Shown here in pieces: positions 1 to 64,000 of a stretch of 64,000 nucleotides of DNA. The stretch lies in UHGV virus genome UHGV-1410950; one strand, 5' to 3'. How positions within the stretch are numbered: the stretch's first letter is position 1; each line of letters opens with the position of its first letter. Under the pieces are notes generated by a model. It was given only the letters and a program-made list of their open reading frames with translations, had not been told where the DNA came from and made no database searches. Source of the DNA: a virus. A program made the position numbers and the translations under genes.

Positions 1-252
1 TGTCTGCATGACAATGTTGGCGAAGCCAGTACCAGTCACCACCATCAGCGTAATGGCAATTTTGCCCTGCGCTAGATTGGAGATCTTGCCCATCTTCTGC
101 CAGCTATCTGACGTGATATCCCAGTCAGTGAGCATCACGGCATTTTTATCCAGCATGGTCAGAGCATCGGTCAGCTTGCCCACATCAATTTTTAACGGGT
201 TGGTCAGGTATGGGACAGGAAGCCCAAGCCGGGGAGTAGTTTTGTCCACCAT
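1..252 (-). CDS. hypothetical protein, partial (start ATG at 250-252, 3' end beyond window edge)
   Basis: Minus-strand open frame from ATG at 252 runs to position 1 without a stop (MVDKTTPRLGLPVPYLTNPLKIDVGKLTDALTML...). Absent from the ORF track only because it is truncated. GAGAGA 9 nt upstream of the ATG. Confidence 0.4.
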   Translation of the reverse strand, partial: MVDKTTPRLGLPVPYLTNPLKIDVGKLTDALTMLDKNAVMLTDWDITSDSWQKMGKISNLAQGKIAITLMVVTGTGFANIVMQT

Positions 253-306
253 TTCCGGGATCTCTCTTGTTCAGGAATAGCTGACATTCTGGAATCACTA
301 CGGGGA

Positions 307-333
307 AATAAAAAGCCCGGACGGTGCCGGGCT
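307..333 (-). terminator. rho-independent terminator after gene 341..595
   Basis: Hairpin agcccgg-acggtg-ccgggct preceded on + by an A5 run, which is a U-run on the minus transcript. Confidence 0.55.
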
Positions 334-340
334 GGAAGGT

Positions 341-595
341 TTACCACTTGAATTGTCGCTGCTCGTCCTCGCAGAGCCCGAACAGCTTATGCACGCCACA
401 GTAAACAGCCCCGGCGACGACGACCACCATCACAAGGCCCATCAGCATGGAACCGAAGCCAAGAGACGCAAGGCCAGAAGTAATGCCTGCTGCACTCAAT
501 CCTGAAACCTTCCCCAGAAGGCTGATCAGCAGGATAGGCGTTCCTGCCGCTGCTGCACCTGCTGTGACTTGTTTTGCCACTGTGTACCCGTTCAT
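341..595 (-). CDS. small Gly/Ala-rich membrane protein
   Basis: 84 aa with two hydrophobic glycine-zipper segments (GLASLGFGSMLMGLVMVVVVAGAV). ATG overlaps the upstream stop (TAATG). Confidence 0.5.
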   Translation of the reverse strand: MNGYTVAKQVTAGAAAAGTPILLISLLGKVSGLSAAGITSGLASLGFGSMLMGLVMVVVVAGAVYCGVHKLFGLCEDEQRQFKW

Positions 596-1023
596 TACCG
601 CCCCTTTTTATGTGTCGCTGAGCGGTGCTGTCCGCTGTAGCGATGGTTTTCATATGCTGGATCGTCAAAAAATCCAGCACGCTGAGCACCTTTGCCGGAG
701 TAGGCAGAATAAGGCGGTTTAGGCTGGAGACCTGCCATCACATGCCACACGTCATAACAGGCATCGTGGAATTTTTTATCCGTGGTCGAATCTTTGAAAT
801 TGCTGTACATCATTTCAGAGACGTACTGCACCAGCATGGCTTGCAGCTCCTCGCGGTTAACGATCACACGGAACTGATAATCGCGGTAATCGTGCGTGAC
901 CACTTCTTTGGTCGGGAAATATTTGCTCAGGTGCTCTTTACGGCGAGCGCGTACTTGGATCACTTCCGGGTCTTGCTTGTCTACGACAGCTGACAGGAAG
1001 CCATCAGATAAAATCAGCCACAT
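595..1023 (-). CDS. hypothetical protein
   Basis: 142-aa ORF, translationally coupled both up- and downstream. Promoter-like element at 1060-1088 just upstream. Confidence 0.55.
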   Translation of the reverse strand: MWLILSDGFLSAVVDKQDPEVIQVRARRKEHLSKYFPTKEVVTHDYRDYQFRVIVNREELQAMLVQYVSEMMYSNFKDSTTDKKFHDACYDVWHVMAGLQPKPPYSAYSGKGAQRAGFFDDPAYENHRYSGQHRSATHKKGR

Positions 1024-1059
1024 GGCGTATTCCTCAGGTTGGATTGATTAACGACTGAG

Positions 1060-1088
1060 ATAATACGTCATGCGTGCCGTATGGTCAA
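1060..1088 (-). promoter_or_regulatory. sigma70-like promoter (TTGACC-17-TATTAT) with GCATGACG spacer element
   Basis: Minus strand reads TTGACCatacggcacgcatgacgTATTAT. Member of the recurring CGTA(A)TAAT promoter family. Leader contains CCAACCTGAGGAA before the ATG at 1023. Confidence 0.4.
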
Positions 1089-1948
1089 TCTTTTTTCTTA
1101 CCTAAATACGCGTCAAGCACCATTTGGTCGGTCTTCATGTTCATCAGCTCGCGCAGCTTGTCTTTCGGTGCTAGCTTGACGGCCTGCGTTTCCCAGCCCA
1201 TTGCCACCGGGGATCCTCCGACGCGCTTCGCCAGATACATGCGAGAAACGGACGTGGTGCGCTCAAAGTCACCCAGTACGCCAGTGATCTCGATCTGTAG
1301 CCCTGACTCCTCCCATGTCTCTTTTATGGCGTTCTGCTGGAGCGTGAGCCCCGGCTCAGTACCACCCTTCGGGAAAGTGTTCTGGTAGCCGCCGAAAGCG
1401 TTGGTCGGGCTGATAATCCACACGCGACCGTCAGGCTCCTCAATGATGACGCCGGACGCCGGACGCTTCCCGGCTGGTACCATTAACGGCTGCTCGGTCA
1501 TCTGTTTGGTACCCTTCACAAAAGCCCATCCCGCGTCGGTCTTCGGTGCTCCAGTCCACGGCGCGACCGGGACGCCGTTCAGCTCCTGCGGCGCAGCACC
1601 ATTAGGCGTGAAGGTGGCCACCTCGTTGCTTGCTGCCCACGTTGGCGCTTCGGTCGGCTTACTCGGATGGTTTACCACGACGCGATTGCCCTTCTCCCCT
1701 AAGCGTGGGTGATGGACAATTTTCGTCGGCATTCCTTTGCTGGCGGTCGTCCTGTGCGTGCCGTATGGCGTTGTGGGCAGCGTTGGTTTGCGGAAATAGG
1801 CTTTCTTGGCCTGAGGCTTCGCAGGCGCTTTGGGGGCCGCAGGCGCGTCAGGTTTGGCTGCTGCCTTCCCGTTGTCGTGCGGCTTCACCCAGACGCCATC
1901 GCTCCGGCGATAACCCTTCACCTGCGCTTTCAGGAAAAGTTTAGTCAT
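1085..1948 (-). CDS. Nudix hydrolase with Pro/Ala/Lys-rich N-terminal extension
   Basis: C-terminal Nudix box GGTEPGLTLQQNAIKETWEESGL (GX5EX7(K/R)EXXEEXGL). The first ~190 aa are low-complexity (PAK-rich). Start set at the internal ATG (MTKLFLK), which overlaps the stop of gene 1941..2423. Confidence 0.65.
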   Translation of the reverse strand: MTKLFLKAQVKGYRRSDGVWVKPHDNGKAAAKPDAPAAPKAPAKPQAKKAYFRKPTLPTTPYGTHRTTASKGMPTKIVHHPRLGEKGNRVVVNHPSKPTEAPTWAASNEVATFTPNGAAPQELNGVPVAPWTGAPKTDAGWAFVKGTKQMTEQPLMVPAGKRPASGVIIEEPDGRVWIISPTNAFGGYQNTFPKGGTEPGLTLQQNAIKETWEESGLQIEITGVLGDFERTTSVSRMYLAKRVGGSPVAMGWETQAVKLAPKDKLRELMNMKTDQMVLDAYLGKKKD

Positions 1949-2423
1949 TGCCTTCCACTCCCAGCATCCACTGCGCCATGGATTCGACGCTGTTCTGCAC
2001 GCGGGCGGCGATCTCAGCATCCTTTCCGCCCTTGTCAAATGCCTGGTAAATACTGATCGCAAAGCGGGCCATAGCGTGCGCGACGATCAGCGCGGGATCC
2101 GTTTCATCCTTCGCCAGCCCCTTCACGTTCTGAATCCAGCGCGGCAGCGCGAAGTCATTCCAGCCCGGCAGCACGCTAAAGCCTGCGGTGTTACCCACAA
2201 AGATGTTAGCGGTGTTCAGCGCCTGCGCACGGTCGGCCTCCAGCGCTTCTTTCTCAGTCATCTGGTTGGCCTGCACCTTAGCGATGCGTCCCACGATGTC
2301 CTTGGCGAAGTTATTCAGGATGGTGCGTGCCACGTTGATATCGCCCAGATAAACGCTGCCATCAGCAGCGTTCAGACCTTCGATAAACCACGTTGGATCA
2401 GTATGTCGGTTCAATTCAGCCAC
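1941..2423 (-). CDS. hypothetical protein
   Basis: 160-aa ORF immediately downstream of the giant ART gene, translationally coupled. Confidence 0.55.
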   Translation of the reverse strand: MAELNRHTDPTWFIEGLNAADGSVYLGDINVARTILNNFAKDIVGRIAKVQANQMTEKEALEADRAQALNTANIFVGNTAGFSVLPGWNDFALPRWIQNVKGLAKDETDPALIVAHAMARFAISIYQAFDKGGKDAEIAARVQNSVESMAQWMLGVEGND

Positions 2424-2432
2424 AGAGCCCCC

Positions 2433-5400
2433 TTATACGCTCGGCAGGATGATACATTCCACAACGGTCATGCCGCTGCCGCCAAAGCCATCGGCGTCCT
2501 TAGTCCCCGATTCGTTCACCTTAGTGATGAGGAGGCGGGTATTAGGTGGCAGGATAATTTCTTTTTCCCCGGTATGGTGCGAGATAGATCCACCACTCGG
2601 AAGCGAGCCAGCGCCCGCATAGATACCTTTTACGCCGGGGCCTGCTGTCATTTTGAGGTGAATATTACCACTCCACACGTCTGGACTGATAGACGTGGAC
2701 ATAATTGCAGGCTCCATGATGACCTTGCCTACCGACGCTTTCAGCTTGGAGAGATCACCGCTGCCCAGACTGAATTTGCGCCCGAACGTGGTACCCGGCG
2801 AAATTTCATGGCCCATACCAGACAGCGCCTGCGCTGCTGCTTTCGCTTCTGCGCTTGGGTTGCCCTTCCACAGTCCGCTGTTCATCTGCTTATAACTGCT
2901 ACCAGTATACGCCTGCACGGCCTGTTTTTGTGTCATCGGCAGCTTTTCCCACACTTCCTGTGCTGCTTTGGCATAAGTGTTTGTGGTCAGCGTGCCAGCC
3001 TTGAACGTGGTTTTAGTAATGCCAAGGTCTTCCGGCTCAACAATCCCCGGATGGCCCAGTACCAGCAGGTTCCCGATCTTGTCTGCATCGTTACCGCTCC
3101 AGTTTTCCGGCTTGTATTCTTCGTGCATCGAATACAGCGGGTGATCGCCGCCGATACGGAACTGCTCGGCTTCATGCCCGGCAAGCTGGCTCTTAATCTC
3201 GTTAATCGCCTGCATCGCGTAGCCTTTGATATGCTGCGATGGGTGATCGAGCACTGGCACCTGTCCGGTAACAGCTCCGGTGTCTTTGTCAAAGGTTGGC
3301 GCGGTCAGGCCGCGAATGGCTTCCGGGTCTCCGGTCAGCGCCGCAGAATAAATGGCCTGCGCCGCGTCGTGGTTCCCTTTGTTCAGGAACTCTTTGGAGG
3401 ACGGGCCGGATTTGCCAACGCCAGACCAGTTGAGGAAGTCAGGCGGGGTACTGATTTTCTCCGGCTTGAATTTCTGCATTTTGATGATCTTCTCGGCTTC
3501 CGGGTACTTCTCAGCCAGATACTCTTTGCGCTTGATGAGCGTTTCCACCAGCTCCTTTTTCGCCTTATCATCGCCCGGCCCATACTGGTTGACCATGTGC
3601 GCAATTTTGGCGTCGGAGATAGCCAGTACCTTGGAGACAGACGCGGCGATATCGGCCTCAGTCATGCCACCGAAGACGGCTGCGCTGTTCGCGTTCATCT
3701 TCGGATCCATCAGTGACTCCAGCTCCTTAACGACAGGGCCAAATTCTTTCTTCGCACCCTGCGCACGGAACATCAGCGAGCCGCCCGCATCGACGCGGTG
3801 AATGGTGCCGTCATCTTTCAGCTGCACGTTGTCTTTCGCCAGCCCCACGACATCCCAGTTACCCAGCCACGCATCAACGGCGAAGCCTTCCAGCATCCCC
3901 TTGGCCTTCGCCAGCGCTGCATGGGTTTTGGCCTTCTTGATGTTCTCCCACTTCGAGGCAATAGCCATTTTCCCGTCCTTGGTGACGATCATGGCGTCCT
4001 GCGCGGACAGCCCAGCGGCGCTATACAGTTTCGCTGCCAGCACCTCAGCCTTGGCGTGCTCCTCGTTATCCGGGAACTTCACATACCATTCCTGCCCATC
4101 GGCGTCCTTCATTTTCATGCCTTCATTCGAACCGCCTTGGTTGCCCCCGGTCACTGTCCACTCATCGACGCTGATCGGCTCTTTCTTCTTCCACTGGTAC
4201 TTTTTGACCTCCATCGGGCCATCAGCGGCAAGGCCATTCTCTGCCGGGTTGCTGGTCGCGGCGGTAGCCTTCATCAGCTGCGCGACGCCATTCATAGCAT
4301 AGGTGCCATTCACCTCAGGGTTATAACCTGACTTAACCTTTATCCCATTAGCCATCAGCATCATCGACGCATATTGCGCCAGCGCCTTTTTACCCGGCGC
4401 GGTCGGGCCATACTCCGTTGAGACCTTAATTTTCATCCCAAACTCGCCATAAATCAGCATCGAACCATCGGCTTTCTGCATGATGACGCCTTTGGTGCCG
4501 CCGCCTTTGGTCAGCTTGGCTTTGAGGTTATCTACATATTTCATGTAGTGATCCTGCTGCCAAGCGCTCAGGCCAAGCGCAGCGAAGTCAGGCGCTGGGA
4601 TCTCGTCAGGATTGGCCCTAACCCAGCGCCCGTTTTTCAGGATCAGCATCCCGTTGGCACCCGGCTTCATGTCGCCTTCTTTTGGGCCATCGTCGGCCTT
4701 CTTCGCATCTTCTTCGGCTACGGTATTCTTGATAGCCGTCAGGATCCCGTCGATAGCCACAGTGGCAAAATCGTTGATGGTCAGCACGCTTTTAATGGTG
4801 CTGACTGCATCAACCTTGTCCGGGTTGGCGTCGTAGTATTCCTTGCACGCCACCGATGCTTTGACGACCTTTTGCAGCCCGCTTTTGGTCTCCGCGATGC
4901 TCTTGATGTCGTCCAGCAGTTTCAGGTCAATCATTCCCAGATCCGGCGCGGCAGTTTCCGGTGCTGGCGCAGGCTCCTCAGCTCCGGTGATCTGATCCTG
5001 TACAAAGGTCATGGTGCTGATTGCGTAATCAGTCATGCTCATTTTGACCAGATCGGTTCCCTGATTCGCCATCAGCGCATACGCGGATTCTTTGACGCTG
5101 TTCAGCACAGCCTCTTTCATTTCCTTCGAGTCGGTGTACTTCGCCAGCATCGCCATCGCTGCCAGACCATCCAGTGCATCGGCATCCGCCATGCTATCGC
5201 CTTTGTAGCTGGCTTTCGGGATCCCCTGCGGGACGCCGTGCATGTTGATGCTGTCTTTCAGTGTGGACTGTAGGACAGGGATATGTGACACGTTATCGCC
5301 TGCGGCCTTCACGATGTCCTGATAGGTGGCAGGGTTGTCGCCTTTCTTCGCCACGTACTCCTGCACAGCCATCAGCGTTTCGAGGTTGTCTTTGGCGTTG

Positions 5401-8400
5401 TTGAAGACCAGCCCAAGGTCATACATGTTTTTCGGCTTTTCCGGCGCAGCGGTCAGCTTGCTGATAACCTCAGCCATGTACTCCTTGTACTTATTACCGT
5501 TGATCGTGGTGCCCGGCGTCGCGTTCTGCTCATATTTCATGGCCTCGATGAGCAGCTTTTTGCTGTTCTCATCCTTCGCCAGTGTTGCGGCGATGGCGTA
5601 GCCCTGAAAATCAGTTGCCTCGGTCGAGTAGAAACCAACATCCGGCTTAATTGGCAGATTGAACGGCTTCCCGTGCTTCTTAAAGTAATCCTGCCCGATT
5701 TCAGACGCGGCGTAGACGTGCCCGCTATTCATTTTCAGGATGTTGTCGATAACGGTCGTGTATGCGCCCTTATCGCCATTGTTGTCCTTGATGAATTCCA
5801 GACCGATAGCACTCGCATCATCGCCGTTAGCGCCAGCCAACGCCTGTTTGAGCGCCACAATCTCGCTGCCCGCGCTGCCATTTGCTGAGGTCTCAGGCAT
5901 GTCCTGCTGTAAGATCCAGTGCCCGTTATGGAAGACCAGCGTACCGCCTTTACCCTGCTTGGTATCACCCTCCTGCGGGCCATCCTCTACCAGCCACTTA
6001 TTGACCTCCTGCTGGTACAGTTTAACCTGCACAGCAGCTGGCTCGGAAAGGTGAAGCTCGCTCAGCTCATTAAAGTGCTTGGCGATCACATCAGGATCCG
6101 ATTCTTTGCCTTTGTGAATTTCTTCGGCAATGACGTTATAGAGGGTCTGCACTTTCGTGCCATAGGTTTTCACCGTATCGCTGGTTGGTGATACCAGAGG
6201 TTTTTCTGGCTCAGTGCCGTAAGTCTCGCTCCACCATTTCCCGTAGGCTTTCTTACCTGCGATAAAGAATTCATTTGCCAGCTCGTTAAAGCCATTGTCC
6301 TTCATGGCCTCAGCCATCGCCACCAGATGCGGCGCATCGTGACCGTTAGCCGTCATCCAGTCGCCAGCCATCGCATCGGCTTGCTTTTCGTCCTTGGCAT
6401 CTGTCAGCATGTCAAACGCACTTTCCCACAGAGCGTAATCGTTCAGGATCGCTTTCTTCTCCTGCTTACGCTCATGCTTAGTGGCAGTCTGCTCGGATTT
6501 CGCCGCAGCCTGAGACTTCTCGGCCCATGAATCGTACAGCTTCCCGACGCTGGACTCGGAGAAGGCCAGATCGCTACCGTAATAGGTAGACGCCTGCTCA
6601 ATGAATGCCTCGCCTTTTGTCTTCGCCCACTCGTTGAACTCAGCCACATCGGCAAAATCCGGCAGCTGCGGCTCAGGGGTTGGCGCACGCTCCTGCTTGA
6701 TCTGCGGTGGCGTCGGCAGGGATTTCACGGAGATATCGCCCAGCTCTTTCTTGGCGGCGGTCACGGCTTCGATGATCCACGCGGACAGATCAACCTTCTG
6801 GAAGGCATCAATCAGGTTCTGGTCATCACGGATCACTGTCACCATGTCGTTGATGTTGTCCACAGCCAGCGCCCAGTTACCCGCGTTGAGGTCATTCTGG
6901 ATGTCCTCACAGATGCCGTCGATAAACGCATCACCAGTCTGCGGAGGATTGGAGAAAGTCTTCACTCCCTCAGGCTTAGGCGCAGCAGCAAGGCCCAGAG
7001 ACTCCGCCAGATTGACCGCAGGCTCTTTGCCAGCCATTACCTGCTGGTAAACCTCATTCTGCGTGTTGGAGAAGCCGGAGATATGGCCCCAGTCGCCCTT
7101 CTCGTTAACCCACATACCAGAGCCCGGATTCTTCGGATCCGCGACGATGACTGCGCTGGTATTGGTCGGGTAAACGCCTGCGTCTGGAGTCGTGGACAGC
7201 ACGCCATTCCACATGTTCTTGATGACGTTTTGCTGCTTCTTGGTCAGGTGATTCGGCTTGCCCAGCTCCACCAGCTCGGTCGGGTACTCGCTATGGTGAT
7301 AGTCGGAAATGTAGCCCAGATTGTCCGGGGTTTTGGTGTTGCCACCAAAGCCGATCAGTTTCAGGTACTGGCCCGCTTGGAACGGTTTCGCCAGCGGCTC
7401 CCCCTTCTTGCTCATAGGCCATGCGGTCGCGTGCCCCATCAGCACTTTCAGGTACGGGTTGCCGTCCTTGTCATAGGTCTGGATGATCGAGCCAGCAGGC
7501 AGGTTAGGCATGTCAGAGATAGACAGCTTCTGGCCCTTTTTGAACTCACCAGCGACAGGCTGATCCTTGAGCGGCTCGCCAGTCTCCTGATTGTGCCAGC
7601 GACCGTCTTTGAAGACCTGCATCCCGTTTTTGCCCATGCGGGTTTCACCTTCCTGCGGGCCTTCCTCAGCCCGGACGGCTTTCTGCTGCTCAACCTCGGC
7701 GCTGGCCTTCTGATCCTTTTCTGCCTGGCTAAACTGGCCCAGCATTGGATGCACGGCGTCTTTGCCGATGACCACTTTGATGTCAGGGTAGCCCAGCGCT
7801 GCCAGCGCGTTATTCGCAGCCTTGGCGACTTTGAGCCCGTAGGTGTTTTTGCCGTAGGTCATCGCCAGAATGCCGTTGATGTTGCCTACTTCGCCAGCGG
7901 CCTTGATAGCGGCGATCTGCGCGTTGTAGCTCTTGGCATTCTTAATGTTCTCCGCGACGGCGAACTGGCTCCAGTCGATAGCTTCCATGGCCTTCTTCGA
8001 CACGGATGCTTTCGGGGCTGGCTTGCCTTCGGCGGTGTCCGGCTGCGCCGGGGAGGTAGCGATGATTTCAACCGCGCTCAATGGGCTCGGCTCCTCGGAC
8101 TGCACCAGCGGCTTATTCGGATTCTCACCCGTCAGCAGCGCCAGCTTTTGCCCGTAGAGGTTCAGCAGCTTTTTGCTGTTCGGGGTGATGCCCTTCCAGC
8201 TTTTCGCCTTGCTCTTGATAGCTTCCAGCTCCGCCAGACTGGTGGCGTCGATGACCTTCTGAGCCTGCGCCTCATACGCGGTGCGCACGCCAGTGGAGTT
8301 TTTGCCGGATTCAAATTTAGGCATGACGATTTCGCCTGGCTTCGGTGCTTCGGCAGCAGGTGTTGAGGCTTTCTGGACTTCTTCTTTAGCTGCGTTTTTT

Positions 8401-9188
8401 TTCTCAGGTGAAGGAGACGGCCCATCTTTTGGCATAATAAGGCTTAGTTTTTTTGCGCCACCCGGTTCAGTTTTAAAGTATCCAAACTGCGTACCGTAAT
8501 TCTCAATCGCGTGCAGCTGGTGCTGTTTTAAATCACCAATCTCAATAGTGATGACGTTATTTTTTACTTTGTATGCTTCAATCGGTGGCAGACCTAGGTA
8601 ACTCTCAATTCCAGAAACAATGGCTTGTTGTTTGGCTGTCAAATTACCTGTAGCTGGTTTTGTTGCTGCCTTTGCCTCTTGCGCTACGGCTTCAACGGCC
8701 TGCTCAGCCATCTGATCGACGGTCTCAGGCTCTCTCTCGTATGTGGCGATGGCAGGGTGCTCACCCGCTTTCTGGCCCGCGCTGACCTTCTCCTGCGAGC
8801 CCATTTGCTCCAGCAGATAGTTGGCAATCGCCACCAGCTTTTTACCGTGGGTGTTCACGCCATAGGATGATCCCAGAATCGCCGCGATATCGCCGTTGGC
8901 AGCGTGCTGCAACAGGTTCGGGACGTGCTTCTGGTTGAAATGCTTAATGTCTTTGTTGGTCGCCTCTTTTTCAGCAGGATAGAACAGCTGGCTCGACTCC
9001 TCCTGAGGCATGGCGTAAGGTTTATGGCCTTTGCCACCAGCTTTAGGGTGCGCGGCTTTCGGGGCGTTCTTGACGCCCTTCATGTCCGGCGTGGTTTTCT
9101 TCCAGCGCCCATTGATCAGAGCATAGCCCGCTTGGTGGGCGAATTTTTGATTAAGTGCTTTTGCGAGGACAAGCATGGTGGCCACCAT
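2433..9188 (-). CDS. giant (2251 aa) multidomain protein: C-terminal ADP-ribosyltransferase domain, internal repeats, kinase-like segment; candidate virion-delivered polyvalent effector
   Basis: The C-terminal ~185 aa carry the ART signature YTGSSYKQMN ... FGRKFS (Arg) ... MSTSIS (STS) ... GEKEIILP (ExE). Three ~30-aa repeats of the form GP(Q/K)EGD(T/M)K(Q/P)G.(N/G)G.L...NG(R/H)W. Two copies of a (I/N)xAILGSSYGVNTHGKKLV-like module near the N-terminus. A segment AWLGNWDVVGLAKDNVQL..IHRVDAGG resembles kinase catalytic and DFG-like loops. Confidence 0.8.
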   Translation of the reverse strand: MVATMLVLAKALNQKFAHQAGYALINGRWKKTTPDMKGVKNAPKAAHPKAGGKGHKPYAMPQEESSQLFYPAEKEATNKDIKHFNQKHVPNLLQHAANGDIAAILGSSYGVNTHGKKLVAIANYLLEQMGSQEKVSAGQKAGEHPAIATYEREPETVDQMAEQAVEAVAQEAKAATKPATGNLTAKQQAIVSGIESYLGLPPIEAYKVKNNVITIEIGDLKQHQLHAIENYGTQFGYFKTEPGGAKKLSLIMPKDGPSPSPEKKNAAKEEVQKASTPAAEAPKPGEIVMPKFESGKNSTGVRTAYEAQAQKVIDATSLAELEAIKSKAKSWKGITPNSKKLLNLYGQKLALLTGENPNKPLVQSEEPSPLSAVEIIATSPAQPDTAEGKPAPKASVSKKAMEAIDWSQFAVAENIKNAKSYNAQIAAIKAAGEVGNINGILAMTYGKNTYGLKVAKAANNALAALGYPDIKVVIGKDAVHPMLGQFSQAEKDQKASAEVEQQKAVRAEEGPQEGETRMGKNGMQVFKDGRWHNQETGEPLKDQPVAGEFKKGQKLSISDMPNLPAGSIIQTYDKDGNPYLKVLMGHATAWPMSKKGEPLAKPFQAGQYLKLIGFGGNTKTPDNLGYISDYHHSEYPTELVELGKPNHLTKKQQNVIKNMWNGVLSTTPDAGVYPTNTSAVIVADPKNPGSGMWVNEKGDWGHISGFSNTQNEVYQQVMAGKEPAVNLAESLGLAAAPKPEGVKTFSNPPQTGDAFIDGICEDIQNDLNAGNWALAVDNINDMVTVIRDDQNLIDAFQKVDLSAWIIEAVTAAKKELGDISVKSLPTPPQIKQERAPTPEPQLPDFADVAEFNEWAKTKGEAFIEQASTYYGSDLAFSESSVGKLYDSWAEKSQAAAKSEQTATKHERKQEKKAILNDYALWESAFDMLTDAKDEKQADAMAGDWMTANGHDAPHLVAMAEAMKDNGFNELANEFFIAGKKAYGKWWSETYGTEPEKPLVSPTSDTVKTYGTKVQTLYNVIAEEIHKGKESDPDVIAKHFNELSELHLSEPAAVQVKLYQQEVNKWLVEDGPQEGDTKQGKGGTLVFHNGHWILQQDMPETSANGSAGSEIVALKQALAGANGDDASAIGLEFIKDNNGDKGAYTTVIDNILKMNSGHVYAASEIGQDYFKKHGKPFNLPIKPDVGFYSTEATDFQGYAIAATLAKDENSKKLLIEAMKYEQNATPGTTINGNKYKEYMAEVISKLTAAPEKPKNMYDLGLVFNNAKDNLETLMAVQEYVAKKGDNPATYQDIVKAAGDNVSHIPVLQSTLKDSINMHGVPQGIPKASYKGDSMADADALDGLAAMAMLAKYTDSKEMKEAVLNSVKESAYALMANQGTDLVKMSMTDYAISTMTFVQDQITGAEEPAPAPETAAPDLGMIDLKLLDDIKSIAETKSGLQKVVKASVACKEYYDANPDKVDAVSTIKSVLTINDFATVAIDGILTAIKNTVAEEDAKKADDGPKEGDMKPGANGMLILKNGRWVRANPDEIPAPDFAALGLSAWQQDHYMKYVDNLKAKLTKGGGTKGVIMQKADGSMLIYGEFGMKIKVSTEYGPTAPGKKALAQYASMMLMANGIKVKSGYNPEVNGTYAMNGVAQLMKATAATSNPAENGLAADGPMEVKKYQWKKKEPISVDEWTVTGGNQGGSNEGMKMKDADGQEWYVKFPDNEEHAKAEVLAAKLYSAAGLSAQDAMIVTKDGKMAIASKWENIKKAKTHAALAKAKGMLEGFAVDAWLGNWDVVGLAKDNVQLKDDGTIHRVDAGGSLMFRAQGAKKEFGPVVKELESLMDPKMNANSAAVFGGMTEADIAASVSKVLAISDAKIAHMVNQYGPGDDKAKKELVETLIKRKEYLAEKYPEAEKIIKMQKFKPEKISTPPDFLNWSGVGKSGPSSKEFLNKGNHDAAQAIYSAALTGDPEAIRGLTAPTFDKDTGAVTGQVPVLDHPSQHIKGYAMQAINEIKSQLAGHEAEQFRIGGDHPLYSMHEEYKPENWSGNDADKIGNLLVLGHPGIVEPEDLGITKTTFKAGTLTTNTYAKAAQEVWEKLPMTQKQAVQAYTGSSYKQMNSGLWKGNPSAEAKAAAQALSGMGHEISPGTTFGRKFSLGSGDLSKLKASVGKVIMEPAIMSTSISPDVWSGNIHLKMTAGPGVKGIYAGAGSLPSGGSISHHTGEKEIILPPNTRLLITKVNESGTKDADGFGGSGMTVVECIILPSV

Positions 9189-9220
9189 TCAACGAATAAT
9201 GGCCCAGTGTGGCATCACGA

Positions 9221-9418
9221 CTAATTAACGTCTTTCACCTTAGCACCGAAGCGCTCAACGCAGGCCAGAAAAGCCTGCTGTTTGGTGTGGCAGTATTCCG
9301 ACAGCATGGTGGAGTGTTTGCCGTCATAAAACTGGATTTCCCACTTCGCGGATCCGGTCTTTGGCGGGCCGGGCCAGTCAGCGGCGGCGTCGTATACCGC
9401 CTGCTGCTCCGGTGTCAT
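9221..9418 (-). CDS. hypothetical protein
   Basis: Small ORF MTPEQQAVYDAAADWPGPPKTG.... Start is ambiguous (9418 or 9466). Confidence 0.4.
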   Translation of the reverse strand: MTPEQQAVYDAAADWPGPPKTGSAKWEIQFYDGKHSTMLSEYCHTKQQAFLACVERFGAKVKDVN

Positions 9419-9426
9419 CTGGAAAC

Positions 9427-9867
9427 TCAACGGCCTGCTGCCTTCTTGAGCTCCATGACGATGCAATGAAGCGTGTCCAGCTGTTCATCGGTCGCATGAC
9501 TCAGCAGCTGGCTCAGGCCAAATCCACCGCTCATTTCATTCTGGATAACGCTGCGCATCGCTGCCTTGCGCTGCTCGTAGGCAAAGTCAGCCTCGTCACG
9601 GTAAACGTCAAGCGCCGGATATCCACTGGTCTGCGGGACGTGGTTACGATTCCCCCAGTCCTTAATGGCAATGCGCTCCTGCCAGCATTCCGGCACGCTA
9701 TTGCTCTCTTTGGCGCGGTCAATGTCTGATTGCCGGGCGACGTAAAGCCATTTGGTTCCTTTGCGGACAACAATCATGATCCCGCGTGGAGGGCTGCGCC
9801 TATCGCGCGGGCCAATAAACAGGGTGTCGCCAGCTTTCAGGGCTTTCAGGTCGGTTTCTTTCAGCAT
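9427..9867 (-). CDS. hypothetical protein
   Basis: 146-aa ORF. N-terminal LKALKAGDTLFIGPRDR motif shared with the next gene. Confidence 0.55.
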   Translation of the reverse strand: MLKETDLKALKAGDTLFIGPRDRRSPPRGIMIVVRKGTKWLYVARQSDIDRAKESNSVPECWQERIAIKDWGNRNHVPQTSGYPALDVYRDEADFAYEQRKAAMRSVIQNEMSGGFGLSQLLSHATDEQLDTLHCIVMELKKAAGR

Positions 9868-9878
9868 GGGGGGAATCC

Positions 9879-10211
9879 TTAAATTTTGATTAAATGGGCT
9901 TTGTGAATACGCACGGTGCCGTAACTGTAGCGGCCTTTCTTGCGGATATTCAGCTCGTAATACTGCCGGAAGTCGATCCCCGGCTCATTCCAGTTAAGAG
10001 TCACGAAAATGCCATGGACGTGCAGGACATCCAGCGGGCGATCATTGCCACGGATAAACACGCGGTCGCCGGGCTTGAGCTCCTGCTTGGTGGATTGCAT
10101 CACCTCCAGCGCAAGATCAGCGTCTACCTCAGTCGCATGGTAGCCAGCCTGCCACGTATACCAGCCATTCGCGCCAGCTGCGCGGATATGGTTTTTAATT
10201 GAGTTGATCAT
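9879..10211 (-). CDS. hypothetical protein
   Basis: Start at internal ATG (MINSIKNH) with AAGGA ribosome-binding site (RBS). C-terminal LKPGDRVFIRGNDR motif. Confidence 0.5.
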   Translation of the reverse strand: MINSIKNHIRAAGANGWYTWQAGYHATEVDADLALEVMQSTKQELKPGDRVFIRGNDRPLDVLHVHGIFVTLNWNEPGIDFRQYYELNIRKKGRYSYGTVRIHKAHLIKI

Positions 10212-10251
10212 GGGTTGGTTCCTTAAATGCCGCATCCCTGCGGCGTGGTTA

Positions 10252-10857
10252 TTATGCTGCGATACCGCGCTGCCCGGTGGCGATTGCCAGACGAGCCTTG
10301 CGGTCATAGTGCCCGATCAGGCCCATGGTGATCAGGATGCCAGCCGCCAGCGAAATAACGACGAGCAGAATGACCAGCTGCGCCTGCTTACTGTCTTTGC
10401 TGTCTCCGCCCTTGAATAGCTTGCTCACGCTATCCCACGCGCCTGACACTCCACCATTAGCCGCGTTGTAGATGTTGTGGGCGCTGGCGAATGTGTTCCA
10501 TGCTGCTGCCCCCATGTTGGCCCAGTTGCGTTCCCGGTATGCCGCGATCCAGCTATGCACGGTGATCAGCAGCCCTGTACCGATAGCCGGGATAATGATG
10601 CCCAGATACCAGAGGCTGATTGCCGCCTGCGCATATTTCTCGTCGAGGTGCCCGGTAAGGTACGCCGCGTATACTTCAATGAAGATAATCACGCTGGAAA
10701 AGCCGATTGCGGCCTGAATAGCTCCGCACCAGACCAGCACCCGGATCCAGCCGCCAAGGCGTTTGGACTCGGCCCACATCGTCCCGCAGGTCTTGCAGTT
10801 GAACCAGCTGATCAGCAGGTTGAGGGCCAGAATTCCCCACAGCATTAACATTCCCAT
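10252..10857 (-). CDS. polytopic inner-membrane protein
   Basis: At least four hydrophobic helices. Start at MGMLML with AAAGGAAAC RBS. Confidence 0.55.
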   Translation of the reverse strand: MGMLMLWGILALNLLISWFNCKTCGTMWAESKRLGGWIRVLVWCGAIQAAIGFSSVIIFIEVYAAYLTGHLDEKYAQAAISLWYLGIIIPAIGTGLLITVHSWIAAYRERNWANMGAAAWNTFASAHNIYNAANGGVSGAWDSVSKLFKGGDSKDSKQAQLVILLVVISLAAGILITMGLIGHYDRKARLAIATGQRGIAA

Positions 10858-10900
10858 TTTGTTTCCTTTGAAAAGTGCCGGGAGCCTCCCGGCGCGGTTG

Positions 10901-11119
10901 TTATTTATCTTTCTCGCGGTTGTAGCGCTCATGGGTTAGCAGATCCCATGTATCGCCATTATCCCGGCTCAGCAAACGCCAGCGGATGCCGACCTTTAAC
11001 GAGATACCACCGCTGCGCTTGAGGTGGGTTATTGCTGCCTCTCCGCGCTGCCACATTTCCAGAATCTGCCCGGCTTTTATCAGCGCCTGAGCGGGAATTC
11101 CTTTCATTGCCTTGAACAT
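10901..11119 (-). CDS. hypothetical protein
   Basis: 72-aa ORF. Its ATG directly follows the U-run of hairpin 11121-11150, with the SD (GGTGAGG) inside the stem. Confidence 0.45.
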   Translation of the reverse strand: MFKAMKGIPAQALIKAGQILEMWQRGEAAITHLKRSGGISLKVGIRWRLLSRDNGDTWDLLTHERYNREKDK

Positions 11120-11120
11120 A

Positions 11121-11150
11121 AAAAAAGCCTCACCTTGGGTTGGTGAGGCT
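11121..11150 (-). terminator. terminator-like hairpin + U7 immediately before the start codon
   Basis: agcctcacc-ttgggttg-gtgaggct with A7 on + (U7 on the minus transcript). The next ATG is at 11119. Confidence 0.5.
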
Positions 11151-11180
11151 ATATTATTACGTCATGGGTGACGTGTCAAC
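11151..11180 (-). promoter_or_regulatory. sigma70-like promoter TTGACA-17-TAATAT with palindromic CGTCA-N4-TGACG spacer
   Basis: Minus strand reads TTGACAcgtcacccatgacgtaaTAATAT. The -35 overlaps the stop of gene 11176..11541. Confidence 0.5.
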
Positions 11181-11541
11181 GGGTCGGCACCACTTCTACA
11201 CCACCGTTGTAGTAGTCGCAGCGCACCCACATCTGAACATCCGGCCTGAACCGCGTCGGGCGCTGGGTTCGCCATCCCTGCCACGCCCCTGACTCACCTT
11301 TTGCGTAAATTTCCAGCTGCCCTACTTCAACCGTTGGCAGGTCACAGGCACGCATCCAGCGATAGTGTGGTTTGGTGCGACGAAGTGCCGGGCCGACCGC
11401 AGTATGCCAGTGGCGCAGCTGTGCCTCTGTCAGATGCTCAGGCCAGCGTGGCAAATCGGAATTCAGATGCTGAGGGTCAATCTGGAACAGGTACGCGTTA
11501 TACGCTGCCTCGCCCAGAGTCATCGCTTTAGCTCGGCTCAT
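11176..11541 (-). CDS. hypothetical protein
   Basis: Start MSRAKAMTLGEAAY, 2 nt after the upstream stop. Confidence 0.5.
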   Translation of the reverse strand: MSRAKAMTLGEAAYNAYLFQIDPQHLNSDLPRWPEHLTEAQLRHWHTAVGPALRRTKPHYRWMRACDLPTVEVGQLEIYAKGESGAWQGWRTQRPTRFRPDVQMWVRCDYYNGGVEVVPTR

Positions 11542-11542
11542 A

Positions 11543-11851
11543 TCAGTACGTCCTGAATCCGTTGCAGTTGCGCAGGAAGTCCACAAAGTCGGCCTTAAAC
11601 TCTTTGGCCCGGTCGGCTTCGGAACTAAACCAGCCCGGCGTCGGCTCCCACGCTTCGATGATGTCAGCCATCTTGCCAGCAGTGCGCGGAGAGACCACCC
11701 ACGGGTCAGTCGTTTTACGCTGCTCTACCTGCGGCAGCTTCGCCATGCCCGGCAGGAATACCAGCGTCCACCACGTACCATTGGCAATGTCATAGCCCGG
11801 CAGACGGTTCTCGTCGCCTTTACGGCGGCGGTCTTCGATAGAAATGGTCAT
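11543..11851 (-). CDS. hypothetical protein
   Basis: 102-aa ORF in a coupled array. Confidence 0.5.
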   Translation of the reverse strand: MTISIEDRRRKGDENRLPGYDIANGTWWTLVFLPGMAKLPQVEQRKTTDPWVVSPRTAGKMADIIEAWEPTPGWFSSEADRAKEFKADFVDFLRNCNGFRTY

Positions 11852-12111
11852 ACAGATTTATCCCCCGTGTAATCAGCCACTACCTTCCCGTTGTTGTCGT
11901 AATACTTGATCTGATACATCGGGTGGCAATTGTGTTTGTGTTTCCCATATTTCAGCTGGTTGGCAAAAACCACATCCAGATTGGCGCTGCCGTTCATCCC
12001 GGCGATGGTGCCGATATCGCCGGAAACCTCAACCATCATCCCCAGCTTGGCGAACGTGATCCCACGCGTGCGGGCCATGTCTTCTTCGAACTGCTTCGCC
12101 TTACTCACCAT
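11848..12111 (-). CDS. hypothetical protein
   Basis: Start MVSKAKQFEE with AGGAG RBS, overlapping the upstream stop. Confidence 0.5.
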   Translation of the reverse strand: MVSKAKQFEEDMARTRGITFAKLGMMVEVSGDIGTIAGMNGSANLDVVFANQLKYGKHKHNCHPMYQIKYYDNNGKVVADYTGDKSV

Positions 12112-12556
12112 CAGCCTGCTCCTTTGCTGGTTCGCGCAGGACACGGGCGTAATGCTCAGCGCGGGCGCAAATGTTGTTCATGCTGCTGCGCTCTTTGTCG
12201 AGCCAGTCAGCCTTGAATGCCGCCTTTTCTTCCTCAGGCAGGACGCTCAGGGCTTTCTCATATGCCCGGCGCTCAGCCATACTACCGATCAGGAATGACT
12301 CGAATACCTCAGCCAGCGCCTCTTTGTCGCACTGCTCAAAGGACTCCCCGACCGTTTTACCGAAGGTCTTCTGGAAAAACTCCTCGGTGCCGCCAAACAT
12401 GAACAGCGGGACTTTGCGAGGCTCAGTCTCAGTGTCGAGCTCAGTTGCGCCATACTGACCGCCCATGATGCCAACGGCGATAGCCGCGAGCTCATGCGTT
12501 GGTGCTTTAAAGGTGATTTTATCTGACAGGTTGATCAGCTCCCAGAGGCTCATGAT
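12101..12556 (-). CDS. hypothetical protein
   Basis: Start MSLWELINL in an ATGA overlap with the upstream gene. Confidence 0.5.
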   Translation of the reverse strand: MMSLWELINLSDKITFKAPTHELAAIAVGIMGGQYGATELDTETEPRKVPLFMFGGTEEFFQKTFGKTVGESFEQCDKEALAEVFESFLIGSMAERRAYEKALSVLPEEEKAAFKADWLDKERSSMNNICARAEHYARVLREPAKEQADGE

Positions 12557-12846
12557 GCTGGCTCCTCTTTTGGTTTGCCTTCGAACTTCTTGCCGCAGAA
12601 TGGGCAATAATTCATCGTCATAAACGAACTGCCATCAGTGCAGCGCTGAGCCAGCGAGCCATCTTTCTTGCGCTTGAGAAAGCGGAAGGTGTAAGGCACG
12701 GTGACGCTGGAGTGGTCGCCATCAGCCAGGACAAACACGCTGTTTGTCCAGTTGGCTTCTTCGATCTCTCCAATTTGATCGCCAAAGCGCTTGGTCAGGT
12801 GCTCTTTGAACTGAGCCCCCAGCTTTTTGAAACAATCACAGGCCAT
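12550..12846 (-). CDS. small zinc-ribbon protein
   Basis: CxxC ... CxxC (MACDCF ... YCPFCG). AAAGGA RBS. Confidence 0.5.
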   Translation of the reverse strand: MACDCFKKLGAQFKEHLTKRFGDQIGEIEEANWTNSVFVLADGDHSSVTVPYTFRFLKRKKDGSLAQRCTDGSSFMTMNYCPFCGKKFEGKPKEEPAS

Positions 12847-12922
12847 CAGGAATCCTTTTAGGGTTGGTTAAATAACCCGTAACGCACCGCGCTACGGGGC
12901 TTTATTGCTTGATGCGTAGTTG

Positions 12923-12950
12923 ATGATACGTTATGCGTGACGTAATGCAA
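12923..12950 (-). promoter_or_regulatory. sigma70-like promoter TTGCAT-16-TATCAT with CGTCACGCATAACG spacer
   Basis: Member of the recurring promoter family. A second CGTAAATAAT element lies just upstream at 12953-12975. Confidence 0.4.
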
Positions 12951-12981
12951 GTATTATTTACGCCACTGCTGACGCATGGAG

Positions 12982-13004
12982 TAAAAAAGGCCCCGTAGGG
13001 CCTT
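12982..13004 (-). terminator. rho-independent terminator after gene 13091..14410
   Basis: aggccc-cgta-gggcct preceded on + by A6. Confidence 0.55.
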
Positions 13005-13090
13005 CAGTTATTTACTGTAAACGGGGCTCAGACCGTGATCTGAGTGCCCGTGTCCTGCTCCCCCGGTCGGGGCATTCCATACCGGGGTTT

Positions 13091-14410
13091 TCACTTTGGG
13101 GCAGTGGTAGGCTTCGGCTCGACCGACGCTGGTTTGCCTGGCTGATTGCGGATCGTGGTAGCCAGCGCTCCCGGTCGCGTCGCAAAGTAGGTGTAACGCC
13201 ATTTCCCGGTCTGGGTCTCCCAGTATTTCACGCGCCAGCCTGAATCCTGATCTTCCCACGCCTCAGAGTAATACGCGGGCTTAGAATCGTTATCAGCATT
13301 GCGCTGCGCGATAGCTGCGGCCTCTCCGGTCGGCTTCCAGCCGTGCAGGTTGATCTCCTCACCTCCACGGTTCTGGATATGGCGCTGGTATTCAGCGCGA
13401 AGGGTGTCCTCAATTCTCGCCAGCTCAGCGGTTGCCTTGCAGCCTGCTGCCGTACAGTAGAAGTGTGTCAGCTGCTCGAAGCGGTCAAAGCCGTTGGTCA
13501 TGTTCAGGAACACTTTGGCCTTGCGGTCATACATCAGCTGGAGGTGTGGCTCCATCCATCCCTGCGTCGGGCGCTCTTTCATGTGAATGTGATACTCAGC
13601 CATTTCTGTCCGGTCGTGCGGGATCACATCCAGGCGGTACAGATAGCCCTGACGCCAGCAGCGCTTGTCTGTACGCAGGGTGCCATCGCTCAGCTCCTCC
13701 TCCGCGAGCTCCAGACGTTTCTCGCTGCCCGGCTTCACATCGGACAGGCCCAGCGAAACACGGCGGTGGACTTCCGCGATCATGCGCTGCGTCGTGTAAT
13801 GGGGTTGCAGGGTGATGACCAGACCGCTGATTTTGGCACGCAGCGGGGCCAGCGGGTGCAAGCGCTTCACCACGTCCTCAATGGTTTCATCGCGCTGCTG
13901 CAAATGCAGCTGCCCGGACTCCAGCGGCTCGTAATCATCAGGGGCGGCGTGATCCAGCGTCAGCTCCGGCTCCTCAACAGCGCGAGCCATCAGCTTTTTC
14001 AGGTCTGGGGTTGGGTTGGCTGGCGCTTCCAGCACTTCCTGAGGCACTACCGGACGCGTACCACGGCCCGCTAATTGCACCCAAGGCTCACCGCCAGAAG
14101 GGAATCGCTCATTCAGATTGAGCACGTACTCAGCATGGGCGAAGGCATCAGCCAGAGTCATCACCGGATCGATATGGATGGTCTTGCCGTCATAAATCAG
14201 GTCAATGGGTTGGTTTTCGGCGACGGCACGGCCTACGGCATTCAGGAGCGCTTCACCTTCTTCGGCATGGAGTTGAGGCACTTCTTGCTGCTGGGCTTTT
14301 ACCATTTCCAGACAGGACATAAATGACTCAGCTTTTGCCTCAGTAAACTTCTCATTGTGCAGGGCGTTAAATACAGCAACAGCGCGGGCAATAACGGATA
14401 ATTTCGACAT
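13091..14410 (-). CDS. hypothetical protein (439 aa)
   Basis: Long ORF with no recognised motifs. Confidence 0.6.
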   Translation of the reverse strand: MSKLSVIARAVAVFNALHNEKFTEAKAESFMSCLEMVKAQQQEVPQLHAEEGEALLNAVGRAVAENQPIDLIYDGKTIHIDPVMTLADAFAHAEYVLNLNERFPSGGEPWVQLAGRGTRPVVPQEVLEAPANPTPDLKKLMARAVEEPELTLDHAAPDDYEPLESGQLHLQQRDETIEDVVKRLHPLAPLRAKISGLVITLQPHYTTQRMIAEVHRRVSLGLSDVKPGSEKRLELAEEELSDGTLRTDKRCWRQGYLYRLDVIPHDRTEMAEYHIHMKERPTQGWMEPHLQLMYDRKAKVFLNMTNGFDRFEQLTHFYCTAAGCKATAELARIEDTLRAEYQRHIQNRGGEEINLHGWKPTGEAAAIAQRNADNDSKPAYYSEAWEDQDSGWRVKYWETQTGKWRYTYFATRPGALATTIRNQPGKPASVEPKPTTAPK

Positions 14411-14429
14411 TAAAGCATCCTTTGTTTAA

Positions 14430-14831
14430 TTAACTTTCTTGAAACAGCTTGTTGATTTCCAGCATTGCGGTACGGATAAAATCGCAGTGCGCTTTATTTC
14501 TTACGAGACTTACGTTATTCCGGCGTTCTAACTTCTTGGCTACCTCCATCACTAATTTCAGGCTCTCCGCGTTTGCATTAATCTCGCATTCGCGTTCTGC
14601 GGTGATCTCTGCCCACTTCTGGCCTACCGGGCGAACATGACGGCGCTCATAACGGTTTCCGCCCTCATACTCCCCGTTATGTTTGTAAAACTTCACGCCA
14701 GCCACAACGAACGTGTTTTTATAGACACGATCAACGGTTATTTTGCGGTACACGTTGAATGTGTGTGAGCCGGGAACATCCACGCGCTCAGTAATTAAAA
14801 CAACATCACCTTTCTTAACATTCTCGAACAT
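14430..14831 (-). CDS. hypothetical protein
   Basis: ATG directly follows a hairpin + U7. The SD (GGAGG) is inside the stem. Confidence 0.5.
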   Translation of the reverse strand: MFENVKKGDVVLITERVDVPGSHTFNVYRKITVDRVYKNTFVVAGVKFYKHNGEYEGGNRYERRHVRPVGQKWAEITAERECEINANAESLKLVMEVAKKLERRNNVSLVRNKAHCDFIRTAMLEINKLFQES

Positions 14832-14862
14832 AAAAAAAGTCCTCCGCTTGTGGGGAGGACTT
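14832..14862 (-). terminator. terminator-like hairpin + U7 abutting the start codon
   Basis: agtcctcc-gcttgtgg-ggaggact with A7 on +. Confidence 0.55.
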
Positions 14863-14888
14863 TAGCGCGTTATCTTTTTTGACGCAAG

Positions 14889-14917
14889 AATTATTTACGG
14901 CATACGTGACGCATCAA
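14889..14917 (-). promoter_or_regulatory. sigma70-like promoter TTGATG-17-ATAATT with CGTCACGTATGCCG spacer
   Basis: Minus strand reads TTGATGcgtcacgtatgccgtaaATAATT. Overlaps the stop of the ParB-methylase gene. Confidence 0.4.
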
Positions 14918-16425
14918 AAGGCATCGTCATCTTCATCAGGATCCGGCAGGTGCCGATCCTCGGTCTCCTCCGGGAATTCCTCTCCGGTGTAGAAGTGGAC
15001 GGCCTTGCGCCCGGTAAGGTTCTGCCAGCGACGAATCGCCACATCTGCGAATCCCAGATCCAGCTCCATCACGCGTGCGCATACGCCCATTCGCTCGGCG
15101 GCCACCAGTGAAGTACCAGAGCCGGAGAAGGGATCCACCATGATGTCATTGAGGCGCACGGTGTTCTTCATCATGCGCTCCCACAGCTCCACGGGCTTCT
15201 GCGTCGGGTGCAGGTCGCTGCGGTCAGGACGCGGCACGCTGACCACGCTGCCCAGCATTGACTCCACCTTGGCGTCGCCTTCCACCCGCATGATGAGATC
15301 GCCGTACTGGAAATACCAGTTACCCTCGGCATCCTGTTTGAATGGGCTTGAGTCGCCAAACTCCGCGACGGTCGTTTGCTTCCTGCCACCGTGCCAGCGG
15401 TGCTTGGCACCCTTGCGCCAGCCGTACAGGATTGGTTCATGGATGCTTTGGAAGTCAGCCATGCCCAGTGTCATGCTGTTCTTCTTCCAGATGACATTCT
15501 GGGAGAAGTGGAAACCGACCTTTTCAAACGCCCAGCGCAGGCCATGGGCCATCTTGTCGGAGTGGCTGATATAGGTCACGCCGCCCGGCTGCATCGCGTC
15601 ATAGGCGCAGCTCAGGACATTGACGAGGAACTGATTAAAGTCCTCCTCGTTTTTCCAGTCGTTAGCGATCCCGCCAGTGCGCGAGCGCTCGCCTCCGATA
15701 GCCTTATCCATGCGCTTATTCTTCTTGCCCACATCGACGTTATACGGGGGATCGGTCAGCATCATGTTGGCCTTCTCGCCCTGCATCAGCGCCAGCCAGC
15801 TTTCCGGCTGCTCAGCATCACCCACGTACAGGCGATGAGCGCCCAGCACCCACAGGTCGCCCGGACGGCTCTTTGGCTCATCAGGCAGCGGTGGGGCATC
15901 ATCAGGATCGCTGTCACCACCTCCTCCCTCCATCGGCGGCAGCTTCATGATCTCGTCCAGCTGCTCAGGGTCGAAGCCGATAACATCCAGATCGTAGTCC
16001 AGATCAGCCAGGGCATTCATTTCGATGCGCAGCATGTCCATGTTCCACTCGGACGCCCGGCCCAGCTGGTTATCCGCGATGATGTACGCGCGGCGCTTAG
16101 CCTCATCCCAGCCAGTGCAGTCCAGCGTCGGCACCATGCCAATAGGGATCGGCGTGCCATCCGGGAAAGCAATTTGCTTGCCCTCGCTGTACAGCTTCAT
16201 CGCTGCCAGCTGGCGTCCATGGCCTGCCACAATCCCTTGCTCATCGACGAGGATGGCATTAGTCCACCCGAATTCAAGCATCGACGCGGCGACCTTCTGG
16301 ACGTGTGCCGGGCTATGGTCATTTGAGTTGTTCACGTAGGGGATGAGGCTATCAACCGGGCGCAGCCGGATCATCGGGGGGATCACGTCCAGCCCCAGCA
16401 TCTTGTTAAAATCTTTATCAGCCAC
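14914..16425 (-). CDS. ParB-like nuclease domain fused to a DNA N6-adenine/N4-cytosine methyltransferase
   Basis: N-terminal ParB/Srx motif (GHGRQLAAMKL). Methyltransferase motif IV DPPY precedes motif I FSGSGTS, the beta-class order. Confidence 0.85.
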   Translation of the reverse strand: MADKDFNKMLGLDVIPPMIRLRPVDSLIPYVNNSNDHSPAHVQKVAASMLEFGWTNAILVDEQGIVAGHGRQLAAMKLYSEGKQIAFPDGTPIPIGMVPTLDCTGWDEAKRRAYIIADNQLGRASEWNMDMLRIEMNALADLDYDLDVIGFDPEQLDEIMKLPPMEGGGGDSDPDDAPPLPDEPKSRPGDLWVLGAHRLYVGDAEQPESWLALMQGEKANMMLTDPPYNVDVGKKNKRMDKAIGGERSRTGGIANDWKNEEDFNQFLVNVLSCAYDAMQPGGVTYISHSDKMAHGLRWAFEKVGFHFSQNVIWKKNSMTLGMADFQSIHEPILYGWRKGAKHRWHGGRKQTTVAEFGDSSPFKQDAEGNWYFQYGDLIMRVEGDAKVESMLGSVVSVPRPDRSDLHPTQKPVELWERMMKNTVRLNDIMVDPFSGSGTSLVAAERMGVCARVMELDLGFADVAIRRWQNLTGRKAVHFYTGEEFPEETEDRHLPDPDEDDDAF

Positions 16426-16960
16426 GTTCGATCACCACTCTAATGTTGGTTTCATTGCCATTGCCCTTATCCAGCCCCCACGCCTTACGCTCCCCGTTCT
16501 GGGTGTTGGTCAGCGTTTCGGAGGTGATTTTGGCGAGTTTAGCCAGATCAAAGTTTTTGTCTTTGATGGCCTGATAGGCGAGGGTGCGCGGGTAGTCCCA
16601 TTCCTTCTGGTGCTTCTCCAGCAGGTTGGCGCGAGCCAGCGCAGCGAACTCGGCGGTAATCTCATCCGCCAGCGCGTTGAGCTCGTCCTCAGTGACTACG
16701 CCCAGTTTGGCCCGGCGCTTCTTGAACTCCTCCAGCGCCTCTTTGCTCATCCCGCTCAGGTTGGGATCCTGCTTGCGCCAGCCCTCCACGCGGACTTTTC
16801 CAGAAATGGTGTCAGGCGCTACGTTAAATTCCTTGGCGAGAAGCGACGGCGTGGCTTCCGGGTCACTCTCGTAACGGATCCGCAGTGCCGTCCATGCCTC
16901 TGCCGACAGCTTGACGCGAGGCTTGCGCCCCGTGGCTTTTGTCTTACGCGGCGTCACCAT
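16418..16960 (-). CDS. putative DNA-binding protein (helix-turn-helix-like)
   Basis: Basic N-terminus, then LLAKEFNVAPDTISGKVRVEGWRK helix-turn-helix-like segment. Confidence 0.45.
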   Translation of the reverse strand: MVTPRKTKATGRKPRVKLSAEAWTALRIRYESDPEATPSLLAKEFNVAPDTISGKVRVEGWRKQDPNLSGMSKEALEEFKKRRAKLGVVTEDELNALADEITAEFAALARANLLEKHQKEWDYPRTLAYQAIKDKNFDLAKLAKITSETLTNTQNGERKAWGLDKGNGNETNIRVVIERG

Positions 16961-16995
16961 AATTTCCTCCTTTAGCGCCGTCCTTGGCGCGGGTG

Positions 16996-17241
16996 TTAAT
17001 GACTGGATTCCTGACGTTTCTTTTCCTCTGCGGTGCAGAGGTCAAGCAGCGTCTGCGAGTGGGCAGCGAAAGACTGCGCCAGCGTTGAGAGGCTGTTTCT
17101 CAGGTTGTGCATGTTGTGCTCATCGGCCTGCACGGCTACATGCGTCAGATGAGCAGCGGTGTTTGCACTGTCCTTTGCCAGCTCCAGCAGGTTTGGGAAC
17201 GGTGTGAACATCGAACAATTCAGCATCGAGGTTTCGGACAT
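16996..17241 (-). CDS. hypothetical protein
   Basis: GGAGAC RBS. Helical-looking sequence. Confidence 0.5.
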   Translation of the reverse strand: MSETSMLNCSMFTPFPNLLELAKDSANTAAHLTHVAVQADEHNMHNLRNSLSTLAQSFAAHSQTLLDLCTAEEKKRQESSH

Positions 17242-17524
17242 TTGGGGTCTCCTTGCGGACGAATAACTGGTGGAATCGTGCGGGCTGCAACAGGAGCGTG
17301 CCGCCTCGCGGCGCGGTAACGAGGTATTGTCCGGCCTGCGGGCGCATCAGGGTAGCCCACTCAGGATTCACCACCAGCGGCGCGATATCCTCATGGAACA
17401 CGATGACCATGCCTGCGGTCGGGTGCAATTTCATATCCCGGATGCGGTGCGCTGTCACCATGGGCAGCTGGTAGGGCACGCGGGGGCGATAATGGCTCAG
17501 GCCAAACGGGCTATTCTTCTGCAT
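17120..17524 (-). CDS. hypothetical protein (3' end overlaps the next gene by ~120 nt; the C-terminal ~40 aa look non-genuine)
   Basis: ORF overlaps 16996..17241 out of frame. Possibly a frameshift or sequencing issue. Confidence 0.35.
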   Translation of the reverse strand: MQKNSPFGLSHYRPRVPYQLPMVTAHRIRDMKLHPTAGMVIVFHEDIAPLVVNPEWATLMRPQAGQYLVTAPRGGTLLLQPARFHQLFVRKETPNVRNLDAELFDVHTVPKPAGAGKGQCKHRCSSDACSRAGR

Positions 17525-17912
17525 GACTTCCTACCCATCCAAACGGGGTTTTATAAAATCCAGCCTCGATCATGGAGGCTTCGGACAGCTTCTTGAGGCG
17601 GGCGTACAGCTCAGGCGCTTTTCCGGTGCCAGATTCCTGACCTTTCCGGTAGAGCGCAGCCAGCACATCCCACTCATCCAGATACGGAGCAAGGCGCGGG
17701 CAGTTGAGTTTCATCAGATCGAAACGGGATCGCAGCTCCGGCACGGCTTCCATCAGGCGATAACAGCGACCAAAGTCAGACGGGTCATGCGGGATGTCTC
17801 CGCCTTTTACCGGGCGAATAGCAGCTTTCAGCATGGTTTTTGATGATGAGCCAGTATCGTTACCCAGCGACCACTCCAGCAGCTTAAACATCGTATCGAC
17901 TGGCATACTCAT
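17511..17912 (-). CDS. hypothetical protein
   Basis: 133-aa ORF. Confidence 0.5.
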   Translation of the reverse strand: MSMPVDTMFKLLEWSLGNDTGSSSKTMLKAAIRPVKGGDIPHDPSDFGRCYRLMEAVPELRSRFDLMKLNCPRLAPYLDEWDVLAALYRKGQESGTGKAPELYARLKKLSEASMIEAGFYKTPFGWVGSHAEE

Positions 17913-18205
17913 GCGCCGGGCCCTCCAGCAACGTGACGCGCCGGGCCATCAGCAGGCCATCCGCCATCAACGGGAGCGGCTGACGGCTTCGGGTATTCGC
18001 GGGTGTCATTCACATCGCGCAGGCAGGTGATAGCGCGGTTGTACGCCGTCCAACAGGTTACGCCCAGCTCGCTGTCATGCACGCGGGAGACTACGCCTGT
18101 GATTTTGGTTTCCTTCGACGGGTAATTTGCTGTCTGGTCTGGATCATCGCAGGAGGCGACCAGAAACGGCACCAGTGCGGCGATCAGCAGTTTGGCCTTC
18201 ATCAT
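17909..18205 (-). CDS. lipoprotein
   Basis: Signal peptide with lipobox LVASC. AAGGA RBS. Confidence 0.6.
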   Translation of the reverse strand: MMKAKLLIAALVPFLVASCDDPDQTANYPSKETKITGVVSRVHDSELGVTCWTAYNRAITCLRDVNDTREYPKPSAAPVDGGWPADGPARHVAGGPGA

Positions 18206-18220
18206 TGGGTTGTCCTTGTT

Positions 18221-18248
18221 AAAAAGCGCTCAGAGAGCGTCTGAGCGC
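18221..18248 (-). terminator. rho-independent terminator after the MT-A70 methylase gene
   Basis: gcgctcaga-gagcgt-ctgagcgc with A5 on +. Confidence 0.55.
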
Positions 18249-18277
18249 GTTATGGTTGATTCTATTCTTTTTTGCGA

Positions 18278-19069
18278 CTACTCGCCAGCAGCAAGCGGAA
18301 CAGCGCATTGATGACTAGCATTAAACGGGTATATCAGCCCGCACTTGTCACAGCACTTTGTCAGGCTGGATCCCTGCCAGTGTTGCAGGTTGTTGTTTGG
18401 GTTCCACGGGCTCTTTGGATCCTTCCAGTCGAAAGGCTCGCAGAATGATGCAGGTCTCAGCTCGACTGAATTACTGGCGCATTGATTTCCCCAAGTATGC
18501 CAGCCTTGGAGAGATTCACGCGCGAATAGCTCAATGCGTGGCACATCGCCATACAGCTCCTCGATGCGGTGGAAAATCTCTTTCGGCTTCTCGGAGTGCT
18601 CGCCCAGACAGGAGAAGATAATCTGGCGCACGCTGGCGCTGGCACGCTCCAGACCTTTGCCACGGACGGCGATCAGGGCGCTTTCCTGATTCTGGCGCGA
18701 GTAGTTGCCACCGTTGATTTTTACCTCGGCGTTCAGGAAGTCCAGCAGGTCTTCCCAGTCGAAGAACTCAGACCTATCCAGCTTGCGGTTAAATCGCTCA
18801 GGCGCGTTCTTGTTGAACTTCACCCACGTAAACGCTGTCATTGACCGGACATCGAAGCCCCACGCCTCAGCCAGTGCCACGGCCTCCTCGGCGTGCGTGG
18901 AGGTGTACCACATCACCAGCACGGCATCATCATCAGCCAGCGTCTCCACGGGCAGGCGCTTCATGTCACGCAGGCTCATGGTCGGGTAGTGGTTCTCAGC
19001 CGCCCCATTGCTGATCGTGTTGTTGTACTGCCACGGCGGATCGCACAGGATAACTTTGTACTTACCCAC
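18278..19069 (-). CDS. MT-A70-family DNA N6-adenine methyltransferase
   Basis: N-terminal VILCDPPWQY (DPPW) motif. Confidence 0.8.
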   Translation of the reverse strand: MGKYKVILCDPPWQYNNTISNGAAENHYPTMSLRDMKRLPVETLADDDAVLVMWYTSTHAEEAVALAEAWGFDVRSMTAFTWVKFNKNAPERFNRKLDRSEFFDWEDLLDFLNAEVKINGGNYSRQNQESALIAVRGKGLERASASVRQIIFSCLGEHSEKPKEIFHRIEELYGDVPRIELFARESLQGWHTWGNQCASNSVELRPASFCEPFDWKDPKSPWNPNNNLQHWQGSSLTKCCDKCGLIYPFNASHQCAVPLAAGE

Positions 19070-19253
19070 GGTTGCCCCCTTTGATTCGGGCCAGCTTATC
19101 GGCGGTGTTTTCGGTCGGCTGATACTTGGCGTTGGGGAATACCTTCGCCAGCACCTCAGAGTTGTTCACCTGATCAATGGCCTCGCACATGCAGGTATAA
19201 CCAGCTGGCAGCGCGTCGAGGTCGGGGATTTTACCGCACTTACATGGTCTCAT
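19062..19253 (-). CDS. small Cys-containing protein
   Basis: Start MRPCKCG with AGGGGAAA RBS. Confidence 0.4.
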   Translation of the reverse strand: MRPCKCGKIPDLDALPAGYTCMCEAIDQVNNSEVLAKVFPNAKYQPTENTADKLARIKGGNRG

Positions 19254-19785
19254 GGTCTGATTTCCCCTGATTGCTGGCGTCCAGCGCCTTTTCCAGCTGG
19301 TCGATGGCGACAGCCTGCACCAGCTTCCCATACTGACGGAAACAGGTGATGACCTTTCCTGCTTCGTCCCGGAGGTTGTCGATATAGCCGACGAGTGAGC
19401 CGCCCTCAGGGATCTCGCACTCCTGCGCTAGCTGGTAATAAATATCGGCAGCGTCCCGGTAAGCGGTCTGCCCGGTTCCCGGCTTAATCAGCAGCTCCTC
19501 GCGCAGAGCATCGCGCTCAGTGCTGGTGTTGTGCAGCTGGGTGCGCAGTCGGGCCAGCTCAATCTCCTGCTGCTCCAGCAGTGTGGTCAGCTCGGCATTG
19601 GCGTCGCGCTGGCTGTTCAGCTCGGCAGGCTTCAACAGGGCCAGCTGAGACATCAGGGAGTCAATCTCACGGTGCAGCGTTTCAGTGTGGATCTGCCCGT
19701 TGCGGTACAGGCGCACCAACGAGTTAAATTGCTTGCGCAAGGTCTCGTAATCCTCGGCGGGTTTCGGGTTGAATTCGGTAGCCAT
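19240..19785 (-). CDS. coiled-coil protein
   Basis: Heptad-like Leu/Glu/Arg-rich sequence, 181 aa. Confidence 0.5.
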   Translation of the reverse strand: MATEFNPKPAEDYETLRKQFNSLVRLYRNGQIHTETLHREIDSLMSQLALLKPAELNSQRDANAELTTLLEQQEIELARLRTQLHNTSTERDALREELLIKPGTGQTAYRDAADIYYQLAQECEIPEGGSLVGYIDNLRDEAGKVITCFRQYGKLVQAVAIDQLEKALDASNQGKSDHETM

Positions 19786-19787
19786 GG

Positions 19788-20069
19788 TTATTCGCCCTCT
19801 TTCGGGGTTGTGGTCTTCTCCGCACGCAGCACCATGCGGGTGCCATCCTCCAGATCCCAGTGAATCTCACCGCCCTCAGCCATCACCAGCTGATACACCA
19901 GCTGAGCGGCCTCATTAGTCACATCACGGCCCCGGTCATTGCCGACGCGGTGAAGATGACCGTTATCCATCCGCTTCATCTTCGCCAGCTGGATGGTCTT
20001 TGTGAGCGGGGAGAATCCCAGCTCCAGACGCGGGGCGCGTTTGACTTCTACGCCTACTTTGTTAGCCAT
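19788..20069 (-). CDS. hypothetical protein
   Basis: 93-aa ORF. Confidence 0.5.
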   Translation of the reverse strand: MANKVGVEVKRAPRLELGFSPLTKTIQLAKMKRMDNGHLHRVGNDRGRDVTNEAAQLVYQLVMAEGGEIHWDLEDGTRMVLRAEKTTTPKEGE

Positions 20070-20071
20070 GG

Positions 20072-20548
20072 TTAATCCTTGAAAAAAGTTACCCAGTGGG
20101 TGTTTGCCCGGATGCCGGACGGATGACCGAAAGCGGGTTTCATTTCCGCCAGTTTGAGCAGCTCGCGGGTTGGCACATGCAGCTCATTCCATTTGAAGAT
20201 CAGCGTGCCGTGCGGCTTGAGCACGCGCCATGCCTCAGCGAATCCGGCGCGGATGTCATCGCGCCATGTCTTCTTGTTCAGGATGCCGTACTTCTTGCCC
20301 TGCCAGCCGTTTGGCCCGCACTTGAGCAAATGAGGCGGGTCGAACACGATGAGGCTAAACGTGGCGTCGGCAAACGGCAGCGCCCGGAAGTCAGCCACGA
20401 TGTCGGGATGGATTTTCAGCTCCCGGTCATCGCATAAGATATGCTCCTCGTCCCGGATATCCATGAAGACGACGCGGGGATCCTCCCGGTCGAACCAAAA
20501 CATGCGCGAACCGCAGCACATGTCGAGAATGGGTTTGTTAGTGGTCAT
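20072..20548 (-). CDS. small SAM-dependent DNA methyltransferase
   Basis: Motif I LDMCCGSR and motif IV VFDPPH. Confidence 0.7.
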   Translation of the reverse strand: MTTNKPILDMCCGSRMFWFDREDPRVVFMDIRDEEHILCDDRELKIHPDIVADFRALPFADATFSLIVFDPPHLLKCGPNGWQGKKYGILNKKTWRDDIRAGFAEAWRVLKPHGTLIFKWNELHVPTRELLKLAEMKPAFGHPSGIRANTHWVTFFKD

Positions 20549-20793
20549 GCGGCCTTCTTTTTGGTTTTGTGGTACACGGCCCAGCTCAGGGCATCCAGCT
20601 TCTTCATCCCCTTGGTGTCATACAGGAAGATGGTCGGCCTGCCGTTCTCTACGCAGCGCCCATCGGCGTCGCGGGGATTGGCGTGCTCCTCTTTGACCTG
20701 CCGCTCCAGCTCGGCAAGGTCATCGAAAGAGTGCTGGGCCAGCAGGTGCGCTTTCCAGCCGTAATTACGGATTTTCACGATCCCGCTCCTCAT
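20545..20793 (-). CDS. hypothetical protein
   Basis: 82-aa ORF, ATGA-coupled. Confidence 0.45.
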   Translation of the reverse strand: MRSGIVKIRNYGWKAHLLAQHSFDDLAELERQVKEEHANPRDADGRCVENGRPTIFLYDTKGMKKLDALSWAVYHKTKKKAA

Positions 20794-21178
20794 GCGCCAC
20801 GCCTGACTCTTTGAGCATATCGGTCGCCGTGTCCAGTGTGACGATCACCCATGAATCTGGGTTCATCATGTCTTCCATCGTGCGCCCGTTGGTTGCCAGC
20901 TTGCGGGCCAGCTTCTTCTCCATCTGGTGATTCTCGTCCTCGATCACCTTGATGAAAGACTCAGGGAAAAAGCTGGTCGCCATCTGCTCCAGCGTCCTGC
21001 GCAGGCGCGGGGATTCAACAGAGCGCAGGCGGTAGCGGGCGCAGCCATTCAGCGCTTGTCGCACGCTGCGCTTGTCATACTTAGCGGCGGCACGGCACAA
21101 ATTGAGGATGTCCAGCGTGTCCGGGAATTCAGCGTACTGGCTGAGGCGGATCATCTGCTGGACGGGGCTCAGTTTCAT
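20765..21178 (-). CDS. hypothetical protein
   Basis: ORF; the start is uncertain (21178 or 21238). Confidence 0.45.
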   Translation of the reverse strand: MKLSPVQQMIRLSQYAEFPDTLDILNLCRAAAKYDKRSVRQALNGCARYRLRSVESPRLRRTLEQMATSFFPESFIKVIEDENHQMEKKLARKLATNGRTMEDMMNPDSWVIVTLDTATDMLKESGVAHEERDRENP

Positions 21179-21200
21179 GGGTCGGTTATCCTTGCGTTGG

Positions 21201-21425
21201 TTATTCTTCGAGTACAGCAGCCAGCTTCTTCCTGGCATCTTTTAGTTGTTGCGCATACATCCAGTCAGTGCCCCCGTACTCGCGGCGAATGGTGATATCG
21301 ACAGTCCGCCCGCAGTCGAGGCGGCGGCGCAGGTAATACCCGCCATACGGGAAATGCTCATCGGCTGGAATGGGCATATTGGTGATTTTCTTAGACATTG
21401 CGGGCCTCTCTCTCTTTGGTGGCAA
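21201..21425 (-). CDS. hypothetical protein
   Basis: 74-aa ORF. Confidence 0.45.
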   Translation of the reverse strand: MPPKRERPAMSKKITNMPIPADEHFPYGGYYLRRRLDCGRTVDITIRREYGGTDWMYAQQLKDARKKLAAVLEE

Positions 21426-21648
21426 AATGCAGTTGCATTACACGGTCGTGTAATTCCATTCTGGCATCACGGCCTCGCTTTTTCTCGATGGCATCCAGCA
21501 GCGCATAACGGTCGGCCTTGGTCGGGAGGTTCAGCACGTACCGGGCCTCACATTCCAGTAACCATTCGCGGGAATCGCTTGGCACCTGCTGACCATTCAC
21601 CAGCTCCACCAGTGGGGCCTTCCAGCTGCACGCGTTTCTCGTTTCCAT
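21391..21648 (-). CDS. hypothetical protein
   Basis: 85-aa ORF with GGAG RBS. Promoter-like element at 21679-21706 upstream. Confidence 0.5.
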   Translation of the reverse strand: METRNACSWKAPLVELVNGQQVPSDSREWLLECEARYVLNLPTKADRYALLDAIEKKRGRDARMELHDRVMQLHFATKEREARNV

Positions 21649-21678
21649 AGTCTGCTCCTTACGTCATATGCGACGTTG

Positions 21679-21706
21679 ATAATACATCATTTATGATGCG
21701 ACGCAA
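21679..21706 (-). promoter_or_regulatory. sigma70-like promoter TTGCGT-16-TATTAT
   Basis: Preceded by a hairpin + U6 (21707-21735). CGTCGCATATGACGTAA element in the leader. Confidence 0.4.
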
Positions 21707-21750
21707 ACAAAAAAGGCCCGCATTAGCGAGCCTTATTGAGATCGAACTTA

Positions 21751-22236
21751 TTACCGGACGGTGTGGATTGTTGCGCCAGCGCTGTTCATCACAAACACGG
21801 AGTCGCCGGGGTAGACGAACTGATAAAACACGCCTTTGGTAAACTCGTTATCGTTCAGCGCCCCGCGCTCATGATGCTCGGCATCCAGCACGACAATGCC
21901 CAGAGCCTGACCGATCCAGAATTCCGGGCGACGGTGTTCGATCATTTCCTCAGGGTAGAGGATTTTGGTCGCCTCGGCGTCCTCGTAGAATGGAGGATGA
22001 AATTCGAGGTAATCATACCCGCCCAGCTCTTTCCAGTCGTTAGTCTTGCCGTAGTTGCAGCACCCCACGGTTTCCTCAACAGGCAGCGAGTTGATGTAAT
22101 CGCTCTCGCGGTTGTTGCACTCCACCAGATGTGCCATAACCTGATCCCATGTCTCGGAACCGGGCAGCGCGATAACTGGCGTCTTGACCTCATGGATCAC
22201 CACAACATTGTTGATAATAGTCTTGATAGTAAACAT
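21751..22236 (-). CDS. hypothetical protein
   Basis: Start MFTIKTI with AGGAGAAAGAC RBS. Confidence 0.55.
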   Translation of the reverse strand: MFTIKTIINNVVVIHEVKTPVIALPGSETWDQVMAHLVECNNRESDYINSLPVEETVGCCNYGKTNDWKELGGYDYLEFHPPFYEDAEATKILYPEEMIEHRRPEFWIGQALGIVVLDAEHHERGALNDNEFTKGVFYQFVYPGDSVFVMNSAGATIHTVR

Positions 22237-22313
22237 GTCTTTCTCCTGATTTCTTCGGCTTCTGGTTGAATTGCCGCATCGCTGCGGCATCAGGAGAATA
22301 CTGTCACGACGCA

Positions 22314-22649
22314 TTAAAACTCGTCACCCACGTAAAATACAAGTACCCCACTAACTAACTCCCATCTCCACTTATCATCTTCGATGATTTTTTCTTTATC
22401 ACCGACATCTAATATCGACTCTTTTCCGAAAACATCATCAACAAAAACAAGCCGCCCATAATCACCGCAAATAATTGGTGCCATTTCTGATATTCCTTCA
22501 CCATACGAAGCCCAGCCTATAATCGGGACGTAGAATGAATTCAGCCCCTTGAGGTGTGCCGCTGCTTCTACTTTTCCTGCTTCAACCTCCACATACCAGA
22601 ACTGACCTGCGGGGCATGGGATAAAACTATTTGAATTTATTTTTGACAT
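22314..22649 (-). CDS. hypothetical protein in an AT-rich segment
   Basis: 111-aa ORF. Local GC is clearly lower than the flanks. Confidence 0.5.
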   Translation of the reverse strand: MSKINSNSFIPCPAGQFWYVEVEAGKVEAAAHLKGLNSFYVPIIGWASYGEGISEMAPIICGDYGRLVFVDDVFGKESILDVGDKEKIIEDDKWRWELVSGVLVFYVGDEF

Positions 22650-22655
22650 TATTAA

Positions 22656-22838
22656 TTACCTCTCTGGTCTACGTTGATTATCAATTATTTTATTTAGTTC
22701 AGTGGTTAGTAGCCAGTAGCTGCCCCCCGGTCTCGTTATGCCGTCAGGTGCTGGGATTTTTCCCAAAATAACCAAACGCTCTAATTGGCGAATGCTAACT
22801 CTTAATTTTTTCGCCATGTCTGGCTTAAAAACTCGCAT
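22656..22838 (-). CDS. AlpA-like helix-turn-helix regulator
   Basis: MRVFKPDMAKKLRVSIRQLERLVILGKIPAP.GITRPGGSYWLL resembles AlpA/excisionase-type DNA-binding proteins. AAGGAA RBS. Confidence 0.55.
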   Translation of the reverse strand: MRVFKPDMAKKLRVSIRQLERLVILGKIPAPDGITRPGGSYWLLTTELNKIIDNQRRPER

Positions 22839-23064
22839 GGGTTGATTCCTTGCGTAATAGCCGGACGTAATAGACCAGCCATGATTTCGGGGTGATGGTG
22901 CCGGGCAACATAGCCGGAAGTTGGGCCACATGCTTATCAAGCACCTCAGTGATTATGGCGTCCCGCGAAGCGGCGGGATCACCATCAATGCGTTGCAGCA
23001 TTTCAGCCAGGCATAACCGGGCGCTTTGCCGCAGCGCATTTTTCAGCTCCTGCGGCAGTGCCAT
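22825..23064 (-). CDS. hypothetical protein
   Basis: 79-aa ORF. Confidence 0.45.
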   Translation of the reverse strand: MALPQELKNALRQSARLCLAEMLQRIDGDPAASRDAIITEVLDKHVAQLPAMLPGTITPKSWLVYYVRLLRKESTHASF

Positions 23065-23609
23065 TATTGCGCCGGGGCCTGCGCGTCACCATCAAGCGGG
23101 TGCGCAGCAGGATCAGCGGTCGCGCCAGCTCCTACCAGCTCGTTTTCCGGCCCAGCCACTTCCGGCTTTGGGGTGGCAACATCTGCCGGGTTAGCCTGCC
23201 AGCGACGATAGAGATCCATCGCTTTGGCCTGCTCCTCTGCACGCTTCTGGAAATGCTCGCCAAACTCGCGCGGGTAGAACCAGACATCATCGATCAGGTT
23301 GCCGATGCCAATAATCTGATTCCCCTGAATGGCGATACGGCACGCCTGACCATTCAGCGCTTCCCACGTAGCCACTCCAACGGTGCTCAGCACGCGACCG
23401 ATGTACGAGATACCGAAAGCAGTCTGCTGGTCTTCCTGCTCCATTGACTGCGCATCAGCGTGCAGGATGTAGCCGCCAAAGTTAACGCCCAGATTAGCCG
23501 CTTTCAGCTGAATGGACGAATTCATGGTAGAGCCATCCCATCCCAGCTGGGTGTTAACGATACGGGCGTTGAGCACCTCAACCGGGCGCTGTTCAGTGGT
23601 TTGTTCCAT
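23064..23609 (-). CDS. hypothetical protein
   Basis: 181-aa ORF. Confidence 0.5.
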   Translation of the reverse strand: MEQTTEQRPVEVLNARIVNTQLGWDGSTMNSSIQLKAANLGVNFGGYILHADAQSMEQEDQQTAFGISYIGRVLSTVGVATWEALNGQACRIAIQGNQIIGIGNLIDDVWFYPREFGEHFQKRAEEQAKAMDLYRRWQANPADVATPKPEVAGPENELVGAGATADPAAHPLDGDAQAPAQ

Positions 23610-23618
23610 GGTAAATCC

Positions 23619-23981
23619 TTATCGGGTTTGTTTTGAATGGTCGAGCTCGGCAAGCGCCTCACTCATCTTTTCGAGTGCTTCAATCATCTGCCCACTGGCT
23701 GACAGTGGGCCGCGCGTGCTGGCCTGTTCTGTCAGCAGCTTGCAGGCATCAACAACCTTCCTGATAGCTGGCAGGGAGCCCATAGACAGCATCTGCATGA
23801 AATAGAACTCCCCCGGCATGATGGTTGACAGCATTTCGCCGCTGCCTGCCGGATCTCTGCGGCCTTCTTCCTTACGCTGATAATTGCGAAGGGTATGGCC
23901 CAGCAGGTCAGCCATTGCCTGCTGCGTCATGCCTGCGGCAATGCGGGCCTCACGTACTTCTGCCCCGGTGATTTTAATCAT
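23619..23981 (-). CDS. XRE-family helix-turn-helix protein
   Basis: VREARIAAGMTQQAMADLLGHTLRNYQRKE helix-turn-helix. Confidence 0.7.
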   Translation of the reverse strand: MIKITGAEVREARIAAGMTQQAMADLLGHTLRNYQRKEEGRRDPAGSGEMLSTIMPGEFYFMQMLSMGSLPAIRKVVDACKLLTEQASTRGPLSASGQMIEALEKMSEALAELDHSKQTR

Positions 23982-24027
23982 TGGTGTTTCCTGCTTAGTT
24001 CAAAGGTACGGCAAGTGTAGCACGTCA

Positions 24028-24498
24028 TCACTGACGCAATCCAGCATTCTGGTAGTTTGCATACTTGGCGTCGGTCGCCATTTCATCCAGCATCGCCCGC
24101 AGGCCGCTGACGCCGTGACGCATGATCCCAAAGTGAAGGGCGGCGTGCAGGAATACATCGGCGTTGTTGTCTCCTTGGCGATTGACGCGGGGGATGATGG
24201 TCTTGCTGTTAGACATCCCGGTATCGACGGGGATGATGACCTGCCCGCCCAGCTGGGGAGCACGCTCGCCCGGCAGCATGTCGCGCAGCCAGCGCTTACA
24301 CGCAATGGCCTGCTCCAGCGCCTTTTCAGCCGTGCGGTGCTCGCTGACAGTGGCGGCGTGGCACAGTGCCCCGTTAACCATGCCGGACAGGATGACGCGA
24401 CGGCCTTTGGTCGCCACAATCAGATCCGCGTAACCTTCGGCCTTGGCCTGCTTCACGCACGCGGCGAGGTGGTGTTTGCTTGGTGCGCTCTTAGCCAT
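24028..24498 (-). CDS. hypothetical protein
   Basis: 156-aa ORF. CGTCA-N4-TGACG palindrome at its 3' end. Confidence 0.5.
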   Translation of the reverse strand: MAKSAPSKHHLAACVKQAKAEGYADLIVATKGRRVILSGMVNGALCHAATVSEHRTAEKALEQAIACKRWLRDMLPGERAPQLGGQVIIPVDTGMSNSKTIIPRVNRQGDNNADVFLHAALHFGIMRHGVSGLRAMLDEMATDAKYANYQNAGLRQ

Positions 24499-24778
24499 TC
24501 TCGCGGTCTCCTCGCATTGCCAGAATCATATCGTGTGCGAACTCGGCACCTTCCAGCGTCTTGAGATACTTCTCAGCTTTTTCCTGGTCGAATTCATCAA
24601 ATACCTTATCGCGGTTGCCTTCGCCCACTTCCCCCTCAGGGAATGAGAAACCCATATCCAGCTCAGCATCCTGAGCCATAACAATCAGGGACAGCTTTGG
24701 GCGGTCGTCATCATCGAATGACTTCTTAACGAGCAGCTGGCGACCGTGCGCCTCGAATACTTTTGCAAAACGTTCCAT
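24491..24778 (-). CDS. hypothetical acidic protein
   Basis: Start MERFAKVF with AAGGA RBS. The track's N-terminal extension would overlap the promoter. Confidence 0.5.
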   Translation of the reverse strand: MERFAKVFEAHGRQLLVKKSFDDDDRPKLSLIVMAQDAELDMGFSFPEGEVGEGNRDKVFDEFDQEKAEKYLKTLEGAEFAHDMILAMRGDRENG

Positions 24779-24814
24779 GGGGAATCCTTGGTTGTCGGTT
24801 GGTGAAGTTTTTAT

Positions 24815-24843
24815 TATACGCCATAGGTGACACGCCAACAATG
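24815..24843 (-). promoter_or_regulatory. sigma70-like promoter TTGTTG-17-TATAAT
   Basis: Minus strand reads TTGTTGgcgtgtcacctatggcgTATAAT, directly downstream of terminator 24852-24873. Confidence 0.5.
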
Positions 24844-24851
24844 ACGCATAA

Positions 24852-24873
24852 TAAAAAAGCCCCCGCAGGGGCT
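24852..24873 (-). terminator. rho-independent terminator after the Eib-like gene
   Basis: gcccc-cgca-ggggc with A6 on +. Confidence 0.6.
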
Positions 24874-24890
24874 TCTAATTACAGATCGGT

Positions 24891-26045
24891 TTACCAGCCG
24901 TATGAAGCCCCGACGCCGACTACAAAGTTATGCTGGGTGTCGTTGGACACGGACGCCTTAATAACGGTGTTCTGAGAGGCGCGGGCAGAGAAGCCGACAG
25001 CCAGCGCAGATTCGCCATCAGTGTTACCAGCGCCAGCGCCGATAGCAAAGGTCTGGTGCTCCAGTACCTGCGGGATGTTTGCCATGGCGGCGACGCCTGC
25101 GATACCTGCTGACGCACGTTTGCGGTTGTCATCGATCTGCTTGTTCAGGTCGGCAAACTTGCTATTGGTCTGCGATTCCAGCCCCTGAATGCGCTGCTCA
25201 TGGTTGGCAATATCGGCGGTGTTCTGGGCTACACGCTTATTGGTCGCATCCAGAGCCTGACGGTTCGCCTCAGAGTGGGCATACGCCGCATCAGCGCGAG
25301 ACTGCGCATACGCGCCAGTGTCCTGCGCCTGTTTCACGCCAGCGCTCAGCGTGGTGAACTGGCTTGAGCGGGTGGAGGTCTCAGCCGCCAGAGCGGAATC
25401 CTGACGCTGCTGGTCTACAGCAAAATCAGCCTGGTTGACTTTGGTCGCCAGAGCATTGGTGTTGCTGGTAATGCGCAGGTCATGGTCAGCCAGTGCCGCA
25501 TCATGCTGCTGGTCGGCAGCTTTGCGGTCATTGGTCTCATTGGTAAGAGCCACGCCGTTACCCACTACGCCTGCCAGTGCGGCATCCGCTTTATCACTAT
25601 TCGTGGAGATCAGCGCATCCTGATCGTTGTCGCGGACTGCCTGTGCAGCCTTATCGGCATCATACGCGGTCTGGTCAACCTTATCAGCCAGGCCATTCAG
25701 TGCCGCCTGCGCATCGGTCTTGGCAGAGCCAGCCAGATTCAAAGCAGAGCTCGCTTCCTGCTGTGCGGCGTCCGCTTTCTGGTCAACGGCGATCACACCC
25801 AGCTTGGTGCTTTGCAGGTCGGCATCCACACTGGTGATGCGGTCGCCCAGTTGAGTATCGCGGGTTTCAGAGTCCAGCTTGTTCTGGGTGATTTGGTTCT
25901 GGTGATCGTTGATCAGGTCGCTGGTTACATTTGCGCGGGCGTCCTGAATGCGGTCATATGCAGACGGGGACGGATTCGGAGCAGCAATCGCTGCGGAAGT
26001 GGTGGCAGTAAAAGTCAGAGCGATAGCCAGCTTGGTCAGTTTCAT
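24891..26045 (-). CDS. trimeric autotransporter adhesin of the YadA/Eib type
   Basis: Signal peptide MKLTKLAIALTFTATTSAAIAAP. Long coiled-coil stalk. C-terminal YadA-like anchor ending ...VGVGASYGW. Confidence 0.75.
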   Translation of the reverse strand: MKLTKLAIALTFTATTSAAIAAPNPSPSAYDRIQDARANVTSDLINDHQNQITQNKLDSETRDTQLGDRITSVDADLQSTKLGVIAVDQKADAAQQEASSALNLAGSAKTDAQAALNGLADKVDQTAYDADKAAQAVRDNDQDALISTNSDKADAALAGVVGNGVALTNETNDRKAADQQHDAALADHDLRITSNTNALATKVNQADFAVDQQRQDSALAAETSTRSSQFTTLSAGVKQAQDTGAYAQSRADAAYAHSEANRQALDATNKRVAQNTADIANHEQRIQGLESQTNSKFADLNKQIDDNRKRASAGIAGVAAMANIPQVLEHQTFAIGAGAGNTDGESALAVGFSARASQNTVIKASVSNDTQHNFVVGVGASYGW

Positions 26046-26098
26046 TTAAAGCCTCATTATTAGGTGGTTTATTGGGTGTTTCCCGTGTTGACGAGGAG

Positions 26099-26127
26099 AA
26101 CTATACGGCACGCATGACGCGTCCGCA
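26099..26127 (-). promoter_or_regulatory. sigma70-like promoter TTGCGG-17-TATAGT for the Eib-like gene
   Basis: Minus strand reads TTGCGGacgcgtcatgcgtgccgTATAGT. TGAGG RBS before the ATG at 26045. Confidence 0.45.
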
Positions 26128-26228
26128 ATAGCGCAATGATAAATTTTCCGTATTATTCCGCTGGAATGATTCAGGGGACTGATTGGAAAGGAGATTTATT
26201 TTAGCCCCCGTGGGCTGGGGGCTAAAGA

Positions 26229-26444
26229 TTAGCGCGGGATGAATGGCTTCTGGGTGAAGACCTCAGCCTGAGGGAAGTCAAAAGAGACCTCCGGTGCCAT
26301 TGCCTGAGAAGGCAGTGACTTGATGTGCTGGGATCCATCTGGCAGGAATACGCCAGCAAGGTAACGCGGCACCTGAATGACGTTTGCAGCCAGTGCATAG
26401 CCCGGTGGTGCTGCGGGATTAACGGTATCGTCGATTGTAGCCAT
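26229..26444 (-). CDS. hypothetical protein
   Basis: ATG directly follows hairpin 26449-26475. SD (GAGGG) in the stem. Confidence 0.45.
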   Translation of the reverse strand: MATIDDTVNPAAPPGYALAANVIQVPRYLAGVFLPDGSQHIKSLPSQAMAPEVSFDFPQAEVFTQKPFIPR

Positions 26445-26448
26445 GGGT

Positions 26449-26475
26449 AAAAAGCCCTCGTTATGTCTGAGGGCT
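26449..26475 (-). terminator. terminator-like hairpin + U5 abutting the start codon
   Basis: agccctc-gttatgtct-gagggct with A5 on +. Confidence 0.45.
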
Positions 26476-26489
26476 CCAGTATGCCGTCA

Positions 26490-26711
26490 CTACCTCCGGC
26501 GATTAATCTCATGGTACAGCGCAGCCATAAAAATACCGATGGCGACGGGCCAGCACAGCATGACCATCAGCAGCGTCTGGGGTGGCATCTTCTTCCCGGC
26601 GATCCCCATTTTGTCTGAGATGAAGTCAATCATGATAACTGCTGCGCCTATCAGCAGCGCGACAGCACCGTACACTTGCAGCTTCTCCAGCCAGAATTCA
26701 CTCACTGCCAT
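26490..26711 (-). CDS. small two-helix membrane protein
   Basis: Two hydrophobic segments. Confidence 0.5.
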   Translation of the reverse strand: MAVSEFWLEKLQVYGAVALLIGAAVIMIDFISDKMGIAGKKMPPQTLLMVMLCWPVAIGIFMAALYHEINRRR

Positions 26712-26899
26712 GGCTCCTCATACCAGGTGGAAAGCGCCACATATGCGGTGACGGGCCAGAGCGCCGCCTGAATGAGCAGGAAGCCCACGGCTTTACGCTT
26801 CGGGTGCATACGCGGCACCCATTTGCGCAGGCCCAGCAGCAGCACCACTAAAAAGCCAGCCCAGTACAGGGCCAGCGATACGATGATTTCAGTCTGCAT
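26702..26899 (-). CDS. small two-helix membrane protein
   Basis: Two hydrophobic segments. Confidence 0.5.
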   Translation of the reverse strand: MQTEIIVSLALYWAGFLVVLLLGLRKWVPRMHPKRKAVGFLLIQAALWPVTAYVALSTWYEEPWQ

Positions 26900-27176
26900 T
26901 GTGCAATGCCTTCCCGATCCGCTCGATGCCTTTCAGCGCCTGCTCCAGATTGTCAAAGCCTGCGGCCTTCACCATCTGGTCGATGCGCTCAACGGCGTCT
27001 GTCATCTGGTTGCCCATGTCCAGCAGCAGGATAACCAGCTCAGGCCGGACGATATCGACAAATTGCCGCACCGCAGCACGCCCGGCTAACGTGTCCTGCC
27101 AGTCTCCGTGGATGGATGACAGCACGGTGGCCGCCACGCGCATCTTCACCTCATGCTCCGGCGTGATGTCGGTCAT
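26889..27176 (-). CDS. hypothetical protein
   Basis: Start MTDITPEHEV in an ATGA overlap. Confidence 0.45.
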   Translation of the reverse strand: MTDITPEHEVKMRVAATVLSSIHGDWQDTLAGRAAVRQFVDIVRPELVILLLDMGNQMTDAVERIDQMVKAAGFDNLEQALKGIERIGKALHNAD

Positions 27177-27676
27177 CGGCGCACGGGGTTCAGCTTTGTG
27201 AATCGGTCGCGCGGCTTCGCGTTGTCCACGATAGCTTTGACGATGGCCTGCGCTTCTTCTCGCGTTCTTACGTTTTGCTGGCTTGAGGTGTCCGATTGAG
27301 ACTGGCAAAGCAAATCCTCCATGGCTTTCATCACAGCGTCCCGCTGGGCTTCCAGCAGGTCGATTTTGTCTTGTTGTTTCTGGTGGCGCTGGTACGAGTG
27401 CCAGTTACCGCCTTGGCGCATACTCAGCTGGATATCCCGCACCTCATCCGGCGTCAGCACAGTCAGCGGCTGCTCCGGGGTGAGGATCATGCAGTTGTTT
27501 TCCCAGTCCATGCCGCGCATCAGGGCTTGAGCCTCGACGTGCGGGATTGGGCCCATCGTGCTGTCACGCGGGATGACAGGGATGATCAGGCGCTCAGCAG
27601 GGTGAGTGCTGCGGGAATTGTCCGCCAGTGCTTCGAGGGCTTTGGCGGCGGTAATCGGTTCAAGCGGTCGGGCCAT
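27173..27676 (-). CDS. hypothetical protein
   Basis: Start MARPLEPIT with GGAGAAA RBS. Confidence 0.5.
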   Translation of the reverse strand: MARPLEPITAAKALEALADNSRSTHPAERLIIPVIPRDSTMGPIPHVEAQALMRGMDWENNCMILTPEQPLTVLTPDEVRDIQLSMRQGGNWHSYQRHQKQQDKIDLLEAQRDAVMKAMEDLLCQSQSDTSSQQNVRTREEAQAIVKAIVDNAKPRDRFTKLNPVRR

Positions 27677-28043
27677 TGGGTTTCTCCGGTTGATAGATAA
27701 CTGATTCAATCCAGTGGGCATCATCCCCCATGCAGTGACATTTGCTCTCCAGCGGTTCATCCAGCCCCTCAGCCTCGCAGGAGGAGCAGGTGAACAGCTT
27801 GCGCGGGTTGCCTAACGTTGCGTGCTGCATTCTCATGGCGACGCGCATACGCTGGTTTTCTTCCTGAGTCTCTTTCAGCTCATCCAGCAGGGACTTGATG
27901 CGCTCGGCGTTCCATTCCTCATCGGTCTGGTCGTACAGCTTGCACGCGCCCATGTAGTCGCCGGGACTGTTTTTCTTGTGCTCGATGATCTCCACGGCGA
28001 GGTCATACATGCGCTGCTTGTCAGCCTGGCTGATTCTGCTCAT
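27660..28043 (-). CDS. Cys-rich protein
   Basis: CSSCEAEG ... CHCMGDDAH metal-binding-like motifs. Confidence 0.45.
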   Translation of the reverse strand: MSRISQADKQRMYDLAVEIIEHKKNSPGDYMGACKLYDQTDEEWNAERIKSLLDELKETQEENQRMRVAMRMQHATLGNPRKLFTCSSCEAEGLDEPLESKCHCMGDDAHWIESVIYQPEKPNGPTA

Positions 28044-28355
28044 CCGGCCCCCCAAGCGCATATTTCAGGTAGTCAGTATCTCCAGTGTCACGGTGAGCCA
28101 GATTGCCCTGACTGTTTGTGACAAACTGACCTTTAGGCAGGTAGACACGCGGGAACAGACCATGCCATTTCCCCTCGGTGATGGTTGGATGCCCACCCTT
28201 GAGGTGCGTCGGGCCGCAGGCGCTACACAGTTTCATGCCTTCTCGCTCCGGCGCATAGCTCCAGTCAAACGAGCTCGGCGCGTGGTAGAACATGCCTACG
28301 CCGCACGCGGTGTTTTCCGCACAGCCGCAGCGCTCACATTGGAAGATGCTCATCA
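28021..28355 (-). CDS. Cys-rich zinc-ribbon protein (111 aa)
   Basis: Start MSIFQCERCGC in a TGATG overlap with 28353..28547. The upstream 75 aa of the track ORF are another gene's alternate frame. Confidence 0.5.
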
Positions 28356-28547
28356 GTGAACTCCCAGAATCAAAATCGGTCGCAGCTTCGCCAGCACGGC
28401 AAAGCCGATAATCAGGTATGCCAGCAGCCATCGCACATCGGCCCAAGTCATCGCGGTGCGGCCTGCAACATGCCAGCGGTGAATCTGCCAGAGCGGAAGC
28501 AGCAGGAAGCACAGGATCAGCGCCAGCATGACGCTTTGCCCTGTCAT
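28353..28547 (-). CDS. small membrane protein (64 aa)
   Basis: Two transmembrane segments (MLALILCFLLLPLW ... LLAYLIIGFAVLA). Confidence 0.5.
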   Translation of the reverse strand: MTGQSVMLALILCFLLLPLWQIHRWHVAGRTAMTWADVRWLLAYLIIGFAVLAKLRPILILGVH

Positions 28548-28909
28548 CGCGCTTTCTCCTCCTCCAGAGTTTCCTCAATGATGCGCCCGGCTACCCAGTT
28601 GCTCAGGTTCTTGCGGGACGGAAGTCGCTTATAGCGGCCTTTGTGCCCGTTACGCTGCCCGCGCTGGGAATTCCAGCGGCGCAGGGTTGGCGCGTTGATT
28701 TTGGGCGGCAGCTTGGTCGGTTGAAGGGCCAGCTGTAATGCGGCGAGATACTGCACGCAGCTCTCATCGACGTTAGCGTCTGGGCCGATGTTAAGCCCGG
28801 TCTCGTTATTGAGCACCTTGCGCACCAGCTCCAGCGGCATGTTGGCGATGCGTGCCGCCAGCTCCGGTTGGTGCTCATTGAGCCATGCGGTCAGGATTGC
28901 GCGGCTCAT
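28544..28909 (-). CDS. hypothetical protein
   Basis: 121-aa ORF. Confidence 0.5.
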   Translation of the reverse strand: MSRAILTAWLNEHQPELAARIANMPLELVRKVLNNETGLNIGPDANVDESCVQYLAALQLALQPTKLPPKINAPTLRRWNSQRGQRNGHKGRYKRLPSRKNLSNWVAGRIIEETLEEEKAR

Positions 28910-29020
28910 AAGACTACTCCAGCAGGAATGGTCATCGTTGGAATCCTTGGGTAATGTGCCGGGCGGTGTGCCCGGCCTTGATGAGACAATAGCGGATTAT
29001 TTACGTCTTGTACAGCGTAA

Positions 29021-29431
29021 TTATTTGGCGCGTGTCAAAACTGCGCTGTAAGTGGTCATCGGGTGGATCTCGTAGCAGCCATTGCAGAGCAGGTGATTGT
29101 TAGTCATATGCAGGTGCCCGCAGCCATCACAGCGATAAACTGTCTGCGTCAGCGCATTGGTGCCACCCTCGCGCAGCCAGAGCGGTACGGCGGCGATCCG
29201 GTTGTGCAGCTCGCCAGCCTCCTCGCAGCACTCGTTGTGCGCCATCGCCTCATTGCGCATGTCTTCCTCGGAACCAACGCAGCTCTCGGAGTAGTAAACC
29301 TTTCCGGTGTCCACGTACATCAGGCCCCACGTAAACGGCTCATTGCGGTCGGCAGCAGTGCAACGAGCCGCAAGCGCCTCGGCTTCCTCGGCAATGCGCT
29401 CGGCGTTTTTCAGGTGCTCGGATTTCATGGC
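29021..29431 (-). CDS. Cys-rich protein
   Basis: Start MKSEHLK in an ATGA overlap. CDGCGH ... CNGC motifs. Confidence 0.5.
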   Translation of the reverse strand, partial: AMKSEHLKNAERIAEEAEALAARCTAADRNEPFTWGLMYVDTGKVYYSESCVGSEEDMRNEAMAHNECCEEAGELHNRIAAVPLWLREGGTNALTQTVYRCDGCGHLHMTNNHLLCNGCYEIHPMTTYSAVLTRAK

Positions 29432-30753
29432 TTGGCCCTCAGTTGGTTGATGACCTCCAGCACATCCTCCAGCGCGATGTGTGAAGTGGTGTACTTCTGC
29501 GGCAGCGCCTTGAGGTTGGAGATCAGGCGATTCACCTCGATCACATCCGACTCCGGCGCGAGGCGGCACATCACCTCAGGCAGTTTGCAGTTGATTGGCT
29601 CGCCAGCGAACAGCGGCAGGACGTACAGCCCGCCAGTTTCGTTGCAGTGCTTCACCGCATCTTCCTCGCTCCACAGGAGATAGGTCTGATATCCGTGGAC
29701 ATCCACCCAGAAGCGCGGGCGCGGTCGCAGGGCTTCGGCAATGCAGCGGATCAGGCAGATGGCGTTGTCCTCGGTAGTGTCACCCATCAGGTTCTGGATG
29801 GCGTCGTGAACATCGGGGAGGTCGCTGATCCCCTTGTAGTCCTGCCAGCTCATGCCAGTGTTGATGGGTGGCTGCTGAGTCAGGCGCTCGATTCCATCCA
29901 GCGCAATACGCATCGCTTGGATTGCCGCCTGCCCGTCTGGCAGCGTGCCATAACGTTCGAAGCAGTCCAGCAGGTTACGCATGATTTGCGGGGTCAGCTC
30001 TTTGTAAGCGTGCTCCAGCGGGCCAGTGATCAGTTTGGGTTTTTTGCACATGGTGCGGCTGTAGTAATCAGACCAGATCTCAGGCTTGACCGTACCAGTC
30101 TGCTTTGGCTGGCTGTAGGCGTAATGTTTCAGAGCGCCCACGGTGGCGCTGGCAGCGTGCTGCGGGTGACTGATAGCGCCCAGAGCCGCGCCCAGCAATC
30201 CACGCGGGACGGTGATCGGGTCGTTGTCGTCCTCCAGTGATGCGACGGTCTTCGCGGTCAGCTCCGGGGTGATCTCCGGTTCAGGCTTCGCGGTGCTCCA
30301 GCCGTGATGGTGCATAAACGCGGCATAGGCCATCACATCGCGCGGGTCGCCTTTCTGGATGTGGTGCATCAGATCGGCGCGGCAATCGTCCTCCCAGTCG
30401 TGGCGCATCCAGCCTACCGGGTCAGCCTTGCGCTTGTTCTGCGCGGCGAGCAGCTTATTGCCCAGCGCCTGCGCGGTATCGACGATCAGATACTGCGTCG
30501 AGCGGGCCAGCCCTTCCGGCAGCTTAACGGTGAAGTGCTCCATGCCATCCGGCCCCATTGCTGGCTCGGCTTTGCGGCTGGCATCGCGCAGCTGGTCGAT
30601 CAGGGTGCGGATAAGTCCGCCGTAGTTCGGTGCCAGCGCCAACATGGCGTTATCCAGCTCATAGCCTGCGTCGGTGGAGTGCTCGCCAGCGGCCTCAGCT
30701 GACACTGCTCTTTCGTACAGGTCAGCCAGTTGTTGCTCGGTGTAGGTGCTCAT
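29425..30753 (-). CDS. hypothetical protein (442 aa)
   Basis: Long ORF without recognised motifs. Confidence 0.6.
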   Translation of the reverse strand: MSTYTEQQLADLYERAVSAEAAGEHSTDAGYELDNAMLALAPNYGGLIRTLIDQLRDASRKAEPAMGPDGMEHFTVKLPEGLARSTQYLIVDTAQALGNKLLAAQNKRKADPVGWMRHDWEDDCRADLMHHIQKGDPRDVMAYAAFMHHHGWSTAKPEPEITPELTAKTVASLEDDNDPITVPRGLLGAALGAISHPQHAASATVGALKHYAYSQPKQTGTVKPEIWSDYYSRTMCKKPKLITGPLEHAYKELTPQIMRNLLDCFERYGTLPDGQAAIQAMRIALDGIERLTQQPPINTGMSWQDYKGISDLPDVHDAIQNLMGDTTEDNAICLIRCIAEALRPRPRFWVDVHGYQTYLLWSEEDAVKHCNETGGLYVLPLFAGEPINCKLPEVMCRLAPESDVIEVNRLISNLKALPQKYTTSHIALEDVLEVINQLRAKP

Positions 30754-31064
30754 TCGGTTCGATCCTTGGTTTGTTGATATGCCACCGCGCCAGCTCCGGT
30801 GACAACGGTCTGGTGCCAGTGGTTTGGCTGCTTAGCCGCAGCCCGTGGGTTGGCAAAATCAATTAGCCCCAAGCGGTACAGCACTGGGATGCTGGGCGCG
30901 TTTACTGGTGTTGTAGTGCGGAACCATTCCCCACGGGACACGCCGATATCTGGCCTGTTCTCGTGGGCCTTCTTTCCATCACCGCGCAGGCTGTAGCTGG
31001 TGCCGGACATAATGCGGCGCAGGGTGTAAACCTGCGCCATGGTCAGCTTTGGAGGCTTAACCAT
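30750..31064 (-). CDS. hypothetical protein
   Basis: Start MVKPPKLT (ATGGTTAA overlap). Confidence 0.45.
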   Translation of the reverse strand: MVKPPKLTMAQVYTLRRIMSGTSYSLRGDGKKAHENRPDIGVSRGEWFRTTTPVNAPSIPVLYRLGLIDFANPRAAAKQPNHWHQTVVTGAGAVAYQQTKDRTE

Positions 31065-32721
31065 TGGTCTTCTCTTTCGCGTTGATAGCGTTGATATGCG
31101 ACTGCACCAGCGCACGGATAGCCGCCATGACAGGAACAGGCGGACGGTTCAGCTTATCGCCGCACAGGTCATCAATCGCGCCGATGATAGCCCGGTCGGC
31201 GTTGCGCTCGGTCATCACGGTGCGCAGCAGCTCGTCGTGTTTGTGCTGGGCGACGGACAGGCCCTTGATGAACGTGTACAGCTCAGTAACGTTGTCGCGC
31301 CAGTCGTCTTTGACTTCCAGCTCATAGTTGCCGATCAGTGTGGCGATTGCGTTGCGCGGCGCGTTGAATTTCTCCTCCAGACGGTTAGCCAGCACCTCCC
31401 ACGGATGGTTGGCATATGGCGCGGCGTCGGTTGCTGGGCTATCCCACTCTACCAGCTCACAGATGCGGTCATGCAGGATCATGGCACCGCCGCGATAGCG
31501 GGTGATGGTGTTCACGTAGTCACGGATGCCGATCAGCAGCTCAGGGAGTGACGGCAGCATGTCAGGGGTGGACGGCTGAATCATGCAGAGCGCCATCACT
31601 TCGCGCTTGAATGGGTCAAGTGTAGTCTGCGATGACCGGACGCTGGTCAGGTCGTTAGCCAGCTTGGTGACGAGCGCCGGAAGCTCTTTCGGATTTTCGA
31701 CGACGACGCCCAGCACGCGCTGGATATCTTTCAGGGTGCAGTATGCAGTGTCACGCTCGCCGCGTGCTAGTGCCAGCTCCTGATCAGCTTTAGCCAGCTG
31801 GCCTGCGGTCTCTTTGTTGGCTTCGCGGGACTGGCGCAGATTGTCGAACAGCTCCGCCGTGATGGCAGGCAGATCGCCGTATTCGTAGTCCGGGTCAACC
31901 TCCAGAGAGGTGCGGATGTCGTGCAGGATGGTTTTGCAGTCAGCCAGATCAACGGTGGCATCTGCCAGCGCGTTGGTGCGCTCGGTCAACAGGTCGGCAT
32001 TCTCTTTGAAGTTGCGGACGTAGGTCAGCAGGCTGCTCGGCGTTGCATCAAGCTTGCCAGTGATACTGCGCAGCTCGTTGATGATTTTGGTGTGCTCACA
32101 GGCGATCTTGGCGCTTTCGTCAGCCCTGACCTTAACTGCCATGACAGCAGCCACCGGGCCGCTACTGGTCGGGATCATGAAGCGCTCGCGCAGCTGGCTG
32201 ATAGCTTCGCTGTGCTCATTCAGTGCGTGATCCGCCTGGCTGAATTTGGCTTGCAGTTTTTCATGTTCTTGCACGACTACGCTGGCAATCATCTGAGGGT
32301 CGGATGACTTGATGCTGAACTTTTTGCCGATGACGTTAAGCGCCGCACGCAGCGAGTCGCAGGTATCGCGCAGGTCTTTCTCGCGGTCAGTCATTTCAGC
32401 AGGCGCTACGGCTCGCGGGTCTGTTTGAACCACTGTAACGGGTTGCCCTTCCATGGGGTAACGCAGCTGAATTGAAGCGCCTTTGATAAACAGGTCTTCG
32501 GTGTCGATGTGCGCAGCCATGTTCAGCAGTGCGCAGACGCGCCGGGCGATCACTTCCTCAGACGGTGGCACGCCGCTGTTTTCCGGGATAGTGATGATTG
32601 ACTCGATGGTATCACCGCCGCCCTGTGCATGGGGCATACGGATAGCAATGTCGTGGATGCCGCCGATGAGGCGCGTGGTGTACATCGGGGCAGATGGGTC
32701 GGGTTTGATAAGCATTGCCAT
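31057..32721 (-). CDS. hypothetical coiled-coil protein (554 aa)
   Basis: Long ORF, helical/coiled-coil rich. Confidence 0.6.
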   Translation of the reverse strand: MAMLIKPDPSAPMYTTRLIGGIHDIAIRMPHAQGGGDTIESIITIPENSGVPPSEEVIARRVCALLNMAAHIDTEDLFIKGASIQLRYPMEGQPVTVVQTDPRAVAPAEMTDREKDLRDTCDSLRAALNVIGKKFSIKSSDPQMIASVVVQEHEKLQAKFSQADHALNEHSEAISQLRERFMIPTSSGPVAAVMAVKVRADESAKIACEHTKIINELRSITGKLDATPSSLLTYVRNFKENADLLTERTNALADATVDLADCKTILHDIRTSLEVDPDYEYGDLPAITAELFDNLRQSREANKETAGQLAKADQELALARGERDTAYCTLKDIQRVLGVVVENPKELPALVTKLANDLTSVRSSQTTLDPFKREVMALCMIQPSTPDMLPSLPELLIGIRDYVNTITRYRGGAMILHDRICELVEWDSPATDAAPYANHPWEVLANRLEEKFNAPRNAIATLIGNYELEVKDDWRDNVTELYTFIKGLSVAQHKHDELLRTVMTERNADRAIIGAIDDLCGDKLNRPPVPVMAAIRALVQSHINAINAKEKTNG

Positions 32722-32748
32722 GATGGGCTCCTTTTGAGTGAGCCCCCA

Positions 32749-32776
32749 CGATACAGCGTCTTAAGGTTAATCGCAA
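32749..32776 (-). promoter_or_regulatory. candidate promoter TTGCGA-16-TATCGT
   Basis: Weak sigma70-like match upstream of the 554-aa gene. Confidence 0.3.
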
Positions 32777-32804
32777 CGCATTTTTGCGGCAGTCAGGACG
32801 TAAG

Positions 32805-33146
32805 TCACTTCGGCAGCTCGGTGGCCACAATCTCAGCCGGGAAGTCAGGCGACGGGTGCGGATTCACCACGCAGCGGATCCCCATGTTAACCGGGGCGGC
32901 TGATTTGGCACGGTTGCGGGGCTTGCCCATGATACCGCAGCAGCAGAGCACGCTGGCGTCGCGTCCGTATGCCACAGCGCCGCAGTGGGTGCAGCGGTAG
33001 TTCCGGTCTTTGCCCTCTCCCTCAGAGCTCACGATACGCCCAAAGCACTTCTTGCAGATGTGGGGCTCAAGCGCCCACAGGTCGGAGGTCTTTTTTTTAT
33101 GTTGCGAGTCGGTTAGTGCCTCGCTGTTTTTGGGTGATGCGCACAT
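32805..33146 (-). CDS. zinc-finger protein
   Basis: CKKCFG ... CTHCG ... CCCG. Confidence 0.5.
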   Translation of the reverse strand: MCASPKNSEALTDSQHKKKTSDLWALEPHICKKCFGRIVSSEGEGKDRNYRCTHCGAVAYGRDASVLCCCGIMGKPRNRAKSAAPVNMGIRCVVNPHPSPDFPAEIVATELPK

Positions 33147-33691
33147 TAAAACAATTCTCCTTGCACTGGTACGACTCCGTAGCCATCTGGTCTGACCACC
33201 CGAAGCCCAAAATATACCTGCCGCGTGTTGTCCCGTAGTGCCCCGATAATCAGCTCATCGACTGACACAGCGCGTTGCTTGCGAACCGTCACCACATTCC
33301 CCCCGGTCATCACCGTAACGGCATGAGGCACCAGAGGGGGGTGGTTGAGGGGCTTGCGACCACGGGCATTCTTGCCGATGACGCACTCTCTCTCACGATT
33401 CCAGCAGCTAACGCAGATGTCATGCCCGATGAGCCTGAGGCCAGTACGTTGACAGCGTGAACAGATGGGGATTCCGCACAGTGAAGACTGGGCAATATCA
33501 CCCTCTCCGGCGTGATGGGCACCGATGGGGCATGATTTGCACAGCTGGGAGCATTCAGGAGACTTGTTGTTATTGGTTTGAGACCAAAGAGCGGCGCAAG
33601 ACGAGACCTGCAAGGAGGCGCTGCGTCTGGCGCAATGAAACATCGGTTTGCCTGGTAATTCTGGCAATGTGAAGTATTCGATTGGTTCCAT
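33146..33691 (-). CDS. Cys-rich zinc-binding protein
   Basis: Multiple CxxC pairs (CKSC, CSRC, CVSC). Confidence 0.5.
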   Translation of the reverse strand: MEPIEYFTLPELPGKPMFHCARRSASLQVSSCAALWSQTNNNKSPECSQLCKSCPIGAHHAGEGDIAQSSLCGIPICSRCQRTGLRLIGHDICVSCWNRERECVIGKNARGRKPLNHPPLVPHAVTVMTGGNVVTVRKQRAVSVDELIIGALRDNTRQVYFGLRVVRPDGYGVVPVQGELF

Positions 33692-33827
33692 GAGAAAACT
33701 CTCACCCGTTCGTCTTAGTCGAGCAGAGTATAGCGCTTTTTTGAGGTGATGGAAGCCGTGACGGCTTGGTACAGCGTGTTGCAGTGCGAAAAAGTGGAAT
33801 TGTCACAGAAAAATAGCCAGACAGAGC

Positions 33828-33896
33828 CACATAAATAAATAAATAAATATAAATAAATTATATAGTTAGTTAGTAGTAGTAGTAAGTGTCTGTGTT
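33828..33896. repeat. microsatellites (AAAT)n and (TAGT/TAG)n inside a 515-bp AT-rich noncoding region
   Basis: aaataaataaataaatataaataaatt then tagttagttagtagtagtagtaag. Confidence 0.8.
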
Positions 33897-34156
33897 GTGC
33901 TGTGACTGTGTTACGGCTGTGACGGTAAATCTATACCATTACGCGACTCAGGATGCCTATTACAGTATATCAATATCCTTACAGTAATTATTTTATTACT
34001 CTATAGGGGTATTTCTTTAGTTCTCTATATCTCCCTCGCATTTTTACTGTCCCACCGTCACAACTCCCACGCAAGCCGCGTCATTGCTGGATTTTTTGCG
34101 TTACTCAGGCACTGACACAGCAACTGGTGCAACTGTCCCCGCGTCACAGAAAAACC

Positions 34157-34180
34157 AAAAAAAAGCCCGCTTGCGCGGGC
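34157..34180 (-). terminator. rho-independent terminator after the Cro/CI-like gene
   Basis: gcccgc-ttgc-gcgggc preceded on + by A8. Confidence 0.65.
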
Positions 34181-34206
34181 ATTATCATTACTCTGTAACG
34201 AATTAA

Positions 34207-34628
34207 TTAAAAGTAGTCATCTTCCGCCTCGCCGATGGCCTCGCGTATTTTTTTCATGGCCTCCTCGGCTGATTTTAAGTTAAGTATTACATCGTCACGA
34301 TTATATTTCGGTTGGTTGTCCTGCACATCGCGCATGAGCCTCAGCATTGCGTTGGCACCGCGCACGAATTTATCCGTGTATTCCCCTTCGACTTTGGTCA
34401 GGTCAACGCTAGGGTTGAGGGTCAGCAGCATCGCCTCAAAGCGCTCATTGTTGACCTCAGGGATTTCCATCGCAGGCACGCGGCGTGCAGATACCAGGAT
34501 GCGCCCGGCGATAACCTCGGCGTCGTTCTTAATCCACTGGTGAACCTGCGGGGCATGAACCTTGAGCGCTCGCGCGAATTCAGTCTTATTGTCAGCGTAG
34601 TAGAGCGCGATATAGGTCGAGAGTTTCA
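34207..34628 (-). CDS. Cro/CI-type helix-turn-helix regulator
   Basis: Start MKLSTYIALYYADNKTEFARALKVHAPQVHQWIK (helix-turn-helix) with GAGGAAA RBS. The track ORF has a 52-aa spurious extension. Confidence 0.65.
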
Positions 34629-34631
34629 TCA

Positions 34632-34832
34632 CTATTTCCTCAGAATAAACGCCCGGAACACGGGCCAAAACAGAATATCGAATAGCAGCCAGAACAGGGC
34701 CAGCCCCACACCCAGCCACCACAGATCGCGCTGCTGGCTGGCATCGAAAATCATAAACGCCGGGATAAAGAGCAGTCCGAAGCAAATCAGCACGCTCAGC
34801 AGCTCACAGGCGCGGTTGATTGACTTAATCAC
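34632..34832 (-). CDS. small membrane protein
   Basis: 66 aa, two transmembrane segments. Confidence 0.5.
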   Translation of the reverse strand: MIKSINRACELLSVLICFGLLFIPAFMIFDASQQRDLWWLGVGLALFWLLFDILFWPVFRAFILRK

Positions 34833-35244
34833 CGTATCGCCCCCCGTTATACGTTGCGCCTTTCGGCAGGACGGTGCAGGACTCGGTTTTGTAGCTATGC
34901 ACGCTGCGGTCGTAATGCGGAATGCTGGCGGTCAGCTTGGCGCACTCGCGCTCGGCGTCGGCGGGATCCGTGAACACCGCCAGCAGGGTATCGCAGGCAT
35001 CATCGTTACCGTAGTCCGTGTGGAAATACAGCGCGGTGGCCGGATGCTCTCCAATCGCCTGCTGATATGCCGCCATATGTTCGAGGCAGGCAATGCAGGT
35101 TACTTCGCCGTCCTCGATCAGCGGTGCATCGGATTCATGCGGCCCTCCCGGCGTGCCCATATGCCAGCCGCACGGGGTGGCGAGGCGGCGGAACGTCACA
35201 TACAGATGCGCAGTGCCTTGCGGGTGGAATTTGATGGTTTTCAT
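34825..35244 (-). CDS. hypothetical protein
   Basis: 139-aa ORF. Confidence 0.5.
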   Translation of the reverse strand: MKTIKFHPQGTAHLYVTFRRLATPCGWHMGTPGGPHESDAPLIEDGEVTCIACLEHMAAYQQAIGEHPATALYFHTDYGNDDACDTLLAVFTDPADAERECAKLTASIPHYDRSVHSYKTESCTVLPKGATYNGGRYGD

Positions 35245-35459
35245 GATTTCATGCCTTTCAGGTTATCGCGCAGGCCCAGAGCAGATCCCAGCGTCAGACT
35301 AAACAGGACGGCGAACAGAGCGCCGACCATTACCATTCCCGGCGCGGAATCGCTGCCATCGTACCCGGTAGCGCCTACCCAGAAGCCGCCCAGAGCCAGC
35401 ACCGCAAACAACGCAGTAAAGAAGCGGGCCATGCTGTAAAGCTCACGAATTCTTTCCAC
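35241..35459 (-). CDS. small membrane protein
   Basis: 72 aa, two transmembrane segments. Confidence 0.5.
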   Translation of the reverse strand: MERIRELYSMARFFTALFAVLALGGFWVGATGYDGSDSAPGMVMVGALFAVLFSLTLGSALGLRDNLKGMKS

Positions 35460-35460
35460 G

Positions 35461-36081
35461 TTATTCTCCTTTATAAAACTCGTTAATCACATCAATTTTG
35501 CAGTGCTGCTCTACCTCGCGCAGCTGCTGCTTGTAGCGTGCAGGCATCCCGTCTTTCATGCGGTGCCATTTCAGGTCGGTGAGCAGGCTGTACCACTGTC
35601 CGCCACACTCGACGAATTGCCCGGCATCGCACGCATAGCGGGTGCCTTCGATCAGGTAATACTGCGGCGTTTTCTCGCCTTTCGCCGGGTCGCCCAGCTT
35701 GGTGGCCCGTGCAGGCGATTTGCCGTAGCCTACCGCCGCAATGCAGCGTCGGGTCAGGTGCTCAGCGGCAGGATACCAGTACCCGTCATCGTGCAGTTTC
35801 AGCGGGTGCGCCTGCGGGTCATCCGGGATCAGGAAGGCATCACCGTGATAGTTGTACATCGTGCCGAAAACGGCAGGCTTGGTCGGCTCACGGTCGGCAA
35901 TGAAGCGCTTAACCTTGAAGCCTTCCATCACGTCAGGCGTAACACCGTGGCGTGCGCAGATGTCAGCCAGTGCGGCCTCAGCCTCAGCGCGGAATGATTC
36001 AAACGCGGCATCCGGCAGGCGTACCATTGCCCAGTCGATAGCCTCAGCAGCCGGGCCAGTGAGCAGGGTGTATTTGGACAT
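35461..36081 (-). CDS. hypothetical protein
   Basis: 206-aa ORF. Confidence 0.55.
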   Translation of the reverse strand: MSKYTLLTGPAAEAIDWAMVRLPDAAFESFRAEAEAALADICARHGVTPDVMEGFKVKRFIADREPTKPAVFGTMYNYHGDAFLIPDDPQAHPLKLHDDGYWYPAAEHLTRRCIAAVGYGKSPARATKLGDPAKGEKTPQYYLIEGTRYACDAGQFVECGGQWYSLLTDLKWHRMKDGMPARYKQQLREVEQHCKIDVINEFYKGE

Positions 36082-36083
36082 AA

Positions 36084-36359
36084 TTAAAATCCTCCTGGTG
36101 CATTAGCAACGCGTTTCAGATGGTCGCGGTATTGCGCTTTGGTTTCGGTCATCAGCTCAGCCGGAACCTTACGGATCAGGGTGAATTGCTCGCCTGCGAG
36201 GTTGTAGCAGATGAAGCCGATCCCGTGGGAGCCGTCACCAAACTGGCGACCGGACACGCGCACGGCGATCCTTTCACTTTTGCCGTTGGTAGCTTGCGAC
36301 ATCGCTTTTTTGAGGATGTCAGCGAAGGCTTTCGCCTCCGCACCAGATAAAGTTTTCAT
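36084..36359 (-). CDS. hypothetical protein
   Basis: 91-aa ORF. Confidence 0.5.
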   Translation of the reverse strand: MKTLSGAEAKAFADILKKAMSQATNGKSERIAVRVSGRQFGDGSHGIGFICYNLAGEQFTLIRKVPAELMTETKAQYRDHLKRVANAPGGF

Positions 36360-36820
36360 CAGCGATCCCCTTCGTGGGTTGCGTCTTCAATCTCGCGGAG
36401 GCTTTTCCCTTCCGCCAGTGCTTTGGCCTGCCAGTAGTCGAGGCATCCCATCTGCGCTTCCATCTGTTCTTGATGCGCGGCATCCATCCAGCCAGCGTTT
36501 TCCAGATGGCGCTCATATGCGGCATCCGGGTCGCCGTGGTCGGCAAACTGCTCATACAGGTGGTCTTCGGTCTCTTTCTTCCACTCGGTGAAAGAGGCCA
36601 GCGCCGCGTTGAGCATCACCGGAGAATTGGAGAAGAACAGCGCCTTTTTCTCGGTGCGCTCAGCGCTGCCAGTCAGGGCCCAGCGCAGCACGACCACTTT
36701 GCCTTCGCCGCCGATTTCAACGCTCAGGTTATGAGCCGGGGAGCTCATGATCAGCTCGGTTAACAGCAGCTCAAATTCGGCCTTGGTCATGCGCGGTGCG
36801 GTGCGTTTTATGTTGGTCAT
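36359..36820 (-). CDS. hypothetical protein
   Basis: 153-aa ORF. Promoter 36855-36883 upstream. Confidence 0.55.
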   Translation of the reverse strand: MTNIKRTAPRMTKAEFELLLTELIMSSPAHNLSVEIGGEGKVVVLRWALTGSAERTEKKALFFSNSPVMLNAALASFTEWKKETEDHLYEQFADHGDPDAAYERHLENAGWMDAAHQEQMEAQMGCLDYWQAKALAEGKSLREIEDATHEGDR

Positions 36821-36854
36821 TTCGTTTATCTCGTTACCTTGGGTTGGTGAGATA

Positions 36855-36883
36855 AATATACGTCATGCGTGACGGGTGCGCAA
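36855..36883 (-). promoter_or_regulatory. sigma70-like promoter TTGCGC-17-TATATT with perfect palindrome CGTCACGCATGACG in the spacer
   Basis: Minus strand reads TTGCGCacccgtcacgcatgacgTATATT. Leader contains CTCACCAACCCAAGGT. Confidence 0.45.
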
Positions 36884-36949
36884 GGAGAAAATTACACAAT
36901 AACGAAAATATTATTGTTTGTTTGGACCCATGGTTAGGGGCCGGAGAGA

Positions 36950-37288
36950 TTAGTTACAGCGGACGGTGCCAAACGAATCGCGTCGGCAGGTGCTGCCATC
37001 GCTTCCCCGCGTCGTGCCGAAACTGTCCGTGCGCCAGCTGTTCCCATTGTTGTCACGGGTGGTGCCGAAACTGTCCGTGCGGTACACGGAGCCATCGCTG
37101 CCGCGCGTGGTACCAAACGAATCGGTGCGCCAGCTGTTTCCGTGATTATCGCGCGTTGTCCCGAAGGAGTCCGTGCGGTAGGTGGTACCATCATCACAGC
37201 GCGTGGTACCGAAGGAGTCAGATCGGCAGGTCAGCGCTGCGGCGTTAAAGCTGGCGGCAAGCGCCAGCAGGAGGATCAGTTTCTTCAT
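36950..37288 (-). CDS. secreted protein made of 16-aa tandem repeats (RTDSFGTTR-x7)
   Basis: Signal peptide MKKLILLLALAASFNAAAL, then 5.5 copies of RTDSFGTTR(D/G)(N/S).G(N/S).(W/Y). Underlying DNA has 48-bp periodicity. GAGAGG RBS. Confidence 0.65.
   Translation of the reverse strand: MKKLILLLALAASFNAAALTCRSDSFGTTRCDDGTTYRTDSFGTTRDNHGNSWRTDSFGTTRGSDGSVYRTDSFGTTRDNNGNSWRTDSFGTTRGSDGSTCRRDSFGTVRCN
36960..37250. repeat. intragenic 48-bp tandem DNA repeats (coding the 16-aa repeats)
   Basis: Repeated ...cgtgcgg.a....gga(g/a)(c/t)c... units at the nucleotide level. Confidence 0.7.
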
Positions 37289-37418
37289 AAGTACCTCTCT
37301 TAATAAAAATTGGCACATTGCCCCATGCGTTGCCACGGCTTGCATCGCCTTTCCCGGCCAGAGCATACCGCTCCCGGCAAAATATAATTACATCGCTATA
37401 TCCACGCTCACATGAATA

Positions 37419-37720
37419 TAACGCTGTATTAGCCCTTACCTCACCTTACCTCACCCTACCTCACCTTACCCTGCCATACCCGACCTCTGCTTTACTTCGC
37501 TATGCGCCCAAATCAGACGCATAACGCTGTATTAGCCCATGCCGCACCCAACCTCACCCTACCATACCCCACAAAGCCGTACCCAAACTTTACTTCGCTT
37601 TACCCCCGCGAACAGAGGTAAAACGCTGTATTAGCCCTAGCCTCACCCCTCCATACCGTGCCGTGCCTGACCGAACCGGGCCTTACCTCGACTTTATTTC
37701 GCTTTCAAATTTAATATAAT
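37419..37720. repeat. three tandem ~101-bp direct repeats (noncoding)
   Basis: Each unit starts with ATAACGCTGTATTAGCCC (37419, 37521, 37621). A ~55-nt C-rich, G-poor core follows with CCTCACC/CCATACC motifs. Each ends with ACTTTACTTCGCT. Confidence 0.85.
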
Positions 37721-38229
37721 TACGAACCAAAGACTGCATCTCGAATGTCTTTAATTTTCTTTTTATTCCCGCCTCCATCCAGTTTCATTTTGGCGTCGGC
37801 TAACCTGTTTTTTTCATGGTTAGTCATGCTGTCATCGCGGAGATTATTGAGCCGCAAGCGTGCCTTTTTATATCCACGCCTAATGGTCTTTTGCAATTCA
37901 TCGACAGCTACGCTGATTGCATCAGCGGCTGAGATCTGCTGATAGCCGATGCCAATAACTGCACGGAACTGAATTTTATGTTCCTCAGCCATGTGACGGA
38001 AAAATTCAGTCCGTCTTTTGAGGAATGTAACCTCCCATTGCTGGTGATCTTTTCTTTCACCAGAAGAAGGATAATCCGGGATTTCAAGCGCGGACTCAAA
38101 CCAACAGGTTGGGGTTACATCGCCGTCTTTATTTCCGTTAGCGATATATTTAGCCGCTGCTCTTTCTGCAAACCCAGACTGCGGACTATCTTCATCGAGA
38201 GAAATATCAATATTGTCAATATCAATCAT
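37720..38229 (-). CDS. hypothetical protein, distal gene of an AT-rich two-gene cassette
   Basis: 169-aa ORF. Low local GC. Start is 2 nt after the upstream stop. Confidence 0.55.
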   Translation of the reverse strand: MIDIDNIDISLDEDSPQSGFAERAAAKYIANGNKDGDVTPTCWFESALEIPDYPSSGERKDHQQWEVTFLKRRTEFFRHMAEEHKIQFRAVIGIGYQQISAADAISVAVDELQKTIRRGYKKARLRLNNLRDDSMTNHEKNRLADAKMKLDGGGNKKKIKDIRDAVFGS

Positions 38230-38230
38230 T

Positions 38231-38809
38231 TTATTCCACCTCGTCAGCGTAAATCACATCAAACCGCCCGAACTTTGGCCTGTAGTCGCAAATACCGATT
38301 TGAGTACCAGCTTCGATAAGTGCTTTCTTAACATCATGTGCGTCGATGTTTTTTTCATCGAACTGGATAATAAATTCCAGTGACCATTCATTAAATCTTG
38401 GTCTATAGCGCATAATTTTAGCCGCCCCCACCTTAACAGAGCGGGCATCATAGAATTTTTTATCCCACAACGACTCGATGCTTTTAGGCCCGTTATAAAT
38501 AAGCGGGATTTCGAGGCCGACAACCTCAACCGAACGCTTAAATAATGTTCCCAGCTTTGAAAGTTTAGCCGCTCCAATAAGAGCCGCTTCCACGATAGTT
38601 GTAGGGATAATAACTGATTCATCCCCAGCTAAATAAAGCGATGAGCGCCATTCGCTTTTTGCAATTTCGATATGGTCTTCATCGGTTTTTTTACGTTTAG
38701 CTGTCAGCAGCTTGTGCCGCTTCGTCAGCTCATTAAGTGGATCAGCAAATACATCAGCGTGCATAAGGAGTGGGCGGGAGCCCTCGATCTTGCATTTAAT
38801 GAAACTCAT
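38231..38809 (-). CDS. hypothetical protein, proximal gene of an AT-rich two-gene cassette
   Basis: 192-aa ORF with AAGGTAAGAAAT RBS. Own promoter upstream. Confidence 0.55.
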   Translation of the reverse strand: MSFIKCKIEGSRPLLMHADVFADPLNELTKRHKLLTAKRKKTDEDHIEIAKSEWRSSLYLAGDESVIIPTTIVEAALIGAAKLSKLGTLFKRSVEVVGLEIPLIYNGPKSIESLWDKKFYDARSVKVGAAKIMRYRPRFNEWSLEFIIQFDEKNIDAHDVKKALIEAGTQIGICDYRPKFGRFDVIYADEVE

Positions 38810-38834
38810 ATTTCTTACCTTGCCTTGCGTTTGA

Positions 38835-38872
38835 ATGTGAAAGGATTATCCATACAGTAACTGCAAAAATCA
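38835..38872 (-). promoter_or_regulatory. sigma70 promoter TTGATT-17-GATAAT for the AT-rich cassette
   Basis: Minus strand reads TTGATTtttgcagttactgtatgGATAAT, between terminator 38895-38919 and the ATG at 38809. Confidence 0.5.
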
Positions 38873-38894
38873 ACATCTTTTTTGATGCGCCCTT

Positions 38895-38919
38895 AAAAAA
38901 AAGCCCCGAATAACGGGGC
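38895..38919 (-). terminator. rho-independent terminator after gene 38925..39443
   Basis: gccccg-aataa-cggggc preceded on + by A8. Confidence 0.65.
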
Positions 38920-38924
38920 GTTTG

Positions 38925-39443
38925 TTATCGTTGCAGCAGCAGGTCAACCTGCCGTTTCAGGGCGGAGATCTCCCAGTCCTTTTCCTCAATCGCTTTATTC
39001 TTCTCGGTCAGCACCTGACGGCACATTTCATTCAGTTTGAGGACATCCTGCCTGACGCCTTCGATTCTGGCGTCGCGCTCGGCTACCTTGCAGCGTTCGA
39101 GGTGGAGCGCCTCGCAGGTTTTGCTGTGCGCATCAATCTCAGCTTTATAGGCTAGCTTAGTGGTCTGGTGATCTTCCTCTGATTTTGTCAGGGCCAGCCG
39201 CAGGCGCATCAATTCCAGCATATCGTTGCCGCCGAAACTAAACGGATCCTGATAGCTGTGCTGCGTGCGGCGATATTCGCGCTGCTCAGGCTGAACCTTT
39301 GCGCCGGGCACGTTGATAGTGCGCAGGTCGATCCCGGCCTGATTGGCATAAGCCACGGCACGACCGAAAGCCGTTGCGGCTTCCTCTTTGTTCGTGGTGC
39401 CGTAGGCCAGCGCCAGCAGCTTTTCAATTTTCGCCCTACTCAT
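38925..39443 (-). CDS. DUF2786-like N-terminal domain protein with coiled-coil C-terminus
   Basis: N-terminus MSRAKIEKLLALAYGTTNKEEAATAFGRAVAYANQAGIDL matches the DUF2786-type motif. Confidence 0.5.
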   Translation of the reverse strand: MSRAKIEKLLALAYGTTNKEEAATAFGRAVAYANQAGIDLRTINVPGAKVQPEQREYRRTQHSYQDPFSFGGNDMLELMRLRLALTKSEEDHQTTKLAYKAEIDAHSKTCEALHLERCKVAERDARIEGVRQDVLKLNEMCRQVLTEKNKAIEEKDWEISALKRQVDLLLQR

Positions 39444-39461
39444 AAAAACTTCCTCAGGTTG

Positions 39462-39502
39462 TATCTTGGGTTGTTGCGCCGGATTATAATCAAAAAAGAG
39501 GA
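39462..39502. promoter_or_regulatory. divergent promoter region with palindromic GATTATAATC (-10 readable on both strands)
   Basis: 70-bp gap between divergent genes. TATAAT at 39485-39490. AAGAGGAG RBS for the + gene. Minus leader has CAACCTGAGGAAG. Confidence 0.45.
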
Positions 39503-39514
39503 GATTGGAAGCAT

Positions 39515-39742
39515 ATGAAAAAACATTATTCCGAAATAAAGCCCCATGAGGAGGACTTTCTTTATCGTCGCCTCGCTGCTGTCTGTCCGGTCACACAGAA
39601 TGGCAGAAACATGGATATCGCGCTCCAGTGTGACGGTGACACGCTGACAGCCACCAGCGTCGCCTATGGTTATGGCCCCGTTATCGGGAAATGGGACACG
39701 CCAGAACTCAGCGACGGGCGGGTGAAGATTCCGCGCTCATAA
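39515..39742 (+). CDS. hypothetical protein
   Basis: 75 aa with a strong RBS. Confidence 0.55.
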   Translation: MKKHYSEIKPHEEDFLYRRLAAVCPVTQNGRNMDIALQCDGDTLTATSVAYGYGPVIGKWDTPELSDGRVKIPRS

Positions 39743-39810
39743 TCAAAAAAGAGGTTGCGCCACGTATGCCGTAAGGCTATTATTCAGCCATCTACTAAGA
39801 GGGACGGAAT

Positions 39811-40152
39811 ATGAAAAAGGTACTCATCGCGGCGCTGCTGGTTTCAGCCAGCGCGGCAGCAACAGAAACACCCGCAATGTCGTTTATCTGCCCGATGAGC
39901 GACGGCTCTCAGATGGTGATGCGCGTCTATGGCAATGACACCATTGACCTCTTTGAGGAGGGCACTGAACCGGGCGACCGTAAGATGCTGGTTAAGGTCA
40001 GCGAAACGCCTCAGGATGTGATGCTGCAAGTGTTTGACCGCAGCTCTCACCAGCTGGTTGGTACCGTCGCGGTTATCAATGGTAAAACCTCCCTGCTGGC
40101 TAACGACGCGGACGGCGATTGCAACATTACTCAGCGCCGGGGCTCAAAATGA
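39811..40152 (+). CDS. secreted/periplasmic protein
   Basis: Signal peptide MKKVLIAALLVSASAAA. The 16-mer ATAATCAAAAAAGAGG repeats upstream, as before 39515. Confidence 0.55.
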   Translation: MKKVLIAALLVSASAAATETPAMSFICPMSDGSQMVMRVYGNDTIDLFEEGTEPGDRKMLVKVSETPQDVMLQVFDRSSHQLVGTVAVINGKTSLLANDADGDCNITQRRGSK

Positions 40153-40520
40153 AAACTGTAGCAGCCATCGCGCTGATCATGCTCTCCGGCGCTGTGCAGG
40201 CCAAAAGCACCGCAGGCGAGCAGCATTACCCGAAAGGGATCTACCATTGCGTTGATGAAAAAGCGGGTAACTACCTGCTGCAAATCGGCCCCGGCAACGT
40301 GGCGGCGATGGTTGACGCTGAGGATATTGGCGAGCTCCGGCTGGCGTACATTACCGCCCGCGACAAGATCAATAACTTCACCGCTACAATGAACGTTGAA
40401 GGCGATTACATTGGCAAAGTCACCGTAACACCGACGACCGCGCTGATTTCTTTCCCTGATAACACCGTGGCGAAGTGCGATAATAAGCGCCCGGTAAACG
40501 CTGAGGAGTACCCGGAATGA
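40149..40520 (+). CDS. secreted/periplasmic protein
   Basis: Start MKTVAAIALIMLSGAVQA (signal peptide) in an ATGA overlap. Confidence 0.55.
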   Translation: MKTVAAIALIMLSGAVQAKSTAGEQHYPKGIYHCVDEKAGNYLLQIGPGNVAAMVDAEDIGELRLAYITARDKINNFTATMNVEGDYIGKVTVTPTTALISFPDNTVAKCDNKRPVNAEEYPE

Positions 40521-40699
40521 GAGTATTGGTAACGCACGATCACCCTAACCCGGCATCAGCTGCGGCGCATTGCTGGACGCTGGTCAACGGTGGCTGGCAG
40601 GCTCGCACCGTGCAGCGCGACGGTAAACATTTCGTTGAAGTGGGAGCATGGGTTGGCTATGCAAAAAACGCCCCGGCAGCAGGCCGTGGAAATAGCTGA
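40517..40699 (+). CDS. hypothetical small protein
   Basis: 60-aa ORF, coupled. Confidence 0.35.
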   Translation: MRVLVTHDHPNPASAAAHCWTLVNGGWQARTVQRDGKHFVEVGAWVGYAKNAPAAGRGNS

Positions 40700-40931
40700 G
40701 CAGGCGTATGAGGCGCTGTTAGCCTCCCGGCGCGGTGAAAGTCATCCACGGTTAATAAATTACATGGAGCGCAGCATCAGCGAGCGCCTGCAACGTGCGC
40801 AGGCATACGCTGAGGCCAAAGCTCTCGAACCGCAGCGTGAAGCTGTTAAACCTACCGCCAGCAGTGAGCCGCTTGGCCCGGTCGATGAAGCGATCCACCA
40901 TGGCCCCGGCTGGTCTCGCAGGAGTGACTAA
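40659..40931 (+). CDS. hypothetical protein
   Basis: Start MQKTPRQQAVEIAEQ. Confidence 0.45.
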   Translation: MQKTPRQQAVEIAEQAYEALLASRRGESHPRLINYMERSISERLQRAQAYAEAKALEPQREAVKPTASSEPLGPVDEAIHHGPGWSRRSD

Positions 40932-41137
40932 TGACTGAAAAAGTAGCTGGAATGACCGCTGAGGAGATCGTGCGCTTCCTCAAAGCGACTATTCAGAAGC
41001 ATTGCGGCGAACTGCCGAACTGCATCGAAGATTGCAGCCAGACCGATAATTTCCTGATCCAGTCTCACGTTATCGTTGGCGACATCTGCGAGAAGTTTGG
41101 CCTGTTTGCAGCACCGGATGAGGACTGGAAAGACTAA
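40931..41137 (+). CDS. hypothetical protein
   Basis: 68 aa with GGAGTGAC RBS. Confidence 0.5.
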   Translation: MTEKVAGMTAEEIVRFLKATIQKHCGELPNCIEDCSQTDNFLIQSHVIVGDICEKFGLFAAPDEDWKD

Positions 41138-41493
41138 TGGCAATGCGCGTCACTGAACCAAACACCAACGGGCGCGGTGGAAAGCGGGCTCAGTATAACA
41201 AGCTCGAATCGCGCCAGCGTGCCATTGAGAATGGAGATAACACCTACTGGTCGCCGTACCCGTGTAAGCGGGCGGGTCATATCGGCCTGCGTCGTACTAG
41301 CAGCGGCAAATGTATCGAATGTGAGCGGATGCGCAGCACTGAGCGCAAGAAGAAGCGCCACGATGATTTCAGAGCCAACATCACCCCAGCACCGCGCAGC
41401 CTTGGCGCTTATGCCCTTATGCGCGGCACCGACTTAACCCCGAACACAAAAAAAATGGAGCCGCAATGTCAGCCAAAGACGAAAAACAAGTGA
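41137..41493 (+). CDS. basic Cys-containing protein
   Basis: PCKRAGH ... GKCIECERMR. Confidence 0.5.
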   Translation: MAMRVTEPNTNGRGGKRAQYNKLESRQRAIENGDNTYWSPYPCKRAGHIGLRRTSSGKCIECERMRSTERKKKRHDDFRANITPAPRSLGAYALMRGTDLTPNTKKMEPQCQPKTKNK

Positions 41494-41753
41494 TCACCCA
41501 AGGTGCCGAAGGCCAGATCGATCCGGTCTCCGGCAAGCGCGTAAAATTATTTATTGATGGTCAGGAGGTGCAGCCTATTGACGCTGACAGCCTGCGCGTC
41601 GAGGTACCTGCCAAAGAGACCAAGCCGACAGATCCGCAGCCGGGTGAGACCAAAAGTAAGCACTTCATCCGCCTGTTCCGTGGCGCGTTCTTCGGGCCAA
41701 ACGCCATGCGTAACCACTCCGGCCTCAAGTTGAAGAAAGGGAAGCGCAAATGA
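41466..41753 (+). CDS. hypothetical protein
   Basis: GGAGCCGCAATG start. Confidence 0.5.
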   Translation: MSAKDEKQVITQGAEGQIDPVSGKRVKLFIDGQEVQPIDADSLRVEVPAKETKPTDPQPGETKSKHFIRLFRGAFFGPNAMRNHSGLKLKKGKRK

Positions 41754-42307
41754 AACTTGAAGACACCCAGACGCGCACCATCAAGATCTGGGATCTGCCG
41801 GAGTATTACGACATCATCCTGGTGAATCTCAGCAACACTTATCCCGGAGCCGGGCGTCTGACACTCACCGCCGACAGCGACAGCTGGAGCCACTACTGGA
41901 ATGCTATGGGCGAGGATCGCCCGCTTGAGCAATTCCTGCTGGACACCAACGTGGATTACATCGTCATGAAGCTGGGGAACGGAATCAGCAGCACGCTGGA
42001 TGAGCGCGACGATGAGCAGTGCGCCAAAGCCATCCAGCGGGCGATCCTCAAAGCTCGTCGTCGTGGAGACATCACGGCGGCAGAAGCTCATCAGGCTTAC
42101 TTCGACATCGAAGGTTGCGAGAATATTTATAATCGCTGGATGTATACCGATGATTTTTATGCCTGTGGTCGCGTTGACGATGACGATATCAAATGGCCTG
42201 AGCCACCATCTAACCCGGCATATGAGCGTCTGGAGTATGCCGTCACCAAAATGCGCGAAGCGCTTACCCAGTTGAAGGAGAAAACCGATGCCACTGCCAC
42301 CGTTTAA
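41750..42307 (+). CDS. hypothetical protein
   Basis: 185 aa, ATGA-coupled. The antisense 250-aa ORF is rejected. Confidence 0.55.
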   Translation: MKLEDTQTRTIKIWDLPEYYDIILVNLSNTYPGAGRLTLTADSDSWSHYWNAMGEDRPLEQFLLDTNVDYIVMKLGNGISSTLDERDDEQCAKAIQRAILKARRRGDITAAEAHQAYFDIEGCENIYNRWMYTDDFYACGRVDDDDIKWPEPPSNPAYERLEYAVTKMREALTQLKEKTDATATV

Positions 42308-42707
42308 TGACACATTCCCGCACGTATCAGTTGATGTCAGCGAACTGAATCAGCTGCGGGCCATCAGGGACGCCGCCATGCAGCTGCTGCGCTGCAAAGG
42401 TCGCTACCACTCCGAACTTAATTACAAAGCGCTGGCTGAGGCGCTGGGCGTTACCTCAATCCCCGACTTTAGCCCGTGGCATGAACGAAATAAAACCCAG
42501 CCTATCCTGCCGGAATCACAGGTGGCCGGAGGTGACATTCTTGATGCGGTTCCGGTACTGACGCGCTGGAAGGGGCAACGGCATCCCTGCGTCGGCTACT
42601 ATATTGGCAATAACCAATTCCAGCACGCTGACGGAACATTAGAGGGATCGGTTGGCTGGGGTGGCAAGGTTTACCAGTGTGTTGAATGGCTGGAGTTGCC
42701 AGAATGA
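42288..42707 (+). CDS. hypothetical protein
   Basis: GGAGAAAACCGATG start. Confidence 0.55.
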   Translation: MPLPPFNDTFPHVSVDVSELNQLRAIRDAAMQLLRCKGRYHSELNYKALAEALGVTSIPDFSPWHERNKTQPILPESQVAGGDILDAVPVLTRWKGQRHPCVGYYIGNNQFQHADGTLEGSVGWGGKVYQCVEWLELPE

Positions 42708-42943
42708 CCGCGCGTGCATACATGGGGCCGAAGCGCCGGGATCAGTTTGTCGATCCGCTGCCGGGCGCAATCATGAAGGCACGCCAGATGAACATGGACG
42801 ATCCGAATCACGCGCATTTCTGCGTCGTGCAGTGTCATGGGGAGGTGCAGGTGCTGCGGCATATCGACACCAGCTGGCGAGTGCTCTACAGCACGCGGCA
42901 TGACGAGGAAAAGAAGACGTTCCTCAGGCAAAAGTACCATTAA
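42704..42943 (+). CDS. hypothetical protein
   Basis: Start MTARAYMGPKRR in an ATGA overlap. Confidence 0.45.
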   Translation: MTARAYMGPKRRDQFVDPLPGAIMKARQMNMDDPNHAHFCVVQCHGEVQVLRHIDTSWRVLYSTRHDEEKKTFLRQKYH

Positions 42944-42944
42944 A

Positions 42945-42972
42945 AATAAAGCCCCTCACGGGGCTTTTTTTA
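42945..42972. terminator. bidirectional rho-independent terminator
   Basis: gcccc-tcac-ggggc flanked by A-rich on the 5' side and T7 on the 3' side. Separates the convergent rightward operon and the primase gene. Confidence 0.7.
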
Positions 42973-45876
42973 TAGCGGTAAATCGTCCTGCTCACCTTCG
43001 AGGTTGATACAGGCACTGATAGGGATCGTGGTGCAGCGGTACTGCCAGTTATCGGCACCCATGCGAAGCTGCACACTCTTTTCCGCGCCTTTGATACGGG
43101 ACAGCTGCCCGCGCAGGTTGGTAGCGAATGACGTATCAGAGATCAGCTTCTTCATTTCCGGCATTGGCGTTGAGGTAAAACCGACGCTCCGGGTTTTGAT
43201 ATCGTACTTAATGCCCAGATTAGCCAGCAGATTGCGGGATTCACCATCAAGCAGCCCGGCAGGGATGTTAAAGCTGCTCAGGCGACCGTGTTCACGCGCG
43301 TAGACATCCACCAGCAGGGTTTTAATCTGGAACATGACGCCGCTGCCACTTCGGATCTGGCTGTCCAGGACATAATTAAGCGCCTGAGTGGCGTCCTCGT
43401 CGTCACGGCTTGGCTGGTTATCAGACCAGTCAAACTGGCTCAGATAATCCAGCGCCTGCTCCGCCGTAGGGGCCTCATCGTGATCCAACATGTAGTCACC
43501 AGCCATCAGGGTACCCAGCTGATCAGTGTTACGCTGGTTGACGAATGCCTTAACGCCGACGCGACGGAATACCGCGACGGCTTTCAGGATCTCCGGCATC
43601 AGCATCACGCTACGGGACACCCAGCGATCAGGGAATGATTCATCATCCTGATACTCGCGCATGATGGCGTCGGTCTGCTCCCAGTCATCTTTTGAGTCAT
43701 CATCGCCGTCGCTCGCCAGCAGATCCAGAATCGTGAAACGGTCTGAGTCAGCGCGTTTATCTATCGCTACGTTGATGGAGCCCATGCAGAACATAGACGG
43801 TACCAGATAGCTTTGCTCGTCACCGTTGGCTGAGCCGCGTGCGGTTTTTGCGCCGGAGTCGCTGGACGCCTGCCGGGCCATAGCCATGATGGCCTCATTC
43901 TTCTGCCGCTCGCGCTTATCGTTGCTCTCAAACTCATCGATCACCACGGGCAGCGCTGAGGATTTGAGCGACTGGCGGATCCCCGCCTCGGAGGAATTAC
44001 CCAGGAAGAACAGGCCCGCACCGTCGAGAAGCCAGTCGGCGAAGAATTTCAGGATGGTTGATTTACCGGAGCCAGCCGGGCCAGTAACCCACAGGTGAGG
44101 TCTCCACGGCAGCACTCCGCAGATAGGCGCGAGGAAATACCAGCCAGCCAGCAGGTTGGCGAAATGAGGACGCTCCCAGCGCAGGCGCTCAGCGAGGGCA
44201 CGGATGCCGCCAGCCTGATCGGCAGTGAGCGGCGTCATCATCTGTACCAGCTTAGGTGCAATCTGATAGACGTACTTGCCCTGGATGAAACGCAACGGCG
44301 TGATCTGCCCGTTTACCAGCGCCTCGGTACCAAAGTGGTAAATCAGGTTCTTCCCGTCGCGCCATGCGCCCGGCGCACGTACCATAGATTCATCATACGG
44401 GCCGATAGCCGCAGCGGTCTCAAAGATGTTGCTGACAGCCATTGCTTTATCGAATCCGGCCTTACCTGACACCGGATAAGTCTGCTCCCAGTACGATAGC
44501 GGGGCCAGCGAGCACATCATTGCCTCAGAGAAGCGATGAATAGGGATCGATGAAACGATGCGCTTGGCGTTGATGTAGAAATAGTAACTATCCCCACGGT
44601 AGCCCAGCGTGCGGAAATACTGGTTTTTGGCGATGTGAGTTTTGCGGTAGAGCTCGCGCTCCTGCTCCTCTTTGCGGGCTTCCTGAGACCAGAAAGGCTC
44701 GGCTTCGGCCTTGGTCTCAGAATCGGCCTGAGGCGCGGCAGATTCGTCAGAATCATCCCACATATCCGGCTCAGGCTCGACCTTTGGGTTAAAGTAGGCG
44801 TCGAACTGCGCGGCTACTACTTCCAGCCCTTCCCGGCAGTGCAGATCGTTGAAGTCGGTCGGGTTGCCTTCGAGATCAGCGAAGTCCGGCAGGATGAAGT
44901 CACAGCCCAGAATGCCAGCCGCTTCGTTGGCTTTACGGTTGCCAGCGTTCGACGGCACGCCGTTGATAATGGTGAACTGGTCATTGTCCCCGGCGATCAG
45001 GAAGCGCGGATTTTTTCCTGATTTCTTCGTCTTATCGCGCAGCGCCTTGGCTACGTTGACGAGGTTGCCGGAGTCAAAGGTGACAATGACTGCGTGCCCG
45101 GTCGCTTCGTGGATGGATGCACCAGTGGCGTAGCCCTCGCACATGATGAAGACCGCCCGACCGTTGATAATCTGCGGCTTACCGATCATGAAGTAGCGCC
45201 CGATCTTGGCTCCGCCCGGCAGGAATAATTTGTTTGTCTTGCCCGCTGGTACCGCTGACGGCGGCACGATGGCCTGAATAGACCAGACCTTATTCGGGTT
45301 GAACACGTCCACCAGCTTAATGAGCAGCGCCGTATCGGTCAGCTTCTCCCAGTGCCCCTTCTCCTCGTTTTCGGTTGGGTGTACCCATACCGACCATGGC
45401 CCGCAGCGCAGGCCATAGGCTTTCACCTGCTTGGCTTTCAGGTAGTCGTGGTCTGCTGGCACGTCTTCGCTGGCAGCATCCCAGATATTCGTTGCGATAA
45501 CCGATTTCTTTTCTTCGCGCTCCAGACGCTCTTTCTCACGGATCGCATCGCGCTCGGCGCAGGCTGCTTTAAACGCGGCCTTTTCCTCAGGAGTCAGCGG
45601 GGCAAAGTTGCCGTCCATCTGCCACTGGATGCCTTTTTCGTCGGTCGTGCGGAAGTCTCCGAACACACCAGCCGGGCGATCATCGTAATAAAGTTTGTAC
45701 CAGCCCGGTTCACCATGTTTGGCACTCTCAGGGCGGAAGCGTTGAGGCGGGGAGCCGGGCAGCGACGGGACGATCTCGCCGTGGTATTCGATACCAGCGT
45801 CGAACATGGCTGCGCGGAATGTTTCGATTACTTCTTGTAAGGATGGTCTCGCAGTGTATTGAGGTTCGTTAGCCAT
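42970..45876 (-). CDS. primase-helicase (TOPRIM primase + P-loop helicase domain)
   Basis: N-terminal GWYKLYYDDRPAGVFGDFR primase-type motif. TOPRIM segment (FIMCEGYATG ... IAGDND). Walker A VTGPAGSGKST. Confidence 0.8.
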   Translation of the reverse strand: MANEPQYTARPSLQEVIETFRAAMFDAGIEYHGEIVPSLPGSPPQRFRPESAKHGEPGWYKLYYDDRPAGVFGDFRTTDEKGIQWQMDGNFAPLTPEEKAAFKAACAERDAIREKERLEREEKKSVIATNIWDAASEDVPADHDYLKAKQVKAYGLRCGPWSVWVHPTENEEKGHWEKLTDTALLIKLVDVFNPNKVWSIQAIVPPSAVPAGKTNKLFLPGGAKIGRYFMIGKPQIINGRAVFIMCEGYATGASIHEATGHAVIVTFDSGNLVNVAKALRDKTKKSGKNPRFLIAGDNDQFTIINGVPSNAGNRKANEAAGILGCDFILPDFADLEGNPTDFNDLHCREGLEVVAAQFDAYFNPKVEPEPDMWDDSDESAAPQADSETKAEAEPFWSQEARKEEQERELYRKTHIAKNQYFRTLGYRGDSYYFYINAKRIVSSIPIHRFSEAMMCSLAPLSYWEQTYPVSGKAGFDKAMAVSNIFETAAAIGPYDESMVRAPGAWRDGKNLIYHFGTEALVNGQITPLRFIQGKYVYQIAPKLVQMMTPLTADQAGGIRALAERLRWERPHFANLLAGWYFLAPICGVLPWRPHLWVTGPAGSGKSTILKFFADWLLDGAGLFFLGNSSEAGIRQSLKSSALPVVIDEFESNDKRERQKNEAIMAMARQASSDSGAKTARGSANGDEQSYLVPSMFCMGSINVAIDKRADSDRFTILDLLASDGDDDSKDDWEQTDAIMREYQDDESFPDRWVSRSVMLMPEILKAVAVFRRVGVKAFVNQRNTDQLGTLMAGDYMLDHDEAPTAEQALDYLSQFDWSDNQPSRDDEDATQALNYVLDSQIRSGSGVMFQIKTLLVDVYAREHGRLSSFNIPAGLLDGESRNLLANLGIKYDIKTRSVGFTSTPMPEMKKLISDTSFATNLRGQLSRIKGAEKSVQLRMGADNWQYRCTTIPISACINLEGEQDDLPL

Positions 45877-46041
45877 TATTGTTCCTTAACAAAAATCTGA
45901 CCTTATCCGCTCCATTGTGAAGATGCCGGGGGAAGGGTAAAGGAACGGAAACCCCGCTACCCGGTAGCTAATCGGGCAGTCCCCCGGCAAATGTCATATC
46001 TGACGGGTGCTAATTTAAGCCGCTTCGCTCGGAGTGTCTAA

Positions 46042-46491
46042 TCATTTTTGCACTTTTTTCTTATTGACGAACCACTGCTTAACGACTAACTCAGCCTCCT
46101 CCGGGCTGTTAGCGAAACCAGCGATGCCTCCGGCAGCATTCACCCGATCAATGGTCTCCTGCTGCTCTTTTGTCCGCTTCCCACCCTCGGAGCGTTTGGC
46201 ATCAAAGACGCTGTAAACTGCGATTTTGCTGCCCACCATTTCCGGCGTGATTTCTACAGTGATATACCCGTTGAGGTCAAGCGTGCCTGTAACAGATTCG
46301 CCTGAGGTCGTGGAGAAGCCCAGAGCGATGCTGCGGGGCTGTTTGATTAGCATCCCCTGCGGCGTCTTCGTGCAGCCGCGAGGGCCCAGCGAGGAGAGCC
46401 ATGCACGCCCGGTGTTGATGCGGAAGAAGCGCCCGCCAAGTTTCGACAGCTTGGCCCAGATCTGTTTTTGCGTTTCGTTTTCTAATGCCAT
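46042..46491 (-). CDS. VRR-NUC-like nuclease domain protein
   Basis: C-terminal FDAKRSEGGKRTKEQQETIDRVNAAGGIAGFANSPEEAELV resembles the VRR-NUC (D/E)xK ... GxxxxxxQ ... G core. Confidence 0.45.
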   Translation of the reverse strand: MALENETQKQIWAKLSKLGGRFFRINTGRAWLSSLGPRGCTKTPQGMLIKQPRSIALGFSTTSGESVTGTLDLNGYITVEITPEMVGSKIAVYSVFDAKRSEGGKRTKEQQETIDRVNAAGGIAGFANSPEEAELVVKQWFVNKKKVQK

Positions 46492-46500
46492 GGGATTCCC

Positions 46501-46971
46501 TTACTCAGGATTAAGTCCTTCACCATGCAGGTCATGCCATTCTTGGTGATGTTTTGGACAGAGGAAACGAACTGTTAAAGGTTCGTCATAATCATCATGA
46601 TGGGCATGGACATCAAGCGAGCCGCATTTCTCACATGGCTGCTTGGCTAAATGCCCGTCGCGTAAAGCGTTACCGACAGCTATATGCGCAGCTCGCTTCT
46701 TGGGGTTGCGCTCAATATAACGTTGTTTTGCGGCGTCTGCTTTTTCCTTGCCCTTACCTTTGGCATACACCTCACGGGCTTTTACCCGGTCTGGATGAAG
46801 GGCTCTTTGCTTGTCATAATCACGATAATGATCGCCATTATCATCCCGGTTTTTCTTCACATCCTTTTTAGTGCATTCTTTGCACTTATTAAGTCTTCCA
46901 TCAGCCATCTTCGGATGCTTATAATATTCATTCAGCGGCTTCGGTATGCCGCACTTCATGCAAGTTTTCAT
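46501..46971 (-). CDS. HNH endonuclease-like zinc-finger protein
   Basis: N-terminal CMKCG ... CKEC and C-terminal CEKCGSLDVHAHHDDY ... LCPKHHQEWH HNH-type motif. Confidence 0.55.
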   Translation of the reverse strand: MKTCMKCGIPKPLNEYYKHPKMADGRLNKCKECTKKDVKKNRDDNGDHYRDYDKQRALHPDRVKAREVYAKGKGKEKADAAKQRYIERNPKKRAAHIAVGNALRDGHLAKQPCEKCGSLDVHAHHDDYDEPLTVRFLCPKHHQEWHDLHGEGLNPE

Positions 46972-46987
46972 AAGACCTCATAATTAA

Positions 46988-47012
46988 AGAGCGCCCCGCA
47001 GGCGCTCTTTTT
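46988..47012. terminator. hairpin terminator downstream of ssb
   Basis: agagcgcc-ccgca-ggcgctct with a T5 run on +. The U-tract on the minus transcript is weaker. Confidence 0.4.
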
Positions 47013-47020
47013 GTTTGCGA

Positions 47021-47593
47021 TTAACTCAGCGCATAGATGGATTGTCTGCCAAACGGCAAATATTCAGGAGCAAATGGTATGTCGTCGTCAAAGTCAAGAG
47101 GCGGTTCGCTACCATTCGACGGTTGCCCGCCTTGGTTTTGCGGTGGACGCTGCTGCTGGCGTTGCTGCTGATTGCCCTGAGGCTGCTGCGGCTGGCCCCA
47201 ACCCCCTTGTTGCTGGCCTCCACCTTGGCCTTGTCCGCCCTGCTGGCCTTTGCTGTTCGGGCCTTTCTCGCCAAACTGGAAGGAGTTAGCGCGGATCTCA
47301 GTGATGTACTTGGTCACGCCATCCTGCTCCCAGCTGCGCGTCTGGAGTTGGCCCTGCACCATGATTTCATCGCCTTTGCGCATGTACTCGCCCACGACCT
47401 CGGCAGACTTATTCCACAGCACAACGCGATGCCATTCGGTCTTTTCTTTCTGCTCCCCGGTCTGCTTGTCTCTCCAGCGCTCAGAAGTCGCTACGCTGAG
47501 GGTACAGGTTGCGGTGCCGTTCGGCAGGTACTTAACCTCAGGATCACCACCCAGTCGGCCCTGTACAATAACCATGTTAATTGATGCGCCCAT
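47021..47593 (-). CDS. ssb: single-stranded DNA-binding protein
   Basis: OB-fold N-terminus. Gly/Gln-rich linker. Canonical C-terminal tip DDDIPF. Confidence 0.9.
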
Positions 47594-47606
47594 TTATCGT
47601 TCCTCG

Positions 47607-50390
47607 TTAGAAATATTGCGGCTCATCGCCGTTTTGTTGCGGTTTGAAATAATCCAGCACGCTGGCACCATTTTTGATAGCTGAATAGACAACGCGCATG
47701 GCGCTGATATCGTCCATAGTGAAGTTTCCGACCGGGATCCCCATGTGGGCTTCCAGCTGTTCCTCGTTGACGCCAAAGGCTGCAAACGCGGCAATAAGGC
47801 GCTCGCAGCGGTCTTTGAGCATCTGCTGCTCCTGCTCGATCTGGAGATAAACTTTCTTCATGCGGGCTTCCAGCATCTTGTGAGCCCACTGCGGCTTATA
47901 TCCACGCTCAGCAGCCAGCGCCAGCAGCTCGTCAAGTGTCTCAGCTCGCGCGGTCTCTTTGCGCTTCTGCGCGGACACGCGACGGGCTTCCTCCTTGGCG
48001 GCTTCCTTCTGGCGCTTCTTCATCATTTCCGGCGTCAGCTCCAGCATGTTCTCGTCGGAGTGATCCAGCTTGAGGGCTACTGCACGCTCAATCTCCGCGC
48101 CGCAGTCCGGGCAGACCATATCGACGCCTGACGCCGGGTTATTGAGGCGATGGATGCGCCCGGCTTCCTTACCCTCGCCGCGATAGAAGACATAGAAGCA
48201 TTTACCGCACTGCACCAGCGCACTGCTGGCGCTGCTTTTCTTCTCGGTAAAGTCCATATCGCTGTCCAGCGACCATTCGCGCTCCATTTCAGCCGGGCCG
48301 TGCTCGAAGATCATCCCGGCATGGTCGAGGACGTAGCAGCATTCTTTTCTCGGTGCCGGGCGCAGCCCGCGTCCGATAACCTGCAAATAGCTGGAGAGGG
48401 ACATGGAGAGGCGCAGGAGGATAATCACCTCGATCTCCGGCACATCCACGCCCTCGATCAGGATGCCGACGAAAGCGACCATCAGCAGCTCACGCCGGGC
48501 CAGTCTGCCCAGCACGTCAGCGCGGCGCTCGTCATCATCCTCACCGCAGAGCACTTCTGCCGGAATGCCTGCCCGGCTGAATTCATCCGCTACGTGAGTG
48601 GCGTGCGCGATGGTGACGCACCATGCGATCCCCGGTTTGCCATAGCACTTCGCCCGGTACTGCTTAACGGCGTCGCCGTTGAGCGCTGGCGTGTCCATGG
48701 CCTCCTCAACCTGCTGCTGGTTGTAGTCGCCCATCTTCGTGGTGAACTGCGAGGTATTGACGCGGGTTTCACCGACGAAATAGCGCGGACGTACCAGGAA
48801 TCCGCGACGAATCAGCTCACCAATAGAGATAACCTGAATCAGGCGATCAAAGTGCCCGCCATACTCGCGGCCCAGCGGCTTGTTATCCAGACGGCAAGGG
48901 GAGCCAGTAACGCCCAGCACTTTGGCGTTAGGCCAGTGGGCCAGAATCTTGTGATAAGTAGCTGCCGCCGACAGATGCGATTCGTCGATAACGATGATGT
49001 CAGGCGTGAAGGGGCATTTCTTGAGGCGGCGAGCCAGCGACTGAATAGACGCGACCTGCACCAGATGATGATATTGCTCGCGGTTCCCAGCCATAATAAT
49101 GCCGTGGGGAATACCGAAAGCGGACATTTTAGCCGACGCCTGCTTAATCAACAGATCGCGGTGCGCCAGCACTAATACGCGTCGGCCTTTCAAAGCCGCG
49201 TTCTTGGCAATTTCGCAAAACACGACCGTATTATGCGTTACGGTGAAGTCGCCCAGCATAAATAGGCGGTCGTTACCGGATAGCTCAAAGCCAAAGTATT
49301 CCCCCATCCCCACGGGCTCGACGGTGATCCCGGTCAGGAGGACATCTTTGATTTGCTTGCGCGGAGTTGCTTGCTTGCGCGGCAATCTGCACGGGATTTC
49401 GTCAATACTCCCGTTAATCTGGCAGCTGAAATACTCCCCTGCCGATCCGGTATTCGTACAGGTTTTCTTTACCCGGCTCTTGTACGCGGAGAATCCCAGC
49501 GAGCGAGCGATGAAGATCACACCATCCATCAGGCGCTCAGATTTGAGCGTCAGGGCGTACTCTTTGCCATCGTAATAGCCATCGGTATCGAGGATACCTG
49601 CCAGCAATTCCAGACGCTCAAAGCGATTCCCGGTCAGATAATCATGGGGGATGTGCTTATTACGGAAAAGGCCATATTTGCGCAAGCCATTACCAAACGA
49701 GCAACCACCTCGCCCAGTCTTCCCGTACTTGTTGCAGAGGTAAAGGTATCTTGAGCCATGACTGTTAAACTTGTTATTCACTTCCATTCCGATGCGGTGA
49801 GCATACATCGTTACCTCATCGATCAGCTCATCGTCACCCAGAGTGAAGGCGATATGATGACTTGAGCCGTCACCCAGCCACATGCCCAAAATATACGGGG
49901 GGATAGATAAGGGCTTTCCGCCCGGAAAATCAACCGGGGCCCGCCAGCCTTTTGCAACGTGCTTAAACGTGGATGACGACCGCAGATAGTCGGCTACCGA
50001 AATATTGACAATATCCCCTGCCCGGTAGATTTCTCCGTTACCAGCAGTGACGCGCTTGCGCCCGGTATTGGTGATTTTCAGGCTGAGGATGTGGCTTTCA
50101 TTCACGGTGTAGGCGTCGCCTTTAGCTGGCGCGATCCGGTACATTTGTTCAGTGCCACGGGCAAGCGTTTCGACACGCCTTGGATGGCTGTCAGGCCCCA
50201 TAAGGAGGTCGCCAGCGCTAACGTCCTGCACCATCTTAATGGTGCCGTCATACATCATCACTGGCGTATCTTTGGCGAGGCATTTGCCCGCACCTGTAGC
50301 CATGACCAAAAGCACACCGCGAACCTCGCGGAAGGCGACGCGTGTCGCACTGACAGCATCGCCCTGATAATCACGCAGCTCAAAAGCCAT
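47607..50390 (-). CDS. SF2 DEAH-box DNA helicase with a LAGLIDADG intein inserted in the Walker A P-loop
   Basis: Exteins carry MATGAGK|T (Walker A), VIDESH (motif II) and a C-terminal Zn-ribbon. A 351-aa intein lies between GAGK and T. Confidence 0.85.
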   Translation of the reverse strand: MAFELRDYQGDAVSATRVAFREVRGVLLVMATGAGKCLAKDTPVMMYDGTIKMVQDVSAGDLLMGPDSHPRRVETLARGTEQMYRIAPAKGDAYTVNESHILSLKITNTGRKRVTAGNGEIYRAGDIVNISVADYLRSSSTFKHVAKGWRAPVDFPGGKPLSIPPYILGMWLGDGSSHHIAFTLGDDELIDEVTMYAHRIGMEVNNKFNSHGSRYLYLCNKYGKTGRGGCSFGNGLRKYGLFRNKHIPHDYLTGNRFERLELLAGILDTDGYYDGKEYALTLKSERLMDGVIFIARSLGFSAYKSRVKKTCTNTGSAGEYFSCQINGSIDEIPCRLPRKQATPRKQIKDVLLTGITVEPVGMGEYFGFELSGNDRLFMLGDFTVTHNTVVFCEIAKNAALKGRRVLVLAHRDLLIKQASAKMSAFGIPHGIIMAGNREQYHHLVQVASIQSLARRLKKCPFTPDIIVIDESHLSAAATYHKILAHWPNAKVLGVTGSPCRLDNKPLGREYGGHFDRLIQVISIGELIRRGFLVRPRYFVGETRVNTSQFTTKMGDYNQQQVEEAMDTPALNGDAVKQYRAKCYGKPGIAWCVTIAHATHVADEFSRAGIPAEVLCGEDDDERRADVLGRLARRELLMVAFVGILIEGVDVPEIEVIILLRLSMSLSSYLQVIGRGLRPAPRKECCYVLDHAGMIFEHGPAEMEREWSLDSDMDFTEKKSSASSALVQCGKCFYVFYRGEGKEAGRIHRLNNPASGVDMVCPDCGAEIERAVALKLDHSDENMLELTPEMMKKRQKEAAKEEARRVSAQKRKETARAETLDELLALAAERGYKPQWAHKMLEARMKKVYLQIEQEQQMLKDRCERLIAAFAAFGVNEEQLEAHMGIPVGNFTMDDISAMRVVYSAIKNGASVLDYFKPQQNGDEPQYF
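49230..50282 (-). other. intein (351 aa) with two LAGLIDADG homing-endonuclease blocks
   Basis: N-terminal splice block CLAKDTPV. Blocks ILGMWLGDGS and LLAGILDTDGYYDG. C-terminal FTVTHN followed by +1 Thr. Confidence 0.85.
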
Positions 50391-50444
50391 CTTTCTCTCC
50401 GTGAACGAGTGCGGAATAAAGGGGGAAGGGGCCGCACCCGTGAA

Positions 50445-50786
50445 TTATTTTGCTTTCTTTTCTTCTCGCTCTTGGCGCAGGAATTCCCCGCGCTGTTCGT
50501 CGGTCATGCTTTCCAGCATATCCCGGCGCTCCTGCTGAGCGGCTTCTACTTTTACCAGCTCGTCGATAAAGAGATCAACGACCATGATGGATTTCGGGAT
50601 GCGCTCGAACCAGCGATCCGGTGTAGAGCGGCTAACGCCAGCTCGACGGCAGAGCTCAGCAATAGAGATACCGCAGGCATCAGCACGTTTGCGGATGTCT
50701 TTAATCCTCAGGTCGAAGTCCTCAGAAAACGAGCGTTCGAACTCAGGCGCTTTAACTGGGGGCTTAATGCCTTTTCGTGGTGCCAT
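50445..50786 (-). CDS. helix-turn-helix DNA-binding protein
   Basis: ACGISIAELCRRAGVSRSTPDRWF helix-turn-helix. First gene of the leftward replication operon. Confidence 0.6.
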   Translation of the reverse strand: MAPRKGIKPPVKAPEFERSFSEDFDLRIKDIRKRADACGISIAELCRRAGVSRSTPDRWFERIPKSIMVVDLFIDELVKVEAAQQERRDMLESMTDEQRGEFLRQEREEKKAK

Positions 50787-50857
50787 TTTATACTCCGTTT
50801 ACAAATCGGCTCGATGTTATCTAATTTGCAGCGATTACGCCACAGGATTATCACTTG

Positions 50858-50892
50858 CAGCGTCCAAAATTTGCGTATAGAATCGCCGTCAC
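50858..50892 (+). promoter_or_regulatory. candidate sigma70 promoter TTGCAG-17-TAGAAT for the rightward recombination operon
   Basis: ttgcag cgtccaaaatttgcgta tagaat in the divergent region. Confidence 0.4.
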
Positions 50893-50902
50893 ACCCCAAA
50901 CG

Positions 50903-51802
50903 ATGGACGCTAACATGAAAACTATCGGATATTCAGAGCACCCGTTAGGCTTCGTTGATATTGATAACGACGCCTATCACGCAGGGCCGGGGGTCAGTAA
51001 ATCACACCTTGACCTGATTCGTCGTAAGTCACCGAAACATTACTGGCACCGTTACCTTAACCCAGAGCGCGAGCCTGAGGAGAAGACCGTACCCATGATC
51101 GTTGGGCAGGCAACGCACTTTGCGATCCTCCAGCCTGAGCTCTTTGAGTCTCGCGTGGTCAAAGGGCTGGAACATGCCCGCCGTTCAAACGCAGAGAAGC
51201 AGGCATGGTCTGAGTTTGAGGCCGCTAATAAAGGCAATTACATCGTAAGCGCCGACATGTACGACCGGATCCGCTATATCCGCGACGCCGTTTGGTCAGA
51301 GCCTGAGTGCGCTGGCTTGCTGGCGGGGATCATCCCTGAGCAATCCGTATATGGTTTGATGGATATCCCGACGCTGGAAGGTGACGAGCTCGTTACCGAT
51401 GAAAATGGTGTGGTGATGCAGGGGCTGGTTAAGTGCCAGTTTGACGGCATCGCGCCGGACTTCTCTTATGCGCTCGACCTGAAAAGCACGGAAGATGCCA
51501 GCGAGGAGGGCTTTGCCCGCTCCATGGCTAACTACCGTTATGACGTGCAGGATGCCTGGTATGAAATGGTCAGCGAATCGGCCTTTAACCGCCACCCTGA
51601 GGAATTCATTTTCCTGTGTTATGAGAAAGAGCCGCCTTACGTGTCCGGCATTTACTGGTGTACAAAGACTGACCGTATGCTGGCATCACAGGCCGCACGC
51701 CGCGACTTTGCGAAAATTGAGCATCATCGCCGCCTTGGGGTATGGCCTCAGTACAGCGCCACACCTCGCACTATCAGCCTGCCCGGCTGGTATCGTCGTT
51801 AA
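50903..51802 (+). CDS. PD-(D/E)XK-family nuclease
   Basis: N-terminal DNDAYHAGPGVSKSHL, QATHFAIL, and D ... ALDLKS (D ... (D/E)xK) motif. Start is ambiguous (50855, 50903 or 50915). Confidence 0.55.
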   Translation: MDANMKTIGYSEHPLGFVDIDNDAYHAGPGVSKSHLDLIRRKSPKHYWHRYLNPEREPEEKTVPMIVGQATHFAILQPELFESRVVKGLEHARRSNAEKQAWSEFEAANKGNYIVSADMYDRIRYIRDAVWSEPECAGLLAGIIPEQSVYGLMDIPTLEGDELVTDENGVVMQGLVKCQFDGIAPDFSYALDLKSTEDASEEGFARSMANYRYDVQDAWYEMVSESAFNRHPEEFIFLCYEKEPPYVSGIYWCTKTDRMLASQAARRDFAKIEHHRRLGVWPQYSATPRTISLPGWYRR

Positions 51803-51820
51803 TTTAAAAGGAAGCCCATC

Positions 51821-53155
51821 ATGTATGTTACTCGCGTAAAAATTACCAACGTTCTCGGCATTGAGCACCTCGACTTTGAGCCGGGCAAAATCACTGAGAT
51901 CTCCGGCCCTAACGGCTCCGGTAAAACTTCCGTGCTGGAAACCATTCAGGCTGTGTTGAAAGGCGGTAACGATGCCACCCTGCTGCGTAAGGGTGCCGCC
52001 AAAGGTGAAGCCGTTCTGGTACTGGATGACGGTACGGAGATCACCCGCGCCATTACCGCGACCACCAGCACGACGACCGTCCGCGACGCCGAAGGTAAAA
52101 AGCAGGCTCGCCCTTCTGACATCCTGCGTAACCTGACCGACCTTTACAGCGCTAACCCGGTTGAATTCCTCAGGGCACCGAAAAAAGACCGTGTGCGCGT
52201 GCTGCTGGAGACTATGCCGCTCAAAGTGGATGCCGCAGCCATTGAGGAGATTACCGGGGAGCCGTGCAGCGCGACCGAAAACGCCCATGCGGTAGTCGTG
52301 ATCAACGGTCTGCATAAGGGCTACTACGACGAGCGCACTGGCGTTAACCGCGTCATTGACGAGAAGAAAAAAAGCATCAAGCAGCTGAAAGAGGCGGTGC
52401 CTGAGGCCCCGGCTGGCGTTGAGGGCAGCGAGGACGAGATCCGCATTGCCATTAAGACTGCCGACGATGCCCGCGACGCGGAAGAAAAGCGCATCAGCGA
52501 GAAGCTGAGCACCATTAAGACGCAGATGGCAGAAGAAGCCGGGAAGATTGATACCGCACTGGCTGAGGCCATTGCCAAGCTCCAGCAGGAAGCGGAAGCC
52601 AACAAACAGGCGCTGCGTGACAAGCTGGCTGGCATTCAGGTTGCCGCTGAGAAGCAGCGCACTAAAAACATCACCACCCACAGCGAGACCACGGCACCGC
52701 TGATCGCCGCGCTGAATCTGATTGTGGCGAACCGTGACGCGCACGCCAAACGTGAGCAGACGCTGAAAAACATCACCCAGCTGGAAACCGACCTCGAAAA
52801 ATTCCAGGATGATGCGCTGCGTCTGGATAAGATCATGGCTGGTCTGGAGGCGTACAAAGCGACGCTGCTGGCATCCCTGCCGATCCCCGGTCTGGAAGTC
52901 CGCGCGGGCGAGATCTTCCGTGATGATGTAGCTTTTGACCGTCTGAACACGGCTCAGCAGGTGAGCATCGCGGTAGAGATCGCCAAGCTGCGCACGGGTG
53001 AGCTCGGCTGCTGCTGCGTGGATGGTCTGGAGTTGCTGGATCCTGCTGCGTATGAGGCATTCAAAGCGCAGGCCGTAGAATCGGGCCTCCAGATGTTTAT
53101 TTCTAAGGTGACGGGCGAAGATTTTACTATTAATCCGCAGGGCACTGTAGCATAA
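51821..53155 (+). CDS. SMC/RecF/SbcC-like AAA ATPase
   Basis: N-terminal MYVTRVKITNVLGIEHLDFEPGKITEISGPNGSGKTS (Walker A). Coiled-coil middle. C-terminal CCCVDGLELLD Walker B/D-loop. Confidence 0.7.
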   Translation: MYVTRVKITNVLGIEHLDFEPGKITEISGPNGSGKTSVLETIQAVLKGGNDATLLRKGAAKGEAVLVLDDGTEITRAITATTSTTTVRDAEGKKQARPSDILRNLTDLYSANPVEFLRAPKKDRVRVLLETMPLKVDAAAIEEITGEPCSATENAHAVVVINGLHKGYYDERTGVNRVIDEKKKSIKQLKEAVPEAPAGVEGSEDEIRIAIKTADDARDAEEKRISEKLSTIKTQMAEEAGKIDTALAEAIAKLQQEAEANKQALRDKLAGIQVAAEKQRTKNITTHSETTAPLIAALNLIVANRDAHAKREQTLKNITQLETDLEKFQDDALRLDKIMAGLEAYKATLLASLPIPGLEVRAGEIFRDDVAFDRLNTAQQVSIAVEIAKLRTGELGCCCVDGLELLDPAAYEAFKAQAVESGLQMFISKVTGEDFTINPQGTVA

Positions 53156-53203
53156 TCATTTTTGCTTAAAGGCGGGGCGCAAGCCCCCTAACGGAGTCAT
53201 ATA

Positions 53204-54496
53204 ATGAGTAACCAACCTGTAAACCATACGCCGATTGTGCGCCAGCAGGATTCCGGCAATTTCAATATGACATCTGGCCCCGGTCTCCCGGCTGACCAGA
53301 TGAATAGCAGCGTCGTTTCCATTGAGCAACAGCGTGCCATCGCAGAAGCTCAGGGCCAGCTGGTACTGGCGAAGCGCTTCCCGCGTAACTTCGCTCAGGC
53401 CATGGAGGAGATCATGACCTCCTGCGCCTACATGGAGTTTGCGGAAGAAGCCTTTTACGCCCTTCCGCGTGGCGGTCAGACCGTGCGCGGCCCGTCCATT
53501 CGTCTGGCTGAGGAGATTGCCCGCTGTTACGGTAACTTCCAGTACGGGCACCGTGAGCTCGCGCGTAATGAAGGCGAGAGCGTGGTTGAGGTGTACGCGT
53601 GGGACGTGGAAAAAAATAACCGCAGCACCCGCCAGATCACGATCCCTCATATCATGGACACGCGCAGCGGTGGCAAGAAGCTGACCGGACAGAAAGAGAT
53701 CACCGACTACATTGCCAACGTGGCATCCAAGCAGATGCGTTCCCGTATTCTGGCCCTGCTGCCTAAGCCTCTGGTCGCCGCCGCCGTCAGACGTTGCGAG
53801 CAGACGCTGGCTGGCACAGGTGAGCAGACCATCCAGCAGCGTCTGGAGAAAATGCAGGGCATGTTCATCAAGTACGGCGTGACCGTGAAGATGCTAGAAA
53901 GCTATCTCAATCACCCCCTGAGCGAGACCACCACTGACGAGATCACCGACCTGATCGCGGTGTACACCGCTATTAAAGACGGTGGCAACGCCAAAGACTT
54001 CTTTACCGTATCCAGCGATCCGGTTGATGACGAGAGCAGCAAAAACGTCAAAGACATTATCGCCAAAAATAACGCCGCAGCTGCTGGCGCTAGCAATAAG
54101 CCTAACGTCAATACCCAGCCGACCGGGCAGCGACTGGTTAAGCCTGAGCCACAGCCTCAGGATAACGCACAGGCTGGCAATGACGCGCAGGCAGCAGCTC
54201 AGGAGACTAAGACTGCTACCAAAAGCGATAAGAAGAATGCAAGCGCTGGCACTGGCAAGAAAACAGCTGCAAACGCCAAAACCGAAGCCGCAGCAGCCCA
54301 GCAGCCTGAGGATAAAACTGGGGTAGATACTGCTGGCGCTACCGTTGATGGTCAGAGCGCTGGTGCTAATACGCCGCTGCCGGATTCTCACCCTGAGGAA
54401 CCGCTGCCGCCGCAGGAAGAAGACGCGCCAAACGTTGACCTGACGCCGCCGCCGATGGATATCCCACCGCCAGAAAGCGAAGACGATTATTTCTAA
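53204..54496 (+). CDS. putative ssDNA-binding/recombination protein (uncertain) with low-complexity tail ending EDDYF
   Basis: Globular N-terminal ~270 aa, then an A/Q/K/P-rich tail with an acidic aromatic C-terminal tip, reminiscent of the SSB C-terminus. Confidence 0.35.
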   Translation: MSNQPVNHTPIVRQQDSGNFNMTSGPGLPADQMNSSVVSIEQQRAIAEAQGQLVLAKRFPRNFAQAMEEIMTSCAYMEFAEEAFYALPRGGQTVRGPSIRLAEEIARCYGNFQYGHRELARNEGESVVEVYAWDVEKNNRSTRQITIPHIMDTRSGGKKLTGQKEITDYIANVASKQMRSRILALLPKPLVAAAVRRCEQTLAGTGEQTIQQRLEKMQGMFIKYGVTVKMLESYLNHPLSETTTDEITDLIAVYTAIKDGGNAKDFFTVSSDPVDDESSKNVKDIIAKNNAAAAGASNKPNVNTQPTGQRLVKPEPQPQDNAQAGNDAQAAAQETKTATKSDKKNASAGTGKKTAANAKTEAAAAQQPEDKTGVDTAGATVDGQSAGANTPLPDSHPEEPLPPQEEDAPNVDLTPPPMDIPPPESEDDYF

Positions 54497-54532
54497 CAAT
54501 CGGGCCTCCGGGCCCTTAACTGGAGCATTACC

Positions 54533-54808
54533 ATGCTGACTAAAGCACAAATCGTGGAACACATCGCCAAAGAGCAGAATATCACCAAGTCACAGGCTGA
54601 GCGCTTTTACAGCTGCTTCACCCAGCTGGTGACTGATACCCTGAAAGCTGGCGAAGAAGTAAAACTGAATGGCGTCGGCACGCTGAAAGTGGCTGCGCGT
54701 GCAGCTCGTACCGTGCGCAATCCGGCTACTGGTGCCCCTCTGGATATCCCGGAAACTCGTACCGTGAAGTTTTCTGTAACCAAAGACCTGAAAGACGCGC
54801 TGAATTAA
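54533..54808 (+). CDS. HU/IHF-family DNA-binding protein
   Basis: MLTKAQIVEHIA ... VKLNGVGTLKV ... RNPATGAPLDIPETRTVKF, the classic HU fold sequence. Confidence 0.9.
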   Translation: MLTKAQIVEHIAKEQNITKSQAERFYSCFTQLVTDTLKAGEEVKLNGVGTLKVAARAARTVRNPATGAPLDIPETRTVKFSVTKDLKDALN

Positions 54809-54842
54809 TCAGCACCCTATTACAAAAGGATTCCCTGATAAA

Positions 54843-54868
54843 AGGCCCGTTACAGGGCCTTTTCTTTC
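54843..54868 (+). terminator. rho-independent terminator after the HU-like gene
   Basis: aggcccg-ttac-agggcct followed by ttttcttt. Confidence 0.65.
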
Positions 54869-54879
54869 TGGAGGTATCA

Positions 54880-55245
54880 ATGCTCAGGAAAGATGTTGTG
54901 CAGGTGCTGGAAGGGCTGGCGAAGGATTTACCGCCCCCTCCGACGCCTGAGGAAGTCCGCAAGATCCGCGCCCGGCACGCTGGGCACATCAGCCCGGTAA
55001 CGGTCTGCGAATGTGGGTGGAGTGACTTTTTTCACCGCATGGGGTGCCGGAACCAGACGGACTTTCTTGATAATACCGGGCATCAAATTAAATGGCTGTT
55101 CCTCGCGCACGATGGCCCGTTAGAAGGCAGCGGCAGCAGGATTATTGAACACGGCGTCCATTTTTGTTTCACGGGAGATAACGATGCAATTCACCCAGAC
55201 TCAGGGGTCAGCGATCCAGCAGGTAGCGAAGTGGGCAAACAGTAA
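54880..55245 (+). CDS. hypothetical protein
   Basis: 121-aa ORF. Overlaps the start of the helicase gene by ~59 nt. Confidence 0.45.
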   Translation: MLRKDVVQVLEGLAKDLPPPPTPEEVRKIRARHAGHISPVTVCECGWSDFFHRMGCRNQTDFLDNTGHQIKWLFLAHDGPLEGSGSRIIEHGVHFCFTGDNDAIHPDSGVSDPAGSEVGKQ

Positions 55246-56296
55246 GGGCGGGCCTCAGGTCATGCGTCTGTTTGGCTACGCGGGAACCGGGAAAACGACC
55301 GTTGCCAAAGCTATCGCTGAGGAGGTCAAAGGCACCGTACTGTTTGGCGCGTTCACGGGGAAAGCCTCGCTGGTTATGCGTAAGAAGGGCTGCATTAACG
55401 CCAGTACGTTGCACAGCCTGATCTACAAACAGGATGAAGACGCGCTGCCGGGGCCGCATCCTAAGTTTATCCTTAACCCTGAAAGCTCCCTCAATTACTG
55501 CCGCCTGCTGATTGTCGATGAATGCTCAATGGTCGGCCCTGACCTCGGCGCTGACCTCCTCAGCTTTAACCGCAAAATTCTGGTGCTGGGCGATCCGGCA
55601 CAGCTCCAGCCAGTCAACGGCGAGGGCTATTTCTGCGCTCCCGGCGTCCGTCCTGACATTATGCTCACTGAGGTTCACCGCTCGGCGGCTGAATCGCCCA
55701 TCATCCGGCTGTCTATGGACTTGCGCGAGGGGCGTCGCCTACAGTACGGCACCTATGGTGACAGCTGCATCATTGAGCGCAAGCACCTCGGACAGCGCCG
55801 CGTGCTGGAATCTGACATCGTGCTTTGCGGCATGAATAAAACCCGCATCAACCTCAATGAGAAGATCAGGAAGCTGAAAGGGGTTGAGAGCCAATTCCCG
55901 GTGGCTGGCGATAAGCTGATTTGCCTCAAAAACGACAAAGAGCTCCAGATGTACAACGGCTCGATCTGGACGGCGAAGCACGCCGCAGAGCCAGACCGGA
56001 ACGGGCTGGTAATGCTCACAGTTGAGACCGAAGACGATCCGACCGTTGATTACCCGGTTGAGGTCATGGTACCGGAGAAATTCTTTCTGGGCCGCGAGAA
56101 AGAGCTCCACTGGACTGAGTTGCAGGGCATCCAGCAGATGTACTACGGCAACGCGATCACCTGCCATAAAGCGCAGGGCTCAGAGTGGGAGCATGTTGTG
56201 ATATTCGACGAGGGCGGGATCTTTAAACAGGATGCGTGGCGCTGGCGGTATACGGCGATTACACGCGCCAGCGAGCGGTTTACCTATATTATGTGA
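55187..56296 (+). CDS. Dda/RecD-like superfamily 1 (SF1) DNA helicase
   Basis: Start MQFTQTQG with GGAGATAAC RBS. Walker A GYAGTGKTT. VDECSMV. C-terminal HKAQGSEWEHVVIFD. Confidence 0.8.
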   Translation, partial: QFTQTQGSAIQQVAKWANSKGGPQVMRLFGYAGTGKTTVAKAIAEEVKGTVLFGAFTGKASLVMRKKGCINASTLHSLIYKQDEDALPGPHPKFILNPESSLNYCRLLIVDECSMVGPDLGADLLSFNRKILVLGDPAQLQPVNGEGYFCAPGVRPDIMLTEVHRSAAESPIIRLSMDLREGRRLQYGTYGDSCIIERKHLGQRRVLESDIVLCGMNKTRINLNEKIRKLKGVESQFPVAGDKLICLKNDKELQMYNGSIWTAKHAAEPDRNGLVMLTVETEDDPTVDYPVEVMVPEKFFLGREKELHWTELQGIQQMYYGNAITCHKAQGSEWEHVVIFDEGGIFKQDAWRWRYTAITRASERFTYIM

Positions 56297-56560
56297 TTAC
56301 ATGCCTTGGCTGGCTATCCAGTCAGCCTTATTCTTGTCCCGCGTGGCACAATCGCCGTACATGCCTAACAGGTCAGAATATGCCTTATACAGCGTCCCCA
56401 TGTTTTCTCCGGGGTCGAGGTCTACGGCAGGGCAGGTAACGCGCAGCGATTCGCTCATGTGTGGCTTGGCCTGATCAACGACAACCTGCGTCGCCGGGCG
56501 AGGCTTATCGCTACAACCAGCGATAAAAGTCAGGGCGGCCACCAGCATCAGTTTTTTCAT
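56297..56560 (-). CDS. o-spanin (outer-membrane lipoprotein of the lysis cassette)
   Basis: Lipobox LTFIAGC. Follows the i-spanin with a 4-nt overlap. Confidence 0.55.
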   Translation of the reverse strand: MKKLMLVAALTFIAGCSDKPRPATQVVVDQAKPHMSESLRVTCPAVDLDPGENMGTLYKAYSDLLGMYGDCATRDKNKADWIASQGM

Positions 56561-57018
56561 TTTGATGCCTCCGCAGGAACTACGCCGATGAATTGCGCGT
56601 TGATATCCCGTGTCTTATTGAGCAGGATCTCACGACCAGACGGGGGGAGTTTACAGTCGGTATAGACTGTCTTTTCGGTCTCTTTCTGAATGGTGTTGTT
56701 GTAGGTCTTGTTGACGATCTGGATGTTGTTCAGCGCGGTGAGGAAGTTTTTCTCCACGATCTGAGCACGATGCTCAGCATCAATGCGCCGGGCCTCCTTC
56801 TCCTGTAAGGCTACGTTCTGAGCATCAATCAGGGCCTGACGTTCCCCCGCCATACGTAGCGCTTCGGACTCCGTACCCGATTTAAACCCAAAATAAAGAC
56901 CGGAACCGCCAGCGCCCATCATTGCGATAAGGCAGGCGACTATTAGCCATGGGACGGCTTTTGTTCTAACGACTGCGGCACCCGCAATCTCTACCGTTTC
57001 TTTCAGTGGATTACTCAT
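56557..57018 (-). CDS. i-spanin (Rz-like)
   Basis: N-terminal transmembrane segment, then a coiled-coil periplasmic domain. Confidence 0.55.
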   Translation of the reverse strand: MSNPLKETVEIAGAAVVRTKAVPWLIVACLIAMMGAGGSGLYFGFKSGTESEALRMAGERQALIDAQNVALQEKEARRIDAEHRAQIVEKNFLTALNNIQIVNKTYNNTIQKETEKTVYTDCKLPPSGREILLNKTRDINAQFIGVVPAEASK

Positions 57019-57473
57019 TGGATTATCCTTAGGTTTACAGGTGGCAAAATAACCACCGTGTCACCGTTGATAATACCGTCACGGAAACTTACAGTGCTTC
57101 TGATTCTGTAGTCTCCCACAGGAAGATCAGGCATAACGAATGCGTAAGATTTCAGATGGCACCCACCATCAGTAAGGATATCTAAAGATGGTAGCGGGAA
57201 AACAGTGCCTTCAGGCGAGACCAGCGCCGGGGAGGCACTGAGTTTTAACTTGCCCTTTACGCAATACAGCCGCTCAATTCTGACCTCATCACCAGCCCTG
57301 AAATTCATGGATTTTTCGCCGTGAGCATCCAGCGGCTCAGTGCGCTTTACCGTGAACGTCGCTGTGTCAGTAAAGATGTAAAACCATCCCCCGGCAAGAA
57401 AAACAGCCAGGACGAATAGGTATGTAAGGGCTCCTACTAGCGCCCTCCTGTGCTTGCAATTTCTGGTCGTCAT
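57015..57473 (-). CDS. membrane-anchored protein in the lysis cassette
   Basis: N-terminal transmembrane segment LVGALTYLFVLAVFLAGGWFYIF. Confidence 0.45.
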   Translation of the reverse strand: MTTRNCKHRRALVGALTYLFVLAVFLAGGWFYIFTDTATFTVKRTEPLDAHGEKSMNFRAGDEVRIERLYCVKGKLKLSASPALVSPEGTVFPLPSLDILTDGGCHLKSYAFVMPDLPVGDYRIRSTVSFRDGIINGDTVVILPPVNLRIIQ

Positions 57474-57682
57474 TTAATGATCACTTTTGCCAGTACAGCC
57501 ATCATGACGGATGACAGGACAGCGGTTGCTAAACCGTAGGCGATCAGTTTTACAGGCGTAAATTCTTCACGGGTGATCTTTTCTTTGACCAGATTCTCCA
57601 GTGTCGATACCTTCTCCTGTAACCGAACCACGTTCATATTTAGCTCAGTAATTTTTTTGATGTCATCGGAGTCTAGTGCCAT
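57470..57682 (-). CDS. small C-terminally anchored membrane protein (lysis-associated)
   Basis: Coiled-coil N-terminus. C-terminal transmembrane segment LIAYGLATAVLSSVMMAVLAKVII. Confidence 0.45.
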   Translation of the reverse strand: MALDSDDIKKITELNMNVVRLQEKVSTLENLVKEKITREEFTPVKLIAYGLATAVLSSVMMAVLAKVIIK

Positions 57683-57688
57683 CGCTAA

Positions 57689-58399
57689 TCACTCAAAGTA
57701 TGGAATATATTTAGCACGGCGAACATGAATAATGTTCGATACGTACTCTCGGTTTATTCTGAAAAACGACTGACCATAGCCCTGCTTTGGGGTTTTGGAT
57801 TTCAGGCTGTACCGCTCGACGTGGTTCCACCAGCGGGACGAATCGCAGCCCCGCGTGTTGGCGCACAGACGGCGATCCTGTAGCACTCCACCCTCTCCAC
57901 CGTTGTAAGCACTCAACGTGAAGGCCAGCCGCTCATCAGCGTTAGCCGCTCCTTTCTGGCGGCTGAAAATGGCTTTATCCATTTCCACGATGGCTTTGAG
58001 TTGATAGTCGGCGTCATATCGGTTCTCCCAGCTCCAGCCCCTCAGGCTTTTGTGGGCCGCAGCCAGCTCGCTGATCTTGTCGAACCTGATAGAGCCATCT
58101 TTATTGTATGCGCGGGTGAACTGCCCCAGACCGATCCCGTTCTCCCGGCTTGTTTTGAGCTCAGCACGCGGATCCCAGCATCGTGAATGTTTCAGGGTGA
58201 TGCAGCTTTCCTGCTCAATCTGCCCCGCCAGAAACGATGGCATCGGGGCGTCGGGCCAGATGGTGCGCTGGGCCTGCACCAGATCCGGCAGATACTTTTC
58301 AGCCTTTGGCGGCACACTGGCGCGGGCATCCTCCAGTGAAACCACAAGGGCAATCACCAGCGCGAACCAGACAGCCGTTAACGCCCAGAGCCGTCTCAT
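57689..58399 (-). CDS. endolysin: signal-peptide/signal-anchor lytic transglycosylase
   Basis: Start MRRLWALTAVWFALVIALVVSLEDARA (ARA cleavage-site-like). EQES ... GIGLGQF transglycosylase motifs. TGATG coupling to the holin. Confidence 0.65.
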   Translation of the reverse strand: MRRLWALTAVWFALVIALVVSLEDARASVPPKAEKYLPDLVQAQRTIWPDAPMPSFLAGQIEQESCITLKHSRCWDPRAELKTSRENGIGLGQFTRAYNKDGSIRFDKISELAAAHKSLRGWSWENRYDADYQLKAIVEMDKAIFSRQKGAANADERLAFTLSAYNGGEGGVLQDRRLCANTRGCDSSRWWNHVERYSLKSKTPKQGYGQSFFRINREYVSNIIHVRRAKYIPYFE

Positions 58400-58716
58400 G
58401 CCTTGGCCCACGTCACAAGAGACAGGATGAGCAGCCCTACGAAAAGCAGTAGCCCGGCGACGACGATCCCAGCTGCCTTATTTCCCTCATGTGCTTCCCT
58501 GAGGAGCCTCGTCAGCTCGATCTGGGGGAACATCATTCGGGAAACGATGACAGCCAGCCCGGTGATAACAGGCGCGACAAGAAGCCACTGGACGACCGTA
58601 ATGGTCATGGCCTTGTCGATAAACCACAGGATGATAAAACAGGGGAGGATCATCAGTAATGCGGTCTTATCGACCAGCGCCCGCAGGCGTTTGACGATGG
58701 ATTGTAAAACAGTCAT
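58396..58716 (-). CDS. holin (three transmembrane segments)
   Basis: 106 aa with three hydrophobic helices, immediately upstream of the endolysin. Confidence 0.6.
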   Translation of the reverse strand: MTVLQSIVKRLRALVDKTALLMILPCFIILWFIDKAMTITVVQWLLVAPVITGLAVIVSRMMFPQIELTRLLREAHEGNKAAGIVVAGLLLFVGLLILSLVTWAKA

Positions 58717-58746
58717 AAAAAAGCCCTCATACGTTTGTATGAGGGC
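58716..58746 (-). terminator. terminator-like hairpin + U6 abutting the holin start codon
   Basis: gccctcat-acgtttgt-atgagggc with A6 on +. SD GAGGG is in the stem. Direct repeat TAAGACTG x2 just upstream. Confidence 0.5.
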
Positions 58747-58773
58747 AGTCTTACATCACGACTGGGAACAGTC

Positions 58774-61131
58774 TTATTTTTGCGCTGATTCCAGCTGTTT
58801 AACGCGGGCGCTCAATACCTTAATAGCTGCCAGCGCATCGAGCAGGAGCACGTTATTGTCGAGCGTTTTCGTGGTAACAGAATCCTTACCATCAGCAGTA
58901 ATAACGGTAACATCTTTCACATACTGAGGGTCAATCTTCTCCAGATCCTGAGCAATGAAACCACGTCGCAGTCTGCGATTTTCATCACGCTTAAAGATGA
59001 ATGTTACTGGATCCATGGCGTCGATATTAGCCAGCGCATCTTCACCAGAAACATAGGTCACATCATCTTTAATATTGCGGTCAGATACGATAGACATCGC
59101 ATAGGTAAATGCTTCTGTAGATCCGTTGTTCTGGACTCTGGCACCATCAAGCTGACCATTCATATTAAACTGAAAACGGGCAAAGTTACCGTTATCGCCC
59201 ATAATCTGAATTACGCCAAAACCAAAACTTTGCTGACCTTGCGCTCGAACATAATGACCAAATCCAATACGTTGAGGCCAGCCATCTGGTCTGGATCCTT
59301 GGTGTGCGATTAACAAATAAGCATTATCACCAGTACCAGCACTAGCAGGAAAATCAAAAGGTGCTGCCGAACCAGCCGCGCCCTGACTCCAGTTAATCCA
59401 TCCAGTAGGCGCATAAGGAGCCTGGAACCTTGTTGATTTCAGCGTCCCGTCAGCGGCGAAAATCGTATTGTTCCCGTTCGCCGTAATAGTCAGGTTGTTA
59501 GTCACCCCCATGTTGATGGTGACATTGCGACCTGTATCAATGATGCCGTTACTGCCGAACTGGTAATACGCGCCATCGCTGACGGTTCCCGGCACGGTAA
59601 GGTTTTCTACCGCAAGGACAGCAGAATGGCTTGTGCCATATTTAGCCTGTGAAAAAAGTTTCGTGCGATAACGGTCAAGACCACCGATCTGGTAAGCACT
59701 GATTACTTGACCACCATATACCAGCGTATTATTTGCAGGTGCAGCGGTATCACCATTGATCACATTGAAATTGGTATTCTGCGCAGAGAAGGTGCCACTG
59801 GCGCGGATGATCCAGATGCCGACCGCATGGTTAGGGTAGAGGTCGCCAATATTATCTGCGCCACCATTAACGGCGTTTCCACCGATTGACGTCTGATACT
59901 GAGCACCGCGACCAAATGTTTTGCTTTTCCTATTTAAGTCAATATCGTAGCCGTAGTTATTAGGAGCGTAACCAGCAACATTATCGACCGAACCTGATTT
60001 TAATTGGAATCTTGATTGATCCGGCCCTGTACCATTAACTACACCACCGGAACCAATCTGGAATTGCGAACCAGTTAAGCCAGACCAATACCCAGTTACA
60101 TTCGGAACGGATTGAGCCCAGACCTGCCCCACTGACGGCTCAGATGGTGAACCAGATGAACCAGAAAGGAACAGGTGCTTAATGGCATTCGCCGTCATCC
60201 CGTTAAGGTCTGGCACGCGGAACCAAGCGTCTGGGGTAGCGCTCGCCGGAGCCGTCCCTGCCGCTCCTCCTTGCGAATAACTTGAGCGCCATGCACATGG
60301 ACGTGCTGCATCACCGCTATTGATCCAGAGGGCTTCTGTCTGGCTGTTAAGCATTCCACTATCAACAGCCGCAGCGAGATCAGAGAATGTTAAGCGGCTT
60401 AATACTTGACCATCGGCAGGAACATAACCAGCAGGAATCTTTGCGCGTGTACCGTTGAACCACTCAACCGCGCCGATGAAGTTATTCATCACGCCATTCA
60501 TGGAGGCACCACCTGCGCCGCCAGAAGCAGCACGCAGCTGTTTCATGGTTACAGCGTCATAATCACCTGCACCATCGCCACCTAAGCGCAGCGGGCCGCT
60601 GAGCGCGGTTAATGAGGTGATATCGTTATTGATGCCAGACGCAGCCAGCCCGGTGATCGCCCCGGTCTTGCCGTTGACGCTGGTCACGTTGGTGCTGGTC
60701 AGCTCGCGCCAGTTGCTCAGTGTGCTTGGCGGCATCTGGGTGAGGATGAAGGTTTTACCCAGATCCTCACGGATAGCGATATCGCCGCGCTCACATTGCA
60801 GGCCCAGCATAGAAGCCTCATTGGGAACCGGGAAAGTGTCTACCACCGCGATGGACGGCATCAGTGAGCCGTCGATCTTCCCGTCCGGGCCAGTCTGCAC
60901 CACTGTAGATGGCAGGTTAGCTTTGTTCAGCTTGCCCTGCGCATCCAGCTTGGCGATGACATCAGACAGCATATCATCGGCAATTTTCCCGGTTGTCTGA
61001 TCACGCGTTACCACAAGCACGTCGAGCAGATTAAACGTGTCGCGCAGGCGCTCCACGTCATCTTGCAGGAAGTTGTCAGTGAACGGCAGTAAAAGCCCCA
61101 GACGGGGCGTTTTCTGGTCTACTAAAGCCAT
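58774..61131 (-). CDS. tail fiber with C-terminal intramolecular-chaperone (peptidase S74-like) domain
   Basis: C-terminal ...RRGFIAQDLEKIDPQYV... matches S74 chaperone motifs. Central Gly/Asn/Thr-rich beta-helix-like repeats. Confidence 0.7.
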   Translation of the reverse strand: MALVDQKTPRLGLLLPFTDNFLQDDVERLRDTFNLLDVLVVTRDQTTGKIADDMLSDVIAKLDAQGKLNKANLPSTVVQTGPDGKIDGSLMPSIAVVDTFPVPNEASMLGLQCERGDIAIREDLGKTFILTQMPPSTLSNWRELTSTNVTSVNGKTGAITGLAASGINNDITSLTALSGPLRLGGDGAGDYDAVTMKQLRAASGGAGGASMNGVMNNFIGAVEWFNGTRAKIPAGYVPADGQVLSRLTFSDLAAAVDSGMLNSQTEALWINSGDAARPCAWRSSYSQGGAAGTAPASATPDAWFRVPDLNGMTANAIKHLFLSGSSGSPSEPSVGQVWAQSVPNVTGYWSGLTGSQFQIGSGGVVNGTGPDQSRFQLKSGSVDNVAGYAPNNYGYDIDLNRKSKTFGRGAQYQTSIGGNAVNGGADNIGDLYPNHAVGIWIIRASGTFSAQNTNFNVINGDTAAPANNTLVYGGQVISAYQIGGLDRYRTKLFSQAKYGTSHSAVLAVENLTVPGTVSDGAYYQFGSNGIIDTGRNVTINMGVTNNLTITANGNNTIFAADGTLKSTRFQAPYAPTGWINWSQGAAGSAAPFDFPASAGTGDNAYLLIAHQGSRPDGWPQRIGFGHYVRAQGQQSFGFGVIQIMGDNGNFARFQFNMNGQLDGARVQNNGSTEAFTYAMSIVSDRNIKDDVTYVSGEDALANIDAMDPVTFIFKRDENRRLRRGFIAQDLEKIDPQYVKDVTVITADGKDSVTTKTLDNNVLLLDALAAIKVLSARVKQLESAQK

Positions 61132-61140
61132 TTCTTATCC

Positions 61141-62412
61141 TTATACCAGTGATACGCGGCAGTTAGTGACGTAGACGCGCTTGTTAGCGCCACCTTTCAG
61201 AATCACCTTCACACGCACCGCAGCACCCGCGATCAGTTTACCGTTGGTTGTGACGCCAGCAGTGGTGTCACCAGCCTTGATCGTAAATTTGCGGTCGGTC
61301 ATGTTGGCCTGATTGCCCGGCGTTGATCCGGTCTGCTCCAGCTTCGTCCAGACCATTGAGCTCGACGGGTTCTTGTCGATAGCCAGATACACCTCAATGG
61401 TCGCGTTGTTTGCATCGACCGCTGTCAGGTATACCGTTGCCGCCATAGGGTTCTGCGGGTCGCCAGAAAAAGCACGGCTGACGTATGATCCCTCGGCGGC
61501 AATTGAACCAGCGATAATCTGCGAGCCCGGATCCAGCAATGCAGACGCGTAGCCGTCAGGCGTTGAGCGCACGACCGCAGACACTTTGATGTCCCCGGTG
61601 ATCGCAGACGCGTTCTGGATAACCTGCCCATCAGAAACGGTCTGCGTGGTGCCGTTCGGGAACTCCAGCAGGAAGTTAGCGTCAGCCCCGGTCGCCGGAA
61701 CAGTCGAAAGCATGGACACAAGGAAGTCGGTCGCGTTGTTCACGCTCACGGTGCCCAGCGGCATGGTTTTCGATGCCTGAGTGTATTTGCGGCAAAGCAG
61801 GCGGAACGTCAGATCGCGGTCTTGGTGCGCCGTCCACGTTGACGCGTTCGCAGAGCTCAGCAGTACGCCTACCTGATACGGCTGGCTGGAAACGTAGCCA
61901 CCACCTGCGAGGTTAGGTTTCCCCAGCTCAGAGATCCCCACAGCCATGTCGGCATCGTTACAGAGCACCACCACGGCATACTCGGTATTTGGCAGGCTGT
62001 AGAACGGCTCAGCGAATACCACGCGGTTATAAGCGCCTTCAACGATGTTAACCGGATCCAGTCTGCCTTCCGCCAGAATGGTCGTGGTCGGGAAGCCTAC
62101 TTGAGTGTCGCGCAGCTGGACGATTAGCGGGGTATTACCCTTCTTCGTCACCCAGATCTCAACCGCAGCCAGATGGCGTGCAGAGTCAGCGATAAAGGTC
62201 TGCGCCAGCGGATCGTAATACGCCTGCGAAACGTTGGTGACTTTGCGCATGTTGTTGGTAACGACAGTACCCTGCCCGGTAAACATCGCGTCGCCGTTGC
62301 CGCCCTGAGTGCCTTTAAATTGCACCAGTTTTGTCCCCGCCCTTACCTTGGGCGGGATTTTGAATTTGCCGCGCACTACGCCATTGGCATCGGCTTTTAA
62401 TGAAGTTGGCAT
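61141..62412 (-). CDS. virion structural protein (tail-associated)
   Basis: 423 aa, Thr/Ser/Gly/Val-rich beta-like composition, in the structural operon. Confidence 0.5.
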   Translation of the reverse strand: MPTSLKADANGVVRGKFKIPPKVRAGTKLVQFKGTQGGNGDAMFTGQGTVVTNNMRKVTNVSQAYYDPLAQTFIADSARHLAAVEIWVTKKGNTPLIVQLRDTQVGFPTTTILAEGRLDPVNIVEGAYNRVVFAEPFYSLPNTEYAVVVLCNDADMAVGISELGKPNLAGGGYVSSQPYQVGVLLSSANASTWTAHQDRDLTFRLLCRKYTQASKTMPLGTVSVNNATDFLVSMLSTVPATGADANFLLEFPNGTTQTVSDGQVIQNASAITGDIKVSAVVRSTPDGYASALLDPGSQIIAGSIAAEGSYVSRAFSGDPQNPMAATVYLTAVDANNATIEVYLAIDKNPSSSMVWTKLEQTGSTPGNQANMTDRKFTIKAGDTTAGVTTNGKLIAGAAVRVKVILKGGANKRVYVTNCRVSLV

Positions 62413-62425
62413 TTAAAACTCCTTA

Positions 62426-64000
62426 TTACGGCGTCGGGTTGACAGAGATACTGTCAAAGAATACGGAATCCAGCGGCTCATTCGGCGCAAAGCCAGTCAG
62501 GACAAAGGCCACGTCGATTTCACGCAGGTACTCATCATCGCGGGTAGTCGTGCTCACCAGCTCAGTGGTTTCCGTCGATCCCGTGACCTGAGTCGTGCCA
62601 TGAATGCCCAGCTGGAATGACCACGGCGCGTACACTACCGTTGTGAAATAACGCGTTTCAGCGGATAGCCAGTTGGTCTCAGTGCGCACCCAGCGGTCGA
62701 TTGACGGGTTGAGCGTGACCTGAGCCGGGAACGGCGCAAACGCCATGTACGGGTTAACTTTCATTTCCCCGGTACGCGCGGTGTTACTCAGCACGGTCTC
62801 GTACACAAAGTCACACGACAGCTGAGAGGTGATATCCGCTCTTGGCGTTGATACATCAGTAACTTCCGGGCCAGCGATAGGCAGCTGTAATGCACCTGAC
62901 GCAATGGCGGCGGTCTGTGTGAACGATGGATCGCGGTTATCTTCCCCGGTCATCGGATCGACAAATACGCCTTTCTTCGCAGCACTCTCGCGGGTGTTAA
63001 CATCCGTCAGGAGGTTCAGTTGGGCGATGAGGTCAGTCATGGTGTCCATGCGCTGATTCATGCCTTCCAGATCCGACATTGAGACCATGCGCACGGCGTC
63101 GCTGATCACATAGTCCTGATTATGGCCTGAGCCATGAGGGCCGGAATACCAGGTGTGATAGACCTGAGCCAGCGCGAGGACGTTGCTCGGTACCTGCGGA
63201 TAAATCGGGTTGAAGTCAGACGCAACGCCGTTAATCCAGCTGAATTTCCCGGTCTCGTCGATAACCAGACGGTCGATACGCGGCAGCTTACTTTCGTAAG
63301 AAACCAGAATATCGGTACCAGCCACCGCGCCCTTGATCTGGAATGCGGTATCAGTGAAGCTGTCCGCCACAGCCAGACCATCGGTGTAGGTATAGATGGC
63401 GTGATATTTCTGGCCCACGGCTGGCTCTTTGGAGCCAGATCCACTCAGAGACCAGTCAATCTGGTCAGTGATGTCCTGCCCGGTGCTGGTTTTCGCGTAC
63501 TGCCAGTCAGTGCCCTTGATGTAGACCACTTCCGCTGGCGTGCCGCCCGGCCCTGCTGGTACATAGACCTTGCTGATCGCTTTCGCGGTCGGCTGTCCAA
63601 GGTTGTCGATACCACCAGCCTGCTGCCCGCGCGTCAGCTCCTCATCGGTCTGACGGGTGATCACCACTTTGGTGATGCGGTTGATAGGCGGACGGAACAC
63701 GTCAACAGATTCGGTGCCACCGCCCTTGGCGTTGTGCGCCTCAGAGTCGATGACTTTCAGATCCGGCGTGAATGCCTGCAACAGACGGCGTGCAGCTGGC
63801 AGCGCGATAGCGAAACCATTAACACGGGCGCGGCCTGCGTCGATGTTGAACACGTACTTTTGCGAGCCCGGATCATCATCCATGCGGGAAACGCGCATAC
63901 CGCTCACCACGTAGTTGGAACCATTCGAGTCCACGTCATACTTGGCGATAGCCTGCGTTACCGCGTCGAGGTTCGGCGGGGGCTCTTTCGCACGCAGCTG
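62426..64000 (-). CDS. virion structural protein, partial (5' end beyond window)
   Basis: The frame is open to the window edge. The track's M at 63934 is a GTG, and the frame continues upstream. Confidence 0.55.
   Translation of the reverse strand, partial: QLRAKEPPPNLDAVTQAIAKYDVDSNGSNYVVSGMRVSRMDDDPGSQKYVFNIDAGRARVNGFAIALPAARRLLQAFTPDLKVIDSEAHNAKGGGTESVDVFRPPINRITKVVITRQTDEELTRGQQAGGIDNLGQPTAKAISKVYVPAGPGGTPAEVVYIKGTDWQYAKTSTGQDITDQIDWSLSGSGSKEPAVGQKYHAIYTYTDGLAVADSFTDTAFQIKGAVAGTDILVSYESKLPRIDRLVIDETGKFSWINGVASDFNPIYPQVPSNVLALAQVYHTWYSGPHGSGHNQDYVISDAVRMVSMSDLEGMNQRMDTMTDLIAQLNLLTDVNTRESAAKKGVFVDPMTGEDNRDPSFTQTAAIASGALQLPIAGPEVTDVSTPRADITSQLSCDFVYETVLSNTARTGEMKVNPYMAFAPFPAQVTLNPSIDRWVRTETNWLSAETRYFTTVVYAPWSFQLGIHGTTQVTGSTETTELVSTTTRDDEYLREIDVAFVLTGFAPNEPLDSVFFDSISVNPTP

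Follow-up and report, generated by a model that had tools for sequence, protein, structure and literature searches.

Four hairpins at gene starts

The window, that is, the whole stretch of 64,000 nucleotides of the viral genome UHGV-1410950 that was analyzed, carries on its minus strand four sites, S1 to S4, which all read as an earlier note had described them: a GC-rich hairpin, a T-run, and an ATG. An objective scan for perfect stems of at least 6 bp with at least four G-C pairs, followed by T4-8 and, after 0-4 nt, by the ATG of an ORF of at least 45 codons, confirmed them, as it returned exactly these four sites and nothing else, against a chance expectation for the hairpin/T-run/ATG pattern of 0.09 on average and 1 at most in 200 dinucleotide shuffles.

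At S1, the hairpin AGCCTCACC-aacccaa-GGTGAGGCT (11126..11150, minus strand) comprises a 5' arm (11150-11142), a loop (11141-11135), and a 3' arm (11134-11126) that harbors the SD sequence GGTGAGG (11134-11128). The T-run extends to 11120 and is followed by the ATG (11119-11117) of a 72-aa gene (10901..11119, minus strand) with a ParE-like toxin domain (PF24732, E 1.8e-16), whose product has a 54% identical ortholog with the same start in Yersinia phage fHe-Yen8-01. The S2 hairpin, AAAGTCCTCC-ccacaagc-GGAGGACTTT (14836..14863, minus strand; SD sequence GGAGG, 14845-14841), with a T-run to 14832, precedes the ATG (14831-14829) of a 133-aa gene with no assigned function (14430-14831, minus strand). 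At S3, the hairpin (GG)AGCCCTC-agacataac-GAGGGCT(TT) (26449..26477, minus strand; stem 26475-26453; SD sequence GAGGG, 26459-26455) is followed 3' of the stem by TTTTaccc and then by the ATG (26444-26442) of a 71-aa gene (26229-26444, minus strand). The S4 hairpin, GCCCTCATAC-aaac-GTATGAGGGC (58717..58746, minus strand; stem 58746-58723; SD sequence GAGGG, 58728-58724), with T6 at 58722-58717 and the ATG at 58716, lies between a tail fibre gene upstream (58774-61131, phrog_6921) and a 106-aa holin gene (58396..58716, minus strand, phrog_8226), which is the first of the lysis cassette and is accompanied by an endolysin gene (57689-58411, phrog_669). The upstream stop codon is found 25, 50, and 27 nt before the stem at S1, S2, and S4, respectively, and 13-15 nt before it at S3.

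The hairpin energies are -16.4, -15.2, -13.5, and -20.3 kcal/mol for S1 to S4, with z-scores against shuffles of -5.9, -4.2, -3.7, and -7.8, and in each case the SD sequence is located inside the 3' arm, 7-10 nt 5' of the ATG. By their sequences these hairpins look like canonical intrinsic terminators. When the 25 gene starts with the most structure, out of 94, are ranked by predicted SD accessibility, the four sites come lowest (0.01-0.18), and folding predictions support the idea that the SD sequence would be sequestered whenever an RNA includes the complete stem. The ORFs downstream are real genes, as the note had assumed, since their fHe-Yen8-01 orthologs share the start ATG and two of them have ParE-like and holin matches. 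A search of Rfam gave no match for the sites, which also showed neither an alternative antiterminator fold nor a leader peptide or a ligand-binding element.

Predicted promoters adjoining or overlapping the hairpins

At every site a -10-type hexamer adjoins or overlaps the 5' arm. The promoters of S1 and S2 are sigma70-like and associated with a CGTCA..TGACG palindrome, and those of S3, S4, and a 2251-aa gene (see below) correspond to a family-wide motif, TCGTGAY-NN-nAnA(A/C)T. Promoters had been placed near 11151 and 14889 by the earlier note, and the former is a strong match. This putative S1 promoter (11151..11179, minus strand) consists of the -35 element TTGACA (11179-11174), which contains the stop codon TGA of the upstream gene (11178-11176), a 17-nt spacer with the palindrome CGTCACCCATGACG (11173-11160, minus strand), and the -10 element TAATAT (11156-11151). 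With a 10/12 match it is the best sigma70 match within the first 20 kb, and RNA from its predicted +1, A11144, folds at only -2.6 kcal/mol. The latter, TTGATG-16-AATAAT (14890..14917, minus strand), is a 9/12 match whose -35 and -10 elements are not conserved in fHe-Yen8-01 or in IMG/VR 3300011855, in contrast with the palindrome CGTCACGTATGCCG found there (14911-14898, minus strand), and as a promoter it appears doubtful. If active, it may yield a short RNA with the whole hairpin, at S2 only.

A second candidate at S2 overlaps the hairpin (14859..14887, minus strand): TTGCGT (14887-14882) is separated by 17 nt from TAAAGT (14864-14859), which covers the first 5 nt of the 5' arm. This is a weak match, and the fHe-Yen8-01 ortholog has TTGCAT-17-TATAGT in the same register. 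Its predicted +1, C14852/A14851, falls within the loop, and RNA from 14851 folds at 0 kcal/mol. At S3, the motif GTGACGgCATACT (26478..26490, minus strand; hexamer CATACT, 26483-26478) predicts a +1 at 26471/26470, with RNA from 26470 folding at -3.2 kcal/mol, and in the fHe-Yen8-01 ortholog TCGTGACGaTATCCT adjoins AAGCCCTCA. At S4, the motif TCGTGATGtAAGACT (58747..58761, minus strand; hexamer AAGACT, 58752-58747) predicts a +1 at A58740, with RNA from 58740 folding at -0.7 kcal/mol. The hexamers CATACT and AAGACT are both weak matches. Across S1-S4, the complete hairpins thus range from -13.5 to -20.3 kcal/mol, and the leaders shortened by initiation at the predicted +1 from 0 to -3.2 kcal/mol.

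The register between promoter and hairpin appears to be fixed. Twelve modules of the window, fHe-Yen8-01, and ST4 were compared, and in all 12 the distance from the end of the promoter match to the final base of the 5' arm is 5-10 nt, the background probability of a match being at most 0.018 per 10-nt window with promoter patterns that were partly defined after the sites had been seen. For an internal control, hairpins on the coding strand that have five or more consecutive T were listed for the window and fHe-Yen8-01. An abutting promoter is present at all nine terminators with a start codon 0-4 nt after them and at none of the 18 others (Fisher, about 2e-7, with patterns partly post hoc and with the four window sites and their four fHe-Yen8-01 orthologs not being independent counts); several of these 18 show the conventional order of terminator, promoter, and leader.

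The position of initiation is suggested by genes that carry the TCGTGAY-NN-hexamer motif directly before their start. The annotated ATG is found at +7/+8 from the end of the hexamer in at least seven PHB04 genes (portal 39176, 20517, 4718, 34449, 25654, 57999, and 14037), and the same spacing occurs in three ST4 genes, at ECML 27248, and at fHe-Yen8-01 10896, which implies leaderless mRNAs starting 7 nt after the hexamer.

Conservation and related modules without a T-run

That the arrangement is systematic, as had been proposed, is borne out by fHe-Yen8-01, in which all four junctions have orthologs that keep the order of promoter, hairpin, T-run, and ATG, with downstream proteins 35-74% identical. 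The stems themselves differ in part: that of S1 is AGCCTCACC in the window and AATGCCCTT in fHe-Yen8-01, and the top of the S2 stem also differs between the two phages. The S4 stem shows one compensatory G-C to A-U change in fHe-Yen8-01, a minimal covariation that 84 of 500 shuffles score equally well. In the close relative IMG/VR 3300011855, ATATT replaces the S1 T-run, so that the stem is 14 bp long and reaches the ATG. The S4 motif is invariant across six relatives and is also present 5' of the holin gene in ST4, with an unrelated SD-masking hairpin without T-run, and in PHB04, with a terminator hairpin that leaves the SD sequence outside.

Similar modules without a T-run are found elsewhere in the window. 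Upstream of the 2251-aa gene (9174..9221, minus strand), GTCGTGATGcCACACT, with its hexamer at 9211-9206, precedes the hairpin GGCCATTATTC/GAATGGTGGCC (9204-9180), which contains the SD sequence GGTGG, and the ATG at 9176-9174 is the probable true start of this gene. Before a 554-aa gene (32722..32776, minus strand; ATG at 32721), the promoter match TTGCGA-17-TATCGT (32776-32748) adjoins a hairpin, GGGCTC..GAGCCC, that contains the SD sequence GGAG. A weaker case precedes the gene at 595-1023 (1033..1088, minus strand), where CTCAG (1059-1055), adjoining TTGACC-17-TATTAT (1088-1060), pairs with CTGAG (1037-1033) in the SD sequence TGAGGA; its fHe-Yen8-01 ortholog has a full hairpin, T5, and ATG. 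A further promoter-abutting, SD-masking hairpin without T-run lies at about 36883-36821.

Possible mechanism and alternative readings

From what the sequence itself offers, namely the hairpins, the SD positions, the promoter matches with their fixed register, the conservation, and the folding contrast, it seems reasonably likely that each site is a nested promoter/terminator/ribosome-binding-site module by which the downstream gene is shielded from transcription that arrives from upstream. Promoter activity, a +1 at +7, termination, and a temporal logic are what we infer. RNA polymerase coming from the upstream gene would transcribe the whole inverted repeat, and the GC-rich hairpin with its U-run would terminate most of these transcripts. 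Those that read through would retain the hairpin, with the SD sequence buried in its 3' arm, so that little protein would be made from upstream transcripts. The downstream gene would be supplied by its own promoter, through the hexamer that adjoins or overlaps the 5' arm. Transcription would begin about 7 nt past the hexamer, in the final bases of the 5' arm or the first ones of the loop, and with a +1 thus predicted inside the hairpin, the resulting RNA would lack the 5' arm and the terminator and have an open SD sequence, the former U-run serving as the SD-AUG spacer within a 20-27 nt leader. If the prediction holds, this makes a compact module in which upstream RNA is stopped or silenced and the gene's own shorter RNA is translated.

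Predicted folding gives -15 to -29 kcal/mol for read-through RNAs, with an SD unpaired probability of 0.00-0.34, as against -1 to -6 kcal/mol and 0.34-0.95 for RNAs from +7. The SD accessibility predicted for the short RNAs is only moderate (0.35-0.6), which counts against the model, as does the ST4 motif at 1562, where the hairpin begins 6 nt after the hexamer and the whole stem might be transcribed.

The earlier note favored intra-operon attenuators, with downstream genes expressed only by read-through or antitermination and hairpins opened by ribosomes or a phage factor. We consider this unlikely. It would account for the canonical terminator anatomy and for the masking of the SD sequence on full-length RNA, and promoterless terminators that precede genes with an ordinary SD sequence by 14-21 nt (window 18248; fHe-Yen8-01 6967, 8156, 61646, and 74370) indicate that read-through-dependent expression exists in this phage family. 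Damping of lysis expression from structural-operon transcripts would also be plausible at S4, as both flanking genes are late, and the S2 match at 14917-14890 would give an RNA with the entire hairpin. However, the presence at each site of a predicted promoter, with its +1 inside the hairpin, speaks against exclusive expression from read-through, and abutting promoters distinguish all nine SD-in-stem terminators from the 18 others. Melting of the stem by ribosomes is unlikely at S1, S2, and S4, where the stop codons are outside the reach of a terminating ribosome, and borderline at S3. The scan of about 50 proteins revealed neither an antiterminator resembling Q or N nor a sigma factor, a weak negative since most of these proteins are without annotation. 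Finally, relatives lose the T-run yet keep promoter and hairpin, which is difficult to explain if control of termination were the core function.

It is quite improbable that the TCGTGAY-NN-hexamer of S3 and S4 is an RNA-processing site, at which cleavage about 7 nt downstream would free the SD sequence and generate the leaderless mRNAs. The fixed 7-8 nt to the ATG shows that 5' ends arise at this point, not by what process, and the search of the proteins identified no factor recognizing the motif. Nevertheless, the last part of the motif is a -10-like hexamer whose A2 and T6 are conserved (nAnAAT / nAnACT), as is typical of the sigma70 family, it is confined to the coding strand 5' of gene starts, and its position is interchangeable with the sigma70-like promoters of S1 and S2; moreover, the terminator would still keep most RNA from reaching the gene. 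Even less credence is given to the inverted repeats acting as DNA, as operators of dimeric proteins or as hairpin/cruciform promoter elements of the N4 early type, the RNA hairpin being incidental. The repeats do adjoin -10 elements, a position at which protein binding would regulate initiation, and other palindromes of this phage (CGTCA..TGACG) are probable operators. For a sequence-specific protein site, however, one would not expect stems that vary among sites and orthologs while pairing, T-run, and ATG distance are kept, loops that range from 4 to 13 nt, and a 3' arm that always spells an SD sequence at the correct spacing; an N4-like virion RNA polymerase was not evident among the proteins scanned.

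Comparison with known systems

The nested module proposed here has its closest likeness in the T4 genes e (lysozyme), soc, 49, and I-TevI, at which a hairpin sequesters the RBS and a late promoter lies inside it (PMC3014915). There, the SD/AUG is hidden in a helix on long transcripts from upstream, and the promoter lies in the DNA for the 5' strand of the helix, so that the genes' own transcripts are free of the inhibitory structure and translated (PMC3014915); one case is also a lysis gene. S1-S4 are, as far as their sequences indicate, the logic of T4 genes e/soc/49 fused to an intrinsic terminator. The window phage and its relatives are unrelated to T4, and unlike in T4 the helix would double as a canonical intrinsic terminator whose U-run is the SD-AUG spacer. 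The T4 late promoter, TATAAATA, contrasts with two promoter classes, sigma70-like and TCGTGAY-type, and the device occurs in this family at 4-5 terminator-type junctions per genome in addition to several without T-run. The early/late rationale of T4 is not obviously applicable at S4, given that both flanking genes are late. In the Aeh1 mobE system (Gibb and Edgell, 2009, as cited in PMC3014915), a hairpin similarly masks an RBS reached by upstream transcripts; in contrast to S1-S4, the citation does not imply a terminator function or a nested promoter family.

The resemblance to lambda pR'-tR' that had been suggested extends to a promoter near a terminator ahead of late/lysis genes. In lambda, the promoter is located well ahead of the terminator, which is transcribed in its entirety (6S RNA) and passed only with the help of Q, whereas the window -10 elements adjoin the stem, so that the full stem would be absent from the promoter's own transcript. 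At S1, the final base of TAATAT is 11151 and the stem begins with the next one, 11150, and this promoter would thus be unable to transcribe the whole stem; at S2, the likeness may hold through the match at 14917-14890. With ordinary intra-operon terminators and attenuators, S1-S4 share a GC-rich stem and U-run between co-oriented genes, by which read-through RNA would be reduced, but in those the SD sequence is outside the stem and no promoter overlaps it; such cases coexist with S1-S4 in the window and fHe-Yen8-01. A physical coupling of the initiation and termination signals of adjacent genes is also described, in outline, for genome-wide promoter-terminator coupling in bacteria (bioRxiv 10.64898/2026.08.19.745784).

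Predicted Terminator Hairpins That Contain the Shine-Dalgarno Sequence

Four minus-strand hairpins, which lie just before the ATG codons at 11119, 14831, 26444, and 58716 (sites 1 to 4), had been described in the earlier note as terminators whose 3' arm carries the Shine-Dalgarno (SD) sequence of the next gene, and all four read exactly as reported. Their stems of 7-10 bp contain 5-6 G-C pairs and enclose loops of 4-9 nt; the hairpin energies at sites 1 to 4 are -16.4, -15.2, -13.5, and -20.3 kcal/mol, and the corresponding z-scores are -3.7 to -5.9 for sites 1-3 and -7.8 for site 4. T-runs of 7, 7, 5, and 6 nt directly follow the stems, the weakest being that of site 3 (T5, then ACCC), and they end 0-4 nt before the ATG. 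The SD sequences in the 3' arms (GGTGAGG, GGAGG, GAGGG, and GAGGG, respectively) are located 7-10 nt before the start codon. Stem and U-tract are those of predicted intrinsic (Rho-independent) terminators at the four sites.

This arrangement is real and non-random. A search of the window for a stem followed by T4-8, 0-4 nt, and an ATG that opens an ORF of at least 45 codons matched the four sites and nothing else, and in 200 dinucleotide shuffles the same pattern was found 0.09 times on average and once at most. Of 94 gene starts, the 25 with the most structure were compared, and predicted SD accessibility is lowest at these four. The ORFs downstream are true genes, coding for a ParE-like protein of 72 aa, proteins of 133 and 71 aa, and a holin followed by an endolysin, and the upstream genes include those of a ParB-methyltransferase and a tail fibre.

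Two further candidates were rejected. At 24876-24855 an ATTATG follows a terminator, but this ATG opens no gene, and the order there is conventional, with the terminator, a promoter (TTGTTG-17-TATAAT), a leader, and the ATG at 24777. The GTG that follows a hairpin at 26876-26855 is intragenic. The latter hairpin is terminator-like (8 bp, T5), is found within a 65-aa ORF (26702-26899) about 20 nt past its start, and is kept in Escherichia phage ECML-606-1 and Enterobacter phage phiT5282EW; it may terminate transcription within the gene, or be there by coincidence of the coding sequence.

Promoter Motifs and Their Register with the Hairpins

Two recurrent promoter-type motifs emerged from reading all minus-strand intergenic regions. 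The first one is sigma70-like, with TTGACA or TTGCGN, 16-18 nt, and TAnnnT, and it is mostly accompanied by the palindrome CGTCAC-N4-TGACG. Site 1 has TTGACA-17-TAATAT, which matches sigma70 better than any other sequence in the first 20 kb; it ends at 11151, and the stem starts at 11150. The site 2 promoter match, TTGCGT-17-TAAAGT, reaches five bases into the 5' arm. The second motif, TCGTGAY-NN-nAnA(A/C)T, precedes the hairpins of site 3 (GTGACGgCATACT, 26490-26478, minus strand) and site 4 (58761-58747, minus strand), and it is also present before a gene coding for a 2251-aa protein (9221-9206, minus strand), at 21470, and at 34488, 33082, 27267, and 16323 of ECML-606-1. It is found upstream of structural genes in ECML-606-1, Yersinia phage fHe-Yen8-01, Aeromonas phage ST4, and Bordetella phage PHB04, the last three of which have many copies. 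TCGTGAY is a family-wide putative promoter class, which would imply a specificity factor. Two putative promoter classes are found at the hairpins, and late expression is expected for both genes that flank site 4, tail fibre upstream and holin downstream.

In 15 modules, i.e., units in which a promoter abuts or overlaps the 5' arm of a hairpin that harbors the SD in its 3' arm, the distance from hexamer end to ATG is 26-36 nt, and at every site that from hexamer end to the last base of the 5' arm is 5-10 nt. In register statistics for which the promoter patterns were partly defined after the sites had been seen, and in which the four window sites and four Yersinia-phage sites form orthologous pairs, 12 of 12 modules of the window, fHe-Yen8-01, and ST4 have a promoter match at this distance of 5-10 nt from the 5' arm's end (background probability of such a match at most 0.018 per 10-nt window), and in an internal control with all coding-strand perfect hairpins followed by at least 5 T in the window and fHe-Yen8-01, an abutting promoter accompanies all nine hairpins with a start codon at once after them and none of the 18 others (Fisher ~2e-7). 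The SD-in-stem layout is therefore specifically tied to the nested promoter. Several of the 18 others show the order terminator, promoter, leader (24873, 21732, 13003, 332); others lack a promoter, are followed 14-21 nt later by an ordinary SD, and are true read-through arrangements. Ordinary intra-operon terminators with no promoter nearby are found at 18248-18226 of the window and at 6967, 8156, 61646, and 74370 of fHe-Yen8-01, and from this layout downstream expression must depend on read-through.

Predicted Transcription Starts and RNA Folding

In PHB04 the distance from the hexamer of the motif to the annotated ATG is exactly 7-8 nt for at least seven genes (the portal gene at 39176, and those at 20517, 4718, 34449, 25654, 57999, and 14037). 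The same spacing is found for three ST4 genes and for an orthologous adaptor-like gene in ECML-606-1 (27248), phiT5282EW, and fHe-Yen8-01 (10896), whose protein has an N-terminus conserved from that ATG. The simplest reading is that these genes would give leaderless mRNAs starting 7 nt after the hexamer. The usual hexamer-to-start distance of sigma70 promoters is also 7 nt.

At that distance, transcription is predicted to start at A11144, C14852/A14851, C26471/T26470, and A58740 for sites 1 to 4, positions that belong either to the final 0-4 nt of the 5' arm or to the first two loop nucleotides. At every site, the predicted +1 is thus inside the 5' strand of the helix or past it. RNAs that enter from upstream (-70 to +20) fold with -15 to -29 kcal/mol, and the probability that their SD is unpaired is 0.00-0.34, or 0.02-0.19 for the four sites alone. 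RNAs starting at +7 fold with -1 to -6 kcal/mol, and their SD is unpaired with a probability of 0.34-0.95; the truncated leaders of sites 1 to 4 (-2.6, 0, -3.2, and -0.7 kcal/mol) fold no better than shuffles. An RNA from +7 would lack the terminator hairpin, and the T-run would become the spacer between SD and AUG.

Conservation among Related Phages

The phage genome is about 95 kb long, of which the window covers 64 kb, and the minus strand carries most window genes. ECML-606-1 (OL631484) and phiT5282EW (PQ352032), almost all genes of which are annotated as hypothetical, are about 97% identical to it over a 4.4-kb stretch. More distant relatives by primase and holin are fHe-Yen8-01, ST4, PHB04, and Morganella phage Mecenats66. 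No description of transcription or transcription signals in this phage group was found in a literature search. IMG/VR searches with the holin and the 133-aa, ParE-like, and 71-aa proteins yielded the same two contigs as the only matches from the phage group. The 72-aa product of the site 1 gene (10901-11119) carries a ParE-like toxin domain, and no antitoxin partner is obvious beside that gene; homologs are common in IMG/VR, and this query also matched about 80 unrelated contigs, mostly of 5-50 kb and all without the hairpin module, which are possibly prophage-derived.

At the four sites, ECML-606-1, phiT5282EW, and two IMG/VR contigs are 92-100% identical to the window, with changes in the loops and in T-run length and one compensatory pair; a covariation test was abandoned because these close relatives vary too little for statistics. 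The holin hairpin is invariant among them; in the Yersinia phage one G-C pair has become A-U by a compensatory change, which is weak evidence alone. In fHe-Yen8-01 all four junctions are orthologous, with downstream proteins that are 54, 35, 44, and 74% identical and upstream genes that match too, and each junction keeps promoter, hairpin, T4-8, and ATG. The stem of site 1 is wholly different there (AATGCCCTT versus AGCCTCACC), and a perfect TATAAT overlaps the arm. At site 2, fHe-Yen8-01 has TTGCAT-17-TATAGT in the same register and a different stem top, which validates the weak site 2 promoter of the window. A fifth fHe-Yen8-01 module, at gene 132, has its window counterpart at gene 595-1023, with a weaker hairpin that no T-run follows.

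Other relatives keep parts of the device. ST4 has the motif and an unrelated SD-masking stem without a T-run, and PHB04 has the motif and a terminator, with the SD outside the latter. In the IMG/VR contig 3300011855 (1468-1503), ATATT replaces the T-run of site 1 and gives a 14-bp stem, AATATAGCCTCACC/GGTGAGGCTATATT, that reaches the ATG; as predicted from this change, the SD mask is kept and the terminator is lost. Together with those of fHe-Yen8-01, ST4, and PHB04, this comparison suggests that the conserved core is the nested promoter and the masking helix, and that terminator function is an add-on gained and lost among relatives.

Attenuation, Antitermination, and Known Systems

The earlier note had read the hairpins as an attenuation or translational-coupling device on which a phage antiterminator might act. 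The hairpins that hold the SD are real, and the mechanism is largely replaced by that of a probable nested insulation module. Melting of the stems by ribosomes that finish the upstream gene is unlikely, with stop codons 25, 50, and 27 nt before the stems of sites 1, 2, and 4; at site 3 the distance of 13-15 nt is borderline relative to a reach of about 15 nt. The proposed likeness to lambda pR'-tR' fails at site 1 because the -10 element abuts the stem. For site 2, a further upstream promoter match (14917-14890) would have the whole hairpin transcribed, as the analogy supposes, but its -35 and -10 elements are not conserved in two relatives, in which the adjacent palindrome and the hairpin-overlapping promoter are. 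This unconserved match is the sole one that would give a transcript with the whole terminator; in the promoters of sites 1, 3, and 4 and the conserved one of site 2, the -10 element abuts or overlaps the 5' arm, and their own transcripts would lack a complete terminator. PHROGs and Pfam searches of about 50 proteins revealed no sigma factor, no clear repressor, and no antiterminator of the Q or N kind or the like, which is weak negative evidence given that most of the small proteins are without annotation; none of the three was seen among 30 early-region proteins. The only hints of a regulator there are a weak HTH in a 113-aa protein (50445-50786) and an HU/TF1-like protein encoded at 54533-54808.

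A closer parallel is found in T4, where the SD of e, soc, 49, and I-TevI is masked by a helix on long transcripts, and late promoters in the DNA for the 5' strand of that helix give translatable RNAs (PMC3014915). The logic is the same as that predicted for the modules described here. In contrast with T4, the helix here also has the anatomy of a canonical intrinsic terminator, its U-run would at the same time be the SD spacer, the device is found with two putative promoter classes, and it recurs in a systematic manner within a group of phages not related to T4. A 2026 preprint (bioRxiv 10.64898/2026.08.19.745784) reports that promoter-terminator coupling is widespread in bacteria.

A Probable Nested Promoter-Terminator-Ribosome-Binding-Site Module

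The comparative and positional evidence is consistent, and it makes a nested insulation module, composed of promoter, terminator, and ribosome-binding site, a reasonably probable reading of the four sites. The promoter would fire from within the terminator of the preceding unit, and the 3' arm and U-run of that terminator would serve as SD and spacer of the next gene. A broader proposition, to which we give somewhat less than even credence, is that a group of ~90-95 kb myoviruses, namely the relatives of ECML-606-1, phiT5282EW, and fHe-Yen8-01 and, in modified form, ST4 and PHB04, might routinely build its transcription units from such modules of 50-60 nt, alongside a TCGTGAY-NN-nAnAAT promoter class that would make many leaderless mRNAs and imply a phage-encoded specificity factor.

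If true, the modules would insulate genes in a way that is distinct and general, rather than being a one-off T4-like curiosity. Three signals normally arranged in series would share the same 50-60 nt, and insulation would be achieved at the levels of both transcription and translation at almost no cost in genome space. For annotation, a terminator just before a gene would not automatically mark an operon boundary or an attenuator. A promoter of its own would uncouple the lysis cassette from the structural operon with its high expression, and the modules could be used in synthetic biology as ultra-compact insulator parts. The analysis also exposes an uncharacterized putative promoter class and a probable operator system in a poorly annotated group, nearly all genes of which are hypothetical.

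Other Features of the Window

At least eight sigma70-like promoters, all of them in intergenic regions and directed toward genes, have the palindrome CGTCAC-N4-TGACG inside or beside them (minus strand, 36874-36861, 26119-26106, 14911-14898, 12942-12929, 11173-11160, ~1075-1062, and near 21670 and 24835). The counterpart of the palindrome in fHe-Yen8-01 is CGTCTAAT-N2-GACG. The palindrome is probably the operator of a phage regulator; it is upstream of the -35 at site 2, an activator-like position, and in the spacer at site 1, a repressor-like one. Several leaders close to promoters share a C/A-rich stretch, (C)ACCAACCCAAGG, immediately before the SD (11143-11131, where it is the loop of the site 1 hairpin, ~36853-36841, ~24807-24790, and ~12862-12850; also the fHe-Yen8-01 module loops at 72373, 76942, and 85616). 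The stretch could enhance translation or be no more than an unstructured leader.

No Rfam family reaches its gathering score anywhere in the window, and no tRNA or tmRNA was found in a scan of it. Two non-coding stretches stand out. The 353-nt gap at 37367-37719 contains three direct repeats of ~95-100 nt that are 69-76% identical, are rich in GGTAAGG/GGTGAGG-like pentamers, and each end in GGGCTAATACAGCGTTAT in the minus-strand reading; it could be an iteron/origin-like region or an RNA array. The ~500 nt at 33692-34206, after a strong terminator (34180-34165), are AT-rich with simple (ACT)n and (ATTT)n repeats, and could be an origin or packaging region.

The 2251-aa ORF (2433-9188) has no PHROG match, and its fHe-Yen8-01 ortholog is annotated as a virion-associated ADP-ribosyltransferase toxin. 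Since its first ATG (9188) is without an SD and the second one (9176) is preceded by GGTGG, the gene probably starts at 9176. Directly after the tail-fibre stop, a small hairpin (58773-58760, GACTG-ttcc-CAGTC) overlaps the start of the holin promoter motif and, in the plus-strand reading, resembles a weak terminator. At the same place ECML-606-1 has GACCAG-tc-CTGGTC (7570-7557), in which compensatory changes keep the pairing.

Follow-up and report, generated by a model that had tools for sequence, protein, structure and literature searches.

A probable type II VIPR locus in an accessory block of a ~95-kb enterobacterial phage

An AT-rich gene pair in the window analysed here, a stretch of 64,000 nucleotides (64 kb) of the viral genome UHGV-1410950, belongs with a probability of about 0.9 to a VIPR locus (Viral Interference Programmable Repeat) of type II, an accessory cassette of a ~95-kb enterobacterial phage. 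VIPR was described in 2026 as phage-borne RNA-guided silencing of rival mobile DNA, a relative of CRISPR that may pre-date it, and its literature consists of two preprints from one group (10.64898/2026.04.26.720920, 10.64898/2026.04.26.720927). The assignment relies on homology of both proteins, retention of the RNA-contact residues, the architecture of repeats and tails, the accessory status of the locus and the lack of self-targets. A preliminary description of this DNA had proposed a candidate novel accessory or defence module, with a protein pair of the superinfection-exclusion, abortive-infection or anti-defence type in mind. The novelty does not hold, as this kind of module has already been described (bioRxiv 10.64898/2026.04.26.720920, 10.64898/2026.04.26.720927), and neither does the proposed protein pair, since gene A is homologous to the RNA-guided VIPR filament protein and is accompanied by a guide array. 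The suspected role in conflict fares better: the cassette family has been shown experimentally to act in phage–phage conflict, and this member would by analogy do the same.

An accessory block in a phiT5282EW-like phage

The carrier is related to phiT5282EW and ECML-606-1, both phages of ~95 kb, and its genome is estimated at about 95–96 kb, of which the window covers 64 kb. Both minus-strand open reading frames of the preliminary description were confirmed (Table 1), with one base between the stop codon of vipr (gene A) and the ATG of vap1 (gene B). Their low GC content was also reproduced, at 0.41–0.46 over 37650–38999 vs 0.51–0.62 in the flanks. In blastn comparisons, homology with phiT5282EW stops at 37288 and restarts at 38896. 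The extent first proposed, 37720–38925, was right for the gene pair, whereas the inserted block proper is bigger on the array side. At the same site the two closest sequenced phages have a 519-bp segment with an unrelated 136-aa gene, indicating that the block is accessory. The earlier view of an autonomous, horizontally acquired cassette is borne out by its absence from these relatives and the different gene in its place, and no homologues were encountered as conserved core phage genes, which further supports the accessory reading. Elsewhere, the vipr–vap1 pair occupies unrelated sites: in prophages of Pseudomonas and Vreelandella it adjoins cI-type repressors, and it is found on a Salmonella plasmid-like contig and inside a structural module of marine phages. 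The exact Vipr protein was met in metagenome and read-archive assemblies only, and 15 contigs that belong to this phage type encode it.

The near-consensus sigma70 promoter reported previously (TTGATT-17-GATAAT) was found again by a consensus scan. The same scan detected a terminator-like hairpin of six G–C pairs followed by T8 (38919..38903, minus strand). This strong terminator upstream of the genes does exist as described, but it is part of the phage backbone and not of the cassette, because the homology with phiT5282EW that restarts at 38896 includes it. Neither type of site is enriched over shuffled sequence (promoter-like sites, 2 observed vs 3.2 expected; terminator-like sites, 3 vs 2.5). 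The weight of these matches lies in their position and not in their number. No cas domains were detected in the neighbouring genes, and an Rfam search of 36800–39000 returned no CRISPR family and nothing useful for the locus.

Table 1. Features of the predicted VIPR locus, in positions of the window
Feature	Position	Strand	Basis	Remarks
Acquired block, whole	37289..38895	.	blastn break-points vs phiT5282EW	1607 bp
Promoter, sigma-70-like (predicted)	38845..38873	-	consensus scan	for the vipr-vap1-vrRNA unit; within the inserted block
vipr	38231..38809	-	profile, BLASTP, AlphaFold2, Foldseek	192 aa; RAMP (CRISPR-associated RNA-binding) fold, predicted
vap1	37720..38229	-	hhalign, synteny, Foldseek	169 aa; predicted winged-helix-like DNA-binding region, motif V-x-G-x-G-Y
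vrRNA1	37588..37690	-		NN (GA) AA CC TC CA AC AC AT GG GA TA; ends inferred
vrRNA2	37490..37586	-		NN (TG) AC TT GG AT AG GA TG GC AT; tail type as vrRNA1
vrRNA3	37386..37488	-		NN (GA) CG AT AG AA GA AG GA AA GA AA; tail type as vrRNA1
Degenerate fourth tract	37302..37379	-		~11 period-5 units; NN CG GC AT CT CG AA GA AA GT AA AT

The Vipr and Vap1 proteins

The profile search and structure prediction recommended earlier identified gene A as a Vipr homologue with a Cas7-like model. Its family profile matches the SUSP1 Vipr protein (PDB 36pp_D) with an E value of 1.4e-62 over positions 1–188 of 189, and the two proteins, which align end to end, are 42% identical by BLASTP (E 1e-52). The AlphaFold2 model is confident (pLDDT 93.6, pTM 0.85). 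Foldseek gave 72 matches in the PDB at E <= 0.001; each of the best 50 of the 72 is a RAMP subunit of a CRISPR effector, in most cases Cas7-type, with Cmr4, Csm3 and type VII Cas7 in the lead (E ~1e-5, TM 0.5–0.59). The model is accordingly described, on its overall fold, as a predicted Cas7-like minimal RAMP fold. With the backbone subunits Csm3, Cmr4 and type VII Cas7, the predicted likeness comprises the RAMP fold, RRM core, glycine-rich loop and thumb and, following the published Vipr structures (10.64898/2026.04.26.720927), a single protomer for each short period of the RNA, whereas sequence identity is 7–14%. Among annotated families, Vipr matches phrog_4652 (E 5e-63), the PHROGs families being of unknown function only, and Pfam and PADLOC gave no match.

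In SUSP1, residues H17, R138, D177, W178, R179 and K33 are reported to grip G1, G2, Y3 and the target backbone (10.64898/2026.04.26.720920, 10.64898/2026.04.26.720927). The equivalents in the window are H17, R136, D175, Y176, R177 and K33. Among 59 homologues R136, D175 and R177 are invariant, H17 and K33 are at least 90% conserved, and Y176 falls into neither group; judged from the sequence, the replacement of W178 by Y is a conservative change. The C-terminal loop G-x-C-D-Y-R-P-K-F-G-R-F contributes the invariant G172, D175, R177, P178, G181, R182 and F183 in the same alignment. The pyrimidine (Y3) pocket differs, with T71 and I72 in place of SUSP1 E71 and M72.

Gene B was recognized as vap1 at the profile level. 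The family was assembled from aligned neighbours of gene A homologues; a single-sequence search gave one cluster only. The resulting profile of 72 homologues aligned with SUSP1 vap1 with an hhalign probability of 99.1% (E 6.7e-19, 134 columns), whereas pairwise BLASTP between gene B and SUSP1 vap1 gave no match. At every other locus inspected, vap1 sits immediately after vipr. The AlphaFold2 model of Vap1 has a pLDDT of 86.7, and its Foldseek matches are weak (E >= 0.4), the best being OmpR-family and other winged-helix DNA-binding domains; the match to the TcpP wing motif is equally weak (E 0.46). These low-scoring fold matches weakly suggest a winged-helix assignment. Pfam matches of gene B, Nudc_N among them, stayed below threshold and were regarded as noise.

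The vrRNA array and its relatives

The 431 nt located 3′ of vap1 (37289–37719) hold three canonical ~100-nt vrRNAs and a fourth degenerate tract. In calling this a two-gene unit, the preliminary description had the gene pair right and overlooked the array, which would set specificity and lies outside 37720–38925. The vrRNAs are arranged in tandem on the coding strand, each with 10–11 GGY/NN pentamers followed by a hairpin tail with covariation; reference clades contain 9–16 YNNGG/GGYNN pentamers per vrRNA, and at least 4 are needed for detection (10.64898/2026.04.26.720920, 10.64898/2026.04.26.720927). Three period-5 GG tracts of 7–11 strict units occur here and none elsewhere in the 64-kb window, whereas shuffled sequences contain 0.2 on average. 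Of the 39 units, 36 retain G1, all 39 retain G2 and 37 retain Y3, while the NN positions are variable, with entropies of 1.7 bits (N4) and 2.0 bits (N5). One unit of vrRNA1 has a purine at Y3, and vrRNA2 includes one degenerate unit (TGT).

A tail of ~50 nt is common to all three vrRNAs. In vrRNA1 it consists of GGGCUAAUACA, a 13-bp hairpin and then AAGUAAAG. RNAalifold predicts 16 pairs in the tail, 7 of which show compensatory changes; none of the pairs in the 13-bp hairpin is broken, and single-sequence folds recover this hairpin as well. The compensatory changes lie between close relatives, which points to purifying selection on the RNA. The fourth tract instead ends in a short hairpin (GGCA-AUG-UGCC) with a U-run; the terminal element GGGGCAAUGYGCCAAUU also closes the array of the related locus L003. 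The tract may serve both as a fourth guide and as the end of the transcript, or be a remnant.

Conservation and variability among related phages, which the preliminary description had wished to see checked, proved informative in two respects: the cassette is absent from the closest relatives, and guides vary under an identical Vipr. Phages with the same Vipr differ in their second and third guides and in vrRNA number. The vrRNA1 guide region is identical across all of these relatives, the second-position guide differs in L003 and L005–L008, and vrRNA3 is found in the window and L004 and is missing from L003 and L005–L008. Even where second guides differ, vipr, vap1 and the vrRNA1 guide are base-for-base identical, and the GGY register and tails stay aligned. 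As far as sequence comparison goes, such differences fit the expected hypervariable guides. A more ambitious and rather doubtful interpretation is that guides are actively renewed as a primitive form of adaptation. Renewal could proceed by exchange of whole-vrRNA cassettes or by templated rewriting of the NN positions; if true, it would be a form of adaptation absent from the descriptions in the VIPR papers. In a second reading, equally doubtful, the fourth tract, with its terminator-like tail and the 20/20 match in uncultured viral contigs described below, would be a new vrRNA architecture.

The gene and array order corresponds to that of the type II reference system of Escherichia phage SUSP1 (PDB 36pp), also phage-borne: vipr is followed after 1–2 nt by vap1, and the array lies downstream, its ~100-nt vrRNAs consisting of GGY/NN pentamers and ending in a structured 3′ tail. 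Besides the protein differences given above, one vrRNA lies upstream of vipr in SUSP1 and none does in the window. The tail sequences are unrelated, and the SUSP1-clade tail has a reported pseudoknot, whereas that of the window is known as a predicted hairpin. The carriers also differ, SUSP1 being a Felixounavirus-type myovirus and the window belonging to a ~95-kb phiT5282EW-like phage.

Closest in Vipr sequence are the loci in Pseudomonas and Vreelandella prophages (L009, L011, L013 and L020), with an array layout as in the published P. fulva locus. Their Vipr proteins show 55–60% identity in metagenome and genome matches (48% for phage LESphi2), their vap1 is of the same family at 21–26% identity, and their tails start with a GGGCU motif as in the window. 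In contrast, their arrays are upstream of vipr, between the cI-type repressor and the genes, and Y3 is mostly C, compared with a downstream array and mostly U in the window. The Salmonella enterica plasmid-like contig L010 shares the downstream array and a Vipr that is 56% identical, and its tail is nearly that of the window (GGGCUGAAUAGCGUUAUG, a hairpin and then CAUAGCGAU). Nevertheless, it is not a phage; a Rep3 gene for plasmid replication is present, and its array comprises at least six vrRNAs of 12–17 units each.

Class 1 CRISPR-Cas was considered and rejected, since the locus has a single RAMP-fold protein and 5-nt GGYNN units within ~100-nt RNAs instead of 25–40-nt repeats and spacers. 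The locus is without a repeat–spacer array, Cas1/Cas2 and other cas genes. Moreover, a CRISPR guide is a contiguous spacer, whereas in VIPR the guide is encoded in pentamers and read in steps of two bases.

Mode of action, targets and alternative readings

Experiments on SUSP1 and P. fulva provide the model for vrRNA expression and processing, RNP assembly, the one-base-skip rule and silencing. On this model, the single promoter would drive vipr, vap1, the three canonical ~100-nt vrRNAs and the degenerate tract. By analogy Vipr should assemble along the GGY repeats, one protomer per GGY-NN pentamer, and polymerise into a helical filament on each vrRNA in which the GGY bases would be buried and the NN dinucleotides exposed. 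The latter would pair with double-stranded DNA as complementary dinucleotides with one skipped base between them. The bound complex would stop transcription of its target, in all likelihood a phage, satellite or prophage that competes with the carrier, and Vap1, as a predicted winged-helix-like DNA binder, would boost silencing.

Targets were sought by exact pattern scans of the xNN codes; the preprint search used a match of at least 80% of NN positions (10.64898/2026.04.26.720920, 10.64898/2026.04.26.720927). With up to 3 mismatches, vrRNA1–3 have no self-target in the 64-kb window, and their best scores in the window and the complete phiT5282EW genome, 14–15 of 20–22 positions, are background, as in unrelated loci. 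The lack of self-targets agrees with the published systems, where no self-targeting was seen (10.64898/2026.04.26.720920, 10.64898/2026.04.26.720927). Exact matches to 9–10 units of vrRNA1–3 were absent from viral contigs, as were matches to vrRNA1 with its degenerate unit as a wildcard or with units 2–10, and the exact vrRNA1 code was absent from genome and metagenome contigs. For vrRNA2, 13 exact matches in genome contigs of unrelated taxa were rejected against a chance expectation of ~17. The 12 exact matches of vrRNA3 in metagenome contigs, which are purine-rich and of low complexity and include a eukaryote-like contig family, were rejected too.

Nine-unit codes of vrRNA1 and vrRNA3 and the code of the fourth tract gave three candidates. 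Units 1–9 of vrRNA3 match four sites, one of which is common to 17 related contigs and covers codons 1–11 of a tape-measure gene (19/20); the skipped base is codon position 1, the element has no known phage relative, and the match is probably due to chance. Units 1–9 of vrRNA1 match one site in three contigs (18/20, in frame) at codons 3–11 of a Mu-F-like head gene; the contigs come from an uncultured B3/Mu-like phage, and the candidate is weak. The best candidate, which is suggestive, comes from the fourth tract: its 10-unit code matches 20/20 and in frame in two large uncultured viral contigs of IMG/VR (GC 0.6), within a 173-aa gene of unknown function. These contigs are without relatives among known phages and plasmids and are dissimilar to the present phage. 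All three candidates lie on elements unrelated to known enterobacterial phages and occur at about chance frequency, and the collections scanned contained no convincing natural target.

This outcome is what a decayed, inactive VIPR remnant carried passively would also give, and one degenerate unit in each of vrRNA1 and vrRNA2 and the strong degeneration of the fourth tract fit such a history. A remnant is nevertheless very unlikely, as both reading frames are intact with the key Vipr residues conserved, an identical protein recurs on the 15 contigs, tail pairing is maintained by compensatory changes in close relatives, and functional SUSP1 vrRNAs are internally degenerate as well. Somewhat less probable still is a VIPR that regulates the phage's own genes, such as a life-cycle switch, rather than attacking competitors. 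VIPR represses transcription and published guides often match lysis–lysogeny regulators (10.64898/2026.04.26.720920, 10.64898/2026.04.26.720927), and of a genome of ~96 kb the window represents 64 kb. Against this stand the lack of sites for vrRNA1–3 in the window at up to 3 mismatches, best scores in the window and in phiT5282EW no higher than those of unrelated loci, the closest relatives that manage without the cassette, and the published systems without self-targeting.

A module of proteins alone, serving defence, superinfection exclusion, abortive infection or as a toxin–antitoxin pair beside irrelevant repeats, would suit genes that are compact, AT-rich, autonomous and mobile between different elements, and which in several prophages lie directly 3′ of a cI-type repressor on the same strand, a classic site for exclusion genes. 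It is highly improbable given that gene A is homologous over its full length to an RNA-guided filament protein of solved structure and retains the RNA-contact residues, that GGYNN arrays accompany the pair at all related loci inspected, and that no PADLOC, toxin or Abi family matched. Least credible of all, with hardly any weight, is that the ~100-bp repeats are DNA elements (iterons or winged-helix protein sites) and not RNA genes: tandem direct repeats do adjoin a predicted DNA-binding protein, but they keep a strict 5-nt GGY/NN period with hypervariable NN and a strand-specific position 3′ of the genes, their hairpins change in sequence with pairing retained, which indicates selection for an RNA structure rather than for an unchanging binding site in DNA, and in SUSP1 the homologous repeats were sequenced as ~100-nt RNAs, which co-purify with Vipr (10.64898/2026.04.26.720920, 10.64898/2026.04.26.720927).

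As a type II VIPR locus, the cassette leaves the understanding of the VIPR mechanism unchanged and widens the range of VIPR to include ~95-kb enterobacterial phages from a family with poor annotation. It is also a reminder that small AT-rich "two-gene" cassettes can conceal a third, non-coding component past the last stop codon. Sister phages that lack the cassette, or that combine the same Vipr with other guides, offer a natural comparison, and the targets of the four decodable guides could show what these phages compete against.

A low-GC block in place of an unrelated gene

The window is related to the ~95-kb Enterobacter phage phiT5282EW and to Escherichia phage ECML-606-1. Homology with phiT5282EW ends at 37288 and restarts at 38896, and these break-points delimit a 1607-bp block standing in place of 519 bp (an unrelated 136-aa gene) in both relatives. 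Gene A and gene B were found on the minus strand at the positions given in the preliminary description, separated by a single base, and the low GC described there was likewise recovered (0.41-0.46 over the cassette versus 0.51-0.62 in the flanks). By Megablast the cassette was unmatched in deposited phages, and only its upstream neighbour was matched. This neighbour (38925-39443, minus strand) is a backbone gene with 92% DNA identity to phiT5282EW; it ends at the strong terminator, and its N-terminal part matches DUF2786 with an E-value, 1.9e-5, just above the cut-off of Pfam. GC falls a second time, to 0.36, at ~33700-34200, coinciding with ~500 nt that lack ORFs between the genes whose ends are at 33691 and 34207. 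The corresponding part of phiT5282EW contains a similar unannotated gap of ~500 bp (L001 896-1390), and the stretch may serve as a regulatory region or an origin.

The cassette had been credited with its own promoter and terminator. Both sequences were found by scan, the promoter inside the block, but the terminator belongs to the backbone outside it. Since matches to either consensus are not commoner in the window than in shuffled sequence, their weight derives from location alone. The extent first proposed, 37720-38925, also falls short of the module. The next downstream gene starts at 37288 (112 aa) and not at 37366, and therefore the block holds 431 nt of non-coding sequence that had not been flagged. 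The ORF listed for this gene (138 aa) begins too early; the start at 37288 was set by homology and annotation of relatives. Its product (36950-37288, minus strand) opens with a signal-peptide-like sequence, MKKLILLLALAASFNAAAL, and continues as six tandem ~15-aa repeats around (R/W)(S/T/R)DSFGT(T/V)R, with RTDSFGTTR in four of the six copies, and had no match in the family libraries searched.

Features of the VIPR locus (window coordinates; predicted vrRNA ends)
Feature	Position	Strand	Description
Acquired block	37289-38895		1607 bp; homology break-points vs phiT5282EW
Terminator-like hairpin	38919..38903	-	six G-C pairs then T8; consensus scan
Promoter-like site	38873..38845	-	TTGATT-17-GATAAT; consensus scan
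Gene A (vipr)	38231..38809	-	192-aa ORF
Gene B (vap1)	37720..38229	-	169-aa ORF
vrRNA1	37690-37588	-	NN code (GA) AA CC TC CA AC AC AT GG GA TA
vrRNA2	37586-37490	-	NN code (TG) AC TT GG AT AG GA TG GC AT
vrRNA3	37488-37386	-	NN code (GA) CG AT AG AA GA AG GA AA GA AA
Fourth, degenerate tract	37379-37320	-	parsed period-5 units
Short hairpin and U-run ending fourth tract	37322-37302	-	in place of canonical tail

Relationship of the two proteins to Vipr and Vap1

VIPR systems have been described in two 2026 preprints (bioRxiv 10.64898/2026.04.26.720920; 10.64898/2026.04.26.720927). They comprise a minimal RAMP protein (Vipr), an accessory gene (vap) and ~100-nt vrRNAs (10.64898/2026.04.26.720920). 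Gene A has no Pfam or PADLOC match, and its PHROG family, phrog_4652, has no known function. A 59-homologue profile aligned over its full length with PDB 36pp, "SUSP1 Vipr protein" (E 1.4e-62), from the Escherichia phage carrying the type II reference system, at 42% pairwise identity. On this sequence evidence gene A is assigned as a Vipr protein, and the suggestion of a novel module falls. There are 250 homologues with E <= 0.001; among the 120 listed, every one except the three closest is 51-62% identical. The exact sequence occurs in metagenome and read-archive assemblies only, on 15 contigs of the same phage type.

In SUSP1 Vipr, G1 of the guide unit is held by H17 and D177, G2 by R138 and W178, and Y3 by R179 and pocket residues, while K33 touches the target backbone (10.64898/2026.04.26.720927). 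The corresponding window residues are H17, D175, R136, Y176, R177 and K33, respectively. D175, R136 and R177 show no variation across the family, whose conservation at H17 and K33 is at least 90%. Structure prediction, proposed earlier as a check, gave an AlphaFold2 model with pLDDT 93.6. The model matches Cas7-type subunits from type III and type VII effectors (TM 0.5-0.59, E about 1e-5), which independently confirms the RAMP fold. The locus is not a CRISPR-Cas system.

A single-sequence search with gene B returned one near-identical cluster only, and pairwise BLASTP with SUSP1 vap1 gave no match. Beside every gene A homologue inspected, the next gene encodes a 153-182-aa protein alignable with gene B, and a profile from these neighbours retrieved 102 relatives. 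A 72-sequence gene B profile matched SUSP1 vap1 with an hhalign probability of 99.1% (E 6.7e-19), identifying gene B as vap1. Type II vap genes are predicted winged-helix-like DNA binders, and SUSP1 vap1 enhances protection (10.64898/2026.04.26.720920). Conserved in the gene B family is a beta-hairpin motif, V-R-G-x-G-Y-R, which resembles the wing of OmpR-type winged helices; overall fold and sequence matches to winged-helix domains are weak.

The vrRNA array and its variation

A repeat search revealed three ~100-nt tandem copies in 37418-37699, each minus-strand unit being a GGY-NN pentamer tract and then a ~50-nt tail. Published vrRNAs have 9-16 YNNGG pentamers before a conserved tail (10.64898/2026.04.26.720920). 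G1 is conserved in 36/39 units, G2 in 39/39 and Y3 in 37/39, and N4 and N5 are near random. A scan of both strands over the whole 64-kb window found no further strict tract of at least five units (shuffle mean 0.2). The tail reads GGGCUAAUACA, a 13-bp hairpin, then AAGUAAAG. The hairpin was also obtained from single-sequence folds; all stem pairs are kept in seven tails (window, one sister phage, one Salmonella locus), and 7 of the 16 predicted tail pairs are changed on both sides in this set. The element terminating the fourth tract also closes the array in sister phages.

GGYNN arrays lie beside the gene pair in SUSP1, LESphi2, Vreelandella and Pseudomonas prophages, marine phages and a Salmonella plasmid-like contig. 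In protein homology, RAMP fold, contact residues, vrRNA architecture and tail structure the locus shows the features of VIPR, and it is classed as VIPR by sequence comparison; the vap1-type accessory gene and SUSP1-like layout fit type II. It differs from SUSP1 in having only 42% identity, another tail sequence, another host phage and no upstream vrRNA, there being no GGYNN tract upstream of vipr. In Pseudomonas-type prophage loci the array is upstream of the genes, whereas here it is downstream. The suggestion of an accessory conflict module was right in spirit, but the module is not a protein-only one. In marine phage contigs L015-L018 the array is upstream of vipr (tracts at 7632-7924), and a called 192-aa gene (~7419-7997, minus strand) exactly overlies it on the opposite strand, probably a spurious ORF due to repeats.

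That the window carries a dead locus is argued against by sister phages L003 and L005-L008. Their Vipr is 100% identical and their vrRNA1 is the same except for compensatory hairpin changes, whereas the second guide differs and vrRNA3 is absent, leaving two canonical vrRNAs versus three (7227-7380 versus window 37302-37586). Such differences would be expected of hypervariable guides under selection.

Candidate targets and proposed mode of action

Vipr-vrRNA binds dsDNA through NN pairing only, skipping one target base per unit, and this binding silences transcription; natural guides aim at satellites, prophages and other VIPR loci (10.64898/2026.04.26.720920). Our scans used exact NN patterns under the one-base skip, whereas the paper used an NN match of at least 80% (10.64898/2026.04.26.720920). 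For vrRNA1-3, with up to three mismatches allowed, the window contains no self-target, and nothing rose above background there or in the whole phiT5282EW genome. The exact vrRNA1 code had zero matches in viral, genome and metagenome collections; the viral collection also gave none for the exact codes of vrRNA2 and vrRNA3. Relaxed scans gave match numbers about as expected by chance. For vrRNA2, chance alone would give about 17 genome matches, and 13 were observed, in unrelated taxa. vrRNA3 yielded low-complexity matches and a 17-contig family at a tape-measure gene start, the skipped base being codon position 1. Units 1-9 of vrRNA1 match an in-frame site, codons 3-11 of a Mu-F-like gene in an uncultured Mu/B3-like phage, with the skipped base at the wobble position.

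The most striking candidate target site among the matches is that of the fourth tract. In the exact-pattern scan all 10 units (20/20) match in frame, the skipped base again at the wobble position, at L071 166-194 and L072 772-800, on two IMG/VR contigs (170 kb and 452 kb; GC 0.6). The chance expectation is ~0.06 per scan, a rough value scaled from the 18-base scan yield and not yet counting the reading frame. The gene that contains the site encodes a 173-aa product of unknown function and has SprT-like and DUF7448 protein genes nearby. Comparison with known phages and plasmids gave no relative for the element, and it shows no similarity to the window phage.

By homology, the promoter would drive expression of vipr, vap1 and the vrRNA array. 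After RNA processing, Vipr may polymerise on the vrRNA, one protomer per pentamer, and the assembled complex would read DNA by the NN code with a one-base skip. The bound filament, aided by Vap1, would then silence a rival element by blocking its transcription.

Follow-up and report, generated by a model that had tools for sequence, protein, structure and literature searches.

Inteins are known to be enriched in P-loop ATPases (PMC4760082), and within the P-loop the position between the Lys and the Thr has been called the "classic" point of insertion (PMC5050341), in the same paper that deals with the TerL1-a terminase inteins of mycobacteriophages (Kelley et al. 2016). Helicases are among the hosts, and work on the mycobacterial DnaBi1 intein indicates that a DnaB helicase with a P-loop intein needs splicing for ATP binding (PMC6195587; Novikova et al.). 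The best match, both in sequence (E 3.4e-19) and in structure, to the intein described here is PI-SceI, the VMA1 intein of S. cerevisiae (PDB 1vde, 1lws), in which a Hint domain is interrupted by a double-motif LAGLIDADG endonuclease and whose host protein is also a P-loop ATPase. Within phages, inteins in a helicase P-loop are carried by Jerseyvirus, for example the Salmonella phages 5sent1 (MT653144) and PIZ SAE-01E2 (MN336266), and further by Klebsiella phages JD001 and MEW1, E. coli phage Bas95 and Pseudomonas phage Touem01. Some homologues already bear the GenBank label "intein-containing helicase", others pass as hypothetical protein, as homing endonuclease or exonuclease, and even as terminase large subunit, wrong names that the intein itself attracts. 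A literature search for a Salmonella-phage helicase intein found no dedicated paper, and searches on the names of related phages returned nothing on the helicase or an intein.

The DNA analysed here, referred to as the window, is a stretch of 64,000 nucleotides of the virus genome UHGV-1410950, in which a sequence-only reading had placed a 351-aa LAGLIDADG intein in the Walker A loop of a phage SF2 helicase. The insert is very probably an intein of class 1 and of the PI-SceI type, in which a double-motif LAGLIDADG homing endonuclease is embedded and for which both splicing and homing are predicted from its sequence.

The helicase precursor and its insert

The precursor gene and its parts are as follows.

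47607..50390, minus strand: helicase precursor ORF, 927 aa, 103.3 kDa, made up of N-extein, intein and C-extein
4 nt upstream of the precursor ATG: GGAGAG ribosome-binding site
50283..50390, minus strand: N-extein, 36 aa, ending LLVMATGAGK
50283-50294, minus strand: first half of Walker A, GAGK, at the end of the N-extein
49230..50282, minus strand: intein, 351 aa, 1053 nt, 39.0 kDa
Intein residues about 1-120 and 315-351: Hint splicing domain (Pfam and model)
Intein residues about 125-300: LAGLIDADG endonuclease domain, interrupting the Hint domain
50259..50282, minus strand: block A, CLAKDTPV, with the Cys1 nucleophile
50079..50108, minus strand: block B, TVNESHILSL, with Asn61 and His64, counterpart of N-A-T-H in PI-SceI
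49863..49892, minus strand: LAGLIDADG motif 1, ILGMWLGDGS, with predicted catalytic Asp138, aligned with LLGLWIGDGL of PI-SceI
49575..49607, minus strand: LAGLIDADG motif 2, LLAGILDTDGY, with predicted catalytic Asp232, aligned with FLAGLIDSDGY of PI-SceI
49230..49301, minus strand: blocks F and G, EYFGFELSGNDRLFMLGD-FTVTHN, to His350-Asn351
47607..49229, minus strand: C-extein, 540 aa plus stop, opening TVVFCEIAKNA with Thr+1
48975-48992, minus strand: helicase motif II, DESH, in the C-extein
48360-48383, minus strand: helicase motif VI, QVIGRGLR, in the C-extein
48102-48209, minus strand: CxxC...CxxC zinc ribbon, in the C-extein

The gene lies on the minus strand, which the earlier reading had left unstated. 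The boundaries given in that reading proved exact to the base, and the junctions are as it quoted them, with LLVMATGAGK running into CLAKDTPV and FTVTHN into TVVFCEIAKNA. Both of its LAGLIDADG blocks are present, and a database comparison of the endonuclease domain, which it had proposed, aligned both motifs with those of PI-SceI. Its masses of about 64 kDa for the spliced helicase and 39 kDa for the intein agree with the computed values of 64.4 kDa (576 aa) and 39.0 kDa, and the P-loop position that it had termed classic is the Lys-Thr position so called in PMC5050341.

All 927 codons of the precursor are open, and five Pfam domains are found in it, ResIII, Helicase_C, Hom_end_hint, Hom_end and LAGLIDADG_3. 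The intein occupies precursor residues 37 (Cys) to 387, exactly between the Lys and the Thr of Walker A as had been claimed, with the Thr+1 of the C-extein completing the motif (GAGK-T). The ResIII match is split in the precursor and becomes contiguous once the intein is removed in silico (residues 3-147, E 6.6e-25), and the spliced sequence has the features of an SF2 helicase, namely ResIII/DEAD-like and Helicase_C domains with motifs I (GxGKT), II (DExH) and VI. The RadD structure 6jde matches an intein-less homologue, P0003 (E 1.9e-30), yet against the RadD equivalog model of NCBIfam (NF053632) P0003 scores 164 bits and the precursor 143 bits where the cut-off is 720, so that RadD orthology is not indicated for either. 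On these sequence comparisons the host protein is a RadD-like SF2 phage helicase and not RadD itself, and the proper annotation of the gene is that of an intein-containing RadD-like helicase precursor.

Judged by the curated Pfam cut-offs, Hom_end_hint, Hom_end and LAGLIDADG_3 all pass inside the intein (PF05203, 61.9 bits against 32.1; PF05204, 39.1 against 21.1; PF14528, 29.8 against 22.5), whilst in NCBIfam no generic model for inteins reached its cut-off, with a model for intein-containing radical SAM proteins matching weakly and in part. The AF2 model of the intein (pLDDT 94.5, pTM 0.92) has helices at 129-138 and 220-234 with beta-sheets after each, and the alpha-beta-beta-alpha-beta-beta-alpha pseudo-dimeric fold is found in the model, which Foldseek matches to I-DmoI and PI-SceI. 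Over the full length the model is closest to PI-SceI (E 8.7e-27, TMq 0.81), followed by the TliVMA intein and PI-PfuI, with the Prp8 and gp41-1 inteins matching the Hint part only. The sequence has what is expected of a class 1 intein, with Cys1, a block B of N61-E-S-H64 (in PI-SceI the corresponding residues are N76/T78/H79) and HN followed by Thr+1, and there is an acidic residue in each of the two LAGLIDADG motifs. That the insert is far beyond chance is plain from the three Pfam models above cut-off, the rejoined ResIII domain and two phages that have the gene without the same 1053 nt.

Other kinds of insertion were considered. The continuous reading frame and the Hint domain rule out a group I intron that carries an endonuclease ORF, Cys1 rules out a class 3 intein, and the conserved host site, the canonical junctions and the endonuclease rule out a bacterial intein-like (BIL) domain.

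Alleles with and without the intein

The same site, GxGK^C...THN^T, is also filled in Touem01, Vibrio 1.009.O, Klebsiella MEW1, Bas95 and Kenya-K9, and across these five phages the inteins are more alike (48-61% identity) than the exteins (19-48%). Amongst 71 IMG/VR loci, the pattern C...HN followed by T is found in 64 and GxGK stands directly upstream in 54, and homologous inteins occupy this helicase site in hundreds of phage genomes. A donor of the window's own allele was not found, with best matches of 60.7% (Touem01) in a tblastn search of phage genomes, 74% aa over the intein (P0001, metagenomic) in a search of 5.8 billion proteins and 55% in IMG/VR. When the gene as a whole was compared by megablast with a plasmid collection and with complete E. 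coli genomes there was no match, thus within these two sets the window does not correspond to any known plasmid or prophage. This absence of the exact allele from the phage, plasmid and E. coli collections searched is what might be expected if the insert were an artefact of assembly or sequencing, or an in-frame insertion other than an intein, for instance a free-standing endonuclease gene that had become fused, or a BIL domain. Such an origin is hardly credible, as the insert is exactly placed, keeps the frame and is bounded by canonical splice junctions, two independent assemblies (L008 and L013) have inteins at the same codon of the same gene, homologues fill this site in so many phage genomes, and the endonuclease domain is enclosed by the Hint domain, just as in PI-SceI. 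The precise in-frame junctions and the inteins at the same codon in L008 and L013 also rule out an assembly chimera.

The sister phages phiT5282EW and ECML-606-1 belong to a lineage with genomes of ~95 kb, in which both deposited genomes are intein-less. Their helicases are identical to the exteins of the window at 573 (phiT5282EW) and 572 (ECML-606-1) of 577 residues and are without exactly the 1053 nt, giving genes of 1731 nt (2784 minus 1053). As the empty alleles read GAGK-T across the site, with GGTAAG and ACC meeting at the junction, the claim that Thr+1 restores the motif is borne out. The N-extein protein is the same as residues 1-36 of the intein-less alleles with no differences, and the differences between the exteins and the empty alleles are almost all synonymous. 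With empty alleles present in its sister phages, the intein has not reached fixation.

It is apparent that residues needed for both proposed functions have been retained in relatives of the intein. C1, N61, H64, G139, D232, G235, H350 and N351 are invariant in 78 of 78 relatives, as is every residue from F346 to N351, and D138, K209, D234 and Thr+1 are kept in at least 90% of them. Against P0001, dN/dS is about 0.07-0.09 in Hint and endonuclease parts alike (0.088 in the endonuclease part), values that are rough because synonymous sites are close to saturated between these two inteins (pS 0.73), and no value is given against Touem01 because there pS exceeds 0.75. It might be supposed that the intein is unable to splice and that the helicase gene is effectively a pseudogene with a dead insertion, and the apparent in-frame TAG in the intein of the metagenomic locus L013, on scaffold_9590 of ENA ERZ28614676, does suggest that broken copies may exist. 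For the window this is most improbable, with an ORF open over 927 codons, Cys1, Asn61/His64, His350-Asn351 and Thr+1 all in place, exteins 99% identical in protein to empty alleles of working length with almost only synonymous changes, and low dN/dS.

Helicases that are 94-97% identical in nucleotides occur in three states, empty, with the intein of the window and with a different intein. The exteins of the window and L013 are 94-97% identical in nucleotides whereas their inteins are only 69% identical, and the reverse is seen between L013 and L008, where the inteins are 99.2% identical in nucleotides and the exteins only 77-87%. Up to the junction L013 is the same as the empty allele, and then follow about 37 nt of L008-type silent variants, donor flank that came in together with this second intein. 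In the window there is a comparable patch, the junction being flanked on both sides by clusters of silent changes that together span nt 93-165 of the spliced CDS:

49173..49229, minus strand: 3' flank, putative co-conversion tract, differing from empty phiT5282EW at 12 silent positions
50283..50298, minus strand: 5' flank, putative co-conversion tract, differing from empty phiT5282EW at 5 silent positions

Of the 53 differences between the window and phiT5282EW, 17 are crowded into 111 nt at the junction and are all synonymous, a clustering (Fisher p 7e-9) that was matched by none of 5000 permutations. When the patch was polarised with the intein-less outgroup P0003, the window had the derived base at 10 of 18 positions and agreed with the outgroup at 4, with 4 uninformative; against the flanks of distant intein-bearing alleles the synonymous sites are saturated, so polarity of the patch is not readable there. 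The patch has no matching source because no donor of this intein allele was found. Judged by sequence comparison, the element seems to be mobile among these phages. The genetic signs of mobility are strongest in the sister allele, and those for the allele of the window are indirect.

Proposed splicing and homing

Following established intein chemistry, the precursor of 103 kDa would be translated with its ATP-binding loop split, and the Hint domain would then carry out an N-S acyl shift at Cys1, a transesterification to the hydroxyl of Thr+1, cyclisation of Asn351 and finally an O-N shift. The products would be the 39-kDa intein and a 64-kDa helicase with the GAGKT loop intact. The precursor probably splices, and it is likely that the helicase works only after it has done so, as the sequence-only reading had proposed.

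For homing, the comparison of alleles described above supports a scheme in which the endonuclease of the free intein would cut the P-loop coding sequence of intein-less helicase alleles in co-infecting relatives, with repair from the intein-bearing copy bringing in the intein and a few dozen bases of flank. In the homing-cycle model the endonuclease is expected to decay after fixation. It is possible that the endonuclease is inactive whilst splicing has been kept, leaving a stranded intein that is inherited vertically only and is retained because an imprecise deletion would ruin the P-loop. This expectation of decay, the failure to find a donor or second copy of the exact allele, and an estimate of purifying selection on the endonuclease domain that is rough with dS saturated, all leave some room for such an element. 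It is nevertheless unlikely, as the family as a whole keeps the two predicted catalytic Asp residues and the aligned Lys, all of which are intact here, the endonuclease has a dN/dS like that of the Hint parts, a dense patch of silent sites surrounds the junction, empty alleles coexist in sister phages, and the sister intein allele has moved recently between diverged helicases. An intein that splices and homes is the reading that is preferred here.

Whether the intein is more than a passenger is a further matter, and that it should be so is doubtful. Its endonuclease might be a weapon of interference against near-identical phages that lack the intein, such as ECML-606-1 and phiT5282EW. In mixed infections it would then cut the helicase gene, which is essential to these competitors, and would bias which phage genomes are inherited. 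Alternatively, splicing might be conditional, with a redox- or metal-sensitive Cys1 timing the activation of the helicase during infection. If the intein did have such a role, the presence of an empty allele and two intein alleles in helicases 94-97% identical would reflect an ongoing contest and not neutral homing.

With an empty allele and two intein alleles in almost identical helicases, and with visible putative co-conversion tracts, this phage lineage shows the homing cycle in a natural and compact form. Because cultured intein-less relatives exist, homing between co-infecting phages might be tested in it. The intein itself (Cys1, Thr+1, 351 aa) is a further candidate for protein-engineering collections.

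Comparison with known inteins

With PI-SceI the window intein shares Cys1, the N-x-(S/T)-H block B, the C-terminal His-Asn, the LAGLIDADG aspartates and the KxIP lysine, in addition to its architecture and a P-loop ATPase as host. Their identity is only about 21%, and at 351 aa the window intein is 103 residues shorter than PI-SceI (454 aa), thus its surface and DNA-recognition elaborations are probably reduced. The +1 residue is Thr and not the Cys of PI-SceI, and the host is a phage SF2 helicase in place of a subunit of the eukaryotic V-ATPase, and the target sequence differs.

The TerL1-a inteins of mycobacteriophages are detectable homologues with about 27% identity over the full length, but their sequence relationship is distant and their host is the large terminase and not a helicase. 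The mycobacterial DnaBi1 intein shares a location in a helicase P-loop, although DnaB is a hexameric helicase of SF4, and its P-loop inteins are reported to be conditional, that is stress-responsive (PMC6195587). It is the phage helicase inteins that are closest, with 44-61% aa identity over the full length and the same GxGK^C...FTVTHN^T arrangement near residue 36 of a homologous helicase, whilst the allele of the window is at most 60.7% identical to any in deposited phage genomes and 74% identical to the closest metagenomic one. The window intein is an ordinary member of this large and already annotated family, and is nothing new in kind.

The helicase gene and its insert

The helicase is encoded in a single reading frame with a ribosome-binding site, GGAGAG, upstream, and the insert lies within this frame:

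47607..50390, minus strand, helicase precursor ORF, single reading frame of 927 codons
50282..49230, minus strand, intein insert of 351 residues

The translated ORF begins MAFELRDYQGDAVSATRVAFREVRGVLLVMATGAGK and continues CLAKDTPV..., then 351 residues after the start of the intein it reads ...LFMLGDFTVTHN followed by TVVFCEIAKNA, with computed masses of 103.3 kDa for the precursor, 39.0 kDa for the insert and 64.4 kDa for the joined flanks. The sequence-only reading, that a LAGLIDADG intein sits within the Walker A motif of a phage SF2 helicase, is confirmed, its position agreeing exactly and every peptide string being located where it was placed; only the strand had been left unstated, the gene being on the minus strand.

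A megablast search of deposited phage genomes with the gene as query gave two matches, Enterobacter phage phiT5282EW and Escherichia phage ECML-606-1. Query coverage is 62% over 1731 nt (2784 - 1053) in either case, and both sequences run in register through ...GGT AAG ^ ACC/ACT GTT..., that is GAGK^T (^ marks the junction), with the intein as the sole gap. These are both of the deposited genomes of the window's phage lineage, both are intein-free, and their proteins match the spliced window helicase at 573/577 (phiT5282EW) and 572/577 (ECML-606-1) residues. The window is colinear with phiT5282EW throughout at ~95% identity, with 49234-50283 being one among eight window-specific stretches. Together these alignments rule out a chance ORF as well as an assembly chimera, and identify the element as an insertion by comparison with its close kin.

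The insert exceeds the Pfam cut-offs of Hom_end_hint (61.9 bits against 32.1), Hom_end (39.1 bits against 21.1) and LAGLIDADG_3 (29.8 bits against 22.5). The ResIII helicase match is interrupted in the full precursor, and in-silico removal of the 351 residues gives a single contiguous ResIII match at residues 3-147 (E 6.6e-25), the spliced sequence also scoring for DEAD and Helicase_C. Sequence comparison returned PI-SceI as the best solved relative (E 3.4e-19), with ILGMWLGDGS aligned onto LLGLWIGDGL of PI-SceI, LLAGILDTDGY onto FLAGLIDSDGY and KHIPHD onto KNIPSF. The AlphaFold2 model of the intein, from an input alignment of 78 sequences, is confident (pLDDT 94.5, pTM 0.92) and has PI-SceI as its top structural match (E 8.7e-27, TM 0.81 on the query), with the TliVMA intein and PI-PfuI also among the best, Hint-only inteins matching one part and I-DmoI the other, each its respective half. 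Residues C1, N61, H64, G139, D232, G235, H350 and N351 are invariant over the 78 relatives, and D138, K209, D234 and the +1 Thr are conserved in at least 90%. Because the Pfam matches, PI-SceI alignment, fold model and residue conservation display all the defining features of sequence and fold, the insert is predicted to be a class 1 intein with a double-motif LAGLIDADG endonuclease, and it is very probably a splicing, homing intein in the helicase P-loop.

Following established intein biochemistry, the precursor would splice via acyl shift, transesterification and Asn cyclisation so that GAGKT is restored, and the unspliced precursor would be unable to bind ATP productively. The freed 39-kDa protein would then, by established LAGLIDADG biochemistry, cut empty alleles and lead to homing.

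The spliced helicase and other regions of the window

The spliced helicase has motifs I (GAGKT), II (DESH) and VI (QVIGRGLR) plus a CxxC...CxxC zinc ribbon. Among solved structures, E. coli RadD (6jde, E 1.9e-30) is nearest to it, and PHROGs assigns it to phrog_16, DNA helicase. It is a RadD-like SF2 helicase; RadD proper is rejected, as the NCBIfam RadD equivalog model gives 164 bits, far under its cut-off of 720. An SSB gene adjoins it on one side and a small ORF on the opposite side:

47021..47593, minus strand, SSB gene

Farther out are a divergent DUF3799/RecE-like exonuclease gene and an SMC/RecF-like ATPase gene, with this gene order common to phiT5282EW, Touem01 and metagenomic contigs. 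The stretch 46498-47132, which is without a phiT5282EW match, covers the Gly/Gln-rich C-terminal part of the SSB gene and sequence downstream.

Elsewhere in the window, a 1.6-kb stretch at 37289-38895 is absent from phiT5282EW and is possibly an accessory cassette or one of the moron type. It and two further regions carry the following ORFs:

37720..38229, minus strand, 169 aa, predicted ORF without assigned function, within the 1.6-kb stretch
38231..38809, minus strand, 192 aa, predicted ORF without assigned function, within the 1.6-kb stretch
36950-37366, minus strand, 138 aa, small ORF, N-terminus resembling a signal peptide, about eight tandem (R)TDSFGTTR(x5-6) copies
58774..61131, minus strand, 785 aa, tail-fibre-like protein

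The 138-aa ORF has the look of a repeat protein that is secreted or lipoprotein-like. The C-terminal two-thirds of the tail-fibre-like protein (58784-60408) has no nucleotide match in phiT5282EW, while ~95% identity is seen in the N-terminal part of its gene and downstream of the gene, a pattern suggestive of an exchanged receptor-binding module.

Signs of intein mobility in this phage lineage

On metagenomic scaffold L013 (ENA ERZ28614676) the helicase shares 94-97% DNA identity with that of the window, the intein only 69%. Together with the empty sister alleles this gives three states of a nearly identical helicase: empty, with intein A (the window) and with intein B (L013). The inteins of L013 and of contig L008 (protein P0001) are 99.2% identical, whereas their exteins are just 77-87% identical, and intein B has crossed recently between helicases ~14% apart. 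Up to the junction L013 matches the empty phiT5282EW allele without a difference over at least 72 nt, and after the intein there are ~37 nt with L008-type silent variants before the phiT5282EW type resumes, a textbook co-conversion tract.

In the window, 17/53 nucleotide differences from phiT5282EW are packed into 111 nt on the two sides of the junction (spliced-CDS nt 93-165), all of them synonymous, a clustering with Fisher p 7e-9 that was equalled in 0/5000 permutations; for intein A, this pattern is analogous to the L013 tract. The direction of change in this patch is probable rather than certain, since with P0003, a more distant empty allele, as outgroup the window base is derived at 10 of 18 sites, outgroup-like at 4 and unresolved at 4. 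A donor carrying intein A was not found by tblastn of phage genomes, in the protein-database search or in IMG/VR. Downstream of the junction patch, the C-extein has two more small groups of silent changes relative to both sister phages (spliced-CDS nt 242-317 and nt 377-389; window ~48665-48812), which may stem from extra patches of mosaic recombination or from a conversion tract that is longer but discontinuous.

For inteins A and B compared with each other, dN/dS is ~0.07 over the whole and 0.088 within the endonuclease part, comparable to 0.077 for the exteins, with synonymous sites near saturation. That the endonuclease of this particular intein is now inactive is rather unlikely. Intein B of L013 (scaffold_9590) has an in-frame TAG at precursor codon 340 (~nt 1023-1025 of the locus) where L008 has GAG, and because of it the helicase is called as two ORFs (340 aa, and the 523-aa P0002); the TAG reflects either an error in sequencing or a real inactivation of the intein-helicase. 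The three-state polymorphism and visible conversion tracts illustrate the process neatly in nature and might be used as an experimental system, but they are no new phenomenon.

Distribution of the family and comparison with known inteins

P-loop helicase inteins of this type are very common, with tblastn of the intein matching 710 phage records, 645 at full length. The identical GxGK^C...FTVTHN^T site is found in five representatives (Pseudomonas Touem01, Vibrio 1.009.O, Klebsiella MEW1, E. coli Bas95 and Salmonella Kenya-K9), 33-38 residues from the N-terminus of a homologous helicase, with identity to the window higher for the intein (48-61%) than for the extein (19-48%). The protein-database search gave 6892 matches, nearly all of the best 120 combining Hint, endonuclease and helicase. 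Among 71 full-length IMG/VR loci, C...HN^T is present in 64 and GxGK immediately upstream in 54, and no internal stop was found. Many homologous inteins at GxGK^T sites are on contigs named GVMAG-* (L018, L022, L025, L030 and others), labelled as giant-virus metagenome bins, which may be real giant-virus genes or misbinned phage contigs. Some homologous helicases (P0019, P0053, P0057, P0077, P0084, P0109) have 940-1190 aa and additional Hint/intein domains PF07591 and PF14890, which suggests a second intein elsewhere in the same helicase.

Public records (e.g. NC_020204.1 JD001, MG592395.1, PQ850607.1, NC_022059.1) often misname intein-containing genes, since similarity searches are dominated by the intein. 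In RefSeq the helicase of JD001 is a 'terminase large subunit'; that of Vibrio 1.009.O is named a 'homing endonuclease' and that of Bas95 an 'exonuclease', some mycobacteriophage terminases are labelled 'exonuclease' or 'HNH endonuclease', and the window intein alone matches three PHROG 'terminase large subunit' families.

Jerseyvirus homologues in GenBank are already named 'intein-containing helicase' or 'putative intein containing helicase precursor', and the Bas95 record has a 'similar to intein' feature. At no more than 74% identity to anything found, and no more than 60.7% to any deposited phage, the window intein is a new allele. [quoted passage not shown] (PMC5050341). P-loop ATPases are generally enriched in inteins (Novikova et al., PMC4760082). 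The window intein would come as no surprise to a specialist: it is in all respects a regular representative of a family that is known, widespread and already annotated, and it occupies the best-known type of intein site.
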